Origin: Minisyncoccia bacterium
Lineage (GTDB): Bacteria > Patescibacteriota > Minisyncoccia > Phycocordibacterales > UBA918
Assembly: GCA_964229335.1 (NCBI GenBank)
Contig: CAXRCZ010000007.1
Coordinates: 32,001 to 96,000 of the forward strand
DNA length: 64,000 nt
Reading direction: 5' to 3'
Below the pieces are notes generated by a model. That model had not been told where the DNA came from, ran no database searches, and saw only the letters and a program-made list of their open reading frames with translations. Positions 1 to 64,000 of this stretch are shown here, in pieces. How positions within the stretch are numbered: position 1 is the stretch's first letter; the number at the start of each line of letters is the position of its first letter. Both the position numbers and the translations under genes were made by a program.

Positions 1-883
1 CGTCAGCTTGGATGCCTGACTCGACCAACTCGCGTACGTTTATACCGAGATTAACGAACGCAAACAAGCCGAGGATGGTTGGCAGAAACCAGGTTGCAAA
101 CACCCGTTCGATGCGCTCTGAAGTTGATTCTCCAGATTCATCAAACGGAGCCGCTACCCCAGCGACGACACCCGCCAAGGTCGGATGAATACCCGCCTTA
201 TAAAACAGATACCAGAGGAGTAGTGCCCCAATGAGGTAAATGCCTTTGTAGGGAGTTTTCGGTCCGAAGCCGAGCCAGAGCAGAACGACCGAAACCAGTA
301 TGCCGTACAGCAAAAAGGTCAGGTCGATCTGGTCGGTGTAGAACACCGCGATGACGAGAATGCCGAAAACATCATCCACCACCGCCAAGAGCAGCAGGAT
401 AGTTCGTTGCGTCTTGTCGACTTTCAACACCTCGGCGAAGAGAAGCGCAAACGCAATATCAGTCGCCATCGGAATGCCGAAGATAGTCGAGGCGTAGTCG
501 GGAGCGATCACCGCCGACAGAATTGCTGGCAAGCAGACGCCACCAGCAGCTGCGATGAACGGCACTGATGCACTCGACACACTCGGAAACTGACTGAGCT
601 CACGTCTGACTTCTGTCCCCACGACGAGGAAGAAGAACATCATGAGAAAGTCATTGACGAAAAAGTGCACATCCGGTTGACCCGATATAGTGACTGACCC
701 CATCGTCAGACCGAAATTCAGCACCCCATGAACAATGTCGTGGTACAAGTGCGACCAGCCGAGCACGACTACGCCGATGTTTGCCAGAATGAATCCTGCA
801 GGACCCCACGTAATCATCCACGGAAGGTGGTTGGTGAGCCACTGAATCGGCAGCGGAACATTTTCATTTATTTGAGCAGACAA
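1..883 (-). CDS. nhaA: Na+/H+ antiporter NhaA, 5' part (runs off the window edge)
   Basis: Mirror of 61834..62716; includes the PMATDIAFA and LAVVDD motifs. Confidence 0.88.
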   Translation of the reverse strand, partial: MSAQINENVPLPIQWLTNHLPWMITWGPAGFILANIGVVVLGWSHLYHDIVHGVLNFGLTMGSVTISGQPDVHFFVNDFLMMFFFLVVGTEVRRELSQFPSVSSASVPFIAAAGGVCLPAILSAVIAPDYASTIFGIPMATDIAFALLFAEVLKVDKTQRTILLLLAVVDDVFGILVIAVFYTDQIDLTFLLYGILVSVVLLWLGFGPKTPYKGIYLIGALLLWYLFYKAGIHPTLAGVVAGVAAPFDESGESTSERIERVFATWFLPTILGLFAFVNLGINVRELVESGIQAD

Positions 884-1001
884 TTAAGCCTCCTTTGTAG
901 ATAGTGTGTGAATGTGAAAGAACAGGCATCCGTCCGGATACTTCTTCATTCACATCCGGTGAAGGCGCTACAATAACACCTAAATTTAAGGCTGTACAGA
1001 T

Positions 1002-1025
1002 AGAGGCGACCAATTGGTCGCCTCT
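1002..1025. terminator. 24-bp perfect palindrome just downstream of the ABC transporter stop
   Basis: AGAGGCGACCAATTGGTCGCCTCT is its own reverse complement. No clear U tract. Confidence 0.55.
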
Positions 1026-1029
1026 CTAA

Positions 1030-2808
1030 CTACTCTTCATCGGTGAGAAATCCTCCGGCCTGATGCTCCCAGAGTCTTTGGTAGATACCACCCTGCTGTG
1101 AGAGTTCTTCATGCGTACCATCTTCAACAATCTGCCCTTCTTCGAGCACAATGATTCGATCCATTTTACGCAAAGTAGAAAGTCGGTGAGCTACTGCAAT
1201 TACAGTTTTTCCTTCCATCAATTCTTCTAATGCCTTTTGAATTGCCACTTCACTTTCACTATCGAGGGCTGAAGTCGCTTCATCAAGAACTAATATCGGT
1301 GCATCTTTTAACATAGCTCTAGCAATGGCAACACGCTGTTTTTGACCACCCGAAAGCTTCACTCCTCTCTCCCCAACCAATGTCTCATAGCCATTCGGCA
1401 AAGTAGTAATGAAGTTGTGAGCTTGAGCTTTTTTCGCAACTGCGATGATTTCTACCTCAGTAGCACCAGGCTTGCCATACGCAATGTTGTCTCTAATAGA
1501 GCGATGGAACAGAAGTGGCTCCTGTGGTACTACCGCAATATGCTCTCGGAGTGAATCTTGAGTCACTATAGCTATGTTATGACTGTCGATATTGATTGAA
1601 CCTGCGCTGACATCGTGCTGACGTAATAGGAGCGAAACAAAAGTCGTCTTTCCAGCTCCCGAATGCCCCACTAAACCTAGTCTCTGGCCCGCTGGTATCT
1701 TAAGATTAAAATCTTTAAAGACCGGCACGCCTTCATAATCAAACGAAACATAGTCCCATGAGATATCTGCCCTATCAATTTTAAGAGACCGGGCTCTTGG
1801 ATCATCTTCTATTTCGATTGGTAATAATGTTTGCTCCAAACCTTCTTGAATTTCTCCGTATAATCTTACAAATTGATTGATAGAGCCTCCGATAAAAGTA
1901 AGGGTACCAACAAGATTAAAAACCAGAGCTGAAACTAAGACAAAATCTCCGGTAGTAACATTACCGGCTTGCCAGTTCAATACTAAAACAAGCATCATGA
2001 GAAATATACCAACCGTGATGACAACCCCATTAGCAACAAGAATCCATTCACTAATACTCCACTGTTTCAAATCTGCACTTCTTACGTCGTCGGCATGAGC
2101 TGACACATCTTCTAGCTCACTTGTACTGCGAGTGTATTGTCGTGTGGCAGCAATATTAGTTAATAGGTCAACGGTATAACCTTTGAGCTTAGTCTTTTTC
2201 TCTGCCCAGGAGACTACGTGAGGTCTACGTATTCGAGCCAAATATACATTCAGTGGTACCAGAATCAACAGCATAACAGTGAAGACACTCCCGGCTATCA
2301 CGTGGGTTGTAAAAATCAAAAAACCAGAAAAAACAAAACTAAGAAGTGTTGGTACATGACGCCAAAGAATCTGGTCTGAAAGATCAGTAATCCCATCAGA
2401 GGCGTTTGAGACTTTACTCGAAACCGAACCTGCAAAACGATTGGCAAAATATGTGTGGCTATGTTGCACTACATGGCGGTATAAAACTCGGTAGGATCTG
2501 GCTTGTAACCTGGTAATCCAACGCATCCCGGTGAATCCACTCAAACGCCAAAACATTGACTCAAATCCGATTAAAACCGGCACTGCCATGACTAGCCAAA
2601 ATACCAATTGTTGTTGCTCGGAAGTTTCGGCTATAAGCGCATTGTCTACAATAAGTTTTAAAGTGTATGGCACAGCCAATCCCAACAGTTGAGCAATTAC
2701 AACCCAGGCCAGCGAAAGTAAGGCGATATATCGAAATGGCCTAAGGATGTATAAGCCATAGCTTAGTGGGGTTTTTGGAATGTCTCGTTGTTGCTTGATT
2801 TGAGCCAT
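1030..2808 (-). CDS. ABC transporter, fused permease and ATP-binding domain (MsbA/MdlB-like exporter)
   Basis: N-terminal transmembrane helices; Walker A GHSGAGKT, signature LSGGQKQR, Walker B ILVLDEATSALD, H-loop VAHRLST. Confidence 0.95.
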   Translation of the reverse strand: MAQIKQQRDIPKTPLSYGLYILRPFRYIALLSLAWVVIAQLLGLAVPYTLKLIVDNALIAETSEQQQLVFWLVMAVPVLIGFESMFWRLSGFTGMRWITRLQARSYRVLYRHVVQHSHTYFANRFAGSVSSKVSNASDGITDLSDQILWRHVPTLLSFVFSGFLIFTTHVIAGSVFTVMLLILVPLNVYLARIRRPHVVSWAEKKTKLKGYTVDLLTNIAATRQYTRSTSELEDVSAHADDVRSADLKQWSISEWILVANGVVITVGIFLMMLVLVLNWQAGNVTTGDFVLVSALVFNLVGTLTFIGGSINQFVRLYGEIQEGLEQTLLPIEIEDDPRARSLKIDRADISWDYVSFDYEGVPVFKDFNLKIPAGQRLGLVGHSGAGKTTFVSLLLRQHDVSAGSINIDSHNIAIVTQDSLREHIAVVPQEPLLFHRSIRDNIAYGKPGATEVEIIAVAKKAQAHNFITTLPNGYETLVGERGVKLSGGQKQRVAIARAMLKDAPILVLDEATSALDSESEVAIQKALEELMEGKTVIAVAHRLSTLRKMDRIIVLEEGQIVEDGTHEELSQQGGIYQRLWEHQAGGFLTDEE

Positions 2809-2863
2809 AATAATTTGATGATTTTAACATTATTACACGACATTTGATGCTAATTGATGTATC

Positions 2864-3766
2864 TTGATAAATATGAACCCAGAACAAGCGGCTATAAGAA
2901 ATCTAGATAGAAGAAAGCGAACTGATGATATACAAGAAGCAGCCGATAAACTATTGAGAAATTCGGAACATGTTCATCAGATACTCAATGAATTAGCATT
3001 TCAACCAGAAGATTTTTCTAACCTCTATGGCGCCGACAGTATCAAAGATGACCTTAGGTATGTAAGAAACCGTCATGAAGATTTCCGGGACAGTGATCGA
3101 GTAGCTGTTACAGAAGATTTAACACGCGGCGACATCAGGAAACTAGCTGAGCGAGTAGAATATGAAGTGATTCGAGGGATTAATGCCGGACACTGGTTTG
3201 AAGGTATGGGAGCACACAAGACGTCTGAGTATGACGATATCAAAAATGGCGTTGATATCGTTCTTGAAACACTAGAAGGAAACTCATATGGTCACCTTGG
3301 ACTAGGTGTTGATGTAACCTTCTCAAAAGATGTGCTTGCTAAATTTAGACGAATTAAAGATGAGATAGATGCCTACGACGGCAAGGACAATAGATTGGCA
3401 GTGGTTAAATACTTTTCTTCCGAAAACACGGGTGTTAGAGGTGAGCTGCACAGTATGGCTCGTGCAGTAGTGGCTGTTGATTTGCCAATGTTGCGTGACA
3501 TGACCAGACTGAAAGACGCTGATGCTCTACATGACCACATATCTAAGCACGTCACAATTTTAGAAATTGTAGAGCAGCTGACTACTTTCATCGAGTATGC
3601 CAACGAGAAAAATCCAGCTGCTGCAAAGCATCTTCAGCGTTCATTAGATTTCGTGAGGAGTATCGCGGATAAACTGGACTCTGAAAGAAAGGTTGAACAA
3701 TCAGAATATTTAAAAAATCGTCGTGCTGACGAGGCAATCGAAGAAGGTTTGGCTTTGTTCAGATAA
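2864..3766 (+). CDS. Hypothetical protein, possible PD-(D/E)XK nuclease-like fold
   Basis: 300-aa ORF with acidic motif E...DDIKNGVDIVL...LGVDVT. The fold assignment is inference. Confidence 0.75.
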   Translation: MINMNPEQAAIRNLDRRKRTDDIQEAADKLLRNSEHVHQILNELAFQPEDFSNLYGADSIKDDLRYVRNRHEDFRDSDRVAVTEDLTRGDIRKLAERVEYEVIRGINAGHWFEGMGAHKTSEYDDIKNGVDIVLETLEGNSYGHLGLGVDVTFSKDVLAKFRRIKDEIDAYDGKDNRLAVVKYFSSENTGVRGELHSMARAVVAVDLPMLRDMTRLKDADALHDHISKHVTILEIVEQLTTFIEYANEKNPAAAKHLQRSLDFVRSIADKLDSERKVEQSEYLKNRRADEAIEEGLALFR

Positions 3767-3791
3767 TAAGTATACTAATAGCCACCTATTT

Positions 3792-3864
3792 GTCCGGTTA
3801 GCTCAGCTGGTAGAGCGCTACATTGACATTGTAGAGGTCACAAGTTCAAGTCTTGTACCGGACA
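3792..3864 (+). tRNA. tRNA-Val(GAC)
   Basis: Acceptor stem GTCCGGT/ACCGGAC; anticodon arm CTACA-TTGACAT-TGTAG; T arm ACAAG-TTCAAGT-CTTGT. CCA not encoded. Confidence 0.96.
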
Positions 3865-3871
3865 CAAAATT

Positions 3872-4753
3872 TTAAATATTTTTAGTAGCTATTTTAGCCG
3901 CTGTAATTGCACCTTCTTTTGAATCACACACAAACAAGAATCCACCCTTATGACAAAATTGGGCCCCTTCAATTCCACTGACATTAATTAATTCTTGATT
4001 GCTGAGACCTGCCCAAGAAGAAGGAAATTTGACCCTGGTTTCAAATGATTCACCTCTTACAGGTACAGTGCTAGCCCTCCATTTTGTTGAATCATTAGGA
4101 GAAGGTGAGACCACCACTAAAGGCTCTTCGTATTCATTAAATAATCCTCTGCTGATCGATTGTGGTGAGACTATGATACTTTTATCAGTTGCGGCTATAT
4201 ACAATTCCTCAGCTTTCTTTTTTTCTTCTTCAATGTGTTCTCCATGCTTTATTATTCTTTCCACATAACACCGAGCAAAATCAACCGCTTGTAGAAATGC
4301 TTCATAATATTCAACGTCTGTTGCAATACCGATTGGGTGATACGATGACACGACTGCATACAACTCAGTTGGTTTTACTCCAATTTCGTTGACTTTATAC
4401 AACTCTAAACCGTTATCTCCAGCGTCAATTGGTTGCACCAATGTCTCTTCTATATGACTGGCGATAGACTCATCAACCAATTGTTGCGAATATTCTTTCC
4501 ATACCAAACCGAAAGCGGCATAAGGAATACTGTTAGGTCGAACTGGGCCATCTGTTTGATGGTGATCAAACCTATTTGATTGTGGATCATATACTCCACC
4601 TACATCCACTACAATGTCTGCACTAGTAATGATGGATTCTTCTCTGGTGCGAATAATTTCTATCTCTTCTTTGCCGTACACTAATTGGAGTGTTGCAATG
4701 GCAAACACTTCATCGCTGTGGAAGCTTCCGTTATGAGTTACTACAGTTTTCAT
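3872..4753 (-). CDS. MYG1 family (DHH superfamily) hydrolase/exonuclease
   Basis: THNGSFHSDE, VVDVGGVYD, RFDHHQ and FCHKGGF motifs. Start moved to MKTVVTH (the ORF extends to 4795). Confidence 0.9.
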   Translation of the reverse strand: MKTVVTHNGSFHSDEVFAIATLQLVYGKEEIEIIRTREESIITSADIVVDVGGVYDPQSNRFDHHQTDGPVRPNSIPYAAFGLVWKEYSQQLVDESIASHIEETLVQPIDAGDNGLELYKVNEIGVKPTELYAVVSSYHPIGIATDVEYYEAFLQAVDFARCYVERIIKHGEHIEEEKKKAEELYIAATDKSIIVSPQSISRGLFNEYEEPLVVVSPSPNDSTKWRASTVPVRGESFETRVKFPSSWAGLSNQELINVSGIEGAQFCHKGGFLFVCDSKEGAITAAKIATKNI

Positions 4754-4811
4754 TTGCATTTGACGATACCATAGTTTTGCCAAGCCAGTAAGCATTATAT
4801 ATAGTACTAAA

Positions 4812-5984
4812 ATGCGAATCCTTTCGATTGAGACATCATGTGACGAAACTGCTATTAGTTTGATAGAAGCAACTGGTGAGTTTCCGCACGCTACCTACGA
4901 AATACTAGGAAATTGCTTATGGAGCCAGGTGGATATTCACCGTGAATACGGTGGCGTGTTCCCTCGTCTGGCTAAACGAGAGCATGTTGCCACTATCGTC
5001 CCAATTCTAAAAAACACCCTAGAAGAAGCTGATGAGCTACACACCGATTCAATCGACATAGAAAGTACTAAAGAACAAGCGGTGAGGAAGATTCTGGAGC
5101 GTGAGCCTGGACTGGCTGATTCACTACTTGAATTTGCACGTAATCATTCACTTGTCGAAATAGACATTATTGCTGTCACCAATGGTCCTGGCTTGGAGCC
5201 TGCGTTGTGGGTGGGAGTGAACTTTGCTCGCGCACTGGCACTCTTGTGGAATATTCCGGTAGTTCCAACCAATCACATGGAAGGACACGTATTAGCTAGT
5301 GTGTACGATAGCGATCGTGATGACCAGCTCTCAGACATCACCTTCCCTGCTATCAGTCTGCTTATTTCTGGTGGACATACCGAGCTCATAGCCATGGATG
5401 ATTGGCAAAGCTACAAAAAAGTTGGCCAAACGAGAGACGATGCGGTTGGCGAAGCGTTTGATAAAGTCGCTCGTTTACTCGGACTTCCCTATCCCGGTGG
5501 ACCTGAAATTGGCAAACAAGCCAAGGTTGCCAGAGTAAACAACTTACCAGCTTTTGCTGACTTACCGAAGCCAATGTTGCAGTCTGGTGACTTGGATTTT
5601 TCGTTTTCAGGCTTAAAGACGGCCGTGCGCTATGCAGTGCAGGAGAAAGAATTGAGCGAGACTGACATACAAGCAATCGCTAGAGATTTTGAAGATGTGG
5701 TGACAGAAGTGCTCATAAAGAAAACTGCTGCCGCAAGTAAACAAACTCAAGCCAAAACTCTGATTGTTGGCGGTGGAGTGAGTGCCAATCAACACATCAA
5801 GCACGAATTTGAAAAATATTTCTTAGAGCATTTACCCGATGTCACTGTGTACTTTCCAGCGCCTTCCCTATCTACTGATAACAGTATAATGATTGCTTTA
5901 GCTGGCCACGCGAGAGCCGGCAGTGCGATTGCACCGGACGCATCGGATGTTATCCGCGCTGATGGAAATAAATCATTGGCGTAA
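4812..5984 (+). CDS. tsaD: tRNA N6-threonylcarbamoyltransferase TsaD
   Basis: LSIETSCDET, NHMEGH, LLISGGHT, TRDDAVGEAFDK and STDNSIMIA motifs. Confidence 0.96.
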   Translation: MRILSIETSCDETAISLIEATGEFPHATYEILGNCLWSQVDIHREYGGVFPRLAKREHVATIVPILKNTLEEADELHTDSIDIESTKEQAVRKILEREPGLADSLLEFARNHSLVEIDIIAVTNGPGLEPALWVGVNFARALALLWNIPVVPTNHMEGHVLASVYDSDRDDQLSDITFPAISLLISGGHTELIAMDDWQSYKKVGQTRDDAVGEAFDKVARLLGLPYPGGPEIGKQAKVARVNNLPAFADLPKPMLQSGDLDFSFSGLKTAVRYAVQEKELSETDIQAIARDFEDVVTEVLIKKTAAASKQTQAKTLIVGGGVSANQHIKHEFEKYFLEHLPDVTVYFPAPSLSTDNSIMIALAGHARAGSAIAPDASDVIRADGNKSLA

Positions 5985-6031
5985 TGAATAACTTCAATCT
6001 AGCTTCTTTTCATGCTACCATCGCTTAATAT

Positions 6032-8245
6032 ATGAGTGAAAACAAGCCTCAAATACCGGAGATATTTTTATCTCCTTACAATCCAGATGAACACGAAAGT
6101 GCGCTGTATGACGCTTGGGAAACATCTGGCTATTTTAATCCTGACACCTGCATCGAGAAAACTGTGTCTGATGAAAAAAAGGATCCTTTTTCTATTGTTC
6201 TCCCCCCACCAAATGTAACCGGGACGCTTCACATGGGGCACGCGGCTATGCTTGCCATCGAAGATATTCTTGTTCGATATAACCGCATGCAAGGACGACC
6301 AACTCTTTGGGTACCAGGCACCGACTCTGCAGCTCTGGCTACGCAGAGTAAGGTTGAAAGCATTATCTACAAAAAAGAAAAGAAGCGTCGAGATGAAATT
6401 GGACGCGAAGAACTTCTAAAACAAGTTGCTGCTTTTGCCGAAGAGAGTAAGGAAACTATTATCGACCAAACCAAGCGCATGGGCGCCAGCATGGATTGGA
6501 GTCGTTACGCTTACACCCTAGACGAAAAACGATACAACGCAGTTACTGAGGCTTTTATCCGAATGTACAACGATGGATTGATTTATCGCGGGGCCAGAAT
6601 AGTTAATTGGGATCCGGCCATGCACACGACAGTGTCAGATGATGAAGTGGCGTACGTGGAGCAAACTGATCCGTTCTACTATTTCAAGTATGGCCCTTTC
6701 ACTATCGGTACAGTTCGTCCAGAAACCAAATTTGGCGACAAATACGTGGTGATGCACCCGGATGACAAACGCTATTCACAATACAAACACAAACAAGAAA
6801 TTGAAGTGGAATGGATTAATGGACCAATTACCGCCACTATCATAAAAGATGAGGCTGCAGACCCTGAAATGGGTTCAGGTGTGATGACAATCACCCCGGC
6901 GCACTCTCTAGTCGATTTTGAAATTGCTGAGCGGCATAGTCTTGACTACGAACCAATCATTGATGAGCGAGGTTGTTTGTTAGATATTGCCGGAGACTTT
7001 GCTGGCATGCATATTAAGAAAGCTCGCCCTCTCTTGGTGGAGAAGATGCAAGAAAAAGGACTAGTTGAAAAAATTGATGAGCAGTATGTTCATAGCATTG
7101 CTACCAATGAACGTGGAGGTGGCGTGATTGAACCACAAATCAAAGAACAATGGTTTATTGATGTGAACAAGACGTTCACCATGGGTGAATCGAGTATTCC
7201 TGGTATCAACCAAGGTGATCAGGTATCACTCAAACAACTCATGCTGGCTGCAGTTGAGAACGGCGGAATCGATATCTTTCCAGATAGATTCAAAAAAATC
7301 TATTTCCACTGGATTCACAATCTGCGTGATTGGTGTATCTCACGGCAAATCTGGTATGGCCACCGGATTCCCGTTTGGTACAAGGGTGACGAGAAAACGG
7401 TATCAAAATCTTCCCCCGGCGAGGGCTGGACACAAGACCCAGATACGCTAGACACGTGGTTTTCATCGGGATTATGGACCTTCTCAACCTTAGGCTGGCC
7501 AGAACAAACCGAAGATTTGAAACGCTATCATCCCACCACTGTACTTGAGACCGGTTACGACATCATTTTCTTCTGGGTTGCCAGAATGGTATTGATGAGC
7601 ACGTATCTATTAGGAGAAGTACCATTTAGGAACGTATACTTGCACGGATTAGTCCGAGACGAAAAAGGGCAAAAGATGAGCAAGTCACTCGGAAATATCA
7701 TTAACCCAATTGAGATGATTGATAAATATGGCGCTGACGCCACTCGCCTATCACTCATCATTGGTGCTGCCCCAGGCAATGACATGCCACTTAATGAAGA
7801 CAAAGTTCGTGGTTATAAGAAATTTGCTAATAAAGTATGGAATATTAGTCGCTTTGTGCTGACCTCAATTGCTGATACCGACTGGGCACAATCTCCAAAC
7901 CTAAGTGAACGTGATAATGAAATTCTTACTGACTTACAAAACACGGTTGATGAAGTAGCCAACGATATCGAGTCATTCAACTTATACCTTGCAGCTGATA
8001 AAGCCTATCACTATGTCTGGCACGAATTAGCTGACAATATTCTTGAAGAATCAAAGCCGATACTTAATGGCGAGGATAATGAAGCTAAACGCGCTCGTCA
8101 GGAGGTACTCAAAGAATGTTTGACCAAATCACTCAAAATGCTCCACCCATTTATGCCGTATGTCACAGAGACAATCTGGCAAAATGCACCCGAAGAAATG
8201 AAGCAGAGAGAATTTCTGATGATAGAAAGCTGGCCGACTAACTAA
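6032..8245 (+). CDS. valS: Valine--tRNA ligase (short form, no C-terminal coiled-coil arm)
   Basis: PPPNVTGTLHMGH, DWCISRQIWYGHRIP, DTWFSS and KMSKS motifs. Confidence 0.96.
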   Translation: MSENKPQIPEIFLSPYNPDEHESALYDAWETSGYFNPDTCIEKTVSDEKKDPFSIVLPPPNVTGTLHMGHAAMLAIEDILVRYNRMQGRPTLWVPGTDSAALATQSKVESIIYKKEKKRRDEIGREELLKQVAAFAEESKETIIDQTKRMGASMDWSRYAYTLDEKRYNAVTEAFIRMYNDGLIYRGARIVNWDPAMHTTVSDDEVAYVEQTDPFYYFKYGPFTIGTVRPETKFGDKYVVMHPDDKRYSQYKHKQEIEVEWINGPITATIIKDEAADPEMGSGVMTITPAHSLVDFEIAERHSLDYEPIIDERGCLLDIAGDFAGMHIKKARPLLVEKMQEKGLVEKIDEQYVHSIATNERGGGVIEPQIKEQWFIDVNKTFTMGESSIPGINQGDQVSLKQLMLAAVENGGIDIFPDRFKKIYFHWIHNLRDWCISRQIWYGHRIPVWYKGDEKTVSKSSPGEGWTQDPDTLDTWFSSGLWTFSTLGWPEQTEDLKRYHPTTVLETGYDIIFFWVARMVLMSTYLLGEVPFRNVYLHGLVRDEKGQKMSKSLGNIINPIEMIDKYGADATRLSLIIGAAPGNDMPLNEDKVRGYKKFANKVWNISRFVLTSIADTDWAQSPNLSERDNEILTDLQNTVDEVANDIESFNLYLAADKAYHYVWHELADNILEESKPILNGEDNEAKRARQEVLKECLTKSLKMLHPFMPYVTETIWQNAPEEMKQREFLMIESWPTN

Positions 8246-8257
8246 GTAGAACCATAT

Positions 8258-8292
8258 AAACAGCACGGCGTCCAAATGGTGCCGTGCTGTTT
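8258..8292 (+). terminator. Hairpin terminator after valS
   Basis: AAACAGCACGGC...GCCGTGCTGTTT, 12-bp stem. Confidence 0.65.
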
Positions 8293-8309
8293 GTTACAAT
8301 AAACAAACA

Positions 8310-9005
8310 ATGGATCCTTCGTACGTTGCCATCGCGCTATTGGCTGGACTTGTCCCTGCTCTTTTCTGGCTATGGTTTTGGTTGCGTGAAGATAAAGAGC
8401 ATCCGGAACCATATTTATTGGTAGCACTAAGTTTTTTGGCAGGAATGCTAGTGGTACCAATTGCACTACCCTTGCAAAAATACGCTATTGATATATATGA
8501 CGGAAAAACAGTGGTGCTCGTCTGGGTCATACTGGAAGAACTTCTCAAATATGCCGCCGCTTTGATAGTCATATTATGGAACAAAGAAGTGGATGAACCA
8601 ATAGATATGGTCATTTACATGATAACCATCGCACTTGGCTTTGCAGCGCTTGAAAACGCCTTGTTCATCTTTAATCCGCTGATTAGCGGTGCGTACCTTG
8701 ACTCTGCCCTTACTGGTAGCTTCCGATTTGTCGGCGCTACCCTCTTACATGTGCTAGCTTCAGCTACTGTAGGTGTATTCTTAGCTTTTGCATATTACAA
8801 GAGTCGATGGACTCAGATGTTGTTTGGAATGGTTGGGTTATTCATTGCTATCGTATTGCATGCCTTATTTAACTTTTTTATAATGAATGCAAGCGGAGAA
8901 ACTATTTTAGGAGTTTTTCTCGTCGTGTGGATGGGAGTAATACTTCTCTTTTTCCTATTTGAAAAAATAAAACGCATCCGACGACCAGCCCGTCGATTAC
9001 GATAA
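8310..9005 (+). CDS. PrsW family intramembrane protease
   Basis: Multi-TM protein with DKEHPEP, EELLK, GFAALEN, LLH and LHALFN motifs. Confidence 0.9.
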   Translation: MDPSYVAIALLAGLVPALFWLWFWLREDKEHPEPYLLVALSFLAGMLVVPIALPLQKYAIDIYDGKTVVLVWVILEELLKYAAALIVILWNKEVDEPIDMVIYMITIALGFAALENALFIFNPLISGAYLDSALTGSFRFVGATLLHVLASATVGVFLAFAYYKSRWTQMLFGMVGLFIAIVLHALFNFFIMNASGETILGVFLVVWMGVILLFFLFEKIKRIRRPARRLR

Positions 9006-9011
9006 GTACCT

Positions 9012-9527
9012 ATGAAAAAACCCTCATTTTTAGAAAGAATAACTGGCAGCAGCCAATCAGACGACTATGATCGTGTCTTGGATGATTCTCATCACTTTGG
9101 CGACGATGATGCCGACATGGATTTAAATGTCTCTTTTTCTGATGATGCTGATGAAGAATGGGAGGACTCTGTTTCAAGCAACGAACCGCGTGAGGGTGAG
9201 TTGCCGGTAGATATGTATCAAACAGACGACGATATTGTAATTCGAGCTCTAGTAGCTGGTGTTAGTCCTTCTGACTTAGATATCTCAATCACCCGCGATA
9301 TGGTTACTATCCGTGGCTCAAGAGAAGAGTTCCAAGAGGCTCACGACGATAGTTATTTCCACAGAGAATTATTTTGGGGTAGTTTTTCTCGTACCCTACT
9401 CCTACCTGAAGAAGTGGCTATTGATGAAGCTGACGCCCAAGAAAAACACGGTCTCTTAGAAATAAAGCTACCAAAACTCGATAAGCACCGCACCACGCAA
9501 CTCAAAGTGAAAGCGGGTAGTAAATAA
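9012..9527 (+). CDS. Hsp20/alpha-crystallin small heat-shock protein
   Basis: PVDMYQT...VTIRGSR...ELFWGSFSRTLLLP...GLLEIKLPK, with an acidic N-terminus. Confidence 0.92.
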   Translation: MKKPSFLERITGSSQSDDYDRVLDDSHHFGDDDADMDLNVSFSDDADEEWEDSVSSNEPREGELPVDMYQTDDDIVIRALVAGVSPSDLDISITRDMVTIRGSREEFQEAHDDSYFHRELFWGSFSRTLLLPEEVAIDEADAQEKHGLLEIKLPKLDKHRTTQLKVKAGSK

Positions 9528-9530
9528 CCA

Positions 9531-9712
9531 GTATCCTTACTAGGAATCGGGGTCAAGTTTCTAAACTCACTTCGTTCGTTAAGAACTTCCTCCCCGGACT
9601 CGCTGACAAGCCCTCGCTACGCTCGTCTTGTGTACCAGCTCCGTCTTTCGATTCCTAGTAGTGTACTACCAACAGCAACGCCCTGAACGCGTTCGTGTTC
9701 AGGGCGGCTGAT
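9531..9712 (-). repeat. tRNA-Arg-linked element (hairpin, inverted tRNA 3' copy, core, direct tRNA 3' copy)
   Basis: Inverted copy TTCGATTCCTAGT at 9647-9659; direct copy GTATCCTTACTAGGAATCG at 9531-9549 matches the tRNA at 17/19. Confidence 0.75.
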
Positions 9713-9787
9713 TGGTGTCCTCACTAGGAATCGAACCTAGATTTGCTCCTTAGGAGGGAGCCGTTTTATCCATTAAACTATAAGGAC
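9713..9787 (-). tRNA. tRNA-Arg(CCT)
   Basis: GTCCTTA...GCTCC-CTCCTAA-GGAGC...CTAGG-TTCGATT-CCTAG-TGAGGAC-A-CCA. Confidence 0.96.
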
Positions 9788-9852
9788 AATTAATTTTCCT
9801 AGAGTAGCACAAAGTCACTATAATCAACTACTCTTTTGCTATACTGGTAACT

Positions 9853-10131
9853 ATGTCGGATAAAAATAAAATACCCGAAGTAGAGTGTCGGCACACTGAA
9901 GAATTGGAGGAAATGATAACTGAGAACAAAGAGCTCTTATCTAAAAACAATCAGTTACTAAACAAAATCCATCGGAGTATGGTGTGGGGATTCTGGTTAC
10001 GTATCCTATGGGTAGCTATAGTATTAGGATTACCTTTCTTGCTGTATTACTATCTCTTAGCACCTTACTACGAATCATTTCAGGACACTTTTGAGGTATT
10101 CGGTATTGATATCAATCAATTGGAGTTTTAG
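9853..10131 (+). CDS. Small membrane protein (coiled coil plus one TM helix)
   Basis: 92-aa ORF preceded by TG-C-TATACT 7 nt before the ATG. Confidence 0.75.
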   Translation: MSDKNKIPEVECRHTEELEEMITENKELLSKNNQLLNKIHRSMVWGFWLRILWVAIVLGLPFLLYYYLLAPYYESFQDTFEVFGIDINQLEF

Positions 10132-10212
10132 CGTATAAGTAGATTGAATTAATTGTAAAAATCGGTACAATAGCGAGCACTCCTTAGTTGTGGAGTAAAA
10201 TAAATACCTAAT

Positions 10213-10286
10213 GCTCAGGTAGCTCAGTTGGTTAGAGCACTGGTCTGAAGAACCAGGTGTCGGCAGTTCGAGTCTGCCCCTGAGCA
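10213..10286 (+). tRNA. tRNA-Phe(GAA)
   Basis: Acceptor stem GCTCAGG/CCTGAGC; anticodon arm CTGGT-CTGAAGA-ACCAG; T arm GGCAG-TTCGAGT-CTGCC. Confidence 0.96.
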
Positions 10287-10311
10287 CAAAAAGAGACGGC
10301 TTTTCTGCCTC

Positions 10312-10345
10312 ACAAAAATACCGCTCACCTGAGCGGTATTTTTGT
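10312..10345. terminator. Bidirectional terminator-like hairpin after tRNA-Phe
   Basis: ACAAAAATACCGCTCA-CC-TGAGCGGTATTTTTGT, 16-bp arms. Confidence 0.75.
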
Positions 10346-10383
10346 ATTCCAAGCTTTCGAGAAATCTTAGTCAGATTCTCAAG

Positions 10384-10581
10384 TCATGAAATATCGTTGG
10401 TTTCTAAGACTTTCTCAGTTCGAGTCTTCTCATATGTCGACAGAACCTCTTCCAGTCGTCCTTCTCGCTGCAGTCGTATGAAGATTGTGGCGCAAATATC
10501 GATGTATTCTTCCAGCCATTCGTCGTGAGTCATCAGAATAAGATAGCTCTCCTGAGTCACGGCACAAGTTGACAGATTCAC
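10384..10581 (-). CDS. Small hypothetical protein (may start at MTHDEWL)
   Basis: Helical-looking ORF ending near the 10312-10345 hairpin; no recognised motif. Confidence 0.4.
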   Translation of the reverse strand: MNLSTCAVTQESYLILMTHDEWLEEYIDICATIFIRLQREGRLEEVLSTYEKTRTEKVLETNDIS

Positions 10582-10670
10582 GATATGTGATTGAATTCAG
10601 GTAGGTTTTTCCTGGGTTAACCACCCGCCACTCAAAATGAGCTGGCGGAAGCTGGCTCGGGAGATGTTCA

Positions 10671-11165
10671 ATGAAGACTGCAACACAATCGACCTTCCCG
10701 ACCTGGAAAACAGTCACGGTCGGGAATCTCGGAAGCGCTCAAGAAGCTCGCAAACGCCTCGAAGATGCTGGCATCAGGATCGGCGACTGGGGTGACGATA
10801 TTCTCGAACGGGCTACCTTCGAGGATACGGAAACTCCGCTCGACCTGGTTCGGGTGTTGGTCAAAGAGCTGGGACTGGAAGACGGTGCGACCACAGCGCA
10901 GATTTACGCTGCTGCCGAAAGTCACAACCTCTCGCTCTGCCCTGCCGAAGCGGCCCCGCAGCTTTGGCTACATGACCACGATCTGTTGCCCCGTGGCGAA
11001 TGGTCGCTTGTGGCAATGGAAACCATCGTGGACTCGGGAGGCGATCGTAACGTGTTCCGCGTGGTATGCGACGACTTCGGGCGCTGGATCTACGCTCGTA
11101 ACGGTCACCCCGACCGCAGGTGGGACAGCAACGTTTCTTGGATGTTCGTTCGTAATCCCAAGTAG
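10671..11165 (+). CDS. Hypothetical protein (GC-richer accessory gene)
   Basis: 164-aa ORF with GGGAG upstream and its own terminator; contains LSLCPAEAAPQL and RRWDSNVSWMFVR. Confidence 0.8.
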   Translation: MKTATQSTFPTWKTVTVGNLGSAQEARKRLEDAGIRIGDWGDDILERATFEDTETPLDLVRVLVKELGLEDGATTAQIYAAAESHNLSLCPAEAAPQLWLHDHDLLPRGEWSLVAMETIVDSGGDRNVFRVVCDDFGRWIYARNGHPDRRWDSNVSWMFVRNPK

Positions 11166-11184
11166 CTATTGCTAGCTACCGCAG

Positions 11185-11217
11185 ACCCTCGATGCATTCG
11201 TGCATCGAGGGTTTTTA
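11185..11217 (+). terminator. Intrinsic terminator
   Basis: ACCCTCGATGCA-TTCG-TGCATCGAGGGT followed by a T tract. Confidence 0.85.
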
Positions 11218-11400
11218 TGTACGGTCGCGCTGAGAGAGTCGCTCTTACGCGACATCAGCAATCGGCGGCTCAACAGAGTCGTCGTTTGCGTTTTGGAGTG
11301 GTTCGAGTTGCTTGATAGAGTGAAGGACTCTCAGATCAAAAGTTCGAGAATTGTCCCGTGCATCTGCACAAAGAAACCCCGCCCTTGGCGGGGTTTTGAC

Positions 11401-11635
11401 TGCTCAGGGAGCAAGCAAACTGCTTTGCTTGCGTGCAGACTCGAACGCCGGAACGATGTTTTCAGCTCATTACCTGGAGCTGAAAACGAGCGAGGCGTGT
11501 CCCGCGGCACTTGCTGAATTGAGTATCTTGATACTCAATTCAGCCTTGTGACCGCCAGGACGAGTCAATGTCCCTAAGCAATATTTTGAGCATCACGAAC
11601 AAATATACTTAGTAACTCGTGACCGAGTCTGCTCC
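11401..11635 (+). repeat. tRNA-Phe-linked element (interrupted inverted tRNA 3' copy, hairpin-rich core, short direct copy)
   Basis: TGCTCAGGG[hairpin]GCAGACTCGAAC is the antisense of the tRNA-Phe 3' end; 15-bp hairpin at 11513-11544; CGAGTCTGCTCC at 11624-11635 follows TGAC. Confidence 0.65.
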
Positions 11636-11675
11636 TTCTTTTAGATAAGAAACTAATGTGATTTAGCAATATTAC

Positions 11676-11703
11676 TTGACAGTTCGTTATTTTAGTGTAT
11701 TAT
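11676..11703 (+). promoter_or_regulatory. Sigma70-type promoter
   Basis: TTGACA-N16-TATTAT upstream of ORF 11730. Confidence 0.6.
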
Positions 11704-11729
11704 TTAGATAGTTTATAGCACCCTAAAAA

Positions 11730-12158
11730 TTGGAGGCGCAGATGGGTCTTGAAATGATTGGCATTATGCCTTATGGAGAATACAAGAATTTCTGCCGCTC
11801 GCTCCAGTCACTTTTGGATCGAGCTCACATTAAAGATGAGGCTGTGATGTTCTGTCCAGCCTGTACCGGAAAGCAAGCCAGCTATGATACTGCAGAACAC
11901 TACATCATCAAGGCGAACTTCTCGAACCACATCGTCATTCACGATATCGACAAAATACAACGAGCTGCTGCTCATCTTGCTGAAATCAGGGCTCGTACCA
12001 TCGTCCTTGTTGGATGTCGTGTGCCTGAAGGTGAGCCTGGTTCCGATGTCGACTTCAACTTCGGTATGGCGGTAGGGTCGATCCGGCACCTTCCTAAAGG
12101 TGTCTATATTGCTCTCAACGGAGCTGTCGTACCTTGGCGCGAATATAGCCCAAACTAA
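11730..12158 (+). CDS. Degenerate asparaginase-domain protein
   Basis: C-terminal half (TIVLVGCRVP...SDVDFNFGMAVG...LPKGVYIALNG) resembles short asparaginases; HGTDT is replaced by HDIDK. Start may be the ATG at 11742. Confidence 0.7.
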   Translation: MEAQMGLEMIGIMPYGEYKNFCRSLQSLLDRAHIKDEAVMFCPACTGKQASYDTAEHYIIKANFSNHIVIHDIDKIQRAAAHLAEIRARTIVLVGCRVPEGEPGSDVDFNFGMAVGSIRHLPKGVYIALNGAVVPWREYSPN

Positions 12159-12227
12159 AACACCTACGCGCAAGCGGGAGACTCATCCGCTTCGGTGGGT
12201 GTTTTCTCTTATTTTTCACTGTAACAA

Positions 12228-12267
12228 AAAATCACCGCGTTAATGCATGCATTAACGCGGTGATTTT
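12228..12267. terminator. 40-bp perfect palindrome between convergent genes (bidirectional terminator)
   Basis: AAAATCACCGCGTTAATGCA|TGCATTAACGCGGTGATTTT. Confidence 0.8.
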
Positions 12268-12281
12268 ATTATCTCTATAAA

Positions 12282-12515
12282 TTATTCTATCTCCAGTAGT
12301 TCTTTTAGCTTTGGTTCATCAAACCCGATAAGAACATCATCCCCTATTCGTATCACTGGCACTCCCATTTGACCAGTCATTTCAATCATTTCTTCACGTT
12401 TTTCAGCATCAGCGGCTACATCGTGTTCGGTATACTCAATATTGTGATCCTTGAAAAATTCTTTCGCTGACTGACAAAAATGACAAACTGGGGTGGTGTA
12501 AATTGCTACTTCCAT
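12282..12515 (-). CDS. Glutaredoxin/NrdH-like redoxin
   Basis: CHFC (CxxC), TGQMGVPVI and GFD motifs. Confidence 0.93.
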   Translation of the reverse strand: MEVAIYTTPVCHFCQSAKEFFKDHNIEYTEHDVAADAEKREEMIEMTGQMGVPVIRIGDDVLIGFDEPKLKELLEIE

Positions 12516-12577
12516 AAATATGAGTTTATATCTTAACTGCTATAGTATACCAAATTTACCGAGACGCCGTAAGCGAC

Positions 12578-12961
12578 TTATCGCCAGAATTCGTACCATT
12601 TTCTCTCTTCGGTTTGAGCCTCTAGGGGCAGTATTACATTTGCTCCCTGGTCATTTTCAGCGTCTACTATCACCACTACTTCTTCTTCAGGTAGGGCCAC
12701 ATCAAACTGTCTTCTCATTTCCGCCTCCATTCCGCGGTCATCTTTGAGGTATTTTACTTTTTCTTCTAGTTCTACCTTGCGGGTTTGTAGTTCCTCTACT
12801 TCTCGTTCAGCTTCAGCTCTGCGGTCTGACATTTGATCAGCAATGTTGTACCTCGTATAGGCACTCATAGCCACCAGAACGGCCAGTATCAGCAAAAATA
12901 TTCTGGTATAGACAGAAGTTAGAACAGCTCTGATTTTCCGTTTTTGGTAAAAATCAAACAT
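12578..12961 (-). CDS. Septum formation initiator family (FtsB/DivIC-like)
   Basis: One TM helix, a coiled coil, then E..R.QF....PEEEVVVI. Confidence 0.8.
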   Translation of the reverse strand: MFDFYQKRKIRAVLTSVYTRIFLLILAVLVAMSAYTRYNIADQMSDRRAEAEREVEELQTRKVELEEKVKYLKDDRGMEAEMRRQFDVALPEEEVVVIVDAENDQGANVILPLEAQTEERKWYEFWR

Positions 12962-12973
12962 GAATGAGCAAAT

Positions 12974-13105
12974 GAGTGTGATAACACGAATATTGCGAAT
13001 TTATGCCGGCGTTTAGCCAGAATCGACCTATCAAGGGAGATTATGGCTGTAACGAGCGGCCAATATAATCTTTCGCAGACATAAATCTGTGTGGAAAGAC
13101 ACACC
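12974..13105 (-). ncRNA. Candidate rod-shaped ncRNA (6S-like)
   Basis: Nested pairings GATTTATGTCTGCG/CGCCGGCATAAATT and AGATTAT/ATAATCT with a large asymmetric bubble; TATAGT just upstream. Confidence 0.35.
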
Positions 13106-13163
13106 ACTACTATACTACCATCAACCCTTAAAATTATTAGTATCTTCAGGTAGAATAGAGCGT

Positions 13164-13283
13164 ATGAGTATACTATTTCATAAACGTGGCAAGAAAGCGG
13201 TGAAGTGGGTTTGGATTGTGTTTGCAGCCATTATCGCAATCAGCATGATTTTTGCCTATTCTGGTGGTGTAGGAGCGGTGTAA
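13164..13283 (+). CDS. Small single-TM membrane protein (39 aa)
   Basis: MSILFHKRGKK followed by a hydrophobic helix; TAGAAT 7 nt before the ATG. Confidence 0.6.
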   Translation: MSILFHKRGKKAVKWVWIVFAAIIAISMIFAYSGGVGAV

Positions 13284-13285
13284 AT

Positions 13286-15070
13286 CTAATCATCCTTCAA
13301 CATACCCATAAACACAGATGGTGGGATGTGGACTTTACCACGGGCTAGAGCTTTTTGTTTACCTTTCTTTTGCTTTTCTCGAAGCTTCATTTTTCGAGTA
13401 ATATCACCACCGTAGAGACCGGCTGTCACGTCCTTTCGTAGGGCTGAGAGCTTTTTAGTGGCAATAATTTTACCCATGACCTTAGCCTGAATTTTGGTCA
13501 CAAACTGCTGTTGCGGCAGAGCTTTGTACAACTTGTCGACAATCGCTTTAGCTTCAGTATCAGCTCGAGACATGCCGACTACTCGAGAGAACGCTGGTAC
13601 TATTTCTTCTGCTACCAACACGTCCAACTTAGTAACGCTGGCTGGCCGTATTTCTGCAATCTCATAAGAAAAAGAGGCGTATCCGCTGCTAGCATTCTTC
13701 AATCTATCAAAGAATCCTCTCATAAGTTCGCGAAGTGGCATTTCAATCGACAAGAGGGTGCGGCCATCACTAAATACCTCAGTATCTATCACGGACCCTT
13801 CGTGCTCATATAACAAAGTAAGAATGTTACCCATATAATCACTTGGCATCAGTATCTGGCCCAGTACCCAGGGTTCTTTAATACTGGCTTTTTCTCCATG
13901 TTCAGGAAACCGAGTAGCAGCATAGATTTCTTCGGTTTGCCCATCAGGCCAAGTCACCTCGTAGGAAATAGATGGTGCGGTAATAATAATCTCAATCGCA
14001 AACTCGCGTTTCAAGCGCTCGGTAATTATCTCCAGGTGAAGCATCCCCAAGAATCCACATCTGAAACCTCGACCTAATATACCCGACGACTCTTCCTCAA
14101 AAGAAAGCGATGAGTCGGATAATTTAAGGCGCTCTAGAGCTTGTCTCAAACTTGTAAACTCATCTTGGTTTTCTGGAAAAATAGACGCCCAGACCACTGG
14201 TCTTGCTAGCTGATGACCAGACAAAGGTGCTACTTCTGATTTATTAGGAATCAAGGTGTCCCCCACACTTGCCACACCGGGCTCTTTAATACCGGTGACT
14301 ATATAGCCGATTTGTCCGGCTGTCAGTTCTGATTGTGGAGCTTCTTCGGGCTTGACCACACCCACATCCAAAGCCGTGAAAGATCGTTTACTGGCAGCAA
14401 ATTGCAGTACATCGCCTTTTTTGACCGAACCATCAAACACTCGCATAAACACGATGATGCCGCGATGGTTGGAGTATTGAAAATCAAAAATTAATCCTCT
14501 ATATTCCGACATTAGCGGTTCCCGTGGGGCTGGAATAGTTGCGCATATAGCCTCGAGTAGCTCTGGCACACCTTCACCAGTCTTTCCCGATACTAGTAGT
14601 ATGTCCTCTTTATTACAATCCAACAATTTTGTCACTTCTTCCCCTACTTCATCAGGGCGAGCGTGTGGCATGTCGGTCTTAGTGAGAACTGGGATGATAA
14701 CTAATCCAAGCTCCTTGGCCATTTGCAGCGTGGTCAGAGTTTGGGCTTGTATACCTTGGGTACTGTCTACCAACAGTAAAACACCCTCGACTGCTTTTAG
14801 TGCTCGAGAAACTTCATAGGAAAAATCGATGTGTCCGGGTGTATCAATTAGATTCAATTCAAATTCTCCCGAATCATTTTGATACTGCATAGAAACGGGC
14901 TGCATTTTGATAGTAATGCCACGCTCACGCTCCAGCTCCATTGAATCCAAAACCTGGGCTTTCATTTTTCGGTCTTCTACCGTTTTTGTCGCCTCTAGCA
15001 TTCTATCTGCGAGAGTACTTTTTCCGTGATCTATGTGAGCAATAATGCTGAAATTTCTGATATTTTTCAT
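13286..15070 (-). CDS. lepA: Elongation factor 4 (LepA)
   Basis: IRNFSIIAHIDHGKSTLADR, DTPGHIDF, GFRCGFLGMLH and YGGDITRK motifs. Confidence 0.97.
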   Translation of the reverse strand: MKNIRNFSIIAHIDHGKSTLADRMLEATKTVEDRKMKAQVLDSMELERERGITIKMQPVSMQYQNDSGEFELNLIDTPGHIDFSYEVSRALKAVEGVLLLVDSTQGIQAQTLTTLQMAKELGLVIIPVLTKTDMPHARPDEVGEEVTKLLDCNKEDILLVSGKTGEGVPELLEAICATIPAPREPLMSEYRGLIFDFQYSNHRGIIVFMRVFDGSVKKGDVLQFAASKRSFTALDVGVVKPEEAPQSELTAGQIGYIVTGIKEPGVASVGDTLIPNKSEVAPLSGHQLARPVVWASIFPENQDEFTSLRQALERLKLSDSSLSFEEESSGILGRGFRCGFLGMLHLEIITERLKREFAIEIIITAPSISYEVTWPDGQTEEIYAATRFPEHGEKASIKEPWVLGQILMPSDYMGNILTLLYEHEGSVIDTEVFSDGRTLLSIEMPLRELMRGFFDRLKNASSGYASFSYEIAEIRPASVTKLDVLVAEEIVPAFSRVVGMSRADTEAKAIVDKLYKALPQQQFVTKIQAKVMGKIIATKKLSALRKDVTAGLYGGDITRKMKLREKQKKGKQKALARGKVHIPPSVFMGMLKDD

Positions 15071-15131
15071 AACAAGAGTGACATCCTAGCCGATGACAGT
15101 GGCTTTACTCTACCTGAGAATATAAAAATTA

Positions 15132-16808
15132 CTAGAGTCGTTCTGGTTCAGGAGCGATGACGTCTGTTTTTAGAATCTTTGACTTAAATGAATAGTAGAT
15201 TTCCTGTAGTTCTGGTGCTCTAAGTACATAGTATGTTAGTGCAGAACCGACGATTCCGGCGACCCCAGCTACCAGCCCTTGTAGTGAAATACCAATAAAG
15301 GTGTTTTGATTGATACCGTCTACCACAAACGTCAGACTGGCGTAGGCGATGATACCACCCACCATACTGGCTAGAATTGCCTTTAAGGTAAGCTTATATA
15401 GCGGACGATAACTAATCCCAAAAGTTTTTCGAGACAAGAATACTAACATCACTAGCTGTAGTAGTTGACTCACTGTAAAGGCAAAAGCAAGGATGAGTAC
15501 CTCTGCTCCAATAACATCTTGCAAACGGAACATATCTCTAAGTGCTATTTGCCAAGCCGGCTGAGTCACATAAAAATCAACTAACAAGAAAGCTGTGATA
15601 ATTGCTAATCCTGAAGAAATACTAGCCACTAAAAATGGCACAAGTGTGCGTCCGCCAGCATAAAACGCTCGAAACAAAAGTAACAAGATAGCTTGTGCAA
15701 ATAACGATATAACGAACACTGCTAACACTGCAGCTGTCAATCTTGTGTCTGCCCAATCAAACGCGCCACTACCGAGTAATACACGTACAATCTGCGCTCG
15801 TAACACCACAATCAAGACCATGATAGGAATTGACCAAAATATTATGTGCCGCAGTGCAGTCAAAAGATGTAAGTTAAACTCTTTAGTCTTCCCTTTTGCC
15901 AACATACGGGACAGTGTGGGAAATGCTGCTACTGAATAACTCATACCAATAACCGCCAGTGGCACGGATTGCAAATTAAAAGCGAACTGGAATACCGACA
16001 CAGACCCCGCTGCCATGGTGGTTGCGATACCAATTAAAAGCAATAAAACCAATTGATTTACGGATAAAGTAAGTCCGCGTGGTATCGCTACGACTAGAAT
16101 TTCTTTGATTAACTTCCATTCAATTTTATGCTGCCAGGTAAATCGATACTGGCTTGTAACCACAAATGGAATCTGTATTGCCAAATGCCCCAAAGCACCA
16201 ATAACAACACCGAGCGCTAGTCCAGCCAACCCAAAGAATTGGTAAAACACTGTGATACCGATAATAATTCCTAGGTTATAAAATAACGGACTGATAGCAT
16301 ACAAGACGAACCGATGTCCGATTTGGGTAACCACCCCACACAGACTGGATAGTCCCAAGAAGAAGGCCTGCAAGAGTAATATTTGTAGTAAAACTGTCAG
16401 TGTACCCGCCTCAGTGGCCAAACCGGGAAATATGTATGGTACATACCATGGCGCAGTGATTGCCAATACCCCAGCCACAACGCTGAAACCAATCAAGAAT
16501 AACGAGAATACTTGACTGATAACAGCAACACCAGCCGCGATACCGTTCTTTTCTTCGGCTCGATTAACAAACGGTAGCAAAACATATACAGACAGTATCG
16601 AGGCAAATAATACGTACAATAAATCTGGTATACGAAAGGCAGCGTAATATATATCAAGTTCAGGACCAGCGCCGAATATATGCGCTAACAACCTATCTCT
16701 TACTATCGCGAGTAGCTGTGAACCAATAGCAAACAGGGCCAGGATATACGCGGCTTGATGTAAGCCGCGTATTTCTTTATACATGAGATCAAAAACTCTG
16801 CGTACCAT
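15132..16808 (-). CDS. murJ: Lipid II flippase MurJ (MviN)
   Basis: Multi-TM; RDRLLAHIFG...DIYYAAFRIPD, AAFPTLS and RAFYA motifs. Confidence 0.92.
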   Translation of the reverse strand: MVRRVFDLMYKEIRGLHQAAYILALFAIGSQLLAIVRDRLLAHIFGAGPELDIYYAAFRIPDLLYVLFASILSVYVLLPFVNRAEEKNGIAAGVAVISQVFSLFLIGFSVVAGVLAITAPWYVPYIFPGLATEAGTLTVLLQILLLQAFFLGLSSLCGVVTQIGHRFVLYAISPLFYNLGIIIGITVFYQFFGLAGLALGVVIGALGHLAIQIPFVVTSQYRFTWQHKIEWKLIKEILVVAIPRGLTLSVNQLVLLLLIGIATTMAAGSVSVFQFAFNLQSVPLAVIGMSYSVAAFPTLSRMLAKGKTKEFNLHLLTALRHIIFWSIPIMVLIVVLRAQIVRVLLGSGAFDWADTRLTAAVLAVFVISLFAQAILLLLFRAFYAGGRTLVPFLVASISSGLAIITAFLLVDFYVTQPAWQIALRDMFRLQDVIGAEVLILAFAFTVSQLLQLVMLVFLSRKTFGISYRPLYKLTLKAILASMVGGIIAYASLTFVVDGINQNTFIGISLQGLVAGVAGIVGSALTYYVLRAPELQEIYYSFKSKILKTDVIAPEPERL

Positions 16809-16816
16809 ACCGCTTC

Positions 16817-19330
16817 CTACTGAGCACCTGCTTCACCCGAACTTGCGTTAGTGTTGATAGGAGAAATAACGTTTGATTCTGGAACCTCATCAGTCACCAC
16901 CCCATCAGCAGTCGCAGCGCTGTCATTTTCATTAATGGGAGATTCTAATCCTTGGGTTGCAGCCGGTAGAGTACCGGTAGTCTCTAGTTGAACTATAAGA
17001 GCAGCTAGTTCTTCGTTTTCTTCATTCGTAGACTGGACGATTCTTAGCTCTTCGAGTGCTGCTTCAACTTGTTCTGCTGCCACATATGCCATCGCTAACA
17101 TATAGCGAGCATTCGCAAAGCTGTTGTCACGAAGTAGGGCTTCTTGATACGCGGCAATAGCTTGATCATATTGTTCGTTAGCTGCCAAGAGAATTCCTAA
17201 TTGGTAGTAACGAGTCGGATTGTTTGGTTCAAGTGTTACTACTTGGGTAGTGGCAGCAATAGCAGATTCAATATTACCTTCTTCAATATCTAACTGTGCG
17301 AGCAAGAACAGTGCATCGACATAATTTCTCTTTAGAGTCAGCGCATTGGCGATTTCTTCACGAGCCAACTCAGTATTGCCGGCTCGAGATGCAACCACCG
17401 CAGAGGCTAGATCGTACCCTGGATCTTTTGGATCTCGCTCTTGTGCTGACGCCAAAGCAGCATCGGCGCGTTCTTTGGCGCCTTCTAGGCCAGCCTGATC
17501 AAGAAGATAGTACACATCAGCCAACAATGCGTAGCCAGTAGGGTCAGTCGGATCGTTGGTGATTATTTGTTCGGCCAAGACAATTGCTTCTTGTGCAGTT
17601 TCTGCAAAGTTGTTTTGATCAGCCTCGGTTGGTTCTTCAATAGCCGTCAGGCTTTGCATCACTGATAGCTTTAGCTGTGCCAGACCAGCTAAAAATTGAT
17701 TGTCATTGAATAGCATATAGGCACGTTCCACACTGCCTTCGAATTCTTCAACTGATTCTGAGACCACTTGGCCGCGAGTAAATTCGTATTGGGCTGCATA
17801 TTGTTGACCAACAAAGAACAATAGTACGACTGAACCAACCACCAAAATGACAGTAATTGCCATCAATAAGAATCCTTGTCGCCGACTGCCTATAAGCGGA
17901 ATAGTTATTGCGGTAGCCGGCATGAGTGCCCCGTACGCAACGAAGGATAGTCCAGTAAACAAAGCGGTTAGCAATAAGATAGCTGCTCCTGGCACATATA
18001 CATACGTCACTCCCCACAGCAGCAGCGATGCCACAAAAGTGACTGTTCCGAAAAAATACCAGAACTGGTCACGAATTTGAGTTTTAATTAACATTTGATA
18101 CCCCATCAATAGATACGCTAGATGAAACGTAATAAAGGCTACGCCGCCTAGTGCACCAAGTGTGATAAAGTAGGTTGGAACGAAACCAAAGCCAGCTGTA
18201 AAGTCAACATTCCAGAAGTTTGTGTCATTGATACTACGATCCTTATGGAGACGCCACATATCAGCAAAGCGATTCGGACCGCTTCCTAATAGGAGGTTGT
18301 CTTGATAGGTAGCTCGCGCAATATCCGCTGTAGCAGAGAGCGAAGGGCGAACTTCAATGTAATCAATATTGGTGGCTTGGGATACCACACTGCCAGCATA
18401 ATTTCCTGCTATCACAAACACAGCACTAACTACACCAATAACTAGTGACAATATGATTAACAAAAGCGAACGAGTAGTAGTCGACGGAGTTTCGTCCTCA
18501 TGACCAAACAATGTGTCTCGTGACAATAGATAGATAAGTAGTAATAAAGAAAAGAAACCTACACCCAACCAAATATAGAAGAAGTTCACCACTGCGAGTA
18601 CCAGCAAGCTAGCCACACAAAGACACGCTAATAGACTTTTAGTCCACATTTTAAGTGGTAGTTGCAACAGAGCAACTAGAGACAAAATAATGGTCACACC
18701 AGCAAACACCGCCAAGTCATTTAGTCCTCCAAGCGGTGAGACAGTGACGTCACCAAAGCTATTAAGTGGCAAGACTGGCCCGGCAAAAAACCGAACGAGA
18801 TTGTAAATTATCAACACTCCTGCGCCAATTAGTAGCGCCAATAAAGCTTGTAGGCTCATTATTTTTGAGCGTTGCAATACCAAAGTTGTCGTAATAACTA
18901 ACGCTAACAATAGCAAGAAGCCAGTGGTATGGATTTCGAAATATGACCCAACTAAAGAATCTTGTATGTCACCGGACAAAAGAGCACTCACGAGCGCAAT
19001 ACCCGCAATTCCCCAAAAAATAAAGTACGGTAATGGCAATACCGGTCTCACTTGTGAGTAACGTAAAGCAGACAAACTAGCAATAACAACAATAGTTAGT
19101 GACAGACCAGTTGCTAGAATTACTTTGTCAAAACCAAGCGACGCATACAGCCCTGGCACAAAAAACAATGGCAATAAGAAAGCCAGTGCCACCACTAGAT
19201 ACTGAGTGATTCTATGTAACGTTTTTCCCAACTTATCGTCCTTTTTCGGTTCACTTTGAACTGGTTTCTCTGGTTCTTTCGGTGCTTCGCTTTGAAACGA
19301 ACGCGGGATAAAAACATTTTGGTTTGCCAT
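16817..19330 (-). CDS. Polytopic membrane protein (O-antigen ligase-like) with C-terminal TPR repeats
   Basis: About 12 TM segments, LLGSGPNRF loop, ITLGALG, then TPR-like helices. Confidence 0.85.
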   Translation of the reverse strand: MANQNVFIPRSFQSEAPKEPEKPVQSEPKKDDKLGKTLHRITQYLVVALAFLLPLFFVPGLYASLGFDKVILATGLSLTIVVIASLSALRYSQVRPVLPLPYFIFWGIAGIALVSALLSGDIQDSLVGSYFEIHTTGFLLLLALVITTTLVLQRSKIMSLQALLALLIGAGVLIIYNLVRFFAGPVLPLNSFGDVTVSPLGGLNDLAVFAGVTIILSLVALLQLPLKMWTKSLLACLCVASLLVLAVVNFFYIWLGVGFFSLLLLIYLLSRDTLFGHEDETPSTTTRSLLLIILSLVIGVVSAVFVIAGNYAGSVVSQATNIDYIEVRPSLSATADIARATYQDNLLLGSGPNRFADMWRLHKDRSINDTNFWNVDFTAGFGFVPTYFITLGALGGVAFITFHLAYLLMGYQMLIKTQIRDQFWYFFGTVTFVASLLLWGVTYVYVPGAAILLLTALFTGLSFVAYGALMPATAITIPLIGSRRQGFLLMAITVILVVGSVVLLFFVGQQYAAQYEFTRGQVVSESVEEFEGSVERAYMLFNDNQFLAGLAQLKLSVMQSLTAIEEPTEADQNNFAETAQEAIVLAEQIITNDPTDPTGYALLADVYYLLDQAGLEGAKERADAALASAQERDPKDPGYDLASAVVASRAGNTELAREEIANALTLKRNYVDALFLLAQLDIEEGNIESAIAATTQVVTLEPNNPTRYYQLGILLAANEQYDQAIAAYQEALLRDNSFANARYMLAMAYVAAEQVEAALEELRIVQSTNEENEELAALIVQLETTGTLPAATQGLESPINENDSAATADGVVTDEVPESNVISPINTNASSGEAGAQ

Positions 19331-19387
19331 ATAAAAATTATTTAAAACACTATTGTTGCCTCCTATAGACTCAGTCTATCATATAGT

Positions 19388-19414
19388 AAAAGCAGCTCTT
19401 GCGAGCTGCTTTTT
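19388..19414. terminator. Terminator after rnpB
   Basis: AAAAGCAGCTC-TTGC-GAGCTGCTTTT. Confidence 0.8.
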
Positions 19415-19809
19415 TGCACATAAGCCGAATTCTGTCGTAGCCTCACTTTTTGTACGTATTTAGTGTCTAAACACACACAAAAAGTGAGGCTAGGATGGTC
19501 ATATATCTTGAATATCAATTACTCGATATTTCATGCGGCTCTCTTTTGCCATGAGACAAAAGCACGGCCTTGCACGCAGGTAAGGATTTAGCCGTTTCAC
19601 CTCTATAATTTCTTATAGAGCTATTCCCGAAGGAACTCACTTTCTTTCGATTGTGACGTCTCTGCTCGCACCTCTTTTAGTCAAAGACTAAATGACGGGT
19701 GTTACCCGCTACCCGGCTACTAGATAATCTAGTGCGTGTTCGGACTTTCCTCCCAAACTATCCAATTGTGGTTCACAATTTACTAGCTTAGGCGACCATC
19801 GTGCCTGCA
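19415..19809 (-). ncRNA. rnpB: RNase P RNA
   Basis: Conserved GAGGAAAGTCC, GGTGAAACGG and ACAGAATTCGGCTTA blocks; ends approximate. Confidence 0.92.
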
Positions 19810-19885
19810 TAGTATGCAACGTTTTATACTATTATGCAAGTTTTTAGCAAAAACATACCCTTCGGCACAATATGGGATAACATCA

Positions 19886-20443
19886 TCATTCCAAGACAAT
19901 AGTTACTTGGTCAGTCTTTGTAATATTATTACTTGCCACAAACCCTGCATTCGCTTCAATTACATACCAAGCTGGTGTTGGCGAAGAAAAAGATTCTGGA
20001 AAGGTCTCTGGTGAAATATTTTCTTCTATATGGGTAATGCTCCCTTCTTTGTCTACCCATATGATATCAAGTGGGTATTGCATGTCTTTCATCCATATCG
20101 AATGGCTGCCAGCAGCACCAAAAGCAAATAATTTTACCAAGCCCTCAGGTAAATATGGTGTATCAGAGAGGCCTTTTATTCGTTCTGGTAACGAATCGGC
20201 TACGGATGCTGCAACGGTAGTTGGCCCGATAACTATTGGAACTGTAGTAGGATAGTAAACCCGCCAGTTAGATTGATCGGTAGTGTCCGTTTCTTCTGAC
20301 GGCAGTGGTTGTTCATACTCACCTCGAGCAACAGCATCGCGTACTGCAGCGCTCTCCTTTGTGACTGCGTAATACAGCGCTCCTCCCCCACCCAAAATAG
20401 CTAGGAGCAAAGCTACCATTACCACTCTCTCGGCAATCTTCAT
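19886..20443 (-). CDS. DUF192 domain protein with N-terminal membrane anchor
   Basis: ERIKGLS, IWMKDMQYPLDIIWVD and YVIEANAG motifs. Confidence 0.88.
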   Translation of the reverse strand: MKIAERVVMVALLLAILGGGGALYYAVTKESAAVRDAVARGEYEQPLPSEETDTTDQSNWRVYYPTTVPIVIGPTTVAASVADSLPERIKGLSDTPYLPEGLVKLFAFGAAGSHSIWMKDMQYPLDIIWVDKEGSITHIEENISPETFPESFSSPTPAWYVIEANAGFVASNNITKTDQVTIVLE

Positions 20444-20466
20444 GTCACTAGTATACCACTATGTCC

Positions 20467-21720
20467 TTACAACAGAATTAACGTTGCTAGTCCAAACAAC
20501 AATAAGAGTCCGCACACATCAGTGATAGTGGTGATAAATATAGTCGATGTTGCAGCTGGGTCATACCCCAAATTCTTCATTAGTAGTGGCACAATTGCAC
20601 CGGCTACTGCTGCTATAGCATGAGCAATTATCAAAGCTAATCCTACTACTATTCCTAATAATGGTTCTCCGTTCCACAACCACGAAATAACGGCGACTAT
20701 AGCCCCGATAATCACACCATTAAATCCGCCAGCGATAAACTCTCTTACAATAGCTGGTCCAGCAGATTGCAATGACACCGTGCCAAGAGTTAAGCCTCGA
20801 ACCATAATGGCAAAAGACTGAGTTGCAGCATTACCGCCCATACCAGCCATAATTGGAATGTACACTGACAAAATGGTCAGGGTGTCGAGCGTATCTTGGA
20901 ACAGCAAAACTACTGCCCCGGCCCCAAAAGCAGTTAGTAAGTTGAGTATCAACCACCGATAGCGGTGTGAGACTTTTTTACCCACTGAATCAAACGGTCG
21001 CTCGCTATCATCAACTCCAGCGAAATCATAGAGTGCTTCAGCTGGTAATTCTCCAAATAGTGACTTCATCGTATCAGCGTATATGATGCCGATAATGCTG
21101 TTGTCGTGGTCTTGTACCACTACCTTTTTATTTTTAGTGGTGACCAAATGATCGACGATTTTGGCCGGTTCGGTTTGATAAGAAATAGTACTTATCGGAT
21201 GTACAAAATTTTTTAACTTAGCATTATTTCTTTCTCGCACTAACGTCGCAAACGTCACCTCCCCAATCAAATCGCCGTGCTCATGCACCAGTAGTTCCGG
21301 ATACTTTCCTGTTTCTTCGTAATGACTCTCAATTAAGTCAGCCGCTTGGGCCAGTGTTTTGTCACCAGACACAAACAAGTAATCGAAATTAATCAGGGAC
21401 AGCGTAGCTTGTGGATGAAACCGCAAAAAATATTCGGCTTTTTCTCTCACCTCTCCTTTTAATTTTCGTACAATACGAACCCTTCTTTTAACATTCTTCA
21501 GACGAGCCAGAGCTTGTTCGGCGTGACGTAAGTCAAGATTATCAAGTAATTCGACTATTTCGTGATCATGAAGATGTCGCAAGATAGACTGCTGCACATA
21601 CGGTGAGAGTAATTCAAATACCGCGCTGCGCTGAGACTGCGGTAGATTCTGCAGCATCTTTATCCGTTCCTGTGGGTGGTATGTAATAGCGTGAGCGATT
21701 GCTTGAAGGGACTCGGACAT
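20467..21720 (-). CDS. mgtE: Magnesium transporter MgtE
   Basis: N and CBS-like domains, RYRWLILNL, AGMGGNAATQS, DPA...ITTITD. Start taken as MSESLQ. Confidence 0.92.
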   Translation of the reverse strand: MSESLQAIAHAITYHPQERIKMLQNLPQSQRSAVFELLSPYVQQSILRHLHDHEIVELLDNLDLRHAEQALARLKNVKRRVRIVRKLKGEVREKAEYFLRFHPQATLSLINFDYLFVSGDKTLAQAADLIESHYEETGKYPELLVHEHGDLIGEVTFATLVRERNNAKLKNFVHPISTISYQTEPAKIVDHLVTTKNKKVVVQDHDNSIIGIIYADTMKSLFGELPAEALYDFAGVDDSERPFDSVGKKVSHRYRWLILNLLTAFGAGAVVLLFQDTLDTLTILSVYIPIMAGMGGNAATQSFAIMVRGLTLGTVSLQSAGPAIVREFIAGGFNGVIIGAIVAVISWLWNGEPLLGIVVGLALIIAHAIAAVAGAIVPLLMKNLGYDPAATSTIFITTITDVCGLLLLFGLATLILL

Positions 21721-21788
21721 TACCAATAAGTATACCAAGTCCTTATTGGAGTATATGAAGAAAACGCGCTAGACGTGTGCAAAGCAAT

Positions 21789-22580
21789 CTATTCAATTAT
21801 TTCGATAGTGGCTGAGGCGCGTAATTCAGTGATGAGTTCGTTTATGATTTCTTGTTGTTTGGTATTTTGAACTTCTAGTTCAACTTGGTCCCGCACTTCC
21901 TGAAGTGGAGGTAGGCCAGCTTCTTCTCCACCAGCGGCTGTGTAGTACTCATTTATTTCTTCTTCAGTTACTGTGATTTCTCTTTCAGCAAAGACTGCGT
22001 CGAGTACTTTTTGGATAGCGAGCTCACTGCGAATATCTGACTCCAAGGTCTCCATACTCACTCCGAACTCTTCCATTCTTTCAGCCAAAACTTCTTCGCC
22101 ACCAACCTGTTGTACTAGTGCGTCTAAGCGTGCTTGCACCTCTTCATCTGTAACTGTCACTCCTCGACGTTCAGCTTCTTGTCGAAGCAACTCTGTGTTA
22201 ATCAAGACTTCAAGCGCTTGATCGCGAAGACCTTGTTGCACTTGAGGATCATTTTGATCAATTCCCTGTGAAGCAGCTCCGGCAGACAACTGTTCGATAC
22301 TAGTGTCTAACTCATATTGAGAAATACTTTGTCCATTAACCAATGCGACAGTGACTTGCTGTGACTGCATGGTCAAAATTGAATCAAATAGGCCGGTGTC
22401 GGTTTTACCTTGCTTTTCCATCACATACAACAACCCCAACGCTAGGATAATTAGTACAATCGCCGCTATAGCATAATACATCCAAGCCGGTTTTTTGGTA
22501 CCGGACTCAACTGGAGTAGCTACTGGTTCAGTAGCTGTGGTAGTGGTTTCTTTTTGGTCTGAATTATCAGAAGGATTCAT
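21789..22580 (-). CDS. SurA N-terminal domain chaperone (PrsA-like, no PPIase domain)
   Basis: TM anchor, VALVNGQSIS, LLRQEAERRGVTVTDEEV and VTEEEINEYY. Confidence 0.85.
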   Translation of the reverse strand: MNPSDNSDQKETTTTATEPVATPVESGTKKPAWMYYAIAAIVLIILALGLLYVMEKQGKTDTGLFDSILTMQSQQVTVALVNGQSISQYELDTSIEQLSAGAASQGIDQNDPQVQQGLRDQALEVLINTELLRQEAERRGVTVTDEEVQARLDALVQQVGGEEVLAERMEEFGVSMETLESDIRSELAIQKVLDAVFAEREITVTEEEINEYYTAAGGEEAGLPPLQEVRDQVELEVQNTKQQEIINELITELRASATIEIIE

Positions 22581-22648
22581 AGTAATAGGTAAATTATTGG
22601 TTAGTTACCTGCTAATTCTACACTACATGAGTAGCGAGACAAAATAAG

Positions 22649-23137
22649 TTATTTCAAATAGCTATCAAAATAAATGGCGTGGCAGGTATAGCCACCTGGA
22701 TTTTTTATCAAATAGTCTTGGTGATAGTCCTCAGCTGGATAAAATGCCGTGAAGGGCTCAAGGCTAGTAACAACTGGATCGGACCAGCGTTCAGACTGGT
22801 TTACAATAGCAATCATTTCTTGAGCTATAGCCTTTTCTTCTTGGTTTTGGTAAAAAATGGCTGAACGGTAAGAAGTACCTTTATCATTACCTTGCTGATT
22901 TAATGTGGTGGGATTATGAATTTGAAAGAAAAAATCTAACAACTCCTTGTAAGAGAGTTCTTCAGGATTATATGTAATCTCTACTGCCTCAGCGTGGCCG
23001 GGGTGATTTTGGTAGGTCGGATTGGTATTTGTTCCGCCTGTATAGCCAACTTCAGTATCAACCACTCCTTTTTGGGTGTGGATGAGGTCTTCGAGTCCCC
23101 AGAAGCATCCTCCCGCCACTACAGCTTTTTTTATCAT
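22649..23137 (-). CDS. msrA: Peptide methionine sulfoxide reductase MsrA
   Basis: [23 protein letters not shown] and AEDYHQDY motifs. Confidence 0.96.
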
Positions 23138-23309
23138 ATATAGAAATATAGCATCTCTTACTCCTTACAGGAGCCGTATACCTTGTCGCTACTTTACTTC
23201 ATGCTTTGCAAAGTAGCTGGCAAGGTCTTACGAAAGCGTCCTCCAGCTAGTACGGCTTTCTTATACATAAGAATGACTACTTTCGCATAGCAAACACCGG
23301 AACAAAAAG

Positions 23310-23507
23310 CTACTCATCAAATTCCCTAATTTCGTTGAGGTCGAGAATGCCTTCACGATGCAACTGTTCCTGTATCTGACCAGCTTTCAGATATCCATGA
23401 CGAGTGACCCGCATGATATCTTCGATAGTACCTTCCTTGCCACTATTGACGAGATACCATTTCACACGAGCGTATTCGTTTTCACTGTAGAGAAGCTGTT
23501 GTCTCAT
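23310..23507 (-). CDS. Small protein resembling the FtsK gamma winged-helix domain
   Basis: YARVKWYLVNSGKEGTIEDIMRVTRHGYLKAGQIQEQLHREGIL aligns by eye to the gamma-domain pattern. Confidence 0.55.
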   Translation of the reverse strand: MRQQLLYSENEYARVKWYLVNSGKEGTIEDIMRVTRHGYLKAGQIQEQLHREGILDLNEIREFDE

Positions 23508-23721
23508 ACTATTTCATCATACCCTACCTACCGTTCAGCAGCTGTCAGCTTTTGCAGCAAACTGTGATTAGCTGATATTTACATATTATTTAAATGTGTT
23601 AGAGTACAGACGCTTTTGAAATCTGTGTAGGGCTCTCAAGCTGCAGATACTGTTTAGTTTCTCCATTTATTACCTGCACCGCCCTTACACCTTTGGTGTA
23701 TAAATCACCATACTCACTAAT

Positions 23722-24969
23722 ATGACAAACACTCGACCCCGTCGAAGTGGCGGTAGCCAATTTCGACGTCGTAAAAATAATGCTAGCCAAAACAATCGAA
23801 GACGTTACTCGAGCTCTTCTTCTCGTACTCGGACCCGAACCTCAAAACGCCGTCAAATGCCGTCTTTTGACCCGACTCAGTTTATCAACCGCAATCCTGT
23901 AGAGGTAGCAGAGGAAGTATACGTACCAAAATCACAATTTTCTGCCCTACCCCTTACCGCAACTCTGAAAAAAGCCATCAAAACAATGGGATTAATTGAT
24001 CCAACCCCTATTCAAGACCAAGTAATACCAGAAATCTTGCAAGGAAAGGACGTGGTGGGTCTAGCCGAAACTGGTACTGGAAAAACAGCTGCGTTTCTGA
24101 TTCCTATGATTGAACGCAAGCTATCAGACAATCAAAAAACTACTCTCATTCTCACTCCGACTCGAGAATTAGCAATCCAAATTGAAAATGAGCTTAGATT
24201 ACTCAGCAAAGGTTTCCCGATGTACTCAACAGTATGCGTCGGTGGTACCAGTATTGCGCCGCAAATCCGTGGTCTTAAGCGAAAAAATCAATTCATTATT
24301 GGTACGCCAGGCAGAGTCAAAGATTTAATAGATCGTCGGTTGATGCCGCTAAAGACTATTGATTCAGTAATACTTGATGAAGCTGATCGTATGTTGGATA
24401 TGGGATTTATTCATGATATGCGCTATATCTTGGATTTACTTCCACCCAAACGACAGACTCTTTTCTTCTCCGCCACTATGGATGATAAGACCGCTGGTCT
24501 GATAAAGGATTTTATGGACAATCCTGTGACTGTCTCGGTAAAGAAAAAGGCCGTGACTGACAGCATCGAACAAGATGTTGTGTCGTATATCGGTGATCAA
24601 AAGTTTGATACTTTGCTTGAGCTTTTGAAAAAAGACGAGCTGCGCAGAGTAATTATCTTTGGCGCAATGAAACACCAAGTGGAAAGAATCGGCTCCCAGA
24701 TTAACCAAAACGGAATCACTGCCGAATCAATCCACGGTAACAAAAGTCATAGTCAGAGACAGCGTGCTCTCAAGCGCTTTAAGAGTGGTCAAGCCAAAGT
24801 ACTAGTAGCTACCGATGTAGCTGCTCGTGGAATCCATGTCGACAGTGTTAGTCACGTCATCAACTACGACCTACCTAATACTTTCGAGGACTACGTACAC
24901 CGTATTGGACGAACTGGTCGAGGTAAAGAGCGCGGAAAGGCTCTAACGTTTATTCCGGCCACTAACTAG
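23722..24969 (+). CDS. DEAD-box RNA helicase
   Basis: AETGTGKT, PTRELA, TPGR, DEAD, SAT, TDVAARG and HRIGRTGR motifs; basic N-terminal tail. Confidence 0.96.
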   Translation: MTNTRPRRSGGSQFRRRKNNASQNNRRRYSSSSSRTRTRTSKRRQMPSFDPTQFINRNPVEVAEEVYVPKSQFSALPLTATLKKAIKTMGLIDPTPIQDQVIPEILQGKDVVGLAETGTGKTAAFLIPMIERKLSDNQKTTLILTPTRELAIQIENELRLLSKGFPMYSTVCVGGTSIAPQIRGLKRKNQFIIGTPGRVKDLIDRRLMPLKTIDSVILDEADRMLDMGFIHDMRYILDLLPPKRQTLFFSATMDDKTAGLIKDFMDNPVTVSVKKKAVTDSIEQDVVSYIGDQKFDTLLELLKKDELRRVIIFGAMKHQVERIGSQINQNGITAESIHGNKSHSQRQRALKRFKSGQAKVLVATDVAARGIHVDSVSHVINYDLPNTFEDYVHRIGRTGRGKERGKALTFIPATN

Positions 24970-26756
24970 CGGCGCAGGCGTGATCGTTCGTTTTCTTTGA
25001 GTAGTTGCTTACGCAAGCGAATACTTTCTGGACAGACTTCTAGATACTCATCTTCCTGCATAATTTCCAAACCTGTCTCAATCTTCAGTGGTCGGTGCGG
25101 AGTAAGTGAAACGTTGTCGTCACTACCTGAGGCACGCATGTTGGTGAGCTGTTTGCCTTTAGTCGGGTTTACCGCCATTTCTTCACCTTTGTTGGTGTTG
25201 CCGATAACCATCCCTTCATACACTTCGGTACCCGCGCCAATATAGAGCTCGCCACGGTCCTGCAAACCAGCCAATGCAAAGCCGAGAGCTTTTCCTGTAG
25301 TCATCGATGTCATTGAGCCAACTTGGCGTTTTTTGATTTCTCCGGCATGTGGACGGAATTCAATGAACCGTGAAGATAGAATTCCCTCTCCTTTCGTATC
25401 AATAATAAATTGGTTTTTATATCCCAATAGACCGCGGGTAGGACCTTCGAATATAAGTCGAACTTGGTTCTCATGCGGAACCATGTTTTGCATAATAAAA
25501 CCACGATTGCTAAGACGTTCAATCACTGATCCTTGGTATTCGCTCGGGATATCAATAATCGCTTCTTCAAATGGCTCAAGAGTCTGACCATTCTCTTCCC
25601 GGAAAATAACTTTTGGTTGAGAAACTGACAGTTCATATCCCTCACGCCGCATATTTTCAAGCAAAATTGCAATGTGCATTTCACCCCGACCTTTTACGAC
25701 ATACGCGTCACCTGTTGCCTGCTCTACTTGCAAACCAACATTGATTTCTAACTCCTTTTCTAACCGCTCACCAATCTGTCGACTAGTAACATACTTACCT
25801 TCTCTTCCAGCAAAAGGCGAAGAGTTGACTAAGAAGGTCATACTTACGGTTGGTTCATCAACCTCAATTGCTGGTAGTGGTTCTGCTTCATCAGTATCGG
25901 TAATAGTGTCACCGATATTTATTTTTTCGAGCCCCGCTATCAAAACGATATCGCCAGCAAACGCTTCTTCAACCTCTACTTGTTGCACTCCTTTGTAGCC
26001 AGATAGTTTGACGATTTTTCCTTTGTAGGACTCCTCGCCTTTATGCTTTACAATCACTGATTGACCTTTACTCACCTTACCCTCGTAAATTCTCGCTACC
26101 GCTAGTCGTCCTAAAAAGTTATCGTACCCGAGGTTGAATACTTGAGCTCGGAGTGGGTCGTTTTCGGTATATCCTTTGGCGGCTGGAACATGTTCGAGAA
26201 TTGTATCGAGTACTGGAGAGAGGTCTGTCATTTCGTCAGTCAGATTTCGCTTAGCCACCTTGTCTCTACCGACAGCGTACACTACTGGGAATTCGCTTTG
26301 TTCATCGCTGGCGCCAAGCTCCCAGAAGAGTTCTAGTACCTGCTCTTCGCACTGATCAGGATTGGCTGCTGGCTTATCAATCTTGTTGATAATCACAATC
26401 GGTTTGTGTCCGAGTTCAAGAGATTTTTTTAATACAAATCTAGTTTGCGGCATTGGCCCTTCCTGCGCGTCTACCACCAGCAAAACGCAGTCAATACTAC
26501 GCAAAATACGCTCAACCTCAGACCCAAAGTCCGCGTGGCCGGGTGTATCAATAATGTTGATTTTTGTATCTTTATAGTCAACAGAAGTGTTTTTGGCATA
26601 GATGGTAATACCTCGTTCTTGCTCTAACGCGTTGTTGTCCATCGACGCATCCCCTTCTCTGGCACCAGTAAACTCCATCAAACCATCGGTAAGTGTAGTT
26701 TTACCGTGGTCTACGTGAGCGATAATAGCGATATTGCGAATTTCTGATTGTTGCAT
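24966..26756 (-). CDS. typA: Translational GTPase TypA/BipA
   Basis: [31 protein letters not shown] and [10 protein letters not shown] motifs. Confidence 0.97.
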
Positions 26757-26831
26757 AAGTAAAAAATAAATACGCCTGGTAGGCGTGGTTGATGTCTGAA
26801 GAGTACGCGTAAAAGTCTATTTGGTCAATTA

Positions 26832-27098
26832 CTAAGACTTGTCTTTGGCACGTGTTTTACCAAGTTGACTAAGAGCATACACCACTAGCGTCCACACAAT
26901 AACCGAGAGAATCATCGCCACCAACCACAGCAGTGGTGACCACATACCAAATGGAATCCCGGTCAAGAAACTCATCAGCACCAGCGGCCAGGCTAAAATT
27001 GTTCCGAATGTCGTAGAGATTTGTAATCCAATAAATATTCCGGCAACTGGAGTGAGTAAGCCAAGCAAGATTCCAGCAATATAATGACTTTTTTTCAT
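26832..27098 (-). CDS. Small membrane protein
   Basis: 88 aa with about 3 hydrophobic helices. Confidence 0.7.
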   Translation of the reverse strand: MKKSHYIAGILLGLLTPVAGIFIGLQISTTFGTILAWPLVLMSFLTGIPFGMWSPLLWLVAMILSVIVWTLVVYALSQLGKTRAKDKS

Positions 27099-27131
27099 AC
27101 TACCTATAATACCTATTATAGTACAATATAT

Positions 27132-28262
27132 CTAATCGACTATCACCTCAACAGCGTCTGGAAACGAGTTGTAGCCCTTGGCTCGCATACTTGCGCCATA
27201 CGCACCAACATCATAAATACGTATCTCGTCGCCAATCTCTGCTTTATTTAACATTCTCGGTTCGATTTCTTCTGGGTCACCGGGAGTAGGGGTGAAAATA
27301 TCACCCGACTCGCAGTTGTGTCCTACCACAATGTATTCTTTAGTTTCATCATCATTATTTATCACCTCGATTTTATGTTGAGCGCCGTACATAGCTGTAC
27401 GCAAAAAATCATTCATACCAGTATTGATTCGCAGAAAAGTGAAGCCGTCGGCTCCAGTATCGACAATATCGTCGACAGTTGCTACCAAGGTGCCGGCATG
27501 CGCAATCAGGTACGTACCAGGTTCAATTTCAAGCCGTAACTCTCTGCCAGTTTCAGCTGCAAAGTTCTCTAACTTGCTAGAAAAGAGCTCCATTATTACC
27601 GACATATCAGCCTCTTTCTCAGTATCATATCGATGCACTTTGAAACCACCTCCGATATCGAGCGCGATGACATCGGGTAATTGCGTGGCAATCGAAAGCG
27701 ACCGATCCATCACCTCTCCCCACACTTTGGGATCTGAACCTGACCCAACATGGATATGTAGGCGATCAATGATCACATCATTTTCTTTGGCTAGTGCTAG
27801 AGCTTCGGGAATATATTCGTACCAAAGTCCAAACGCTGAGGTTGCTCCCCCGGTACTGGTGCGCTTGTTATGCCCCACCCCCATATCAATATTAATCCGT
27901 ATCCCAACAGTATCAGGATGATTGGCGGCGGCAATAAAATCTCTCAGTTGTCGCATCGAGGTGGCCACATAGAGCACTCCTTGCTCAAGTAATTCAGCAA
28001 GATTAGGAGTTGACTGCTGTGAAGATAGCGAAATCTTATTACCCTCGATACCCATTTCTAATAACTCATCTGCTTCATAACTTGAACTGGCATCAAACTC
28101 AACACCTGCAGTATCAATGAGTTTTATTATTTCTGGATGTGGATTGGCTTTAACGGCGTAGCGAGTCGTCAAGCCAAATGGAGCTTCTAGACTAGTTAGT
28201 TCTTGTAGTCGTCGCTGTATTATTAATCGACTGTATTCGTAACGCGGAAGTGCTGTAGACAT
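27132..28262 (-). CDS. lysA: Diaminopimelate decarboxylase (PLP fold III)
   Basis: YAVKAN, HIHVGS, DIGGG, EPG, CESGD, GAYGASM and YNS motifs. Confidence 0.85.
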   Translation of the reverse strand: MSTALPRYEYSRLIIQRRLQELTSLEAPFGLTTRYAVKANPHPEIIKLIDTAGVEFDASSSYEADELLEMGIEGNKISLSSQQSTPNLAELLEQGVLYVATSMRQLRDFIAAANHPDTVGIRINIDMGVGHNKRTSTGGATSAFGLWYEYIPEALALAKENDVIIDRLHIHVGSGSDPKVWGEVMDRSLSIATQLPDVIALDIGGGFKVHRYDTEKEADMSVIMELFSSKLENFAAETGRELRLEIEPGTYLIAHAGTLVATVDDIVDTGADGFTFLRINTGMNDFLRTAMYGAQHKIEVINNDDETKEYIVVGHNCESGDIFTPTPGDPEEIEPRMLNKAEIGDEIRIYDVGAYGASMRAKGYNSFPDAVEVIVD

Positions 28263-28288
28263 TACTCGTAAATTATCAAACTTAAATA

Positions 28289-28861
28289 TTAGACACGAAT
28301 AAACTCGTCAACTTCTGGGAGCGGCATAATTTCTTTACCATTCTTTACCTTACCTTCCTCAAACGGAAATACACTTATACTTCCATCTAATTCTAGATAG
28401 GCATATTCGACCTCTCCAATATTTCTCACTCCATTCTTTCTTAGTTCGGATTCTAGTTCAGCTTCAGTAAAGTTTTCAGTTTCCAACGCATGCTGAATTA
28501 TTTGCCCATTTTTTACTAACAAATTTGGCCTACTATTAATAAATTTTTCGAAAGGTGACCACTTGAGTTTTAATCTCGAAGTACCAAACTGCAACGTAAT
28601 CACTGTCATAATAATTAGTGCTGCATAAATTATTGCTACAGATGGATAAAACATTACATCTCCCACCGCTGAACCGAGCGCTACAATTAGTAACATCTCA
28701 ACTGGAGTCATTTGTTTACGCGCTTTTTTTCCTCCTGCTCTCAGAAACACTAAGGCAAAGATATAAATAACCAGAACTCTAAAAGTAATTTCTAACAAGA
28801 ATACCCATTCACTTTCACCAAAAATTGTTTGTGTTAGATCAAATGTAACTACCGGATCCAT
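28289..28861 (-). CDS. DUF421/YetF family membrane protein
   Basis: GKKARKQMTP, P.LLVKNG and AYLELDGSISV motifs. Confidence 0.88.
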   Translation of the reverse strand: MDPVVTFDLTQTIFGESEWVFLLEITFRVLVIYIFALVFLRAGGKKARKQMTPVEMLLIVALGSAVGDVMFYPSVAIIYAALIIMTVITLQFGTSRLKLKWSPFEKFINSRPNLLVKNGQIIQHALETENFTEAELESELRKNGVRNIGEVEYAYLELDGSISVFPFEEGKVKNGKEIMPLPEVDEFIRV

Positions 28862-28978
28862 GAAATTTTCTAATTAATACGTGTAACGATTACTACAATA
28901 TGTATGTATAGTATCTTATTTTTCTTTTTTTCGCTTACGATAGCTGCGTCTGGTTTTTTAAAATGGTATGGTTTCTTA

Positions 28979-29512
28979 ATGGATTGGATCTATCAGTCAT
29001 ATTCAGATGTGCCACAAATACTGTTCTCAGTAATAGTATTTACTTCGATAGTAGTACTTTATACAAGAATCGTTGGTCTTCGAAGTTTTTCTAAAATGTC
29101 TAGCTTTGATTTTGCCATCACAGTAGCGTTTGGTTCTATACTAGCTTCTGTGGTAATCGCAAAAGAACCTAAGATATTCCAAGCTGCAGTAGCTATGGGT
29201 GGTTTATATTTGTTTCAATACGTACTGTCATTTATAAAAGTGAGGAATAAATGGTTTGCTACCTTGATTGATAATGAACCGATTTTACTAATGAATAATC
29301 AAGGTTTTTTAGAAGACAATTTAAAAAAAGCCCGAGTTACTAAAGATGAAGTCAGAGATAAACTACGCAAAGCTAACGTGCTTCAACTCTCAGAAGTAAG
29401 GGCTGTAGTTTTTGAAACTACTGGTGATATTTCTGTATTACACAGTACATCCGACAGAAAAATAGATAGTGAAATTACAGCCAACGTAAGAGATAAACAT
29501 TTAATTCAATAA
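28979..29512 (+). CDS. DUF421/YetF family membrane protein (second, divergently transcribed)
   Basis: GLRSFSKMSSFDF and VVFETTGDISV motifs. Start taken as MDWIY (the ORF extends to 28904). Confidence 0.88.
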   Translation: MDWIYQSYSDVPQILFSVIVFTSIVVLYTRIVGLRSFSKMSSFDFAITVAFGSILASVVIAKEPKIFQAAVAMGGLYLFQYVLSFIKVRNKWFATLIDNEPILLMNNQGFLEDNLKKARVTKDEVRDKLRKANVLQLSEVRAVVFETTGDISVLHSTSDRKIDSEITANVRDKHLIQ

Positions 29513-29542
29513 CTAGCCGTCTGGGACAATGTTGGAACTTTT
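29513..29542. repeat. 30-bp att-like direct repeat, copy 1
   Basis: CTAGCCGTCTGGGACAATGTTGGAACTTTT, identical to 30130-30159. Confidence 0.9.
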
Positions 29543-29546
29543 TTAG

Positions 29547-30074
29547 CTAAGAAATCGGCTTAATTTCTACTCCACTATCTTTATACTCCCGGTATTCTTC
29601 CTTGGTTTCTCTCGAATCTACTGACTTACAATAAAACACTTCGTCACCAAAAGAAGACGGTACATCCCACAGCTTATGTTTAATAACAGCTCCCCACATC
29701 CACTTAGAGAGAACGATGTCATCAGATTTCATTATTCCCCCATGAGTAATATTTTCTCCTCCGTCTTTATAGAACACCAGATCTCCAGGTTCTGGATTAT
29801 TTGTTGCTACAAGAATATTCTTACTAAATAGATGTTTTATAAATTCTTGCTGTACAGGATTGTTTCCTCCAAGGAACTCTGGATCTTGCTCAAGTCCAAA
29901 AGCGAATACGAAACAATTATAGTTTATTAAGTATGCTGGTGGTGGGGCTACTATTGTTAACTCCAAAGGAAGACGAGATCGAATATATGCTTCAAATTCA
30001 TCCGGTACCCACCACTTTCTTCCTTCTTCCTCTTCAATTAGTTCTGTGAGTTCCTCTCTGTCTTTTTTGTTCAT
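29547..30074 (-). CDS. Hypothetical protein with putative Cys-His (papain/NlpC-P60-like) catalytic pair
   Basis: YNCFVFAFG...GDLVFY...THGG...SKW...H pattern. Confidence 0.75.
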   Translation of the reverse strand: MNKKDREELTELIEEEEGRKWWVPDEFEAYIRSRLPLELTIVAPPPAYLINYNCFVFAFGLEQDPEFLGGNNPVQQEFIKHLFSKNILVATNNPEPGDLVFYKDGGENITHGGIMKSDDIVLSKWMWGAVIKHKLWDVPSSFGDEVFYCKSVDSRETKEEYREYKDSGVEIKPIS

Positions 30075-30129
30075 ATGAAGAGTATACCTTGATCAAGAAG
30101 TCGAACTAAATATAGCTGAAATATCGGTG

Positions 30130-30159
30130 CTAGCCGTCTGGGACAATGTTGGAACTTTT
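30130..30159. repeat. 30-bp att-like direct repeat, copy 2
   Basis: Identical to 29513-29542. Confidence 0.9.
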
Positions 30160-30194
30160 CTGGGGTTATGATAACTTACTCACAGGAGGACACC

Positions 30195-30368
30195 ATGCAC
30201 GAACAATCAAGCTCTTACGCAATGTGTTAACAGATTCTCAACCATCCTCGGTTCAAGGACTCGGACGCTCATGAGCGTTCATCTCTCTACAATAAATTGT
30301 CAGGGATGACATTTTCTGAACTCGCTGAAGAGCGAAAGAAAATTGGTCTACTGACTTATGAAGATTAA
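30195..30368 (+). pseudogene. 57-codon ORF interrupted by an in-frame TAA at codon 12
   Basis: AGGAGG upstream of the ATG; TAA at 30228-30230; frame stays open to 30368; terminator GTCACCTC...GAGGTGGC-TTTTT follows. Confidence 0.5.
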
Positions 30369-30407
30369 TTTGCGTCACCTCTTTAACAGGAGGTGGCTTT
30401 TTTACGA

Positions 30408-30437
30408 GCTACCGGACAGGGACGATGTTGGAACTTT
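30408..30437. repeat. Hybrid site joining the tRNA-Gln 3' end to the 30-bp repeat
   Basis: GCTACCGGACAGGGAC (16 nt identical to the tRNA-Gln end) followed by GATGTTGGAACTTT (repeat half). Confidence 0.85.
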
Positions 30438-30915
30438 ATTGGCCAGCCGCTTCTAGAGCAGCAAGTGCATATCGTTGAGTTTCTGGTCGCATTCTCTCAT
30501 CTTTTTCTAACAAATCATCTAGGTCTACTCTGGTGCACCATCTGTATTCTGTATCCATACTGTCTTCTTCTTGTGGATTGATTTCTCTAGAATCAGACCG
30601 TGCTGCAAATACTAAAGAGGAGTGGTCGTGTACCTCGTTTATTTTATGACGATTCATAAACAATGGTGGGACAAGGTCTTTATTTGTTTCAGTATCTGTT
30701 TGAGTCCAATTTTTAGGACCAATCAAAGTAACTTTTAGACCTGATTCTTCCCAAGCTTCTCGTACCGCAGCTTCGTTTGCATCTTCGCCGGGATCAATAT
30801 GCCCTCCTGGCGTACCCCAATAGTTGTACTTTTCATGCAACCTCAGTAGTACAGCATCTCCATTTACTATGAAGGTATCTACGCAGAGGTCTAGGTAGTA
30901 ATTTATATGTGCCAT
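30436..30915 (-). CDS. NUDIX hydrolase
   Basis: Nudix box GGHIDPGEDANEAAVREAWEESG. Confidence 0.93.
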   Translation of the reverse strand: MAHINYYLDLCVDTFIVNGDAVLLRLHEKYNYWGTPGGHIDPGEDANEAAVREAWEESGLKVTLIGPKNWTQTDTETNKDLVPPLFMNRHKINEVHDHSSLVFAARSDSREINPQEEDSMDTEYRWCTRVDLDDLLEKDERMRPETQRYALAALEAAGQ

Positions 30916-30934
30916 ACATGAAAGTATAGCAAAT

Positions 30935-31107
30935 TACTGGACAGGGACTCGGTCAGGAGTCGATTATTTTCATGAATGAAAATATATCGCTCACGACCCT
31001 GGCTCGAAACTCCAGTCCCCCAGACTGGTTTTCTCCGCCTTTCTCGTCCCAGTGCTCGGTATCCATAACGATAAATTGCGATAGCAAATGCTATCGCAGT
31101 TTAATCG
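30935..31107 (-). repeat. tRNA-Gln-linked element (hairpin, degenerate inverted 3' copy, core, direct 3' copy)
   Basis: Direct copy TACTGGACAGGGACTCG at 30935-30951 matches the tRNA at 16/17; TGCGATAGCA/TGCTATCGCA hairpin next to the tRNA. Confidence 0.7.
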
Positions 31108-31181
31108 TGGCTACCGGACAGGGACTCGAACCCCGATCGCTTGGACCAAAACCAAGTGTCCTACCATTAGACGATCCGGTA
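31108..31181 (-). tRNA. tRNA-Gln(TTG)
   Basis: Acceptor stem TACCGGA/TCCGGTA; anticodon arm CTTGG-TTTTGGT-CCAAG; T loop TTCGAGT; CCA encoded. Confidence 0.96.
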
Positions 31182-31306
31182 AAATATTTCATTACCAACG
31201 ATTTACTAACGGGAGGACGCGCAGTGTCCATACTGTCGAGCTAAGTGAGGGTCTAAAGAAAATATGTTTTCTTTAGACCGAACGTGCGCTGACAGCAAGC
31301 TTTGCT

Positions 31307-31326
31307 TACCATTAGACGATCCGGTA
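31307..31326 (-). repeat. Exact copy of the first 20 nt of tRNA-Gln
   Basis: TACCGGATCGTCTAATGGTA on the minus strand. Confidence 0.9.
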
Positions 31327-31341
31327 ATTTTGTAAAATATA

Positions 31342-31375
31342 GGTACGTACTTTGGTACGTACCAAAGTACGTACC
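31342..31375. other. Symmetry centre: candidate hairpin-telomere core or fold-back point
   Basis: GGTACGTAC-TTT-GGTAC|GTACC-AAA-GTACGTACC; GTACGTAC starts at 31343, 31355 and 31367. The function is inference. Confidence 0.5.
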
Positions 31376-31390
31376 TATATTTTACAAAAT

Positions 31391-31410
31391 TACCGGATCG
31401 TCTAATGGTA
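31391..31410 (+). repeat. Exact copy of the first 20 nt of tRNA-Gln (mirror)
   Basis: Identical to 31536-31555. Confidence 0.9.
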
Positions 31411-31535
31411 AGCAAAGCTTGCTGTCAGCGCACGTTCGGTCTAAAGAAAACATATTTTCTTTAGACCCTCACTTAGCTCGACAGTATGGACACTGCGCGT
31501 CCTCCCGTTAGTAAATCGTTGGTAATGAAATATTT

Positions 31536-31609
31536 TACCGGATCGTCTAATGGTAGGACACTTGGTTTTGGTCCAAGCGATCGGGGTTCGAGTCCCTGTC
31601 CGGTAGCCA
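31536..31609 (+). tRNA. tRNA-Gln(TTG) (mirror)
   Basis: Mirror of 31108..31181. Confidence 0.96.
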
Positions 31610-31782
31610 CGATTAAACTGCGATAGCATTTGCTATCGCAATTTATCGTTATGGATACCGAGCACTGGGACGAGAAAGGCGGAGAAAACCAGTCTGGGGG
31701 ACTGGAGTTTCGAGCCAGGGTCGTGAGCGATATATTTTCATTCATGAAAATAATCGACTCCTGACCGAGTCCCTGTCCAGTA
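31610..31782 (+). repeat. tRNA-Gln-linked element (mirror)
   Basis: Mirror of 30935..31107. Confidence 0.7.
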
Positions 31783-31801
31783 ATTTGCTATACTTTCATG
31801 T

Positions 31802-32281
31802 ATGGCACATATAAATTACTACCTAGACCTCTGCGTAGATACCTTCATAGTAAATGGAGATGCTGTACTACTGAGGTTGCATGAAAAGTACAACTATTGG
31901 GGTACGCCAGGAGGGCATATTGATCCCGGCGAAGATGCAAACGAAGCTGCGGTACGAGAAGCTTGGGAAGAATCAGGTCTAAAAGTTACTTTGATTGGTC
32001 CTAAAAATTGGACTCAAACAGATACTGAAACAAATAAAGACCTTGTCCCACCATTGTTTATGAATCGTCATAAAATAAACGAGGTACACGACCACTCCTC
32101 TTTAGTATTTGCAGCACGGTCTGATTCTAGAGAAATCAATCCACAAGAAGAAGACAGTATGGATACAGAATACAGATGGTGCACCAGAGTAGACCTAGAT
32201 GATTTGTTAGAAAAAGATGAGAGAATGCGACCAGAAACTCAACGATATGCACTTGCTGCTCTAGAAGCGGCTGGCCAATAA
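31802..32281 (+). CDS. NUDIX hydrolase (mirror)
   Basis: Mirror of 30436..30915. Confidence 0.93.
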   Translation: MAHINYYLDLCVDTFIVNGDAVLLRLHEKYNYWGTPGGHIDPGEDANEAAVREAWEESGLKVTLIGPKNWTQTDTETNKDLVPPLFMNRHKINEVHDHSSLVFAARSDSREINPQEEDSMDTEYRWCTRVDLDDLLEKDERMRPETQRYALAALEAAGQ

Positions 32282-32309
32282 AGTTCCAACATCGTCCCTG
32301 TCCGGTAGC
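32280..32309. repeat. Hybrid tRNA-Gln/att-like site (mirror)
   Basis: Mirror of 30408..30437. Confidence 0.85.
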
Positions 32310-32348
32310 TCGTAAAAAAGCCACCTCCTGTTAAAGAGGTGACGCAAA

Positions 32349-32522
32349 TTAATCTTCATAAGTCAGTAGACCAATTTTCTTTCGCTCTTCAGCGAGTTCA
32401 GAAAATGTCATCCCTGACAATTTATTGTAGAGAGATGAACGCTCATGAGCGTCCGAGTCCTTGAACCGAGGATGGTTGAGAATCTGTTAACACATTGCGT
32501 AAGAGCTTGATTGTTCGTGCAT
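32349..32522 (-). pseudogene. Interrupted small ORF (mirror)
   Basis: Mirror of 30195..30368. Confidence 0.5.
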
Positions 32523-32557
32523 GGTGTCCTCCTGTGAGTAAGTTATCATAACCCCAG

Positions 32558-32587
32558 AAAAGTTCCAACATTGTCCCAGACGGCTAG
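32558..32587. repeat. 30-bp att-like repeat (mirror)
   Basis: Mirror of 30130..30159. Confidence 0.9.
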
Positions 32588-32642
32588 CACCGATATTTCA
32601 GCTATATTTAGTTCGACTTCTTGATCAAGGTATACTCTTCAT

Positions 32643-33170
32643 ATGAACAAAAAAGACAGAGAGGAACTCACAGAACTAATTGAAGAGGAAGAAGGAAGAA
32701 AGTGGTGGGTACCGGATGAATTTGAAGCATATATTCGATCTCGTCTTCCTTTGGAGTTAACAATAGTAGCCCCACCACCAGCATACTTAATAAACTATAA
32801 TTGTTTCGTATTCGCTTTTGGACTTGAGCAAGATCCAGAGTTCCTTGGAGGAAACAATCCTGTACAGCAAGAATTTATAAAACATCTATTTAGTAAGAAT
32901 ATTCTTGTAGCAACAAATAATCCAGAACCTGGAGATCTGGTGTTCTATAAAGACGGAGGAGAAAATATTACTCATGGGGGAATAATGAAATCTGATGACA
33001 TCGTTCTCTCTAAGTGGATGTGGGGAGCTGTTATTAAACATAAGCTGTGGGATGTACCGTCTTCTTTTGGTGACGAAGTGTTTTATTGTAAGTCAGTAGA
33101 TTCGAGAGAAACCAAGGAAGAATACCGGGAGTATAAAGATAGTGGAGTAGAAATTAAGCCGATTTCTTAG
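32643..33170 (+). CDS. Hypothetical Cys-His protein (mirror)
   Basis: Mirror of 29547..30074. Confidence 0.75.
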   Translation: MNKKDREELTELIEEEEGRKWWVPDEFEAYIRSRLPLELTIVAPPPAYLINYNCFVFAFGLEQDPEFLGGNNPVQQEFIKHLFSKNILVATNNPEPGDLVFYKDGGENITHGGIMKSDDIVLSKWMWGAVIKHKLWDVPSSFGDEVFYCKSVDSRETKEEYREYKDSGVEIKPIS

Positions 33171-33174
33171 CTAA

Positions 33175-33204
33175 AAAAGTTCCAACATTGTCCCAGACGG
33201 CTAG
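33175..33204. repeat. 30-bp att-like repeat (mirror)
   Basis: Mirror of 29513..29542. Confidence 0.9.
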
Positions 33205-33738
33205 TTATTGAATTAAATGTTTATCTCTTACGTTGGCTGTAATTTCACTATCTATTTTTCTGTCGGATGTACTGTGTAATACAGAAATATCACCAGTAGT
33301 TTCAAAAACTACAGCCCTTACTTCTGAGAGTTGAAGCACGTTAGCTTTGCGTAGTTTATCTCTGACTTCATCTTTAGTAACTCGGGCTTTTTTTAAATTG
33401 TCTTCTAAAAAACCTTGATTATTCATTAGTAAAATCGGTTCATTATCAATCAAGGTAGCAAACCATTTATTCCTCACTTTTATAAATGACAGTACGTATT
33501 GAAACAAATATAAACCACCCATAGCTACTGCAGCTTGGAATATCTTAGGTTCTTTTGCGATTACCACAGAAGCTAGTATAGAACCAAACGCTACTGTGAT
33601 GGCAAAATCAAAGCTAGACATTTTAGAAAAACTTCGAAGACCAACGATTCTTGTATAAAGTACTACTATCGAAGTAAATACTATTACTGAGAACAGTATT
33701 TGTGGCACATCTGAATATGACTGATAGATCCAATCCAT
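33205..33738 (-). CDS. DUF421/YetF family protein (mirror)
   Basis: Mirror of 28979..29512. Confidence 0.88.
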   Translation of the reverse strand: MDWIYQSYSDVPQILFSVIVFTSIVVLYTRIVGLRSFSKMSSFDFAITVAFGSILASVVIAKEPKIFQAAVAMGGLYLFQYVLSFIKVRNKWFATLIDNEPILLMNNQGFLEDNLKKARVTKDEVRDKLRKANVLQLSEVRAVVFETTGDISVLHSTSDRKIDSEITANVRDKHLIQ

Positions 33739-33855
33739 TAAGAAACCATACCATTTTAAAAAACCAGACGCAGCTATCGTAAGCGAAAAAAAGAAAAATA
33801 AGATACTATACATACATATTGTAGTAATCGTTACACGTATTAATTAGAAAATTTC

Positions 33856-34428
33856 ATGGATCCGGTAGTTACATTTGATCTAACACAAACAATTTTTGGT
33901 GAAAGTGAATGGGTATTCTTGTTAGAAATTACTTTTAGAGTTCTGGTTATTTATATCTTTGCCTTAGTGTTTCTGAGAGCAGGAGGAAAAAAAGCGCGTA
34001 AACAAATGACTCCAGTTGAGATGTTACTAATTGTAGCGCTCGGTTCAGCGGTGGGAGATGTAATGTTTTATCCATCTGTAGCAATAATTTATGCAGCACT
34101 AATTATTATGACAGTGATTACGTTGCAGTTTGGTACTTCGAGATTAAAACTCAAGTGGTCACCTTTCGAAAAATTTATTAATAGTAGGCCAAATTTGTTA
34201 GTAAAAAATGGGCAAATAATTCAGCATGCGTTGGAAACTGAAAACTTTACTGAAGCTGAACTAGAATCCGAACTAAGAAAGAATGGAGTGAGAAATATTG
34301 GAGAGGTCGAATATGCCTATCTAGAATTAGATGGAAGTATAAGTGTATTTCCGTTTGAGGAAGGTAAGGTAAAGAATGGTAAAGAAATTATGCCGCTCCC
34401 AGAAGTTGACGAGTTTATTCGTGTCTAA
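33856..34428 (+). CDS. DUF421/YetF family protein (mirror)
   Basis: Mirror of 28289..28861. Confidence 0.88.
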   Translation: MDPVVTFDLTQTIFGESEWVFLLEITFRVLVIYIFALVFLRAGGKKARKQMTPVEMLLIVALGSAVGDVMFYPSVAIIYAALIIMTVITLQFGTSRLKLKWSPFEKFINSRPNLLVKNGQIIQHALETENFTEAELESELRKNGVRNIGEVEYAYLELDGSISVFPFEEGKVKNGKEIMPLPEVDEFIRV

Positions 34429-34454
34429 TATTTAAGTTTGATAATTTACGAGTA

Positions 34455-35585
34455 ATGTCTACAGCACTTCCGCGTTACGAATACAGTCGATTAATAATAC
34501 AGCGACGACTACAAGAACTAACTAGTCTAGAAGCTCCATTTGGCTTGACGACTCGCTACGCCGTTAAAGCCAATCCACATCCAGAAATAATAAAACTCAT
34601 TGATACTGCAGGTGTTGAGTTTGATGCCAGTTCAAGTTATGAAGCAGATGAGTTATTAGAAATGGGTATCGAGGGTAATAAGATTTCGCTATCTTCACAG
34701 CAGTCAACTCCTAATCTTGCTGAATTACTTGAGCAAGGAGTGCTCTATGTGGCCACCTCGATGCGACAACTGAGAGATTTTATTGCCGCCGCCAATCATC
34801 CTGATACTGTTGGGATACGGATTAATATTGATATGGGGGTGGGGCATAACAAGCGCACCAGTACCGGGGGAGCAACCTCAGCGTTTGGACTTTGGTACGA
34901 ATATATTCCCGAAGCTCTAGCACTAGCCAAAGAAAATGATGTGATCATTGATCGCCTACATATCCATGTTGGGTCAGGTTCAGATCCCAAAGTGTGGGGA
35001 GAGGTGATGGATCGGTCGCTTTCGATTGCCACGCAATTACCCGATGTCATCGCGCTCGATATCGGAGGTGGTTTCAAAGTGCATCGATATGATACTGAGA
35101 AAGAGGCTGATATGTCGGTAATAATGGAGCTCTTTTCTAGCAAGTTAGAGAACTTTGCAGCTGAAACTGGCAGAGAGTTACGGCTTGAAATTGAACCTGG
35201 TACGTACCTGATTGCGCATGCCGGCACCTTGGTAGCAACTGTCGACGATATTGTCGATACTGGAGCCGACGGCTTCACTTTTCTGCGAATCAATACTGGT
35301 ATGAATGATTTTTTGCGTACAGCTATGTACGGCGCTCAACATAAAATCGAGGTGATAAATAATGATGATGAAACTAAAGAATACATTGTGGTAGGACACA
35401 ACTGCGAGTCGGGTGATATTTTCACCCCTACTCCCGGTGACCCAGAAGAAATCGAACCGAGAATGTTAAATAAAGCAGAGATTGGCGACGAGATACGTAT
35501 TTATGATGTTGGTGCGTATGGCGCAAGTATGCGAGCCAAGGGCTACAACTCGTTTCCAGACGCTGTTGAGGTGATAGTCGATTAG
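34455..35585 (+). CDS. lysA: Diaminopimelate decarboxylase (mirror)
   Basis: Mirror of 27132..28262. Confidence 0.85.
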   Translation: MSTALPRYEYSRLIIQRRLQELTSLEAPFGLTTRYAVKANPHPEIIKLIDTAGVEFDASSSYEADELLEMGIEGNKISLSSQQSTPNLAELLEQGVLYVATSMRQLRDFIAAANHPDTVGIRINIDMGVGHNKRTSTGGATSAFGLWYEYIPEALALAKENDVIIDRLHIHVGSGSDPKVWGEVMDRSLSIATQLPDVIALDIGGGFKVHRYDTEKEADMSVIMELFSSKLENFAAETGRELRLEIEPGTYLIAHAGTLVATVDDIVDTGADGFTFLRINTGMNDFLRTAMYGAQHKIEVINNDDETKEYIVVGHNCESGDIFTPTPGDPEEIEPRMLNKAEIGDEIRIYDVGAYGASMRAKGYNSFPDAVEVIVD

Positions 35586-35618
35586 ATATATTGTACTATA
35601 ATAGGTATTATAGGTAGT

Positions 35619-35885
35619 ATGAAAAAAAGTCATTATATTGCTGGAATCTTGCTTGGCTTACTCACTCCAGTTGCCGGAATATTTATTGGATTACAAATCT
35701 CTACGACATTCGGAACAATTTTAGCCTGGCCGCTGGTGCTGATGAGTTTCTTGACCGGGATTCCATTTGGTATGTGGTCACCACTGCTGTGGTTGGTGGC
35801 GATGATTCTCTCGGTTATTGTGTGGACGCTAGTGGTGTATGCTCTTAGTCAACTTGGTAAAACACGTGCCAAAGACAAGTCTTAG
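35619..35885 (+). CDS. Small membrane protein (mirror)
   Basis: Mirror of 26832..27098. Confidence 0.7.
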   Translation: MKKSHYIAGILLGLLTPVAGIFIGLQISTTFGTILAWPLVLMSFLTGIPFGMWSPLLWLVAMILSVIVWTLVVYALSQLGKTRAKDKS

Positions 35886-35960
35886 TAATTGACCAAATAG
35901 ACTTTTACGCGTACTCTTCAGACATCAACCACGCCTACCAGGCGTATTTATTTTTTACTT

Positions 35961-37751
35961 ATGCAACAATCAGAAATTCGCAATATCGCTATTATCGCTC
36001 ACGTAGACCACGGTAAAACTACACTTACCGATGGTTTGATGGAGTTTACTGGTGCCAGAGAAGGGGATGCGTCGATGGACAACAACGCGTTAGAGCAAGA
36101 ACGAGGTATTACCATCTATGCCAAAAACACTTCTGTTGACTATAAAGATACAAAAATCAACATTATTGATACACCCGGCCACGCGGACTTTGGGTCTGAG
36201 GTTGAGCGTATTTTGCGTAGTATTGACTGCGTTTTGCTGGTGGTAGACGCGCAGGAAGGGCCAATGCCGCAAACTAGATTTGTATTAAAAAAATCTCTTG
36301 AACTCGGACACAAACCGATTGTGATTATCAACAAGATTGATAAGCCAGCAGCCAATCCTGATCAGTGCGAAGAGCAGGTACTAGAACTCTTCTGGGAGCT
36401 TGGCGCCAGCGATGAACAAAGCGAATTCCCAGTAGTGTACGCTGTCGGTAGAGACAAGGTGGCTAAGCGAAATCTGACTGACGAAATGACAGACCTCTCT
36501 CCAGTACTCGATACAATTCTCGAACATGTTCCAGCCGCCAAAGGATATACCGAAAACGACCCACTCCGAGCTCAAGTATTCAACCTCGGGTACGATAACT
36601 TTTTAGGACGACTAGCGGTAGCGAGAATTTACGAGGGTAAGGTGAGTAAAGGTCAATCAGTGATTGTAAAGCATAAAGGCGAGGAGTCCTACAAAGGAAA
36701 AATCGTCAAACTATCTGGCTACAAAGGAGTGCAACAAGTAGAGGTTGAAGAAGCGTTTGCTGGCGATATCGTTTTGATAGCGGGGCTCGAAAAAATAAAT
36801 ATCGGTGACACTATTACCGATACTGATGAAGCAGAACCACTACCAGCAATTGAGGTTGATGAACCAACCGTAAGTATGACCTTCTTAGTCAACTCTTCGC
36901 CTTTTGCTGGAAGAGAAGGTAAGTATGTTACTAGTCGACAGATTGGTGAGCGGTTAGAAAAGGAGTTAGAAATCAATGTTGGTTTGCAAGTAGAGCAGGC
37001 AACAGGTGACGCGTATGTCGTAAAAGGTCGGGGTGAAATGCACATTGCAATTTTGCTTGAAAATATGCGGCGTGAGGGATATGAACTGTCAGTTTCTCAA
37101 CCAAAAGTTATTTTCCGGGAAGAGAATGGTCAGACTCTTGAGCCATTTGAAGAAGCGATTATTGATATCCCGAGCGAATACCAAGGATCAGTGATTGAAC
37201 GTCTTAGCAATCGTGGTTTTATTATGCAAAACATGGTTCCGCATGAGAACCAAGTTCGACTTATATTCGAAGGTCCTACCCGCGGTCTATTGGGATATAA
37301 AAACCAATTTATTATTGATACGAAAGGAGAGGGAATTCTATCTTCACGGTTCATTGAATTCCGTCCACATGCCGGAGAAATCAAAAAACGCCAAGTTGGC
37401 TCAATGACATCGATGACTACAGGAAAAGCTCTCGGCTTTGCATTGGCTGGTTTGCAGGACCGTGGCGAGCTCTATATTGGCGCGGGTACCGAAGTGTATG
37501 AAGGGATGGTTATCGGCAACACCAACAAAGGTGAAGAAATGGCGGTAAACCCGACTAAAGGCAAACAGCTCACCAACATGCGTGCCTCAGGTAGTGACGA
37601 CAACGTTTCACTTACTCCGCACCGACCACTGAAGATTGAGACAGGTTTGGAAATTATGCAGGAAGATGAGTATCTAGAAGTCTGTCCAGAAAGTATTCGC
37701 TTGCGTAAGCAACTACTCAAAGAAAACGAACGATCACGCCTGCGCCGCTAG
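35961..37751 (+). CDS. typA: TypA/BipA (mirror)
   Basis: Mirror of 24966..26756. Confidence 0.97.
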
Positions 37752-38995
37752 TTAGTGGCCGGAATAAACGTTAGAGCCTTTCCGCGCTCTTTACCTCGAC
37801 CAGTTCGTCCAATACGGTGTACGTAGTCCTCGAAAGTATTAGGTAGGTCGTAGTTGATGACGTGACTAACACTGTCGACATGGATTCCACGAGCAGCTAC
37901 ATCGGTAGCTACTAGTACTTTGGCTTGACCACTCTTAAAGCGCTTGAGAGCACGCTGTCTCTGACTATGACTTTTGTTACCGTGGATTGATTCGGCAGTG
38001 ATTCCGTTTTGGTTAATCTGGGAGCCGATTCTTTCCACTTGGTGTTTCATTGCGCCAAAGATAATTACTCTGCGCAGCTCGTCTTTTTTCAAAAGCTCAA
38101 GCAAAGTATCAAACTTTTGATCACCGATATACGACACAACATCTTGTTCGATGCTGTCAGTCACGGCCTTTTTCTTTACCGAGACAGTCACAGGATTGTC
38201 CATAAAATCCTTTATCAGACCAGCGGTCTTATCATCCATAGTGGCGGAGAAGAAAAGAGTCTGTCGTTTGGGTGGAAGTAAATCCAAGATATAGCGCATA
38301 TCATGAATAAATCCCATATCCAACATACGATCAGCTTCATCAAGTATTACTGAATCAATAGTCTTTAGCGGCATCAACCGACGATCTATTAAATCTTTGA
38401 CTCTGCCTGGCGTACCAATAATGAATTGATTTTTTCGCTTAAGACCACGGATTTGCGGCGCAATACTGGTACCACCGACGCATACTGTTGAGTACATCGG
38501 GAAACCTTTGCTGAGTAATCTAAGCTCATTTTCAATTTGGATTGCTAATTCTCGAGTCGGAGTGAGAATGAGAGTAGTTTTTTGATTGTCTGATAGCTTG
38601 CGTTCAATCATAGGAATCAGAAACGCAGCTGTTTTTCCAGTACCAGTTTCGGCTAGACCCACCACGTCCTTTCCTTGCAAGATTTCTGGTATTACTTGGT
38701 CTTGAATAGGGGTTGGATCAATTAATCCCATTGTTTTGATGGCTTTTTTCAGAGTTGCGGTAAGGGGTAGGGCAGAAAATTGTGATTTTGGTACGTATAC
38801 TTCCTCTGCTACCTCTACAGGATTGCGGTTGATAAACTGAGTCGGGTCAAAAGACGGCATTTGACGGCGTTTTGAGGTTCGGGTCCGAGTACGAGAAGAA
38901 GAGCTCGAGTAACGTCTTCGATTGTTTTGGCTAGCATTATTTTTACGACGTCGAAATTGGCTACCGCCACTTCGACGGGGTCGAGTGTTTGTCAT
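37748..38995 (-). CDS. DEAD-box RNA helicase (mirror)
   Basis: Mirror of 23722..24969. Confidence 0.96.
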   Translation of the reverse strand: MTNTRPRRSGGSQFRRRKNNASQNNRRRYSSSSSRTRTRTSKRRQMPSFDPTQFINRNPVEVAEEVYVPKSQFSALPLTATLKKAIKTMGLIDPTPIQDQVIPEILQGKDVVGLAETGTGKTAAFLIPMIERKLSDNQKTTLILTPTRELAIQIENELRLLSKGFPMYSTVCVGGTSIAPQIRGLKRKNQFIIGTPGRVKDLIDRRLMPLKTIDSVILDEADRMLDMGFIHDMRYILDLLPPKRQTLFFSATMDDKTAGLIKDFMDNPVTVSVKKKAVTDSIEQDVVSYIGDQKFDTLLELLKKDELRRVIIFGAMKHQVERIGSQINQNGITAESIHGNKSHSQRQRALKRFKSGQAKVLVATDVAARGIHVDSVSHVINYDLPNTFEDYVHRIGRTGRGKERGKALTFIPATN

Positions 38996-39209
38996 ATTAG
39001 TGAGTATGGTGATTTATACACCAAAGGTGTAAGGGCGGTGCAGGTAATAAATGGAGAAACTAAACAGTATCTGCAGCTTGAGAGCCCTACACAGATTTCA
39101 AAAGCGTCTGTACTCTAACACATTTAAATAATATGTAAATATCAGCTAATCACAGTTTGCTGCAAAAGCTGACAGCTGCTGAACGGTAGGTAGGGTATGA
39201 TGAAATAGT

Positions 39210-39407
39210 ATGAGACAACAGCTTCTCTACAGTGAAAACGAATACGCTCGTGTGAAATGGTATCTCGTCAATAGTGGCAAGGAAGGTACTATCGAAGATA
39301 TCATGCGGGTCACTCGTCATGGATATCTGAAAGCTGGTCAGATACAGGAACAGTTGCATCGTGAAGGCATTCTCGACCTCAACGAAATTAGGGAATTTGA
39401 TGAGTAG
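39210..39407 (+). CDS. FtsK gamma-like small protein (mirror)
   Basis: Mirror of 23310..23507. Confidence 0.55.
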   Translation: MRQQLLYSENEYARVKWYLVNSGKEGTIEDIMRVTRHGYLKAGQIQEQLHREGILDLNEIREFDE

Positions 39408-39579
39408 CTTTTTGTTCCGGTGTTTGCTATGCGAAAGTAGTCATTCTTATGTATAAGAAAGCCGTACTAGCTGGAGGACGCTTTCGTAAGACCTTGCCAG
39501 CTACTTTGCAAAGCATGAAGTAAAGTAGCGACAAGGTATACGGCTCCTGTAAGGAGTAAGAGATGCTATATTTCTATAT

Positions 39580-40068
39580 ATGATAAAAAAAGCTGTAGTG
39601 GCGGGAGGATGCTTCTGGGGACTCGAAGACCTCATCCACACCCAAAAAGGAGTGGTTGATACTGAAGTTGGCTATACAGGCGGAACAAATACCAATCCGA
39701 CCTACCAAAATCACCCCGGCCACGCTGAGGCAGTAGAGATTACATATAATCCTGAAGAACTCTCTTACAAGGAGTTGTTAGATTTTTTCTTTCAAATTCA
39801 TAATCCCACCACATTAAATCAGCAAGGTAATGATAAAGGTACTTCTTACCGTTCAGCCATTTTTTACCAAAACCAAGAAGAAAAGGCTATAGCTCAAGAA
39901 ATGATTGCTATTGTAAACCAGTCTGAACGCTGGTCCGATCCAGTTGTTACTAGCCTTGAGCCCTTCACGGCATTTTATCCAGCTGAGGACTATCACCAAG
40001 ACTATTTGATAAAAAATCCAGGTGGCTATACCTGCCACGCCATTTATTTTGATAGCTATTTGAAATAA
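39580..40068 (+). CDS. msrA: MsrA (mirror)
   Basis: Mirror of 22649..23137. Confidence 0.96.
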
Positions 40069-40136
40069 CTTATTTTGTCTCGCTACTCATGTAGTGTAGA
40101 ATTAGCAGGTAACTAACCAATAATTTACCTATTACT

Positions 40137-40928
40137 ATGAATCCTTCTGATAATTCAGACCAAAAAGAAACCACTACCACAGCTACTGAACCAGTAGCTA
40201 CTCCAGTTGAGTCCGGTACCAAAAAACCGGCTTGGATGTATTATGCTATAGCGGCGATTGTACTAATTATCCTAGCGTTGGGGTTGTTGTATGTGATGGA
40301 AAAGCAAGGTAAAACCGACACCGGCCTATTTGATTCAATTTTGACCATGCAGTCACAGCAAGTCACTGTCGCATTGGTTAATGGACAAAGTATTTCTCAA
40401 TATGAGTTAGACACTAGTATCGAACAGTTGTCTGCCGGAGCTGCTTCACAGGGAATTGATCAAAATGATCCTCAAGTGCAACAAGGTCTTCGCGATCAAG
40501 CGCTTGAAGTCTTGATTAACACAGAGTTGCTTCGACAAGAAGCTGAACGTCGAGGAGTGACAGTTACAGATGAAGAGGTGCAAGCACGCTTAGACGCACT
40601 AGTACAACAGGTTGGTGGCGAAGAAGTTTTGGCTGAAAGAATGGAAGAGTTCGGAGTGAGTATGGAGACCTTGGAGTCAGATATTCGCAGTGAGCTCGCT
40701 ATCCAAAAAGTACTCGACGCAGTCTTTGCTGAAAGAGAAATCACAGTAACTGAAGAAGAAATAAATGAGTACTACACAGCCGCTGGTGGAGAAGAAGCTG
40801 GCCTACCTCCACTTCAGGAAGTGCGGGACCAAGTTGAACTAGAAGTTCAAAATACCAAACAACAAGAAATCATAAACGAACTCATCACTGAATTACGCGC
40901 CTCAGCCACTATCGAAATAATTGAATAG
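40137..40928 (+). CDS. SurA N-terminal domain protein (mirror)
   Basis: Mirror of 21789..22580. Confidence 0.85.
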   Translation: MNPSDNSDQKETTTTATEPVATPVESGTKKPAWMYYAIAAIVLIILALGLLYVMEKQGKTDTGLFDSILTMQSQQVTVALVNGQSISQYELDTSIEQLSAGAASQGIDQNDPQVQQGLRDQALEVLINTELLRQEAERRGVTVTDEEVQARLDALVQQVGGEEVLAERMEEFGVSMETLESDIRSELAIQKVLDAVFAEREITVTEEEINEYYTAAGGEEAGLPPLQEVRDQVELEVQNTKQQEIINELITELRASATIEIIE

Positions 40929-40996
40929 ATTGCTTTGCACACGTCTAGCGCGTTTTCTTCATATACTCCAATAAGGACTTGGTATACTTATTGGTA

Positions 40997-42250
40997 ATGT
41001 CCGAGTCCCTTCAAGCAATCGCTCACGCTATTACATACCACCCACAGGAACGGATAAAGATGCTGCAGAATCTACCGCAGTCTCAGCGCAGCGCGGTATT
41101 TGAATTACTCTCACCGTATGTGCAGCAGTCTATCTTGCGACATCTTCATGATCACGAAATAGTCGAATTACTTGATAATCTTGACTTACGTCACGCCGAA
41201 CAAGCTCTGGCTCGTCTGAAGAATGTTAAAAGAAGGGTTCGTATTGTACGAAAATTAAAAGGAGAGGTGAGAGAAAAAGCCGAATATTTTTTGCGGTTTC
41301 ATCCACAAGCTACGCTGTCCCTGATTAATTTCGATTACTTGTTTGTGTCTGGTGACAAAACACTGGCCCAAGCGGCTGACTTAATTGAGAGTCATTACGA
41401 AGAAACAGGAAAGTATCCGGAACTACTGGTGCATGAGCACGGCGATTTGATTGGGGAGGTGACGTTTGCGACGTTAGTGCGAGAAAGAAATAATGCTAAG
41501 TTAAAAAATTTTGTACATCCGATAAGTACTATTTCTTATCAAACCGAACCGGCCAAAATCGTCGATCATTTGGTCACCACTAAAAATAAAAAGGTAGTGG
41601 TACAAGACCACGACAACAGCATTATCGGCATCATATACGCTGATACGATGAAGTCACTATTTGGAGAATTACCAGCTGAAGCACTCTATGATTTCGCTGG
41701 AGTTGATGATAGCGAGCGACCGTTTGATTCAGTGGGTAAAAAAGTCTCACACCGCTATCGGTGGTTGATACTCAACTTACTAACTGCTTTTGGGGCCGGG
41801 GCAGTAGTTTTGCTGTTCCAAGATACGCTCGACACCCTGACCATTTTGTCAGTGTACATTCCAATTATGGCTGGTATGGGCGGTAATGCTGCAACTCAGT
41901 CTTTTGCCATTATGGTTCGAGGCTTAACTCTTGGCACGGTGTCATTGCAATCTGCTGGACCAGCTATTGTAAGAGAGTTTATCGCTGGCGGATTTAATGG
42001 TGTGATTATCGGGGCTATAGTCGCCGTTATTTCGTGGTTGTGGAACGGAGAACCATTATTAGGAATAGTAGTAGGATTAGCTTTGATAATTGCTCATGCT
42101 ATAGCAGCAGTAGCCGGTGCAATTGTGCCACTACTAATGAAGAATTTGGGGTATGACCCAGCTGCAACATCGACTATATTTATCACCACTATCACTGATG
42201 TGTGCGGACTCTTATTGTTGTTTGGACTAGCAACGTTAATTCTGTTGTAA
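40997..42250 (+). CDS. mgtE: MgtE (mirror)
   Basis: Mirror of 20467..21720. Confidence 0.92.
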   Translation: MSESLQAIAHAITYHPQERIKMLQNLPQSQRSAVFELLSPYVQQSILRHLHDHEIVELLDNLDLRHAEQALARLKNVKRRVRIVRKLKGEVREKAEYFLRFHPQATLSLINFDYLFVSGDKTLAQAADLIESHYEETGKYPELLVHEHGDLIGEVTFATLVRERNNAKLKNFVHPISTISYQTEPAKIVDHLVTTKNKKVVVQDHDNSIIGIIYADTMKSLFGELPAEALYDFAGVDDSERPFDSVGKKVSHRYRWLILNLLTAFGAGAVVLLFQDTLDTLTILSVYIPIMAGMGGNAATQSFAIMVRGLTLGTVSLQSAGPAIVREFIAGGFNGVIIGAIVAVISWLWNGEPLLGIVVGLALIIAHAIAAVAGAIVPLLMKNLGYDPAATSTIFITTITDVCGLLLLFGLATLILL

Positions 42251-42273
42251 GGACATAGTGGTATACTAGTGAC

Positions 42274-42831
42274 ATGAAGATTGCCGAGAGAGTGGTAATG
42301 GTAGCTTTGCTCCTAGCTATTTTGGGTGGGGGAGGAGCGCTGTATTACGCAGTCACAAAGGAGAGCGCTGCAGTACGCGATGCTGTTGCTCGAGGTGAGT
42401 ATGAACAACCACTGCCGTCAGAAGAAACGGACACTACCGATCAATCTAACTGGCGGGTTTACTATCCTACTACAGTTCCAATAGTTATCGGGCCAACTAC
42501 CGTTGCAGCATCCGTAGCCGATTCGTTACCAGAACGAATAAAAGGCCTCTCTGATACACCATATTTACCTGAGGGCTTGGTAAAATTATTTGCTTTTGGT
42601 GCTGCTGGCAGCCATTCGATATGGATGAAAGACATGCAATACCCACTTGATATCATATGGGTAGACAAAGAAGGGAGCATTACCCATATAGAAGAAAATA
42701 TTTCACCAGAGACCTTTCCAGAATCTTTTTCTTCGCCAACACCAGCTTGGTATGTAATTGAAGCGAATGCAGGGTTTGTGGCAAGTAATAATATTACAAA
42801 GACTGACCAAGTAACTATTGTCTTGGAATGA
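42274..42831 (+). CDS. DUF192 protein (mirror)
   Basis: Mirror of 19886..20443. Confidence 0.88.
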   Translation: MKIAERVVMVALLLAILGGGGALYYAVTKESAAVRDAVARGEYEQPLPSEETDTTDQSNWRVYYPTTVPIVIGPTTVAASVADSLPERIKGLSDTPYLPEGLVKLFAFGAAGSHSIWMKDMQYPLDIIWVDKEGSITHIEENISPETFPESFSSPTPAWYVIEANAGFVASNNITKTDQVTIVLE

Positions 42832-42907
42832 TGATGTTATCCCATATTGTGCCGAAGGGTATGTTTTTGCTAAAAACTTGCATAATAGTATAAAACGTTG
42901 CATACTA

Positions 42908-43302
42908 TGCAGGCACGATGGTCGCCTAAGCTAGTAAATTGTGAACCACAATTGGATAGTTTGGGAGGAAAGTCCGAACACGCACTAGATTATCTAGTAG
43001 CCGGGTAGCGGGTAACACCCGTCATTTAGTCTTTGACTAAAAGAGGTGCGAGCAGAGACGTCACAATCGAAAGAAAGTGAGTTCCTTCGGGAATAGCTCT
43101 ATAAGAAATTATAGAGGTGAAACGGCTAAATCCTTACCTGCGTGCAAGGCCGTGCTTTTGTCTCATGGCAAAAGAGAGCCGCATGAAATATCGAGTAATT
43201 GATATTCAAGATATATGACCATCCTAGCCTCACTTTTTGTGTGTGTTTAGACACTAAATACGTACAAAAAGTGAGGCTACGACAGAATTCGGCTTATGTG
43301 CA
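42908..43302 (+). ncRNA. rnpB: RNase P RNA (mirror)
   Basis: GAGGAAAGTCC...ACAGAATTCGGCTTA; mirror of 19415..19809. Confidence 0.92.
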
Positions 43303-43386
43303 AAAAAGCAGCTCGCAAGAGCTGCTTTTACTATATGATAGACTGAGTCTATAGGAGGCAACAATAGTGTTTTAAATAATTTTTAT

Positions 43387-45900
43387 ATGGCAAACCAAAA
43401 TGTTTTTATCCCGCGTTCGTTTCAAAGCGAAGCACCGAAAGAACCAGAGAAACCAGTTCAAAGTGAACCGAAAAAGGACGATAAGTTGGGAAAAACGTTA
43501 CATAGAATCACTCAGTATCTAGTGGTGGCACTGGCTTTCTTATTGCCATTGTTTTTTGTGCCAGGGCTGTATGCGTCGCTTGGTTTTGACAAAGTAATTC
43601 TAGCAACTGGTCTGTCACTAACTATTGTTGTTATTGCTAGTTTGTCTGCTTTACGTTACTCACAAGTGAGACCGGTATTGCCATTACCGTACTTTATTTT
43701 TTGGGGAATTGCGGGTATTGCGCTCGTGAGTGCTCTTTTGTCCGGTGACATACAAGATTCTTTAGTTGGGTCATATTTCGAAATCCATACCACTGGCTTC
43801 TTGCTATTGTTAGCGTTAGTTATTACGACAACTTTGGTATTGCAACGCTCAAAAATAATGAGCCTACAAGCTTTATTGGCGCTACTAATTGGCGCAGGAG
43901 TGTTGATAATTTACAATCTCGTTCGGTTTTTTGCCGGGCCAGTCTTGCCACTTAATAGCTTTGGTGACGTCACTGTCTCACCGCTTGGAGGACTAAATGA
44001 CTTGGCGGTGTTTGCTGGTGTGACCATTATTTTGTCTCTAGTTGCTCTGTTGCAACTACCACTTAAAATGTGGACTAAAAGTCTATTAGCGTGTCTTTGT
44101 GTGGCTAGCTTGCTGGTACTCGCAGTGGTGAACTTCTTCTATATTTGGTTGGGTGTAGGTTTCTTTTCTTTATTACTACTTATCTATCTATTGTCACGAG
44201 ACACATTGTTTGGTCATGAGGACGAAACTCCGTCGACTACTACTCGTTCGCTTTTGTTAATCATATTGTCACTAGTTATTGGTGTAGTTAGTGCTGTGTT
44301 TGTGATAGCAGGAAATTATGCTGGCAGTGTGGTATCCCAAGCCACCAATATTGATTACATTGAAGTTCGCCCTTCGCTCTCTGCTACAGCGGATATTGCG
44401 CGAGCTACCTATCAAGACAACCTCCTATTAGGAAGCGGTCCGAATCGCTTTGCTGATATGTGGCGTCTCCATAAGGATCGTAGTATCAATGACACAAACT
44501 TCTGGAATGTTGACTTTACAGCTGGCTTTGGTTTCGTTCCAACCTACTTTATCACACTTGGTGCACTAGGCGGCGTAGCCTTTATTACGTTTCATCTAGC
44601 GTATCTATTGATGGGGTATCAAATGTTAATTAAAACTCAAATTCGTGACCAGTTCTGGTATTTTTTCGGAACAGTCACTTTTGTGGCATCGCTGCTGCTG
44701 TGGGGAGTGACGTATGTATATGTGCCAGGAGCAGCTATCTTATTGCTAACCGCTTTGTTTACTGGACTATCCTTCGTTGCGTACGGGGCACTCATGCCGG
44801 CTACCGCAATAACTATTCCGCTTATAGGCAGTCGGCGACAAGGATTCTTATTGATGGCAATTACTGTCATTTTGGTGGTTGGTTCAGTCGTACTATTGTT
44901 CTTTGTTGGTCAACAATATGCAGCCCAATACGAATTTACTCGCGGCCAAGTGGTCTCAGAATCAGTTGAAGAATTCGAAGGCAGTGTGGAACGTGCCTAT
45001 ATGCTATTCAATGACAATCAATTTTTAGCTGGTCTGGCACAGCTAAAGCTATCAGTGATGCAAAGCCTGACGGCTATTGAAGAACCAACCGAGGCTGATC
45101 AAAACAACTTTGCAGAAACTGCACAAGAAGCAATTGTCTTGGCCGAACAAATAATCACCAACGATCCGACTGACCCTACTGGCTACGCATTGTTGGCTGA
45201 TGTGTACTATCTTCTTGATCAGGCTGGCCTAGAAGGCGCCAAAGAACGCGCCGATGCTGCTTTGGCGTCAGCACAAGAGCGAGATCCAAAAGATCCAGGG
45301 TACGATCTAGCCTCTGCGGTGGTTGCATCTCGAGCCGGCAATACTGAGTTGGCTCGTGAAGAAATCGCCAATGCGCTGACTCTAAAGAGAAATTATGTCG
45401 ATGCACTGTTCTTGCTCGCACAGTTAGATATTGAAGAAGGTAATATTGAATCTGCTATTGCTGCCACTACCCAAGTAGTAACACTTGAACCAAACAATCC
45501 GACTCGTTACTACCAATTAGGAATTCTCTTGGCAGCTAACGAACAATATGATCAAGCTATTGCCGCGTATCAAGAAGCCCTACTTCGTGACAACAGCTTT
45601 GCGAATGCTCGCTATATGTTAGCGATGGCATATGTGGCAGCAGAACAAGTTGAAGCAGCACTCGAAGAGCTAAGAATCGTCCAGTCTACGAATGAAGAAA
45701 ACGAAGAACTAGCTGCTCTTATAGTTCAACTAGAGACTACCGGTACTCTACCGGCTGCAACCCAAGGATTAGAATCTCCCATTAATGAAAATGACAGCGC
45801 TGCGACTGCTGATGGGGTGGTGACTGATGAGGTTCCAGAATCAAACGTTATTTCTCCTATCAACACTAACGCAAGTTCGGGTGAAGCAGGTGCTCAGTAG
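43387..45900 (+). CDS. Membrane protein with TPR repeats (mirror)
   Basis: Mirror of 16817..19330. Confidence 0.85.
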   Translation: MANQNVFIPRSFQSEAPKEPEKPVQSEPKKDDKLGKTLHRITQYLVVALAFLLPLFFVPGLYASLGFDKVILATGLSLTIVVIASLSALRYSQVRPVLPLPYFIFWGIAGIALVSALLSGDIQDSLVGSYFEIHTTGFLLLLALVITTTLVLQRSKIMSLQALLALLIGAGVLIIYNLVRFFAGPVLPLNSFGDVTVSPLGGLNDLAVFAGVTIILSLVALLQLPLKMWTKSLLACLCVASLLVLAVVNFFYIWLGVGFFSLLLLIYLLSRDTLFGHEDETPSTTTRSLLLIILSLVIGVVSAVFVIAGNYAGSVVSQATNIDYIEVRPSLSATADIARATYQDNLLLGSGPNRFADMWRLHKDRSINDTNFWNVDFTAGFGFVPTYFITLGALGGVAFITFHLAYLLMGYQMLIKTQIRDQFWYFFGTVTFVASLLLWGVTYVYVPGAAILLLTALFTGLSFVAYGALMPATAITIPLIGSRRQGFLLMAITVILVVGSVVLLFFVGQQYAAQYEFTRGQVVSESVEEFEGSVERAYMLFNDNQFLAGLAQLKLSVMQSLTAIEEPTEADQNNFAETAQEAIVLAEQIITNDPTDPTGYALLADVYYLLDQAGLEGAKERADAALASAQERDPKDPGYDLASAVVASRAGNTELAREEIANALTLKRNYVDALFLLAQLDIEEGNIESAIAATTQVVTLEPNNPTRYYQLGILLAANEQYDQAIAAYQEALLRDNSFANARYMLAMAYVAAEQVEAALEELRIVQSTNEENEELAALIVQLETTGTLPAATQGLESPINENDSAATADGVVTDEVPESNVISPINTNASSGEAGAQ

Positions 45901-45908
45901 GAAGCGGT

Positions 45909-47585
45909 ATGGTACGCAGAGTTTTTGATCTCATGTATAAAGAAATACGCGGCTTACATCAAGCCGCGTATATCCTGGCCCTGTTTGCTATTGGTTCACA
46001 GCTACTCGCGATAGTAAGAGATAGGTTGTTAGCGCATATATTCGGCGCTGGTCCTGAACTTGATATATATTACGCTGCCTTTCGTATACCAGATTTATTG
46101 TACGTATTATTTGCCTCGATACTGTCTGTATATGTTTTGCTACCGTTTGTTAATCGAGCCGAAGAAAAGAACGGTATCGCGGCTGGTGTTGCTGTTATCA
46201 GTCAAGTATTCTCGTTATTCTTGATTGGTTTCAGCGTTGTGGCTGGGGTATTGGCAATCACTGCGCCATGGTATGTACCATACATATTTCCCGGTTTGGC
46301 CACTGAGGCGGGTACACTGACAGTTTTACTACAAATATTACTCTTGCAGGCCTTCTTCTTGGGACTATCCAGTCTGTGTGGGGTGGTTACCCAAATCGGA
46401 CATCGGTTCGTCTTGTATGCTATCAGTCCGTTATTTTATAACCTAGGAATTATTATCGGTATCACAGTGTTTTACCAATTCTTTGGGTTGGCTGGACTAG
46501 CGCTCGGTGTTGTTATTGGTGCTTTGGGGCATTTGGCAATACAGATTCCATTTGTGGTTACAAGCCAGTATCGATTTACCTGGCAGCATAAAATTGAATG
46601 GAAGTTAATCAAAGAAATTCTAGTCGTAGCGATACCACGCGGACTTACTTTATCCGTAAATCAATTGGTTTTATTGCTTTTAATTGGTATCGCAACCACC
46701 ATGGCAGCGGGGTCTGTGTCGGTATTCCAGTTCGCTTTTAATTTGCAATCCGTGCCACTGGCGGTTATTGGTATGAGTTATTCAGTAGCAGCATTTCCCA
46801 CACTGTCCCGTATGTTGGCAAAAGGGAAGACTAAAGAGTTTAACTTACATCTTTTGACTGCACTGCGGCACATAATATTTTGGTCAATTCCTATCATGGT
46901 CTTGATTGTGGTGTTACGAGCGCAGATTGTACGTGTATTACTCGGTAGTGGCGCGTTTGATTGGGCAGACACAAGATTGACAGCTGCAGTGTTAGCAGTG
47001 TTCGTTATATCGTTATTTGCACAAGCTATCTTGTTACTTTTGTTTCGAGCGTTTTATGCTGGCGGACGCACACTTGTGCCATTTTTAGTGGCTAGTATTT
47101 CTTCAGGATTAGCAATTATCACAGCTTTCTTGTTAGTTGATTTTTATGTGACTCAGCCGGCTTGGCAAATAGCACTTAGAGATATGTTCCGTTTGCAAGA
47201 TGTTATTGGAGCAGAGGTACTCATCCTTGCTTTTGCCTTTACAGTGAGTCAACTACTACAGCTAGTGATGTTAGTATTCTTGTCTCGAAAAACTTTTGGG
47301 ATTAGTTATCGTCCGCTATATAAGCTTACCTTAAAGGCAATTCTAGCCAGTATGGTGGGTGGTATCATCGCCTACGCCAGTCTGACGTTTGTGGTAGACG
47401 GTATCAATCAAAACACCTTTATTGGTATTTCACTACAAGGGCTGGTAGCTGGGGTCGCCGGAATCGTCGGTTCTGCACTAACATACTATGTACTTAGAGC
47501 ACCAGAACTACAGGAAATCTACTATTCATTTAAGTCAAAGATTCTAAAAACAGACGTCATCGCTCCTGAACCAGAACGACTCTAG
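45909..47585 (+). CDS. murJ: MurJ (mirror)
   Basis: Mirror of 15132..16808. Confidence 0.92.
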   Translation: MVRRVFDLMYKEIRGLHQAAYILALFAIGSQLLAIVRDRLLAHIFGAGPELDIYYAAFRIPDLLYVLFASILSVYVLLPFVNRAEEKNGIAAGVAVISQVFSLFLIGFSVVAGVLAITAPWYVPYIFPGLATEAGTLTVLLQILLLQAFFLGLSSLCGVVTQIGHRFVLYAISPLFYNLGIIIGITVFYQFFGLAGLALGVVIGALGHLAIQIPFVVTSQYRFTWQHKIEWKLIKEILVVAIPRGLTLSVNQLVLLLLIGIATTMAAGSVSVFQFAFNLQSVPLAVIGMSYSVAAFPTLSRMLAKGKTKEFNLHLLTALRHIIFWSIPIMVLIVVLRAQIVRVLLGSGAFDWADTRLTAAVLAVFVISLFAQAILLLLFRAFYAGGRTLVPFLVASISSGLAIITAFLLVDFYVTQPAWQIALRDMFRLQDVIGAEVLILAFAFTVSQLLQLVMLVFLSRKTFGISYRPLYKLTLKAILASMVGGIIAYASLTFVVDGINQNTFIGISLQGLVAGVAGIVGSALTYYVLRAPELQEIYYSFKSKILKTDVIAPEPERL

Positions 47586-47646
47586 TAATTTTTATATTCT
47601 CAGGTAGAGTAAAGCCACTGTCATCGGCTAGGATGTCACTCTTGTT

Positions 47647-49431
47647 ATGAAAAATATCAGAAATTTCAGCATTATTGCTCACATAGATCACGGAAAAAGT
47701 ACTCTCGCAGATAGAATGCTAGAGGCGACAAAAACGGTAGAAGACCGAAAAATGAAAGCCCAGGTTTTGGATTCAATGGAGCTGGAGCGTGAGCGTGGCA
47801 TTACTATCAAAATGCAGCCCGTTTCTATGCAGTATCAAAATGATTCGGGAGAATTTGAATTGAATCTAATTGATACACCCGGACACATCGATTTTTCCTA
47901 TGAAGTTTCTCGAGCACTAAAAGCAGTCGAGGGTGTTTTACTGTTGGTAGACAGTACCCAAGGTATACAAGCCCAAACTCTGACCACGCTGCAAATGGCC
48001 AAGGAGCTTGGATTAGTTATCATCCCAGTTCTCACTAAGACCGACATGCCACACGCTCGCCCTGATGAAGTAGGGGAAGAAGTGACAAAATTGTTGGATT
48101 GTAATAAAGAGGACATACTACTAGTATCGGGAAAGACTGGTGAAGGTGTGCCAGAGCTACTCGAGGCTATATGCGCAACTATTCCAGCCCCACGGGAACC
48201 GCTAATGTCGGAATATAGAGGATTAATTTTTGATTTTCAATACTCCAACCATCGCGGCATCATCGTGTTTATGCGAGTGTTTGATGGTTCGGTCAAAAAA
48301 GGCGATGTACTGCAATTTGCTGCCAGTAAACGATCTTTCACGGCTTTGGATGTGGGTGTGGTCAAGCCCGAAGAAGCTCCACAATCAGAACTGACAGCCG
48401 GACAAATCGGCTATATAGTCACCGGTATTAAAGAGCCCGGTGTGGCAAGTGTGGGGGACACCTTGATTCCTAATAAATCAGAAGTAGCACCTTTGTCTGG
48501 TCATCAGCTAGCAAGACCAGTGGTCTGGGCGTCTATTTTTCCAGAAAACCAAGATGAGTTTACAAGTTTGAGACAAGCTCTAGAGCGCCTTAAATTATCC
48601 GACTCATCGCTTTCTTTTGAGGAAGAGTCGTCGGGTATATTAGGTCGAGGTTTCAGATGTGGATTCTTGGGGATGCTTCACCTGGAGATAATTACCGAGC
48701 GCTTGAAACGCGAGTTTGCGATTGAGATTATTATTACCGCACCATCTATTTCCTACGAGGTGACTTGGCCTGATGGGCAAACCGAAGAAATCTATGCTGC
48801 TACTCGGTTTCCTGAACATGGAGAAAAAGCCAGTATTAAAGAACCCTGGGTACTGGGCCAGATACTGATGCCAAGTGATTATATGGGTAACATTCTTACT
48901 TTGTTATATGAGCACGAAGGGTCCGTGATAGATACTGAGGTATTTAGTGATGGCCGCACCCTCTTGTCGATTGAAATGCCACTTCGCGAACTTATGAGAG
49001 GATTCTTTGATAGATTGAAGAATGCTAGCAGCGGATACGCCTCTTTTTCTTATGAGATTGCAGAAATACGGCCAGCCAGCGTTACTAAGTTGGACGTGTT
49101 GGTAGCAGAAGAAATAGTACCAGCGTTCTCTCGAGTAGTCGGCATGTCTCGAGCTGATACTGAAGCTAAAGCGATTGTCGACAAGTTGTACAAAGCTCTG
49201 CCGCAACAGCAGTTTGTGACCAAAATTCAGGCTAAGGTCATGGGTAAAATTATTGCCACTAAAAAGCTCTCAGCCCTACGAAAGGACGTGACAGCCGGTC
49301 TCTACGGTGGTGATATTACTCGAAAAATGAAGCTTCGAGAAAAGCAAAAGAAAGGTAAACAAAAAGCTCTAGCCCGTGGTAAAGTCCACATCCCACCATC
49401 TGTGTTTATGGGTATGTTGAAGGATGATTAG
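47647..49431 (+). CDS. lepA: LepA (mirror)
   Basis: Mirror of 13286..15070. Confidence 0.97.
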   Translation: MKNIRNFSIIAHIDHGKSTLADRMLEATKTVEDRKMKAQVLDSMELERERGITIKMQPVSMQYQNDSGEFELNLIDTPGHIDFSYEVSRALKAVEGVLLLVDSTQGIQAQTLTTLQMAKELGLVIIPVLTKTDMPHARPDEVGEEVTKLLDCNKEDILLVSGKTGEGVPELLEAICATIPAPREPLMSEYRGLIFDFQYSNHRGIIVFMRVFDGSVKKGDVLQFAASKRSFTALDVGVVKPEEAPQSELTAGQIGYIVTGIKEPGVASVGDTLIPNKSEVAPLSGHQLARPVVWASIFPENQDEFTSLRQALERLKLSDSSLSFEEESSGILGRGFRCGFLGMLHLEIITERLKREFAIEIIITAPSISYEVTWPDGQTEEIYAATRFPEHGEKASIKEPWVLGQILMPSDYMGNILTLLYEHEGSVIDTEVFSDGRTLLSIEMPLRELMRGFFDRLKNASSGYASFSYEIAEIRPASVTKLDVLVAEEIVPAFSRVVGMSRADTEAKAIVDKLYKALPQQQFVTKIQAKVMGKIIATKKLSALRKDVTAGLYGGDITRKMKLREKQKKGKQKALARGKVHIPPSVFMGMLKDD

Positions 49432-49433
49432 AT

Positions 49434-49553
49434 TTACACCGCTCCTACACCACCAGAATAGGCAAAAATCATGCTGATTGCGATAATGGCTGCAAACACA
49501 ATCCAAACCCACTTCACCGCTTTCTTGCCACGTTTATGAAATAGTATACTCAT
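49434..49553 (-). CDS. Small membrane protein (mirror)
   Basis: Mirror of 13164..13283. Confidence 0.6.
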   Translation of the reverse strand: MSILFHKRGKKAVKWVWIVFAAIIAISMIFAYSGGVGAV

Positions 49554-49611
49554 ACGCTCTATTCTACCTGAAGATACTAATAATTTTAAGGGTTGATGGT
49601 AGTATAGTAGT

Positions 49612-49743
49612 GGTGTGTCTTTCCACACAGATTTATGTCTGCGAAAGATTATATTGGCCGCTCGTTACAGCCATAATCTCCCTTGATAGGTCGATTCTGG
49701 CTAAACGCCGGCATAAATTCGCAATATTCGTGTTATCACACTC
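49612..49743 (+). ncRNA. Candidate 6S-like RNA (mirror)
   Basis: Mirror of 12974..13105. Confidence 0.35.
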
Positions 49744-49755
49744 ATTTGCTCATTC

Positions 49756-50139
49756 ATGTTTGATTTTTACCAAAAACGGAAAATCAGAGCTGTTCTAACT
49801 TCTGTCTATACCAGAATATTTTTGCTGATACTGGCCGTTCTGGTGGCTATGAGTGCCTATACGAGGTACAACATTGCTGATCAAATGTCAGACCGCAGAG
49901 CTGAAGCTGAACGAGAAGTAGAGGAACTACAAACCCGCAAGGTAGAACTAGAAGAAAAAGTAAAATACCTCAAAGATGACCGCGGAATGGAGGCGGAAAT
50001 GAGAAGACAGTTTGATGTGGCCCTACCTGAAGAAGAAGTAGTGGTGATAGTAGACGCTGAAAATGACCAGGGAGCAAATGTAATACTGCCCCTAGAGGCT
50101 CAAACCGAAGAGAGAAAATGGTACGAATTCTGGCGATAA
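49756..50139 (+). CDS. FtsB/DivIC-like protein (mirror)
   Basis: Mirror of 12578..12961. Confidence 0.8.
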   Translation: MFDFYQKRKIRAVLTSVYTRIFLLILAVLVAMSAYTRYNIADQMSDRRAEAEREVEELQTRKVELEEKVKYLKDDRGMEAEMRRQFDVALPEEEVVVIVDAENDQGANVILPLEAQTEERKWYEFWR

Positions 50140-50201
50140 GTCGCTTACGGCGTCTCGGTAAATTTGGTATACTATAGCAGTTAAGATATAAACTCATATT
50201 T

Positions 50202-50435
50202 ATGGAAGTAGCAATTTACACCACCCCAGTTTGTCATTTTTGTCAGTCAGCGAAAGAATTTTTCAAGGATCACAATATTGAGTATACCGAACACGATGTA
50301 GCCGCTGATGCTGAAAAACGTGAAGAAATGATTGAAATGACTGGTCAAATGGGAGTGCCAGTGATACGAATAGGGGATGATGTTCTTATCGGGTTTGATG
50401 AACCAAAGCTAAAAGAACTACTGGAGATAGAATAA
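50202..50435 (+). CDS. Glutaredoxin/NrdH-like redoxin (mirror)
   Basis: Mirror of 12282..12515. Confidence 0.93.
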   Translation: MEVAIYTTPVCHFCQSAKEFFKDHNIEYTEHDVAADAEKREEMIEMTGQMGVPVIRIGDDVLIGFDEPKLKELLEIE

Positions 50436-50449
50436 TTTATAGAGATAAT

Positions 50450-50489
50450 AAAATCACCGCGTTAATGCATGCATTAACGCGGTGATTTT
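50450..50489. terminator. 40-bp palindrome (mirror)
   Basis: Mirror of 12228..12267. Confidence 0.8.
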
Positions 50490-50558
50490 TTGTTACAGTG
50501 AAAAATAAGAGAAAACACCCACCGAAGCGGATGAGTCTCCCGCTTGCGCGTAGGTGTT

Positions 50559-50987
50559 TTAGTTTGGGCTATATTCGCGCCAAGGTACGACAGCTCCGTT
50601 GAGAGCAATATAGACACCTTTAGGAAGGTGCCGGATCGACCCTACCGCCATACCGAAGTTGAAGTCGACATCGGAACCAGGCTCACCTTCAGGCACACGA
50701 CATCCAACAAGGACGATGGTACGAGCCCTGATTTCAGCAAGATGAGCAGCAGCTCGTTGTATTTTGTCGATATCGTGAATGACGATGTGGTTCGAGAAGT
50801 TCGCCTTGATGATGTAGTGTTCTGCAGTATCATAGCTGGCTTGCTTTCCGGTACAGGCTGGACAGAACATCACAGCCTCATCTTTAATGTGAGCTCGATC
50901 CAAAAGTGACTGGAGCGAGCGGCAGAAATTCTTGTATTCTCCATAAGGCATAATGCCAATCATTTCAAGACCCATCTGCGCCTCCAA
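50559..50987 (-). CDS. Degenerate asparaginase-domain protein (mirror)
   Basis: Mirror of 11730..12158. Confidence 0.7.
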   Translation of the reverse strand: MEAQMGLEMIGIMPYGEYKNFCRSLQSLLDRAHIKDEAVMFCPACTGKQASYDTAEHYIIKANFSNHIVIHDIDKIQRAAAHLAEIRARTIVLVGCRVPEGEPGSDVDFNFGMAVGSIRHLPKGVYIALNGAVVPWREYSPN

Positions 50988-51081
50988 TTTTTAGGGTGCT
51001 ATAAACTATCTAAATAATACACTAAAATAACGAACTGTCAAGTAATATTGCTAAATCACATTAGTTTCTTATCTAAAAGAA

Positions 51082-51316
51082 GGAGCAGACTCGGTCACGA
51101 GTTACTAAGTATATTTGTTCGTGATGCTCAAAATATTGCTTAGGGACATTGACTCGTCCTGGCGGTCACAAGGCTGAATTGAGTATCAAGATACTCAATT
51201 CAGCAAGTGCCGCGGGACACGCCTCGCTCGTTTTCAGCTCCAGGTAATGAGCTGAAAACATCGTTCCGGCGTTCGAGTCTGCACGCAAGCAAAGCAGTTT
51301 GCTTGCTCCCTGAGCA
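51082..51316 (-). repeat. tRNA-Phe-linked element (mirror)
   Basis: Mirror of 11401..11635. Confidence 0.65.
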
Positions 51317-51551
51317 GTCAAAACCCCGCCAAGGGCGGGGTTTCTTTGTGCAGATGCACGGGACAATTCTCGAACTTTTGATCTGAGAGTCCTTCACTCT
51401 ATCAAGCAACTCGAACCACTCCAAAACGCAAACGACGACTCTGTTGAGCCGCCGATTGCTGATGTCGCGTAAGAGCGACTCTCTCAGCGCGACCGTACAT
51501 AAAAACCCTCGATGCACGAATGCATCGAGGGTCTGCGGTAGCTAGCAATAG

Positions 51552-52046
51552 CTACTTGGGATTACGAACGAACATCCAAGAAACGTTGCTGTCCCACCTG
51601 CGGTCGGGGTGACCGTTACGAGCGTAGATCCAGCGCCCGAAGTCGTCGCATACCACGCGGAACACGTTACGATCGCCTCCCGAGTCCACGATGGTTTCCA
51701 TTGCCACAAGCGACCATTCGCCACGGGGCAACAGATCGTGGTCATGTAGCCAAAGCTGCGGGGCCGCTTCGGCAGGGCAGAGCGAGAGGTTGTGACTTTC
51801 GGCAGCAGCGTAAATCTGCGCTGTGGTCGCACCGTCTTCCAGTCCCAGCTCTTTGACCAACACCCGAACCAGGTCGAGCGGAGTTTCCGTATCCTCGAAG
51901 GTAGCCCGTTCGAGAATATCGTCACCCCAGTCGCCGATCCTGATGCCAGCATCTTCGAGGCGTTTGCGAGCTTCTTGAGCGCTTCCGAGATTCCCGACCG
52001 TGACTGTTTTCCAGGTCGGGAAGGTCGATTGTGTTGCAGTCTTCAT
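51552..52046 (-). CDS. Hypothetical protein (mirror)
   Basis: Mirror of 10671..11165. Confidence 0.8.
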   Translation of the reverse strand: MKTATQSTFPTWKTVTVGNLGSAQEARKRLEDAGIRIGDWGDDILERATFEDTETPLDLVRVLVKELGLEDGATTAQIYAAAESHNLSLCPAEAAPQLWLHDHDLLPRGEWSLVAMETIVDSGGDRNVFRVVCDDFGRWIYARNGHPDRRWDSNVSWMFVRNPK

Positions 52047-52135
52047 TGAACATCTCCCGAGCCAGCTTCCGCCAGCTCATTTTGAGTGGCGGGTGGTTAA
52101 CCCAGGAAAAACCTACCTGAATTCAATCACATATC

Positions 52136-52333
52136 GTGAATCTGTCAACTTGTGCCGTGACTCAGGAGAGCTATCTTATTCTGATGACTCACGACGAATG
52201 GCTGGAAGAATACATCGATATTTGCGCCACAATCTTCATACGACTGCAGCGAGAAGGACGACTGGAAGAGGTTCTGTCGACATATGAGAAGACTCGAACT
52301 GAGAAAGTCTTAGAAACCAACGATATTTCATGA
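52136..52333 (+). CDS. Small hypothetical protein (mirror)
   Basis: Mirror of 10384..10581. Confidence 0.4.
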   Translation: MNLSTCAVTQESYLILMTHDEWLEEYIDICATIFIRLQREGRLEEVLSTYEKTRTEKVLETNDIS

Positions 52334-52430
52334 CTTGAGAATCTGACTAAGATTTCTCGAAAGCTTGGAATACAAAAATACCGCTCAGGTGAGCGGTATT
52401 TTTGTGAGGCAGAAAAGCCGTCTCTTTTTG

Positions 52431-52504
52431 TGCTCAGGGGCAGACTCGAACTGCCGACACCTGGTTCTTCAGACCAGTGCTCTAACCAACTGAGCTACCT
52501 GAGC
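52431..52504 (-). tRNA. tRNA-Phe(GAA) (mirror)
   Basis: Mirror of 10213..10286. Confidence 0.96.
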
Positions 52505-52585
52505 ATTAGGTATTTATTTTACTCCACAACTAAGGAGTGCTCGCTATTGTACCGATTTTTACAATTAATTCAATCTACTTATACG

Positions 52586-52864
52586 CTAAAACTCCAATTG
52601 ATTGATATCAATACCGAATACCTCAAAAGTGTCCTGAAATGATTCGTAGTAAGGTGCTAAGAGATAGTAATACAGCAAGAAAGGTAATCCTAATACTATA
52701 GCTACCCATAGGATACGTAACCAGAATCCCCACACCATACTCCGATGGATTTTGTTTAGTAACTGATTGTTTTTAGATAAGAGCTCTTTGTTCTCAGTTA
52801 TCATTTCCTCCAATTCTTCAGTGTGCCGACACTCTACTTCGGGTATTTTATTTTTATCCGACAT
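52586..52864 (-). CDS. Small membrane protein (mirror)
   Basis: Mirror of 9853..10131. Confidence 0.75.
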   Translation of the reverse strand: MSDKNKIPEVECRHTEELEEMITENKELLSKNNQLLNKIHRSMVWGFWLRILWVAIVLGLPFLLYYYLLAPYYESFQDTFEVFGIDINQLEF

Positions 52865-52929
52865 AGTTACCAGTATAGCAAAAGAGTAGTTGATTATAGT
52901 GACTTTGTGCTACTCTAGGAAAATTAATT

Positions 52930-53004
52930 GTCCTTATAGTTTAATGGATAAAACGGCTCCCTCCTAAGGAGCAAATCTAGGTTCGATTCCTAGTGAGGAC
53001 ACCA
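52930..53004 (+). tRNA. tRNA-Arg(CCT) (mirror)
   Basis: Mirror of 9713..9787. Confidence 0.96.
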
Positions 53005-53186
53005 ATCAGCCGCCCTGAACACGAACGCGTTCAGGGCGTTGCTGTTGGTAGTACACTACTAGGAATCGAAAGACGGAGCTGGTACACAAGACGAGCGTAG
53101 CGAGGGCTTGTCAGCGAGTCCGGGGAGGAAGTTCTTAACGAACGAAGTGAGTTTAGAAACTTGACCCCGATTCCTAGTAAGGATAC
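53005..53186 (+). repeat. tRNA-Arg-linked element (mirror)
   Basis: Mirror of 9531..9712. Confidence 0.75.
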
Positions 53187-53189
53187 TGG

Positions 53190-53705
53190 TTATTTACTAC
53201 CCGCTTTCACTTTGAGTTGCGTGGTGCGGTGCTTATCGAGTTTTGGTAGCTTTATTTCTAAGAGACCGTGTTTTTCTTGGGCGTCAGCTTCATCAATAGC
53301 CACTTCTTCAGGTAGGAGTAGGGTACGAGAAAAACTACCCCAAAATAATTCTCTGTGGAAATAACTATCGTCGTGAGCCTCTTGGAACTCTTCTCTTGAG
53401 CCACGGATAGTAACCATATCGCGGGTGATTGAGATATCTAAGTCAGAAGGACTAACACCAGCTACTAGAGCTCGAATTACAATATCGTCGTCTGTTTGAT
53501 ACATATCTACCGGCAACTCACCCTCACGCGGTTCGTTGCTTGAAACAGAGTCCTCCCATTCTTCATCAGCATCATCAGAAAAAGAGACATTTAAATCCAT
53601 GTCGGCATCATCGTCGCCAAAGTGATGAGAATCATCCAAGACACGATCATAGTCGTCTGATTGGCTGCTGCCAGTTATTCTTTCTAAAAATGAGGGTTTT
53701 TTCAT
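53190..53705 (-). CDS. Hsp20 (mirror)
   Basis: Mirror of 9012..9527. Confidence 0.92.
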   Translation of the reverse strand: MKKPSFLERITGSSQSDDYDRVLDDSHHFGDDDADMDLNVSFSDDADEEWEDSVSSNEPREGELPVDMYQTDDDIVIRALVAGVSPSDLDISITRDMVTIRGSREEFQEAHDDSYFHRELFWGSFSRTLLLPEEVAIDEADAQEKHGLLEIKLPKLDKHRTTQLKVKAGSK

Positions 53706-53711
53706 AGGTAC

Positions 53712-54407
53712 TTATCGTAATCGACGGGCTGGTCGTCGGATGCGTTTTATTTTTTCAAATAGGAAAAAGAGAAGTATTACTCCCATCCACACGACGAGAA
53801 AAACTCCTAAAATAGTTTCTCCGCTTGCATTCATTATAAAAAAGTTAAATAAGGCATGCAATACGATAGCAATGAATAACCCAACCATTCCAAACAACAT
53901 CTGAGTCCATCGACTCTTGTAATATGCAAAAGCTAAGAATACACCTACAGTAGCTGAAGCTAGCACATGTAAGAGGGTAGCGCCGACAAATCGGAAGCTA
54001 CCAGTAAGGGCAGAGTCAAGGTACGCACCGCTAATCAGCGGATTAAAGATGAACAAGGCGTTTTCAAGCGCTGCAAAGCCAAGTGCGATGGTTATCATGT
54101 AAATGACCATATCTATTGGTTCATCCACTTCTTTGTTCCATAATATGACTATCAAAGCGGCGGCATATTTGAGAAGTTCTTCCAGTATGACCCAGACGAG
54201 CACCACTGTTTTTCCGTCATATATATCAATAGCGTATTTTTGCAAGGGTAGTGCAATTGGTACCACTAGCATTCCTGCCAAAAAACTTAGTGCTACCAAT
54301 AAATATGGTTCCGGATGCTCTTTATCTTCACGCAACCAAAACCATAGCCAGAAAAGAGCAGGGACAAGTCCAGCCAATAGCGCGATGGCAACGTACGAAG
54401 GATCCAT
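53712..54407 (-). CDS. PrsW family protease (mirror)
   Basis: Mirror of 8310..9005. Confidence 0.9.
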   Translation of the reverse strand: MDPSYVAIALLAGLVPALFWLWFWLREDKEHPEPYLLVALSFLAGMLVVPIALPLQKYAIDIYDGKTVVLVWVILEELLKYAAALIVILWNKEVDEPIDMVIYMITIALGFAALENALFIFNPLISGAYLDSALTGSFRFVGATLLHVLASATVGVFLAFAYYKSRWTQMLFGMVGLFIAIVLHALFNFFIMNASGETILGVFLVVWMGVILLFFLFEKIKRIRRPARRLR

Positions 54408-54471
54408 TGTTTGTTTATTGTAACAAACAGCACGGCACCATTTGGACGCCGTGCTGTTTATATGGTTCTAC

Positions 54472-56685
54472 TTAGTTAGTCGGCCAGCTTTCTATCATCA
54501 GAAATTCTCTCTGCTTCATTTCTTCGGGTGCATTTTGCCAGATTGTCTCTGTGACATACGGCATAAATGGGTGGAGCATTTTGAGTGATTTGGTCAAACA
54601 TTCTTTGAGTACCTCCTGACGAGCGCGTTTAGCTTCATTATCCTCGCCATTAAGTATCGGCTTTGATTCTTCAAGAATATTGTCAGCTAATTCGTGCCAG
54701 ACATAGTGATAGGCTTTATCAGCTGCAAGGTATAAGTTGAATGACTCGATATCGTTGGCTACTTCATCAACCGTGTTTTGTAAGTCAGTAAGAATTTCAT
54801 TATCACGTTCACTTAGGTTTGGAGATTGTGCCCAGTCGGTATCAGCAATTGAGGTCAGCACAAAGCGACTAATATTCCATACTTTATTAGCAAATTTCTT
54901 ATAACCACGAACTTTGTCTTCATTAAGTGGCATGTCATTGCCTGGGGCAGCACCAATGATGAGTGATAGGCGAGTGGCGTCAGCGCCATATTTATCAATC
55001 ATCTCAATTGGGTTAATGATATTTCCGAGTGACTTGCTCATCTTTTGCCCTTTTTCGTCTCGGACTAATCCGTGCAAGTATACGTTCCTAAATGGTACTT
55101 CTCCTAATAGATACGTGCTCATCAATACCATTCTGGCAACCCAGAAGAAAATGATGTCGTAACCGGTCTCAAGTACAGTGGTGGGATGATAGCGTTTCAA
55201 ATCTTCGGTTTGTTCTGGCCAGCCTAAGGTTGAGAAGGTCCATAATCCCGATGAAAACCACGTGTCTAGCGTATCTGGGTCTTGTGTCCAGCCCTCGCCG
55301 GGGGAAGATTTTGATACCGTTTTCTCGTCACCCTTGTACCAAACGGGAATCCGGTGGCCATACCAGATTTGCCGTGAGATACACCAATCACGCAGATTGT
55401 GAATCCAGTGGAAATAGATTTTTTTGAATCTATCTGGAAAGATATCGATTCCGCCGTTCTCAACTGCAGCCAGCATGAGTTGTTTGAGTGATACCTGATC
55501 ACCTTGGTTGATACCAGGAATACTCGATTCACCCATGGTGAACGTCTTGTTCACATCAATAAACCATTGTTCTTTGATTTGTGGTTCAATCACGCCACCT
55601 CCACGTTCATTGGTAGCAATGCTATGAACATACTGCTCATCAATTTTTTCAACTAGTCCTTTTTCTTGCATCTTCTCCACCAAGAGAGGGCGAGCTTTCT
55701 TAATATGCATGCCAGCAAAGTCTCCGGCAATATCTAACAAACAACCTCGCTCATCAATGATTGGTTCGTAGTCAAGACTATGCCGCTCAGCAATTTCAAA
55801 ATCGACTAGAGAGTGCGCCGGGGTGATTGTCATCACACCTGAACCCATTTCAGGGTCTGCAGCCTCATCTTTTATGATAGTGGCGGTAATTGGTCCATTA
55901 ATCCATTCCACTTCAATTTCTTGTTTGTGTTTGTATTGTGAATAGCGTTTGTCATCCGGGTGCATCACCACGTATTTGTCGCCAAATTTGGTTTCTGGAC
56001 GAACTGTACCGATAGTGAAAGGGCCATACTTGAAATAGTAGAACGGATCAGTTTGCTCCACGTACGCCACTTCATCATCTGACACTGTCGTGTGCATGGC
56101 CGGATCCCAATTAACTATTCTGGCCCCGCGATAAATCAATCCATCGTTGTACATTCGGATAAAAGCCTCAGTAACTGCGTTGTATCGTTTTTCGTCTAGG
56201 GTGTAAGCGTAACGACTCCAATCCATGCTGGCGCCCATGCGCTTGGTTTGGTCGATAATAGTTTCCTTACTCTCTTCGGCAAAAGCAGCAACTTGTTTTA
56301 GAAGTTCTTCGCGTCCAATTTCATCTCGACGCTTCTTTTCTTTTTTGTAGATAATGCTTTCAACCTTACTCTGCGTAGCCAGAGCTGCAGAGTCGGTGCC
56401 TGGTACCCAAAGAGTTGGTCGTCCTTGCATGCGGTTATATCGAACAAGAATATCTTCGATGGCAAGCATAGCCGCGTGCCCCATGTGAAGCGTCCCGGTT
56501 ACATTTGGTGGGGGGAGAACAATAGAAAAAGGATCCTTTTTTTCATCAGACACAGTTTTCTCGATGCAGGTGTCAGGATTAAAATAGCCAGATGTTTCCC
56601 AAGCGTCATACAGCGCACTTTCGTGTTCATCTGGATTGTAAGGAGATAAAAATATCTCCGGTATTTGAGGCTTGTTTTCACTCAT
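54472..56685 (-). CDS. valS: Valine--tRNA ligase (mirror)
   Basis: Mirror of 6032..8245. Confidence 0.96.
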   Translation of the reverse strand: MSENKPQIPEIFLSPYNPDEHESALYDAWETSGYFNPDTCIEKTVSDEKKDPFSIVLPPPNVTGTLHMGHAAMLAIEDILVRYNRMQGRPTLWVPGTDSAALATQSKVESIIYKKEKKRRDEIGREELLKQVAAFAEESKETIIDQTKRMGASMDWSRYAYTLDEKRYNAVTEAFIRMYNDGLIYRGARIVNWDPAMHTTVSDDEVAYVEQTDPFYYFKYGPFTIGTVRPETKFGDKYVVMHPDDKRYSQYKHKQEIEVEWINGPITATIIKDEAADPEMGSGVMTITPAHSLVDFEIAERHSLDYEPIIDERGCLLDIAGDFAGMHIKKARPLLVEKMQEKGLVEKIDEQYVHSIATNERGGGVIEPQIKEQWFIDVNKTFTMGESSIPGINQGDQVSLKQLMLAAVENGGIDIFPDRFKKIYFHWIHNLRDWCISRQIWYGHRIPVWYKGDEKTVSKSSPGEGWTQDPDTLDTWFSSGLWTFSTLGWPEQTEDLKRYHPTTVLETGYDIIFFWVARMVLMSTYLLGEVPFRNVYLHGLVRDEKGQKMSKSLGNIINPIEMIDKYGADATRLSLIIGAAPGNDMPLNEDKVRGYKKFANKVWNISRFVLTSIADTDWAQSPNLSERDNEILTDLQNTVDEVANDIESFNLYLAADKAYHYVWHELADNILEESKPILNGEDNEAKRARQEVLKECLTKSLKMLHPFMPYVTETIWQNAPEEMKQREFLMIESWPTN

Positions 56686-56732
56686 ATATTAAGCGATGGT
56701 AGCATGAAAAGAAGCTAGATTGAAGTTATTCA

Positions 56733-57905
56733 TTACGCCAATGATTTATTTCCATCAGCGCGGATAACATCCGATGCGTCCGGTGCAATCGCACTGCCGG
56801 CTCTCGCGTGGCCAGCTAAAGCAATCATTATACTGTTATCAGTAGATAGGGAAGGCGCTGGAAAGTACACAGTGACATCGGGTAAATGCTCTAAGAAATA
56901 TTTTTCAAATTCGTGCTTGATGTGTTGATTGGCACTCACTCCACCGCCAACAATCAGAGTTTTGGCTTGAGTTTGTTTACTTGCGGCAGCAGTTTTCTTT
57001 ATGAGCACTTCTGTCACCACATCTTCAAAATCTCTAGCGATTGCTTGTATGTCAGTCTCGCTCAATTCTTTCTCCTGCACTGCATAGCGCACGGCCGTCT
57101 TTAAGCCTGAAAACGAAAAATCCAAGTCACCAGACTGCAACATTGGCTTCGGTAAGTCAGCAAAAGCTGGTAAGTTGTTTACTCTGGCAACCTTGGCTTG
57201 TTTGCCAATTTCAGGTCCACCGGGATAGGGAAGTCCGAGTAAACGAGCGACTTTATCAAACGCTTCGCCAACCGCATCGTCTCTCGTTTGGCCAACTTTT
57301 TTGTAGCTTTGCCAATCATCCATGGCTATGAGCTCGGTATGTCCACCAGAAATAAGCAGACTGATAGCAGGGAAGGTGATGTCTGAGAGCTGGTCATCAC
57401 GATCGCTATCGTACACACTAGCTAATACGTGTCCTTCCATGTGATTGGTTGGAACTACCGGAATATTCCACAAGAGTGCCAGTGCGCGAGCAAAGTTCAC
57501 TCCCACCCACAACGCAGGCTCCAAGCCAGGACCATTGGTGACAGCAATAATGTCTATTTCGACAAGTGAATGATTACGTGCAAATTCAAGTAGTGAATCA
57601 GCCAGTCCAGGCTCACGCTCCAGAATCTTCCTCACCGCTTGTTCTTTAGTACTTTCTATGTCGATTGAATCGGTGTGTAGCTCATCAGCTTCTTCTAGGG
57701 TGTTTTTTAGAATTGGGACGATAGTGGCAACATGCTCTCGTTTAGCCAGACGAGGGAACACGCCACCGTATTCACGGTGAATATCCACCTGGCTCCATAA
57801 GCAATTTCCTAGTATTTCGTAGGTAGCGTGCGGAAACTCACCAGTTGCTTCTATCAAACTAATAGCAGTTTCGTCACATGATGTCTCAATCGAAAGGATT
57901 CGCAT
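56733..57905 (-). CDS. tsaD: TsaD (mirror)
   Basis: Mirror of 4812..5984. Confidence 0.96.
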   Translation of the reverse strand: MRILSIETSCDETAISLIEATGEFPHATYEILGNCLWSQVDIHREYGGVFPRLAKREHVATIVPILKNTLEEADELHTDSIDIESTKEQAVRKILEREPGLADSLLEFARNHSLVEIDIIAVTNGPGLEPALWVGVNFARALALLWNIPVVPTNHMEGHVLASVYDSDRDDQLSDITFPAISLLISGGHTELIAMDDWQSYKKVGQTRDDAVGEAFDKVARLLGLPYPGGPEIGKQAKVARVNNLPAFADLPKPMLQSGDLDFSFSGLKTAVRYAVQEKELSETDIQAIARDFEDVVTEVLIKKTAAASKQTQAKTLIVGGGVSANQHIKHEFEKYFLEHLPDVTVYFPAPSLSTDNSIMIALAGHARAGSAIAPDASDVIRADGNKSLA

Positions 57906-57963
57906 TTTAGTACTATATATAATGCTTACTGGCTTGGCAAAACTATGGTATCGTCAAATGCAA

Positions 57964-58845
57964 ATGAAAACTGTAGTAACTCATAACGGAAGCTTCCACA
58001 GCGATGAAGTGTTTGCCATTGCAACACTCCAATTAGTGTACGGCAAAGAAGAGATAGAAATTATTCGCACCAGAGAAGAATCCATCATTACTAGTGCAGA
58101 CATTGTAGTGGATGTAGGTGGAGTATATGATCCACAATCAAATAGGTTTGATCACCATCAAACAGATGGCCCAGTTCGACCTAACAGTATTCCTTATGCC
58201 GCTTTCGGTTTGGTATGGAAAGAATATTCGCAACAATTGGTTGATGAGTCTATCGCCAGTCATATAGAAGAGACATTGGTGCAACCAATTGACGCTGGAG
58301 ATAACGGTTTAGAGTTGTATAAAGTCAACGAAATTGGAGTAAAACCAACTGAGTTGTATGCAGTCGTGTCATCGTATCACCCAATCGGTATTGCAACAGA
58401 CGTTGAATATTATGAAGCATTTCTACAAGCGGTTGATTTTGCTCGGTGTTATGTGGAAAGAATAATAAAGCATGGAGAACACATTGAAGAAGAAAAAAAG
58501 AAAGCTGAGGAATTGTATATAGCCGCAACTGATAAAAGTATCATAGTCTCACCACAATCGATCAGCAGAGGATTATTTAATGAATACGAAGAGCCTTTAG
58601 TGGTGGTCTCACCTTCTCCTAATGATTCAACAAAATGGAGGGCTAGCACTGTACCTGTAAGAGGTGAATCATTTGAAACCAGGGTCAAATTTCCTTCTTC
58701 TTGGGCAGGTCTCAGCAATCAAGAATTAATTAATGTCAGTGGAATTGAAGGGGCCCAATTTTGTCATAAGGGTGGATTCTTGTTTGTGTGTGATTCAAAA
58801 GAAGGTGCAATTACAGCGGCTAAAATAGCTACTAAAAATATTTAA
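57964..58845 (+). CDS. MYG1 family protein (mirror)
   Basis: Mirror of 3872..4753. Confidence 0.9.
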   Translation: MKTVVTHNGSFHSDEVFAIATLQLVYGKEEIEIIRTREESIITSADIVVDVGGVYDPQSNRFDHHQTDGPVRPNSIPYAAFGLVWKEYSQQLVDESIASHIEETLVQPIDAGDNGLELYKVNEIGVKPTELYAVVSSYHPIGIATDVEYYEAFLQAVDFARCYVERIIKHGEHIEEEKKKAEELYIAATDKSIIVSPQSISRGLFNEYEEPLVVVSPSPNDSTKWRASTVPVRGESFETRVKFPSSWAGLSNQELINVSGIEGAQFCHKGGFLFVCDSKEGAITAAKIATKNI

Positions 58846-58852
58846 AATTTTG

Positions 58853-58925
58853 TGTCCGGTACAAGACTTGAACTTGTGACCTCTACAATGTCAATGTAGC
58901 GCTCTACCAGCTGAGCTAACCGGAC
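58853..58925 (-). tRNA. tRNA-Val(GAC) (mirror)
   Basis: Mirror of 3792..3864. Confidence 0.96.
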
Positions 58926-58950
58926 AAATAGGTGGCTATTAGTATACTTA

Positions 58951-59853
58951 TTATCTGAACAAAGCCAAACCTTCTTCGATTGCCTCGTCAGCACGACGAT
59001 TTTTTAAATATTCTGATTGTTCAACCTTTCTTTCAGAGTCCAGTTTATCCGCGATACTCCTCACGAAATCTAATGAACGCTGAAGATGCTTTGCAGCAGC
59101 TGGATTTTTCTCGTTGGCATACTCGATGAAAGTAGTCAGCTGCTCTACAATTTCTAAAATTGTGACGTGCTTAGATATGTGGTCATGTAGAGCATCAGCG
59201 TCTTTCAGTCTGGTCATGTCACGCAACATTGGCAAATCAACAGCCACTACTGCACGAGCCATACTGTGCAGCTCACCTCTAACACCCGTGTTTTCGGAAG
59301 AAAAGTATTTAACCACTGCCAATCTATTGTCCTTGCCGTCGTAGGCATCTATCTCATCTTTAATTCGTCTAAATTTAGCAAGCACATCTTTTGAGAAGGT
59401 TACATCAACACCTAGTCCAAGGTGACCATATGAGTTTCCTTCTAGTGTTTCAAGAACGATATCAACGCCATTTTTGATATCGTCATACTCAGACGTCTTG
59501 TGTGCTCCCATACCTTCAAACCAGTGTCCGGCATTAATCCCTCGAATCACTTCATATTCTACTCGCTCAGCTAGTTTCCTGATGTCGCCGCGTGTTAAAT
59601 CTTCTGTAACAGCTACTCGATCACTGTCCCGGAAATCTTCATGACGGTTTCTTACATACCTAAGGTCATCTTTGATACTGTCGGCGCCATAGAGGTTAGA
59701 AAAATCTTCTGGTTGAAATGCTAATTCATTGAGTATCTGATGAACATGTTCCGAATTTCTCAATAGTTTATCGGCTGCTTCTTGTATATCATCAGTTCGC
59801 TTTCTTCTATCTAGATTTCTTATAGCCGCTTGTTCTGGGTTCATATTTATCAA
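58951..59853 (-). CDS. Hypothetical protein, possible nuclease-like fold (mirror)
   Basis: Mirror of 2864..3766. Confidence 0.75.
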   Translation of the reverse strand: MINMNPEQAAIRNLDRRKRTDDIQEAADKLLRNSEHVHQILNELAFQPEDFSNLYGADSIKDDLRYVRNRHEDFRDSDRVAVTEDLTRGDIRKLAERVEYEVIRGINAGHWFEGMGAHKTSEYDDIKNGVDIVLETLEGNSYGHLGLGVDVTFSKDVLAKFRRIKDEIDAYDGKDNRLAVVKYFSSENTGVRGELHSMARAVVAVDLPMLRDMTRLKDADALHDHISKHVTILEIVEQLTTFIEYANEKNPAAAKHLQRSLDFVRSIADKLDSERKVEQSEYLKNRRADEAIEEGLALFR

Positions 59854-59908
59854 GATACATCAATTAGCATCAAATGTCGTGTAATAATGTTAAAATCATC
59901 AAATTATT

Positions 59909-61687
59909 ATGGCTCAAATCAAGCAACAACGAGACATTCCAAAAACCCCACTAAGCTATGGCTTATACATCCTTAGGCCATTTCGATATATCGCCTTACT
60001 TTCGCTGGCCTGGGTTGTAATTGCTCAACTGTTGGGATTGGCTGTGCCATACACTTTAAAACTTATTGTAGACAATGCGCTTATAGCCGAAACTTCCGAG
60101 CAACAACAATTGGTATTTTGGCTAGTCATGGCAGTGCCGGTTTTAATCGGATTTGAGTCAATGTTTTGGCGTTTGAGTGGATTCACCGGGATGCGTTGGA
60201 TTACCAGGTTACAAGCCAGATCCTACCGAGTTTTATACCGCCATGTAGTGCAACATAGCCACACATATTTTGCCAATCGTTTTGCAGGTTCGGTTTCGAG
60301 TAAAGTCTCAAACGCCTCTGATGGGATTACTGATCTTTCAGACCAGATTCTTTGGCGTCATGTACCAACACTTCTTAGTTTTGTTTTTTCTGGTTTTTTG
60401 ATTTTTACAACCCACGTGATAGCCGGGAGTGTCTTCACTGTTATGCTGTTGATTCTGGTACCACTGAATGTATATTTGGCTCGAATACGTAGACCTCACG
60501 TAGTCTCCTGGGCAGAGAAAAAGACTAAGCTCAAAGGTTATACCGTTGACCTATTAACTAATATTGCTGCCACACGACAATACACTCGCAGTACAAGTGA
60601 GCTAGAAGATGTGTCAGCTCATGCCGACGACGTAAGAAGTGCAGATTTGAAACAGTGGAGTATTAGTGAATGGATTCTTGTTGCTAATGGGGTTGTCATC
60701 ACGGTTGGTATATTTCTCATGATGCTTGTTTTAGTATTGAACTGGCAAGCCGGTAATGTTACTACCGGAGATTTTGTCTTAGTTTCAGCTCTGGTTTTTA
60801 ATCTTGTTGGTACCCTTACTTTTATCGGAGGCTCTATCAATCAATTTGTAAGATTATACGGAGAAATTCAAGAAGGTTTGGAGCAAACATTATTACCAAT
60901 CGAAATAGAAGATGATCCAAGAGCCCGGTCTCTTAAAATTGATAGGGCAGATATCTCATGGGACTATGTTTCGTTTGATTATGAAGGCGTGCCGGTCTTT
61001 AAAGATTTTAATCTTAAGATACCAGCGGGCCAGAGACTAGGTTTAGTGGGGCATTCGGGAGCTGGAAAGACGACTTTTGTTTCGCTCCTATTACGTCAGC
61101 ACGATGTCAGCGCAGGTTCAATCAATATCGACAGTCATAACATAGCTATAGTGACTCAAGATTCACTCCGAGAGCATATTGCGGTAGTACCACAGGAGCC
61201 ACTTCTGTTCCATCGCTCTATTAGAGACAACATTGCGTATGGCAAGCCTGGTGCTACTGAGGTAGAAATCATCGCAGTTGCGAAAAAAGCTCAAGCTCAC
61301 AACTTCATTACTACTTTGCCGAATGGCTATGAGACATTGGTTGGGGAGAGAGGAGTGAAGCTTTCGGGTGGTCAAAAACAGCGTGTTGCCATTGCTAGAG
61401 CTATGTTAAAAGATGCACCGATATTAGTTCTTGATGAAGCGACTTCAGCCCTCGATAGTGAAAGTGAAGTGGCAATTCAAAAGGCATTAGAAGAATTGAT
61501 GGAAGGAAAAACTGTAATTGCAGTAGCTCACCGACTTTCTACTTTGCGTAAAATGGATCGAATCATTGTGCTCGAAGAAGGGCAGATTGTTGAAGATGGT
61601 ACGCATGAAGAACTCTCACAGCAGGGTGGTATCTACCAAAGACTCTGGGAGCATCAGGCCGGAGGATTTCTCACCGATGAAGAGTAG
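59909..61687 (+). CDS. ABC transporter permease/ATP-binding protein (mirror)
   Basis: Mirror of 1030..2808. Confidence 0.95.
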   Translation: MAQIKQQRDIPKTPLSYGLYILRPFRYIALLSLAWVVIAQLLGLAVPYTLKLIVDNALIAETSEQQQLVFWLVMAVPVLIGFESMFWRLSGFTGMRWITRLQARSYRVLYRHVVQHSHTYFANRFAGSVSSKVSNASDGITDLSDQILWRHVPTLLSFVFSGFLIFTTHVIAGSVFTVMLLILVPLNVYLARIRRPHVVSWAEKKTKLKGYTVDLLTNIAATRQYTRSTSELEDVSAHADDVRSADLKQWSISEWILVANGVVITVGIFLMMLVLVLNWQAGNVTTGDFVLVSALVFNLVGTLTFIGGSINQFVRLYGEIQEGLEQTLLPIEIEDDPRARSLKIDRADISWDYVSFDYEGVPVFKDFNLKIPAGQRLGLVGHSGAGKTTFVSLLLRQHDVSAGSINIDSHNIAIVTQDSLREHIAVVPQEPLLFHRSIRDNIAYGKPGATEVEIIAVAKKAQAHNFITTLPNGYETLVGERGVKLSGGQKQRVAIARAMLKDAPILVLDEATSALDSESEVAIQKALEELMEGKTVIAVAHRLSTLRKMDRIIVLEEGQIVEDGTHEELSQQGGIYQRLWEHQAGGFLTDEE

Positions 61688-61833
61688 TTAGAGAGGCGAC
61701 CAATTGGTCGCCTCTATCTGTACAGCCTTAAATTTAGGTGTTATTGTAGCGCCTTCACCGGATGTGAATGAAGAAGTATCCGGACGGATGCCTGTTCTTT
61801 CACATTCACACACTATCTACAAAGGAGGCTTAA

Positions 61834-63015
61834 TTGTCTGCTCAAATAAATGAAAATGTTCCGCTGCCGATTCAGTGGCTCACCAACCACCTTCCGTGGA
61901 TGATTACGTGGGGTCCTGCAGGATTCATTCTGGCAAACATCGGCGTAGTCGTGCTCGGCTGGTCGCACTTGTACCACGACATTGTTCATGGGGTGCTGAA
62001 TTTCGGTCTGACGATGGGGTCAGTCACTATATCGGGTCAACCGGATGTGCACTTTTTCGTCAATGACTTTCTCATGATGTTCTTCTTCCTCGTCGTGGGG
62101 ACAGAAGTCAGACGTGAGCTCAGTCAGTTTCCGAGTGTGTCGAGTGCATCAGTGCCGTTCATCGCAGCTGCTGGTGGCGTCTGCTTGCCAGCAATTCTGT
62201 CGGCGGTGATCGCTCCCGACTACGCCTCGACTATCTTCGGCATTCCGATGGCGACTGATATTGCGTTTGCGCTTCTCTTCGCCGAGGTGTTGAAAGTCGA
62301 CAAGACGCAACGAACTATCCTGCTGCTCTTGGCGGTGGTGGATGATGTTTTCGGCATTCTCGTCATCGCGGTGTTCTACACCGACCAGATCGACCTGACC
62401 TTTTTGCTGTACGGCATACTGGTTTCGGTCGTTCTGCTCTGGCTCGGCTTCGGACCGAAAACTCCCTACAAAGGCATTTACCTCATTGGGGCACTACTCC
62501 TCTGGTATCTGTTTTATAAGGCGGGTATTCATCCGACCTTGGCGGGTGTCGTCGCTGGGGTAGCGGCTCCGTTTGATGAATCTGGAGAATCAACTTCAGA
62601 GCGCATCGAACGGGTGTTTGCAACCTGGTTTCTGCCAACCATCCTCGGCTTGTTTGCGTTCGTTAATCTCGGTATAAACGTACGCGAGTTGGTCGAGTCA
62701 GGCATCCAAGCTGACGTGGCCAGCGGTGTTGCAATCGGTCTTTTTGTCGGCAAGATTGCAGGCGTGGCTGGTGCACTCTGGCTCATCCAACGTCGCAACC
62801 CAGACGCAATCCCGTTCGGCAAACTGGCTATGGCCAGACTTGGAGCTTTGGCTGGGATTGGACTAACAGTCGCTCTGTTCATCAACAATCTGGCTTTCAA
62901 CGATGAAAAATTGATTGCCAGTGCCAAGGTGGGTATTTTGACTGGGAGTTTCCTAGCAGTGCTAGCAGCCTGGGTCTTGACGATTGTTATCAATAGGCAA
63001 GAAGCGAAAGTGTGA
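61834..63015 (+). CDS. nhaA: Na+/H+ antiporter NhaA (complete copy)
   Basis: VNDFLMMFFFLVVG.E, PMATDIAFA, LAVVDD, GIHPTLAGV, VGK and LAGIGLT motifs; AAGGAGG before a TTG start. Confidence 0.92.
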   Translation: MSAQINENVPLPIQWLTNHLPWMITWGPAGFILANIGVVVLGWSHLYHDIVHGVLNFGLTMGSVTISGQPDVHFFVNDFLMMFFFLVVGTEVRRELSQFPSVSSASVPFIAAAGGVCLPAILSAVIAPDYASTIFGIPMATDIAFALLFAEVLKVDKTQRTILLLLAVVDDVFGILVIAVFYTDQIDLTFLLYGILVSVVLLWLGFGPKTPYKGIYLIGALLLWYLFYKAGIHPTLAGVVAGVAAPFDESGESTSERIERVFATWFLPTILGLFAFVNLGINVRELVESGIQADVASGVAIGLFVGKIAGVAGALWLIQRRNPDAIPFGKLAMARLGALAGIGLTVALFINNLAFNDEKLIASAKVGILTGSFLAVLAAWVLTIVINRQEAKV

Positions 63016-63104
63016 ATGAAAGGGCGGGGGACTGAATATCCTCCGCCTTTTTGTATAAAATTAGTATAATTTGTACAATAATATATATTTGTTATAATTA
63101 GAGC

Positions 63105-63650
63105 ATGTCTACAAAAATCAATCATTCAAACTTAAACAACACCTTGGTAGCAGTGTCTGCCAAGGAACACGGAAAATTATTTCAAATTAAAGATAATCAG
63201 CTACATCTTCTTGATTATGTAGCTGAACATCCGCCGACTCACAGTGATGACGAAGGGTTCTTTTGGAGCTCAAGTGATGGTGAAAACCTTGGTTCCGGTT
63301 ATCCTAAAGAAACTGACGACAAACGAAACCTGGACCGCTACCTCAACGCTATTGGTGGGGAGCTGAGTGAAGCGGTCAAGAAGATTAATCCGGACAAGAT
63401 ACTGGTCTTAGAACCAGAACACTACAAAGGATTAATCGAAGAAAACTTAATCAATCCAGACCATATTCCAGTAGAAATCATTGAATACGGAAATTTTGTC
63501 GAACACTCAGTCGATGATATTGCTGAATTAATTAACGAACATTATCAAGAAGATCTTGACCCAGCTGATCCAGCTTCAGTGGCTGGAGAAGAAAATGCTG
63601 AAGAGAAACGCAAGATATTAGAGACAGCTCAATTACGATATTCTAACTAA
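63105..63650 (+). CDS. Host-attachment / baeRF-like (release factor fold) protein
   Basis: 181 aa; N-terminal LVAVS...KLFQ strands, SDDEG..SS.G loop, KILVLEP. Family assigned by eye. Confidence 0.6.
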   Translation: MSTKINHSNLNNTLVAVSAKEHGKLFQIKDNQLHLLDYVAEHPPTHSDDEGFFWSSSDGENLGSGYPKETDDKRNLDRYLNAIGGELSEAVKKINPDKILVLEPEHYKGLIEENLINPDHIPVEIIEYGNFVEHSVDDIAELINEHYQEDLDPADPASVAGEENAEEKRKILETAQLRYSN

Positions 63651-63665
63651 TCAAATAAATAATAT

Positions 63666-64000
63666 ATGTCAAAAATTGCTATTGTTGCTACCAACGGGTT
63701 TGAGTACTCAGAACTTACAAAACCAAAAGAATCATTAGAAGAAGCCGGACACGAAGTAACAGTATTATCGATTGAAGAAGGAGAAATTCAAGCAGCTCAT
63801 GATGCCGGCTCAGTCACTGTGAATCAGTTGATTGAGGGTAGTGATGCCAATGACTACGATGGCGTGGTGTTGCCAGGGGGAGTGGCCAACCCTGATATAC
63901 TGCGCACTCACAGCCACGCAGTTGCGTTTATTCGTCATTTTATTGACGCCAATAAGCCAGTCGCTGCCATTTGTCATGGTCCCTGGACATTAATCGAAGC
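63666..64000 (+). CDS. PfpI/DJ-1 family protein (partial, runs off the window edge)
   Basis: Manual translation: MSKIAIVATNGFEYSEL...YDGVVLPGG...KPVAAICHGPW. Confidence 0.92.
   Translation, partial: MSKIAIVATNGFEYSELTKPKESLEEAGHEVTVLSIEEGEIQAAHDAGSVTVNQLIEGSDANDYDGVVLPGGVANPDILRTHSHAVAFIRHFIDANKPVAAICHGPWTLIE

Follow-up and report, generated by a model that had tools for sequence, protein, structure and literature searches.

The mirror contig

Contig CAXRCZ010000007.1 (C7) of assembly GCA_964229335.1 (G000) raises the question of whether a bacterial chromosome ends here in a hairpin, carries an inverted duplication of itself, or was folded back on its way into the database. We analyzed the window, a stretch of 64,000 nt covering positions 32,001-96,000 of this contig, and found that 31359-62716 is the exact reverse complement of 1-31358, with 0 mismatches, no spacer and the axis at 31358|31359. 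A perfect palindrome of at least 62.7 kb had been claimed in the preliminary description. It was confirmed over arms of 31,358 bp and extends beyond the window, the whole of C7 (126,716 bp) being a single perfect palindrome with arms of 63,358 bp. Both ends of C7 have the same 82 bp in common with the 3' end of contig C5. There was no second mirrored contig in G000, where outside C7 no perfect arm exceeded 21 bp. The parts of the window are as follows.

1..31358, minus strand: mirror arm copy, probably an artefactual duplicate (0 mismatches to 31359-62716; single-copy depth; one copy in congeners)
31339..31378, no strand: short native palindromic repeat spanning the axis, built of three GTACGTAC units with 4-nt spacers between them (run contig and sister copies)
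31359..64000, plus strand: real single-copy chromosomal arm, running on to the end of C7 and into C5 (collinear with 567-656 kb of congener G054; 82-bp overlap with C5)

The last ~15-20 bases of 1..31358 are excepted from the duplicate; they are native and make up the short palindrome's left half. The following genes and RNAs were identified on the arm.

31390..31535, plus strand: structured leader of tRNA-Gln, starting with a 21-nt copy of the tRNA 5' end at 31390-31410 (self-BLAST; fold z -3.8)
31536..31609, plus strand: tRNA-Gln(UUG) (ARAGORN, Rfam)
31802..32281, plus strand: NUDIX hydrolase, first gene of the arm (PF00293)
35961..37751, plus strand: typA (TIGR01394, above cut-off)
42913..43305, plus strand: rnpB, the RNase P RNA, with its mirror at 19412-19804 (RF00010, below gathering)
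45909..47585, plus strand: murJ (PF03023 passes; TIGR01695 below cut-off)
47647..49431, plus strand: lepA (TIGR01393, above cut-off)
54472..56685, minus strand: valS (TIGR00422, above cut-off)
56733..57905, minus strand: tsaD (TIGR03723, above cut-off)

Protein identities were based on NCBIfam cut-offs for valS, lepA, tsaD and typA and on the Pfam MurJ profile for murJ. With these profiles and that of rnpB matched, the reported doubling of usually single-copy genes was borne out; both rnpB copies scored 73.2 bits (E 7.9e-23), under the Rfam gathering score, and were absent from the gathering-threshold scan. Besides its mirror at 31108-31181, the tRNA-Gln(UUG) gene was the only one in the assembly by ARAGORN and Rfam, and leaders resembling its own were present in several congeners. 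One arm has 50 ORFs of at least 120 aa, and 32 of these (64%; binomial p 0.065) were oriented away from the axis, in agreement with the earlier estimate of about two-thirds. Quality ratings for the assembly are 97.95% completeness and 7.51% contamination. The duplicated arm makes up 8.6% of the assembly (63,358 bases) and likely explains most of the contamination score.

A dispersed palindromic repeat at the axis

A structured motif had been described at the axis. It does exist, but as a member of a dispersed repeat with internal copies and not as a unique end site. A 75-nt contig of sequencing run X1 matched 31344-31418 with 0 differences, thereby showing 15 bases to the left of the centre. 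Judging from the sister copies, the native palindrome would have arms of ~20 bp and a total length of ~40 bp. The axis palindrome folded as DNA at -18.2 kcal/mol. We found the GTACGTAC-N4 palindrome family at 7 places in G000, that is, at the axis and at these six:

C12:29813-29852: perfect 20-bp arms (40 bp), inside the contig, with unique flanks
C1:52130-52165: 35 of 36 nt identical, inside the contig, with unique flanks seen in runs X1 and X3
C4:72111, C11:16194, C12:7842 and C13:33670: further sister copies

Congeners G073 and G016 also carried perfect palindromes of this family within contigs, with arms of 19-20 bp, and the GTACGTAC-N4 unit was restricted to 4 of the 101 genus genomes searched. 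Loop-less palindromes with arms of at least 12 bp in unique sequence numbered 28, as compared to 0, 0 and 0 in three shuffles. A stem of at least 7 bp was present at 3 of 25 contig ends (two junctions) versus 2.2% of random windows, a weak enrichment. The single Y1 transposase-like match in G000 was on C10.

Depth and exits in the sequencing runs

Depth and exits were assessed from the k-mer contigs of four runs (X1-X4) of one study, of which X1 is the likely source run; the assembly record states neither assembler nor library. In X1 the arm had depths of 9.27 and 10.2, the latter level along one 6,620-bp contig, and the axis piece 7.37. For comparison, a C5 piece identified via its flanks had a depth of 11, and the piece that carries the C1 copy one of 10.3. 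Since the arm depth (9-10) equals that of other contigs (10-11), the arm is present in one copy.

No X1 contig left the palindrome toward contig C6, the 75-nt contig stopping exactly 15 bases past the centre, so we infer a true exit on that side rather than see it. A real hairpin end would give an identical picture in these contigs. In runs X2-X4 the axis was not covered by the organism's own sequence, the X3 piece there being the C1 copy. When the 38 nt that open the arm were used as query against JGI metagenome contigs, there were 0 matches and thus no independent assembly of the species.

Two other exits were considered and rejected. A co-occurring relative in X1 and X2 also has 31389-31423, followed upstream by unique sequence, and the branch depths at 31423 (~14 in, calculated from bin means, and 14.2 out) fit this relative and not a longer native inverted repeat exiting there. 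An exit at 31748-31774, suggested by a 3,674-bp record of depth 12.2, falls in a repeat common to many congeners. The start of that record is absent from G000, and between the supposed arm ends the depth does not rise to twice the single-copy level.

Gene order and replication geometry

Of the 583 G000 proteins, 418 were placed on the single-scaffold congener G054. All 13 G000 contigs tile G054 once with a single arm used, and the axis falls between C6, whose 3' end reads prfB-ftsE-ftsX-pyrG-cupin, and tRNA-Gln. On G054 the C6 end maps to 564 kb, tRNA-Gln(UUG) to 566.9 kb and the arm genes from 577 kb, with no N-run there. The two ends of G054 show no overlap, the sequence finishing in 100 N, and the circularity of G054 therefore rests on G000 contig C4 mapping across them. 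Of the 29 best-scoring congener loci, 22 had a same-strand tRNA-Gln(UUG) at most 1.5 kb after pyrG; in further long-contig congeners pyrG and tRNA-Gln were neighbours in 11 of 11, and arm genes came next on the same contig in 8 of 11. What lies upstream of tRNA-Gln in relatives is thus unique sequence on the pyrG-cupin side. The preliminary description had foreseen that such sequence, or a circular gene map without a resolvase, would refute a hairpin end, and both were found.

In 21 of 23 congener loci a promoter-like motif preceded the 5' word of tRNA-Gln by 20-73 nt; the motif was defined only after the sequences had been inspected, and its chance occurrence is 1.7% per 90-nt window. C6 terminates 9 nt past this motif, and the motif was not found between the axis and tRNA-Gln. 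The C6 end has no overlap to the axis, and no stem lies within its final 45 nt.

On the 677-kb ordered G000 map the axis lies 162 kb from dnaA, in mid-replichore. Cumulative G-C climbs unbroken through C11, C6, the axis, C7, C5 and C8, with the G-rich strand leading away from the axis and the skew maximum ~200 kb beyond it. This course of the cumulative GC skew, which had been proposed as a check, speaks against a replication end at the axis. Polarity was calibrated on G054, whose cumulative skew has its minimum at dnaA and its maximum near 840 kb. The skew minimum of G000 itself is ~55 kb from dnaA with no clean switch around that gene; reversed polarity near dnaA, a first hint from G000, was rejected, G054 being normal and the ordered G000 map having one rise and one fall. 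The evidence points to the chromosome being an ordinary circle of about 677 kb.

Origin of the mirror

Because the chromosome of close relatives continues through the site, the 63-kb mirror is most likely an assembly error, a de Bruijn artefact that turned back at a short native palindrome. The chromosome would then have one copy of the arm and, just upstream of tRNA-Gln, a palindrome of perhaps ~40 bp. At a small coverage gap the assembler probably missed the real way out to C6 and returned on the opposite strand, and the mirror may have been carried over from small-k rounds into the final contig. By analogy with the congeners in which it was observed, the true left neighbour would be C6, joined by its 3' end and probably no more than tens of bases away. 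The traits of such a fold-back were found in C7: the whole contig is an exact palindrome with both ends leading into the single C5, the collapsed arm has single-copy depth (9.3-10.2 vs 10.3 and 11), and the native palindrome, with at least 15 bases on each side and sister arms of 19-20 bp, is long enough for an inverted loop at k 21-39. In a toy graph holding a palindrome and a 20-nt hole whose position was set by hand, mirrors formed in 20/20 cases at k 21, 31 and 39, in 0/20 without the hole, and in 0/20 at k 41 and 55. The alternative listed earlier, in which the assembler loops at a native palindrome, is supported by single-copy depth, the dispersed axis motif and congener continuity.

A fold-back during library preparation or amplification is unlikely, though it would leave the chromosome continuous with C6 and fits synteny, depth and skew equally well. 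Here the native hairpin would have primed itself (in end repair, PCR or whole-genome amplification) and the chimeric reads been assembled. The folding energy of the axis favours this, and junction-spanning reads would explain survival of the mirror at large k, an outcome that the toy model did not produce. However, heavily amplified DNA is expected to differ from the flat arm depth and mere 13 contigs seen here, and 16 other loop-less palindromes with arms of at least 16 bp did not fold back in the assembly.

We consider it very improbable that C7 records a covalently closed hairpin end, cut and sealed at the palindrome by an unrecognised resolvase, with reads rounding the hairpin. The exact intergenic axis, the single-copy depth and the lack of an exit contig in X1 agree with such an end, and synteny alone is compatible with it because a circle opened at one site keeps its gene order. 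However, the telomere resolvase profile PF16684 had 0 matches in G000 at E<=10 (in an assembly 97.95% complete) and in 0 of 128 genus genomes (G000 and 127 congeners), while the control matched in Synechococcus, in line with the earlier remark that no protelomerase is encoded in the window. The sole PF00589 protein is a 317-aa Xer-like gene in the same place as in G054. A symmetric cut predicts a second folded end, whereas C7 is the only mirrored contig and C6 ends before reaching the palindrome. The target is not confined to ends either, the 35/36-nt copy on C1 and the perfect 40-bp sister on C12 lying uncut within contigs. Moreover, the likely promoter of the only tRNA-Gln(UUG) is on C6 and would be separated from the gene by a cut, in a genome with 4,520 CAA codons in called ORFs. 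According to the available part of PMC3558466, replication of hairpin replicons starts at an internal origin and proceeds to the ends, and the position 162 kb from dnaA, with the G-rich strand and 64% of genes running outward from the axis, is the opposite of this. The hairpin-telomere reading of the preliminary description is therefore not supported, the congeners continuing through the site. There is scarcely any likelihood of a linear chromosome opened in mid-replichore at a dispersed palindrome and hairpin-sealed by an enzyme outside the known telomere-resolvase families, with the C6 tip as its other end; if real, it would place a linear chromosome in a group from which the literature covered by our search reported none. 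That the living chromosome really contains a head-to-head duplication of at least 63 kb, as the contig literally reads, is next to impossible: such a duplication is largely refuted by equal depth where ~2x is expected, both ends lead into one C5 with a second exit on no other contig, there are zero mismatches across 63,358 bp, and long spacer-less palindromes are unstable in bacteria.

With an assembly fold-back as the preferred explanation, the biological weight of the mirror is slight and its importance lies in assembly quality control. A species-representative assembly carries 63,358 duplicate bases, with ten tRNA genes, rnpB and dozens of proteins doubled. Genomes of the genus abound in 30-45-bp palindromes, and its low-coverage assemblies may therefore share this error.

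Comparison with known systems

REP-like and other small extragenic palindromic repeats are short, intergenic, multi-copy and hairpin-forming. The axis unit resembles them in these features, and unlike them the GTACGTAC-N4 unit is known from only 4 of the 101 genus genomes.

The hairpin telomeres of TelA, TelN/TelK and ResT, as far as described in the available part of PMC3558466, have a perfect palindromic junction and yield the same assembly mirror as in C7. Unlike those systems, G000 shows no resolvase and no second end, and the axis motif is dispersed, with internal copies, at a mid-replichore site.

In the accessible portions of PMC9723686 and PMC13155455 there was nothing bearing on such a mirror, and in that of PMC13155455 no Patescibacteria. 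The available text of Rahman and Medvedev 2022 (PMC9528984) states that at low coverage unsafe unitigs may spell non-genomic sequence, that a doubled graph passes through a palindromic centre, and that SPAdes and MEGAHIT cover palindromes fully. That text treats real long palindromes and repeat-driven misjoins; the C7 case, in which a short palindrome and a lost exit would give a 127-kb mirror, is an extension backed by the toy model. CheckV (PMC8116208, in the part available) describes contigs with a large duplicated region as rare, treats them as artefacts and detects them by a k-mer frequency >1. The cases in that part are viral concatenated copies, whereas C7 carries an inverted copy in a bacterial MAG.

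The mirrored contig and its axis

The perfect palindrome reported in the preliminary description was confirmed: window 31359-62716 is the reverse complement of 1-31358 with 0 mismatches and no spacer, and valS, lepA, tsaD, typA, murJ and rnpB are indeed doubled. The assembly (G000; 740,809 bp in 13 contigs, C1-C13) contains the window inside C7, which as a whole forms a single perfect palindrome of 126,716 bp in which ten tRNA genes are doubled. The 82 bp at the C7 ends, identical at both, are also the 3' end of C5 and occur in no other G000 contig. A second mirrored axis, which had been proposed as a thing to look for, did not turn up, the largest other perfect arm in G000 being at most 21 bp. 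Though the observation itself holds, the mirror is very likely not a genomic feature. The CPR label given to this bacterium rests on the preliminary description and on the size of the genome.

The axis (window 31358|31359) is centered on three copies of GTACGTAC with 4-nt spacers between the units. Pairs of the GTACGTAC unit were located at 7 sites in G000. The member at C12:29813-29852 is perfectly palindromic, its 20-bp arms lying between unique flanks, and the member in C1 matches the axis at 35 of 36 nt. The pattern was present in 4 of 101 genus genomes, counting G000, and in the congeners G073 and G016 it makes perfect 19- and 20-bp arms within contigs, as judged from 7 of the loci. Perfect stems of at least 15 bp number 65 in G000. 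Loop-less palindromes whose arms reach at least 12 bp number 28, and three shuffled versions yielded 0 each. The axis therefore belongs to a repeat family that is dispersed through G000 and ordinary for this genome. Intergenic palindromes are dense in this genome, the perfect stems measuring 15-22 bp with a sharp ceiling near 22 bp, and several palindrome repeat families were seen (GTACGTAC-N4; AATCACCGC..TTAA; AT-only units). A single match resembling a Y1 (IS200/REP-associated type) transposase was noted at C10:10593-10814, amid the strong hairpins of C10:9642-10369.

We also consulted a marine metagenome run, X1, which is possibly the source of the assembly and contains 99% of the sampled words, and three further runs of the same study that contain part of them, all in the form of k-mer contigs only. 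A 75-nt X1 contig equals window 31344-31418 with 0 differences and ends 15 bases beyond the axis centre, the point at which a palindrome makes a graph reverse at k=31, the k-mer size of this run-contig collection. No contig running from the axis palindrome into other sequence was found among the X1 k-mer contigs, and this unseen exit is the main result against the fold-back reading of this genome.

Probable fold-back at a short palindrome

We built a toy doubled de Bruijn graph from a 6-kb stretch containing the internal C12 palindrome, using error-free 150-nt reads at 10x. When a hole of 20 nt was introduced at 40-60 nt from the palindrome centre, a whole-unitig mirror that is not in the genome arose in 20/20 runs at k of 21, 31 and 39, and mirrors were obtained in 0/20 runs without the hole and 0/20 at k of 41 and 55. 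The model shows that a palindrome plus a coverage hole would be sufficient to give a mirror, and speaks to sufficiency only. For such a mirror to reach the final contig, either carry-over from small-k rounds or fold-back reads would be required. According to one study, unsafe unitigs occur at low coverage, palindromes are covered in full by SPAdes and MEGAHIT, and MEGAHIT may link k-mers from different k values (PMC9528984); another handles large internal duplications in contigs as assembler artefacts (PMC8116208). A fold-back arising in the library at the same axis hairpin, which differs from an assembler error only in the origin of the error, seems to us unlikely.

Sequence adjoining the arm

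The congener G054 is one scaffold of 951,832 bp, matched by 418 of the 583 G000 proteins at a median identity of 61%. Placed on G054, the G000 contigs form a single tiling: C1, C13, C11, C6, one C7 arm (a mirrored half), C5, C8, C4, C2, C3, C10, C12 and C9, with C4 spanning the end-to-start of the scaffold in this mapping. A ~30-kb block at C4:128-158 kb lacks a collinear counterpart where the G054 scaffold ends in N. On G054 the C6 end falls at 564 kb, tRNA-Gln(UUG) at 566.9 kb and the first arm genes at 577 kb, and there is no N-run between the C6 end and the start of the arm genes.

Gene order at the C6 end is prfB-ftsE-ftsX-pyrG-cupin. Matches to pyrG were found in 106 congeners, and among the best 29 of these 106 loci tRNA-Gln(UUG) lies 73-1,402 nt after pyrG on the same strand in 22, one of which (L106) is a divergent tRNA call at a contig end; the other seven comprise 1 inverted, 4 ending too early and 2 without tRNA-Gln within 1.5 kb. 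The two genes adjoin in 11/11 additional long-contig congeners (one inverted), with arm genes downstream on the same contig in 8 and the contig or fetched stretch ending in the remaining 3. What lies upstream of tRNA-Gln in related genomes, a comparison suggested in the preliminary description, is in most of these loci the pyrG side. With the query used, 21 of 128 genus genomes, several of them 97-99% complete, gave no pyrG match at E<=1e-100.

A promoter-like motif occupies the last bases of C6 and stands 20-73 nt before the tRNA-Gln 5' word in 21 of the 23 loci having that word; it was defined after viewing the sequences, with a chance occurrence of 1.7% per 90-nt window. Since C6 stops 9 nt past the motif and the axis is 37 nt ahead of the word, the stretch missing between them is probably tens of bases. 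A relative co-occurring in X1 and X2 has window 31389-31423 with unique DNA upstream. If this connection is borne out by reads, G000 should be collapsed to ~677 kb, with a single C7 arm attached to C6. A real hairpin chromosome end at the axis would be compatible with gene-order conservation alone, but would part the sole tRNA-Gln(UUG) from its likely promoter, and we hold it to be very improbable.

Ahead of tRNA-Gln genes lies a duplicate of the gene's own 5' end and then a variable, hairpin-rich insert of ~100-150 nt. Both Gln tRNAs of G000 have this leader, as do several congeners, and others lack it.

tRNA-Gln leaders with a 5'-end copy
Window 31390-31535: leader in C7
C5:36119-36157: leader in C5
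L008, L089, L095, L099, L100, L102, L103, L104: leaders at compared loci

The leaders may be scars of elements that use the 5' half of the tRNA as their integration site. Sequence of the tRNA-Gln 3' end recurs at window 31592-31607, 32294-32309 and 32558-32587, and these copies flank a NUDIX gene and the next cassette; in the co-occurring relative, 31607 is joined directly to 32314 and the NUDIX cassette is lacking. A 3,674-bp X1 record (depth 12.2) begins on the repeat at window 31719-31774, and the sequence into which it runs was not found in G000.

Copy number of the arm

Depth in X1 was 9.27 (355-bp contig) and 10.2 (6,620-bp contig) over the arm, and 7.37 for the contig piece at the axis. 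The loose ends of an 8,781-bp record (depth 11) match the flanks of C5:36119-36157. A 19,630-bp record (depth 10.3) falls on window 31342-31377 with one difference; we assigned it and the X3 version of its piece to C1, because the loose ends of the latter equal the flanks of the C1 repeat copy. The arm is present in single copy. A hairpin end would give such a depth just as a fold-back artefact would; a real duplication of the arm in the chromosome is excluded by it, and we give that reading next to no chance.

Replication context

The dnaA gene is on C1 with DnaA-box-like clusters to either side. In G054, cumulative G-C is lowest at dnaA and highest near 840 kb. With the G000 contigs in G054 order, it climbs from C13 onward, across C11, C6, the axis, C7, C5 and C8, peaks early in reversed C4 and falls afterwards. 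As the G000 minimum is off dnaA (in C13, ~55 kb from dnaA and the box clusters of C1) and the skew near dnaA is unclear, replication polarity at the axis rests on G054. The search for telomere resolvases proposed in the preliminary description came back negative, PF16684 being found neither in G000 nor in 127 congeners; the sole tyrosine recombinase of G000 is Xer-like (317 aa), with a counterpart at the equivalent G054 position. A hairpin end would presuppose an unrecognised resolvase that leaves the 35/36-nt copy in C1 uncut, as well as a second folded end, and no such end was seen in the G000 contigs. Hairpin replicons require a protelomerase and replicate from an internal origin toward their ends (PMC3558466), whereas the G000 axis lies mid-replichore, ~162 kb from dnaA on the 677-kb map, with the G-rich strand leading away.
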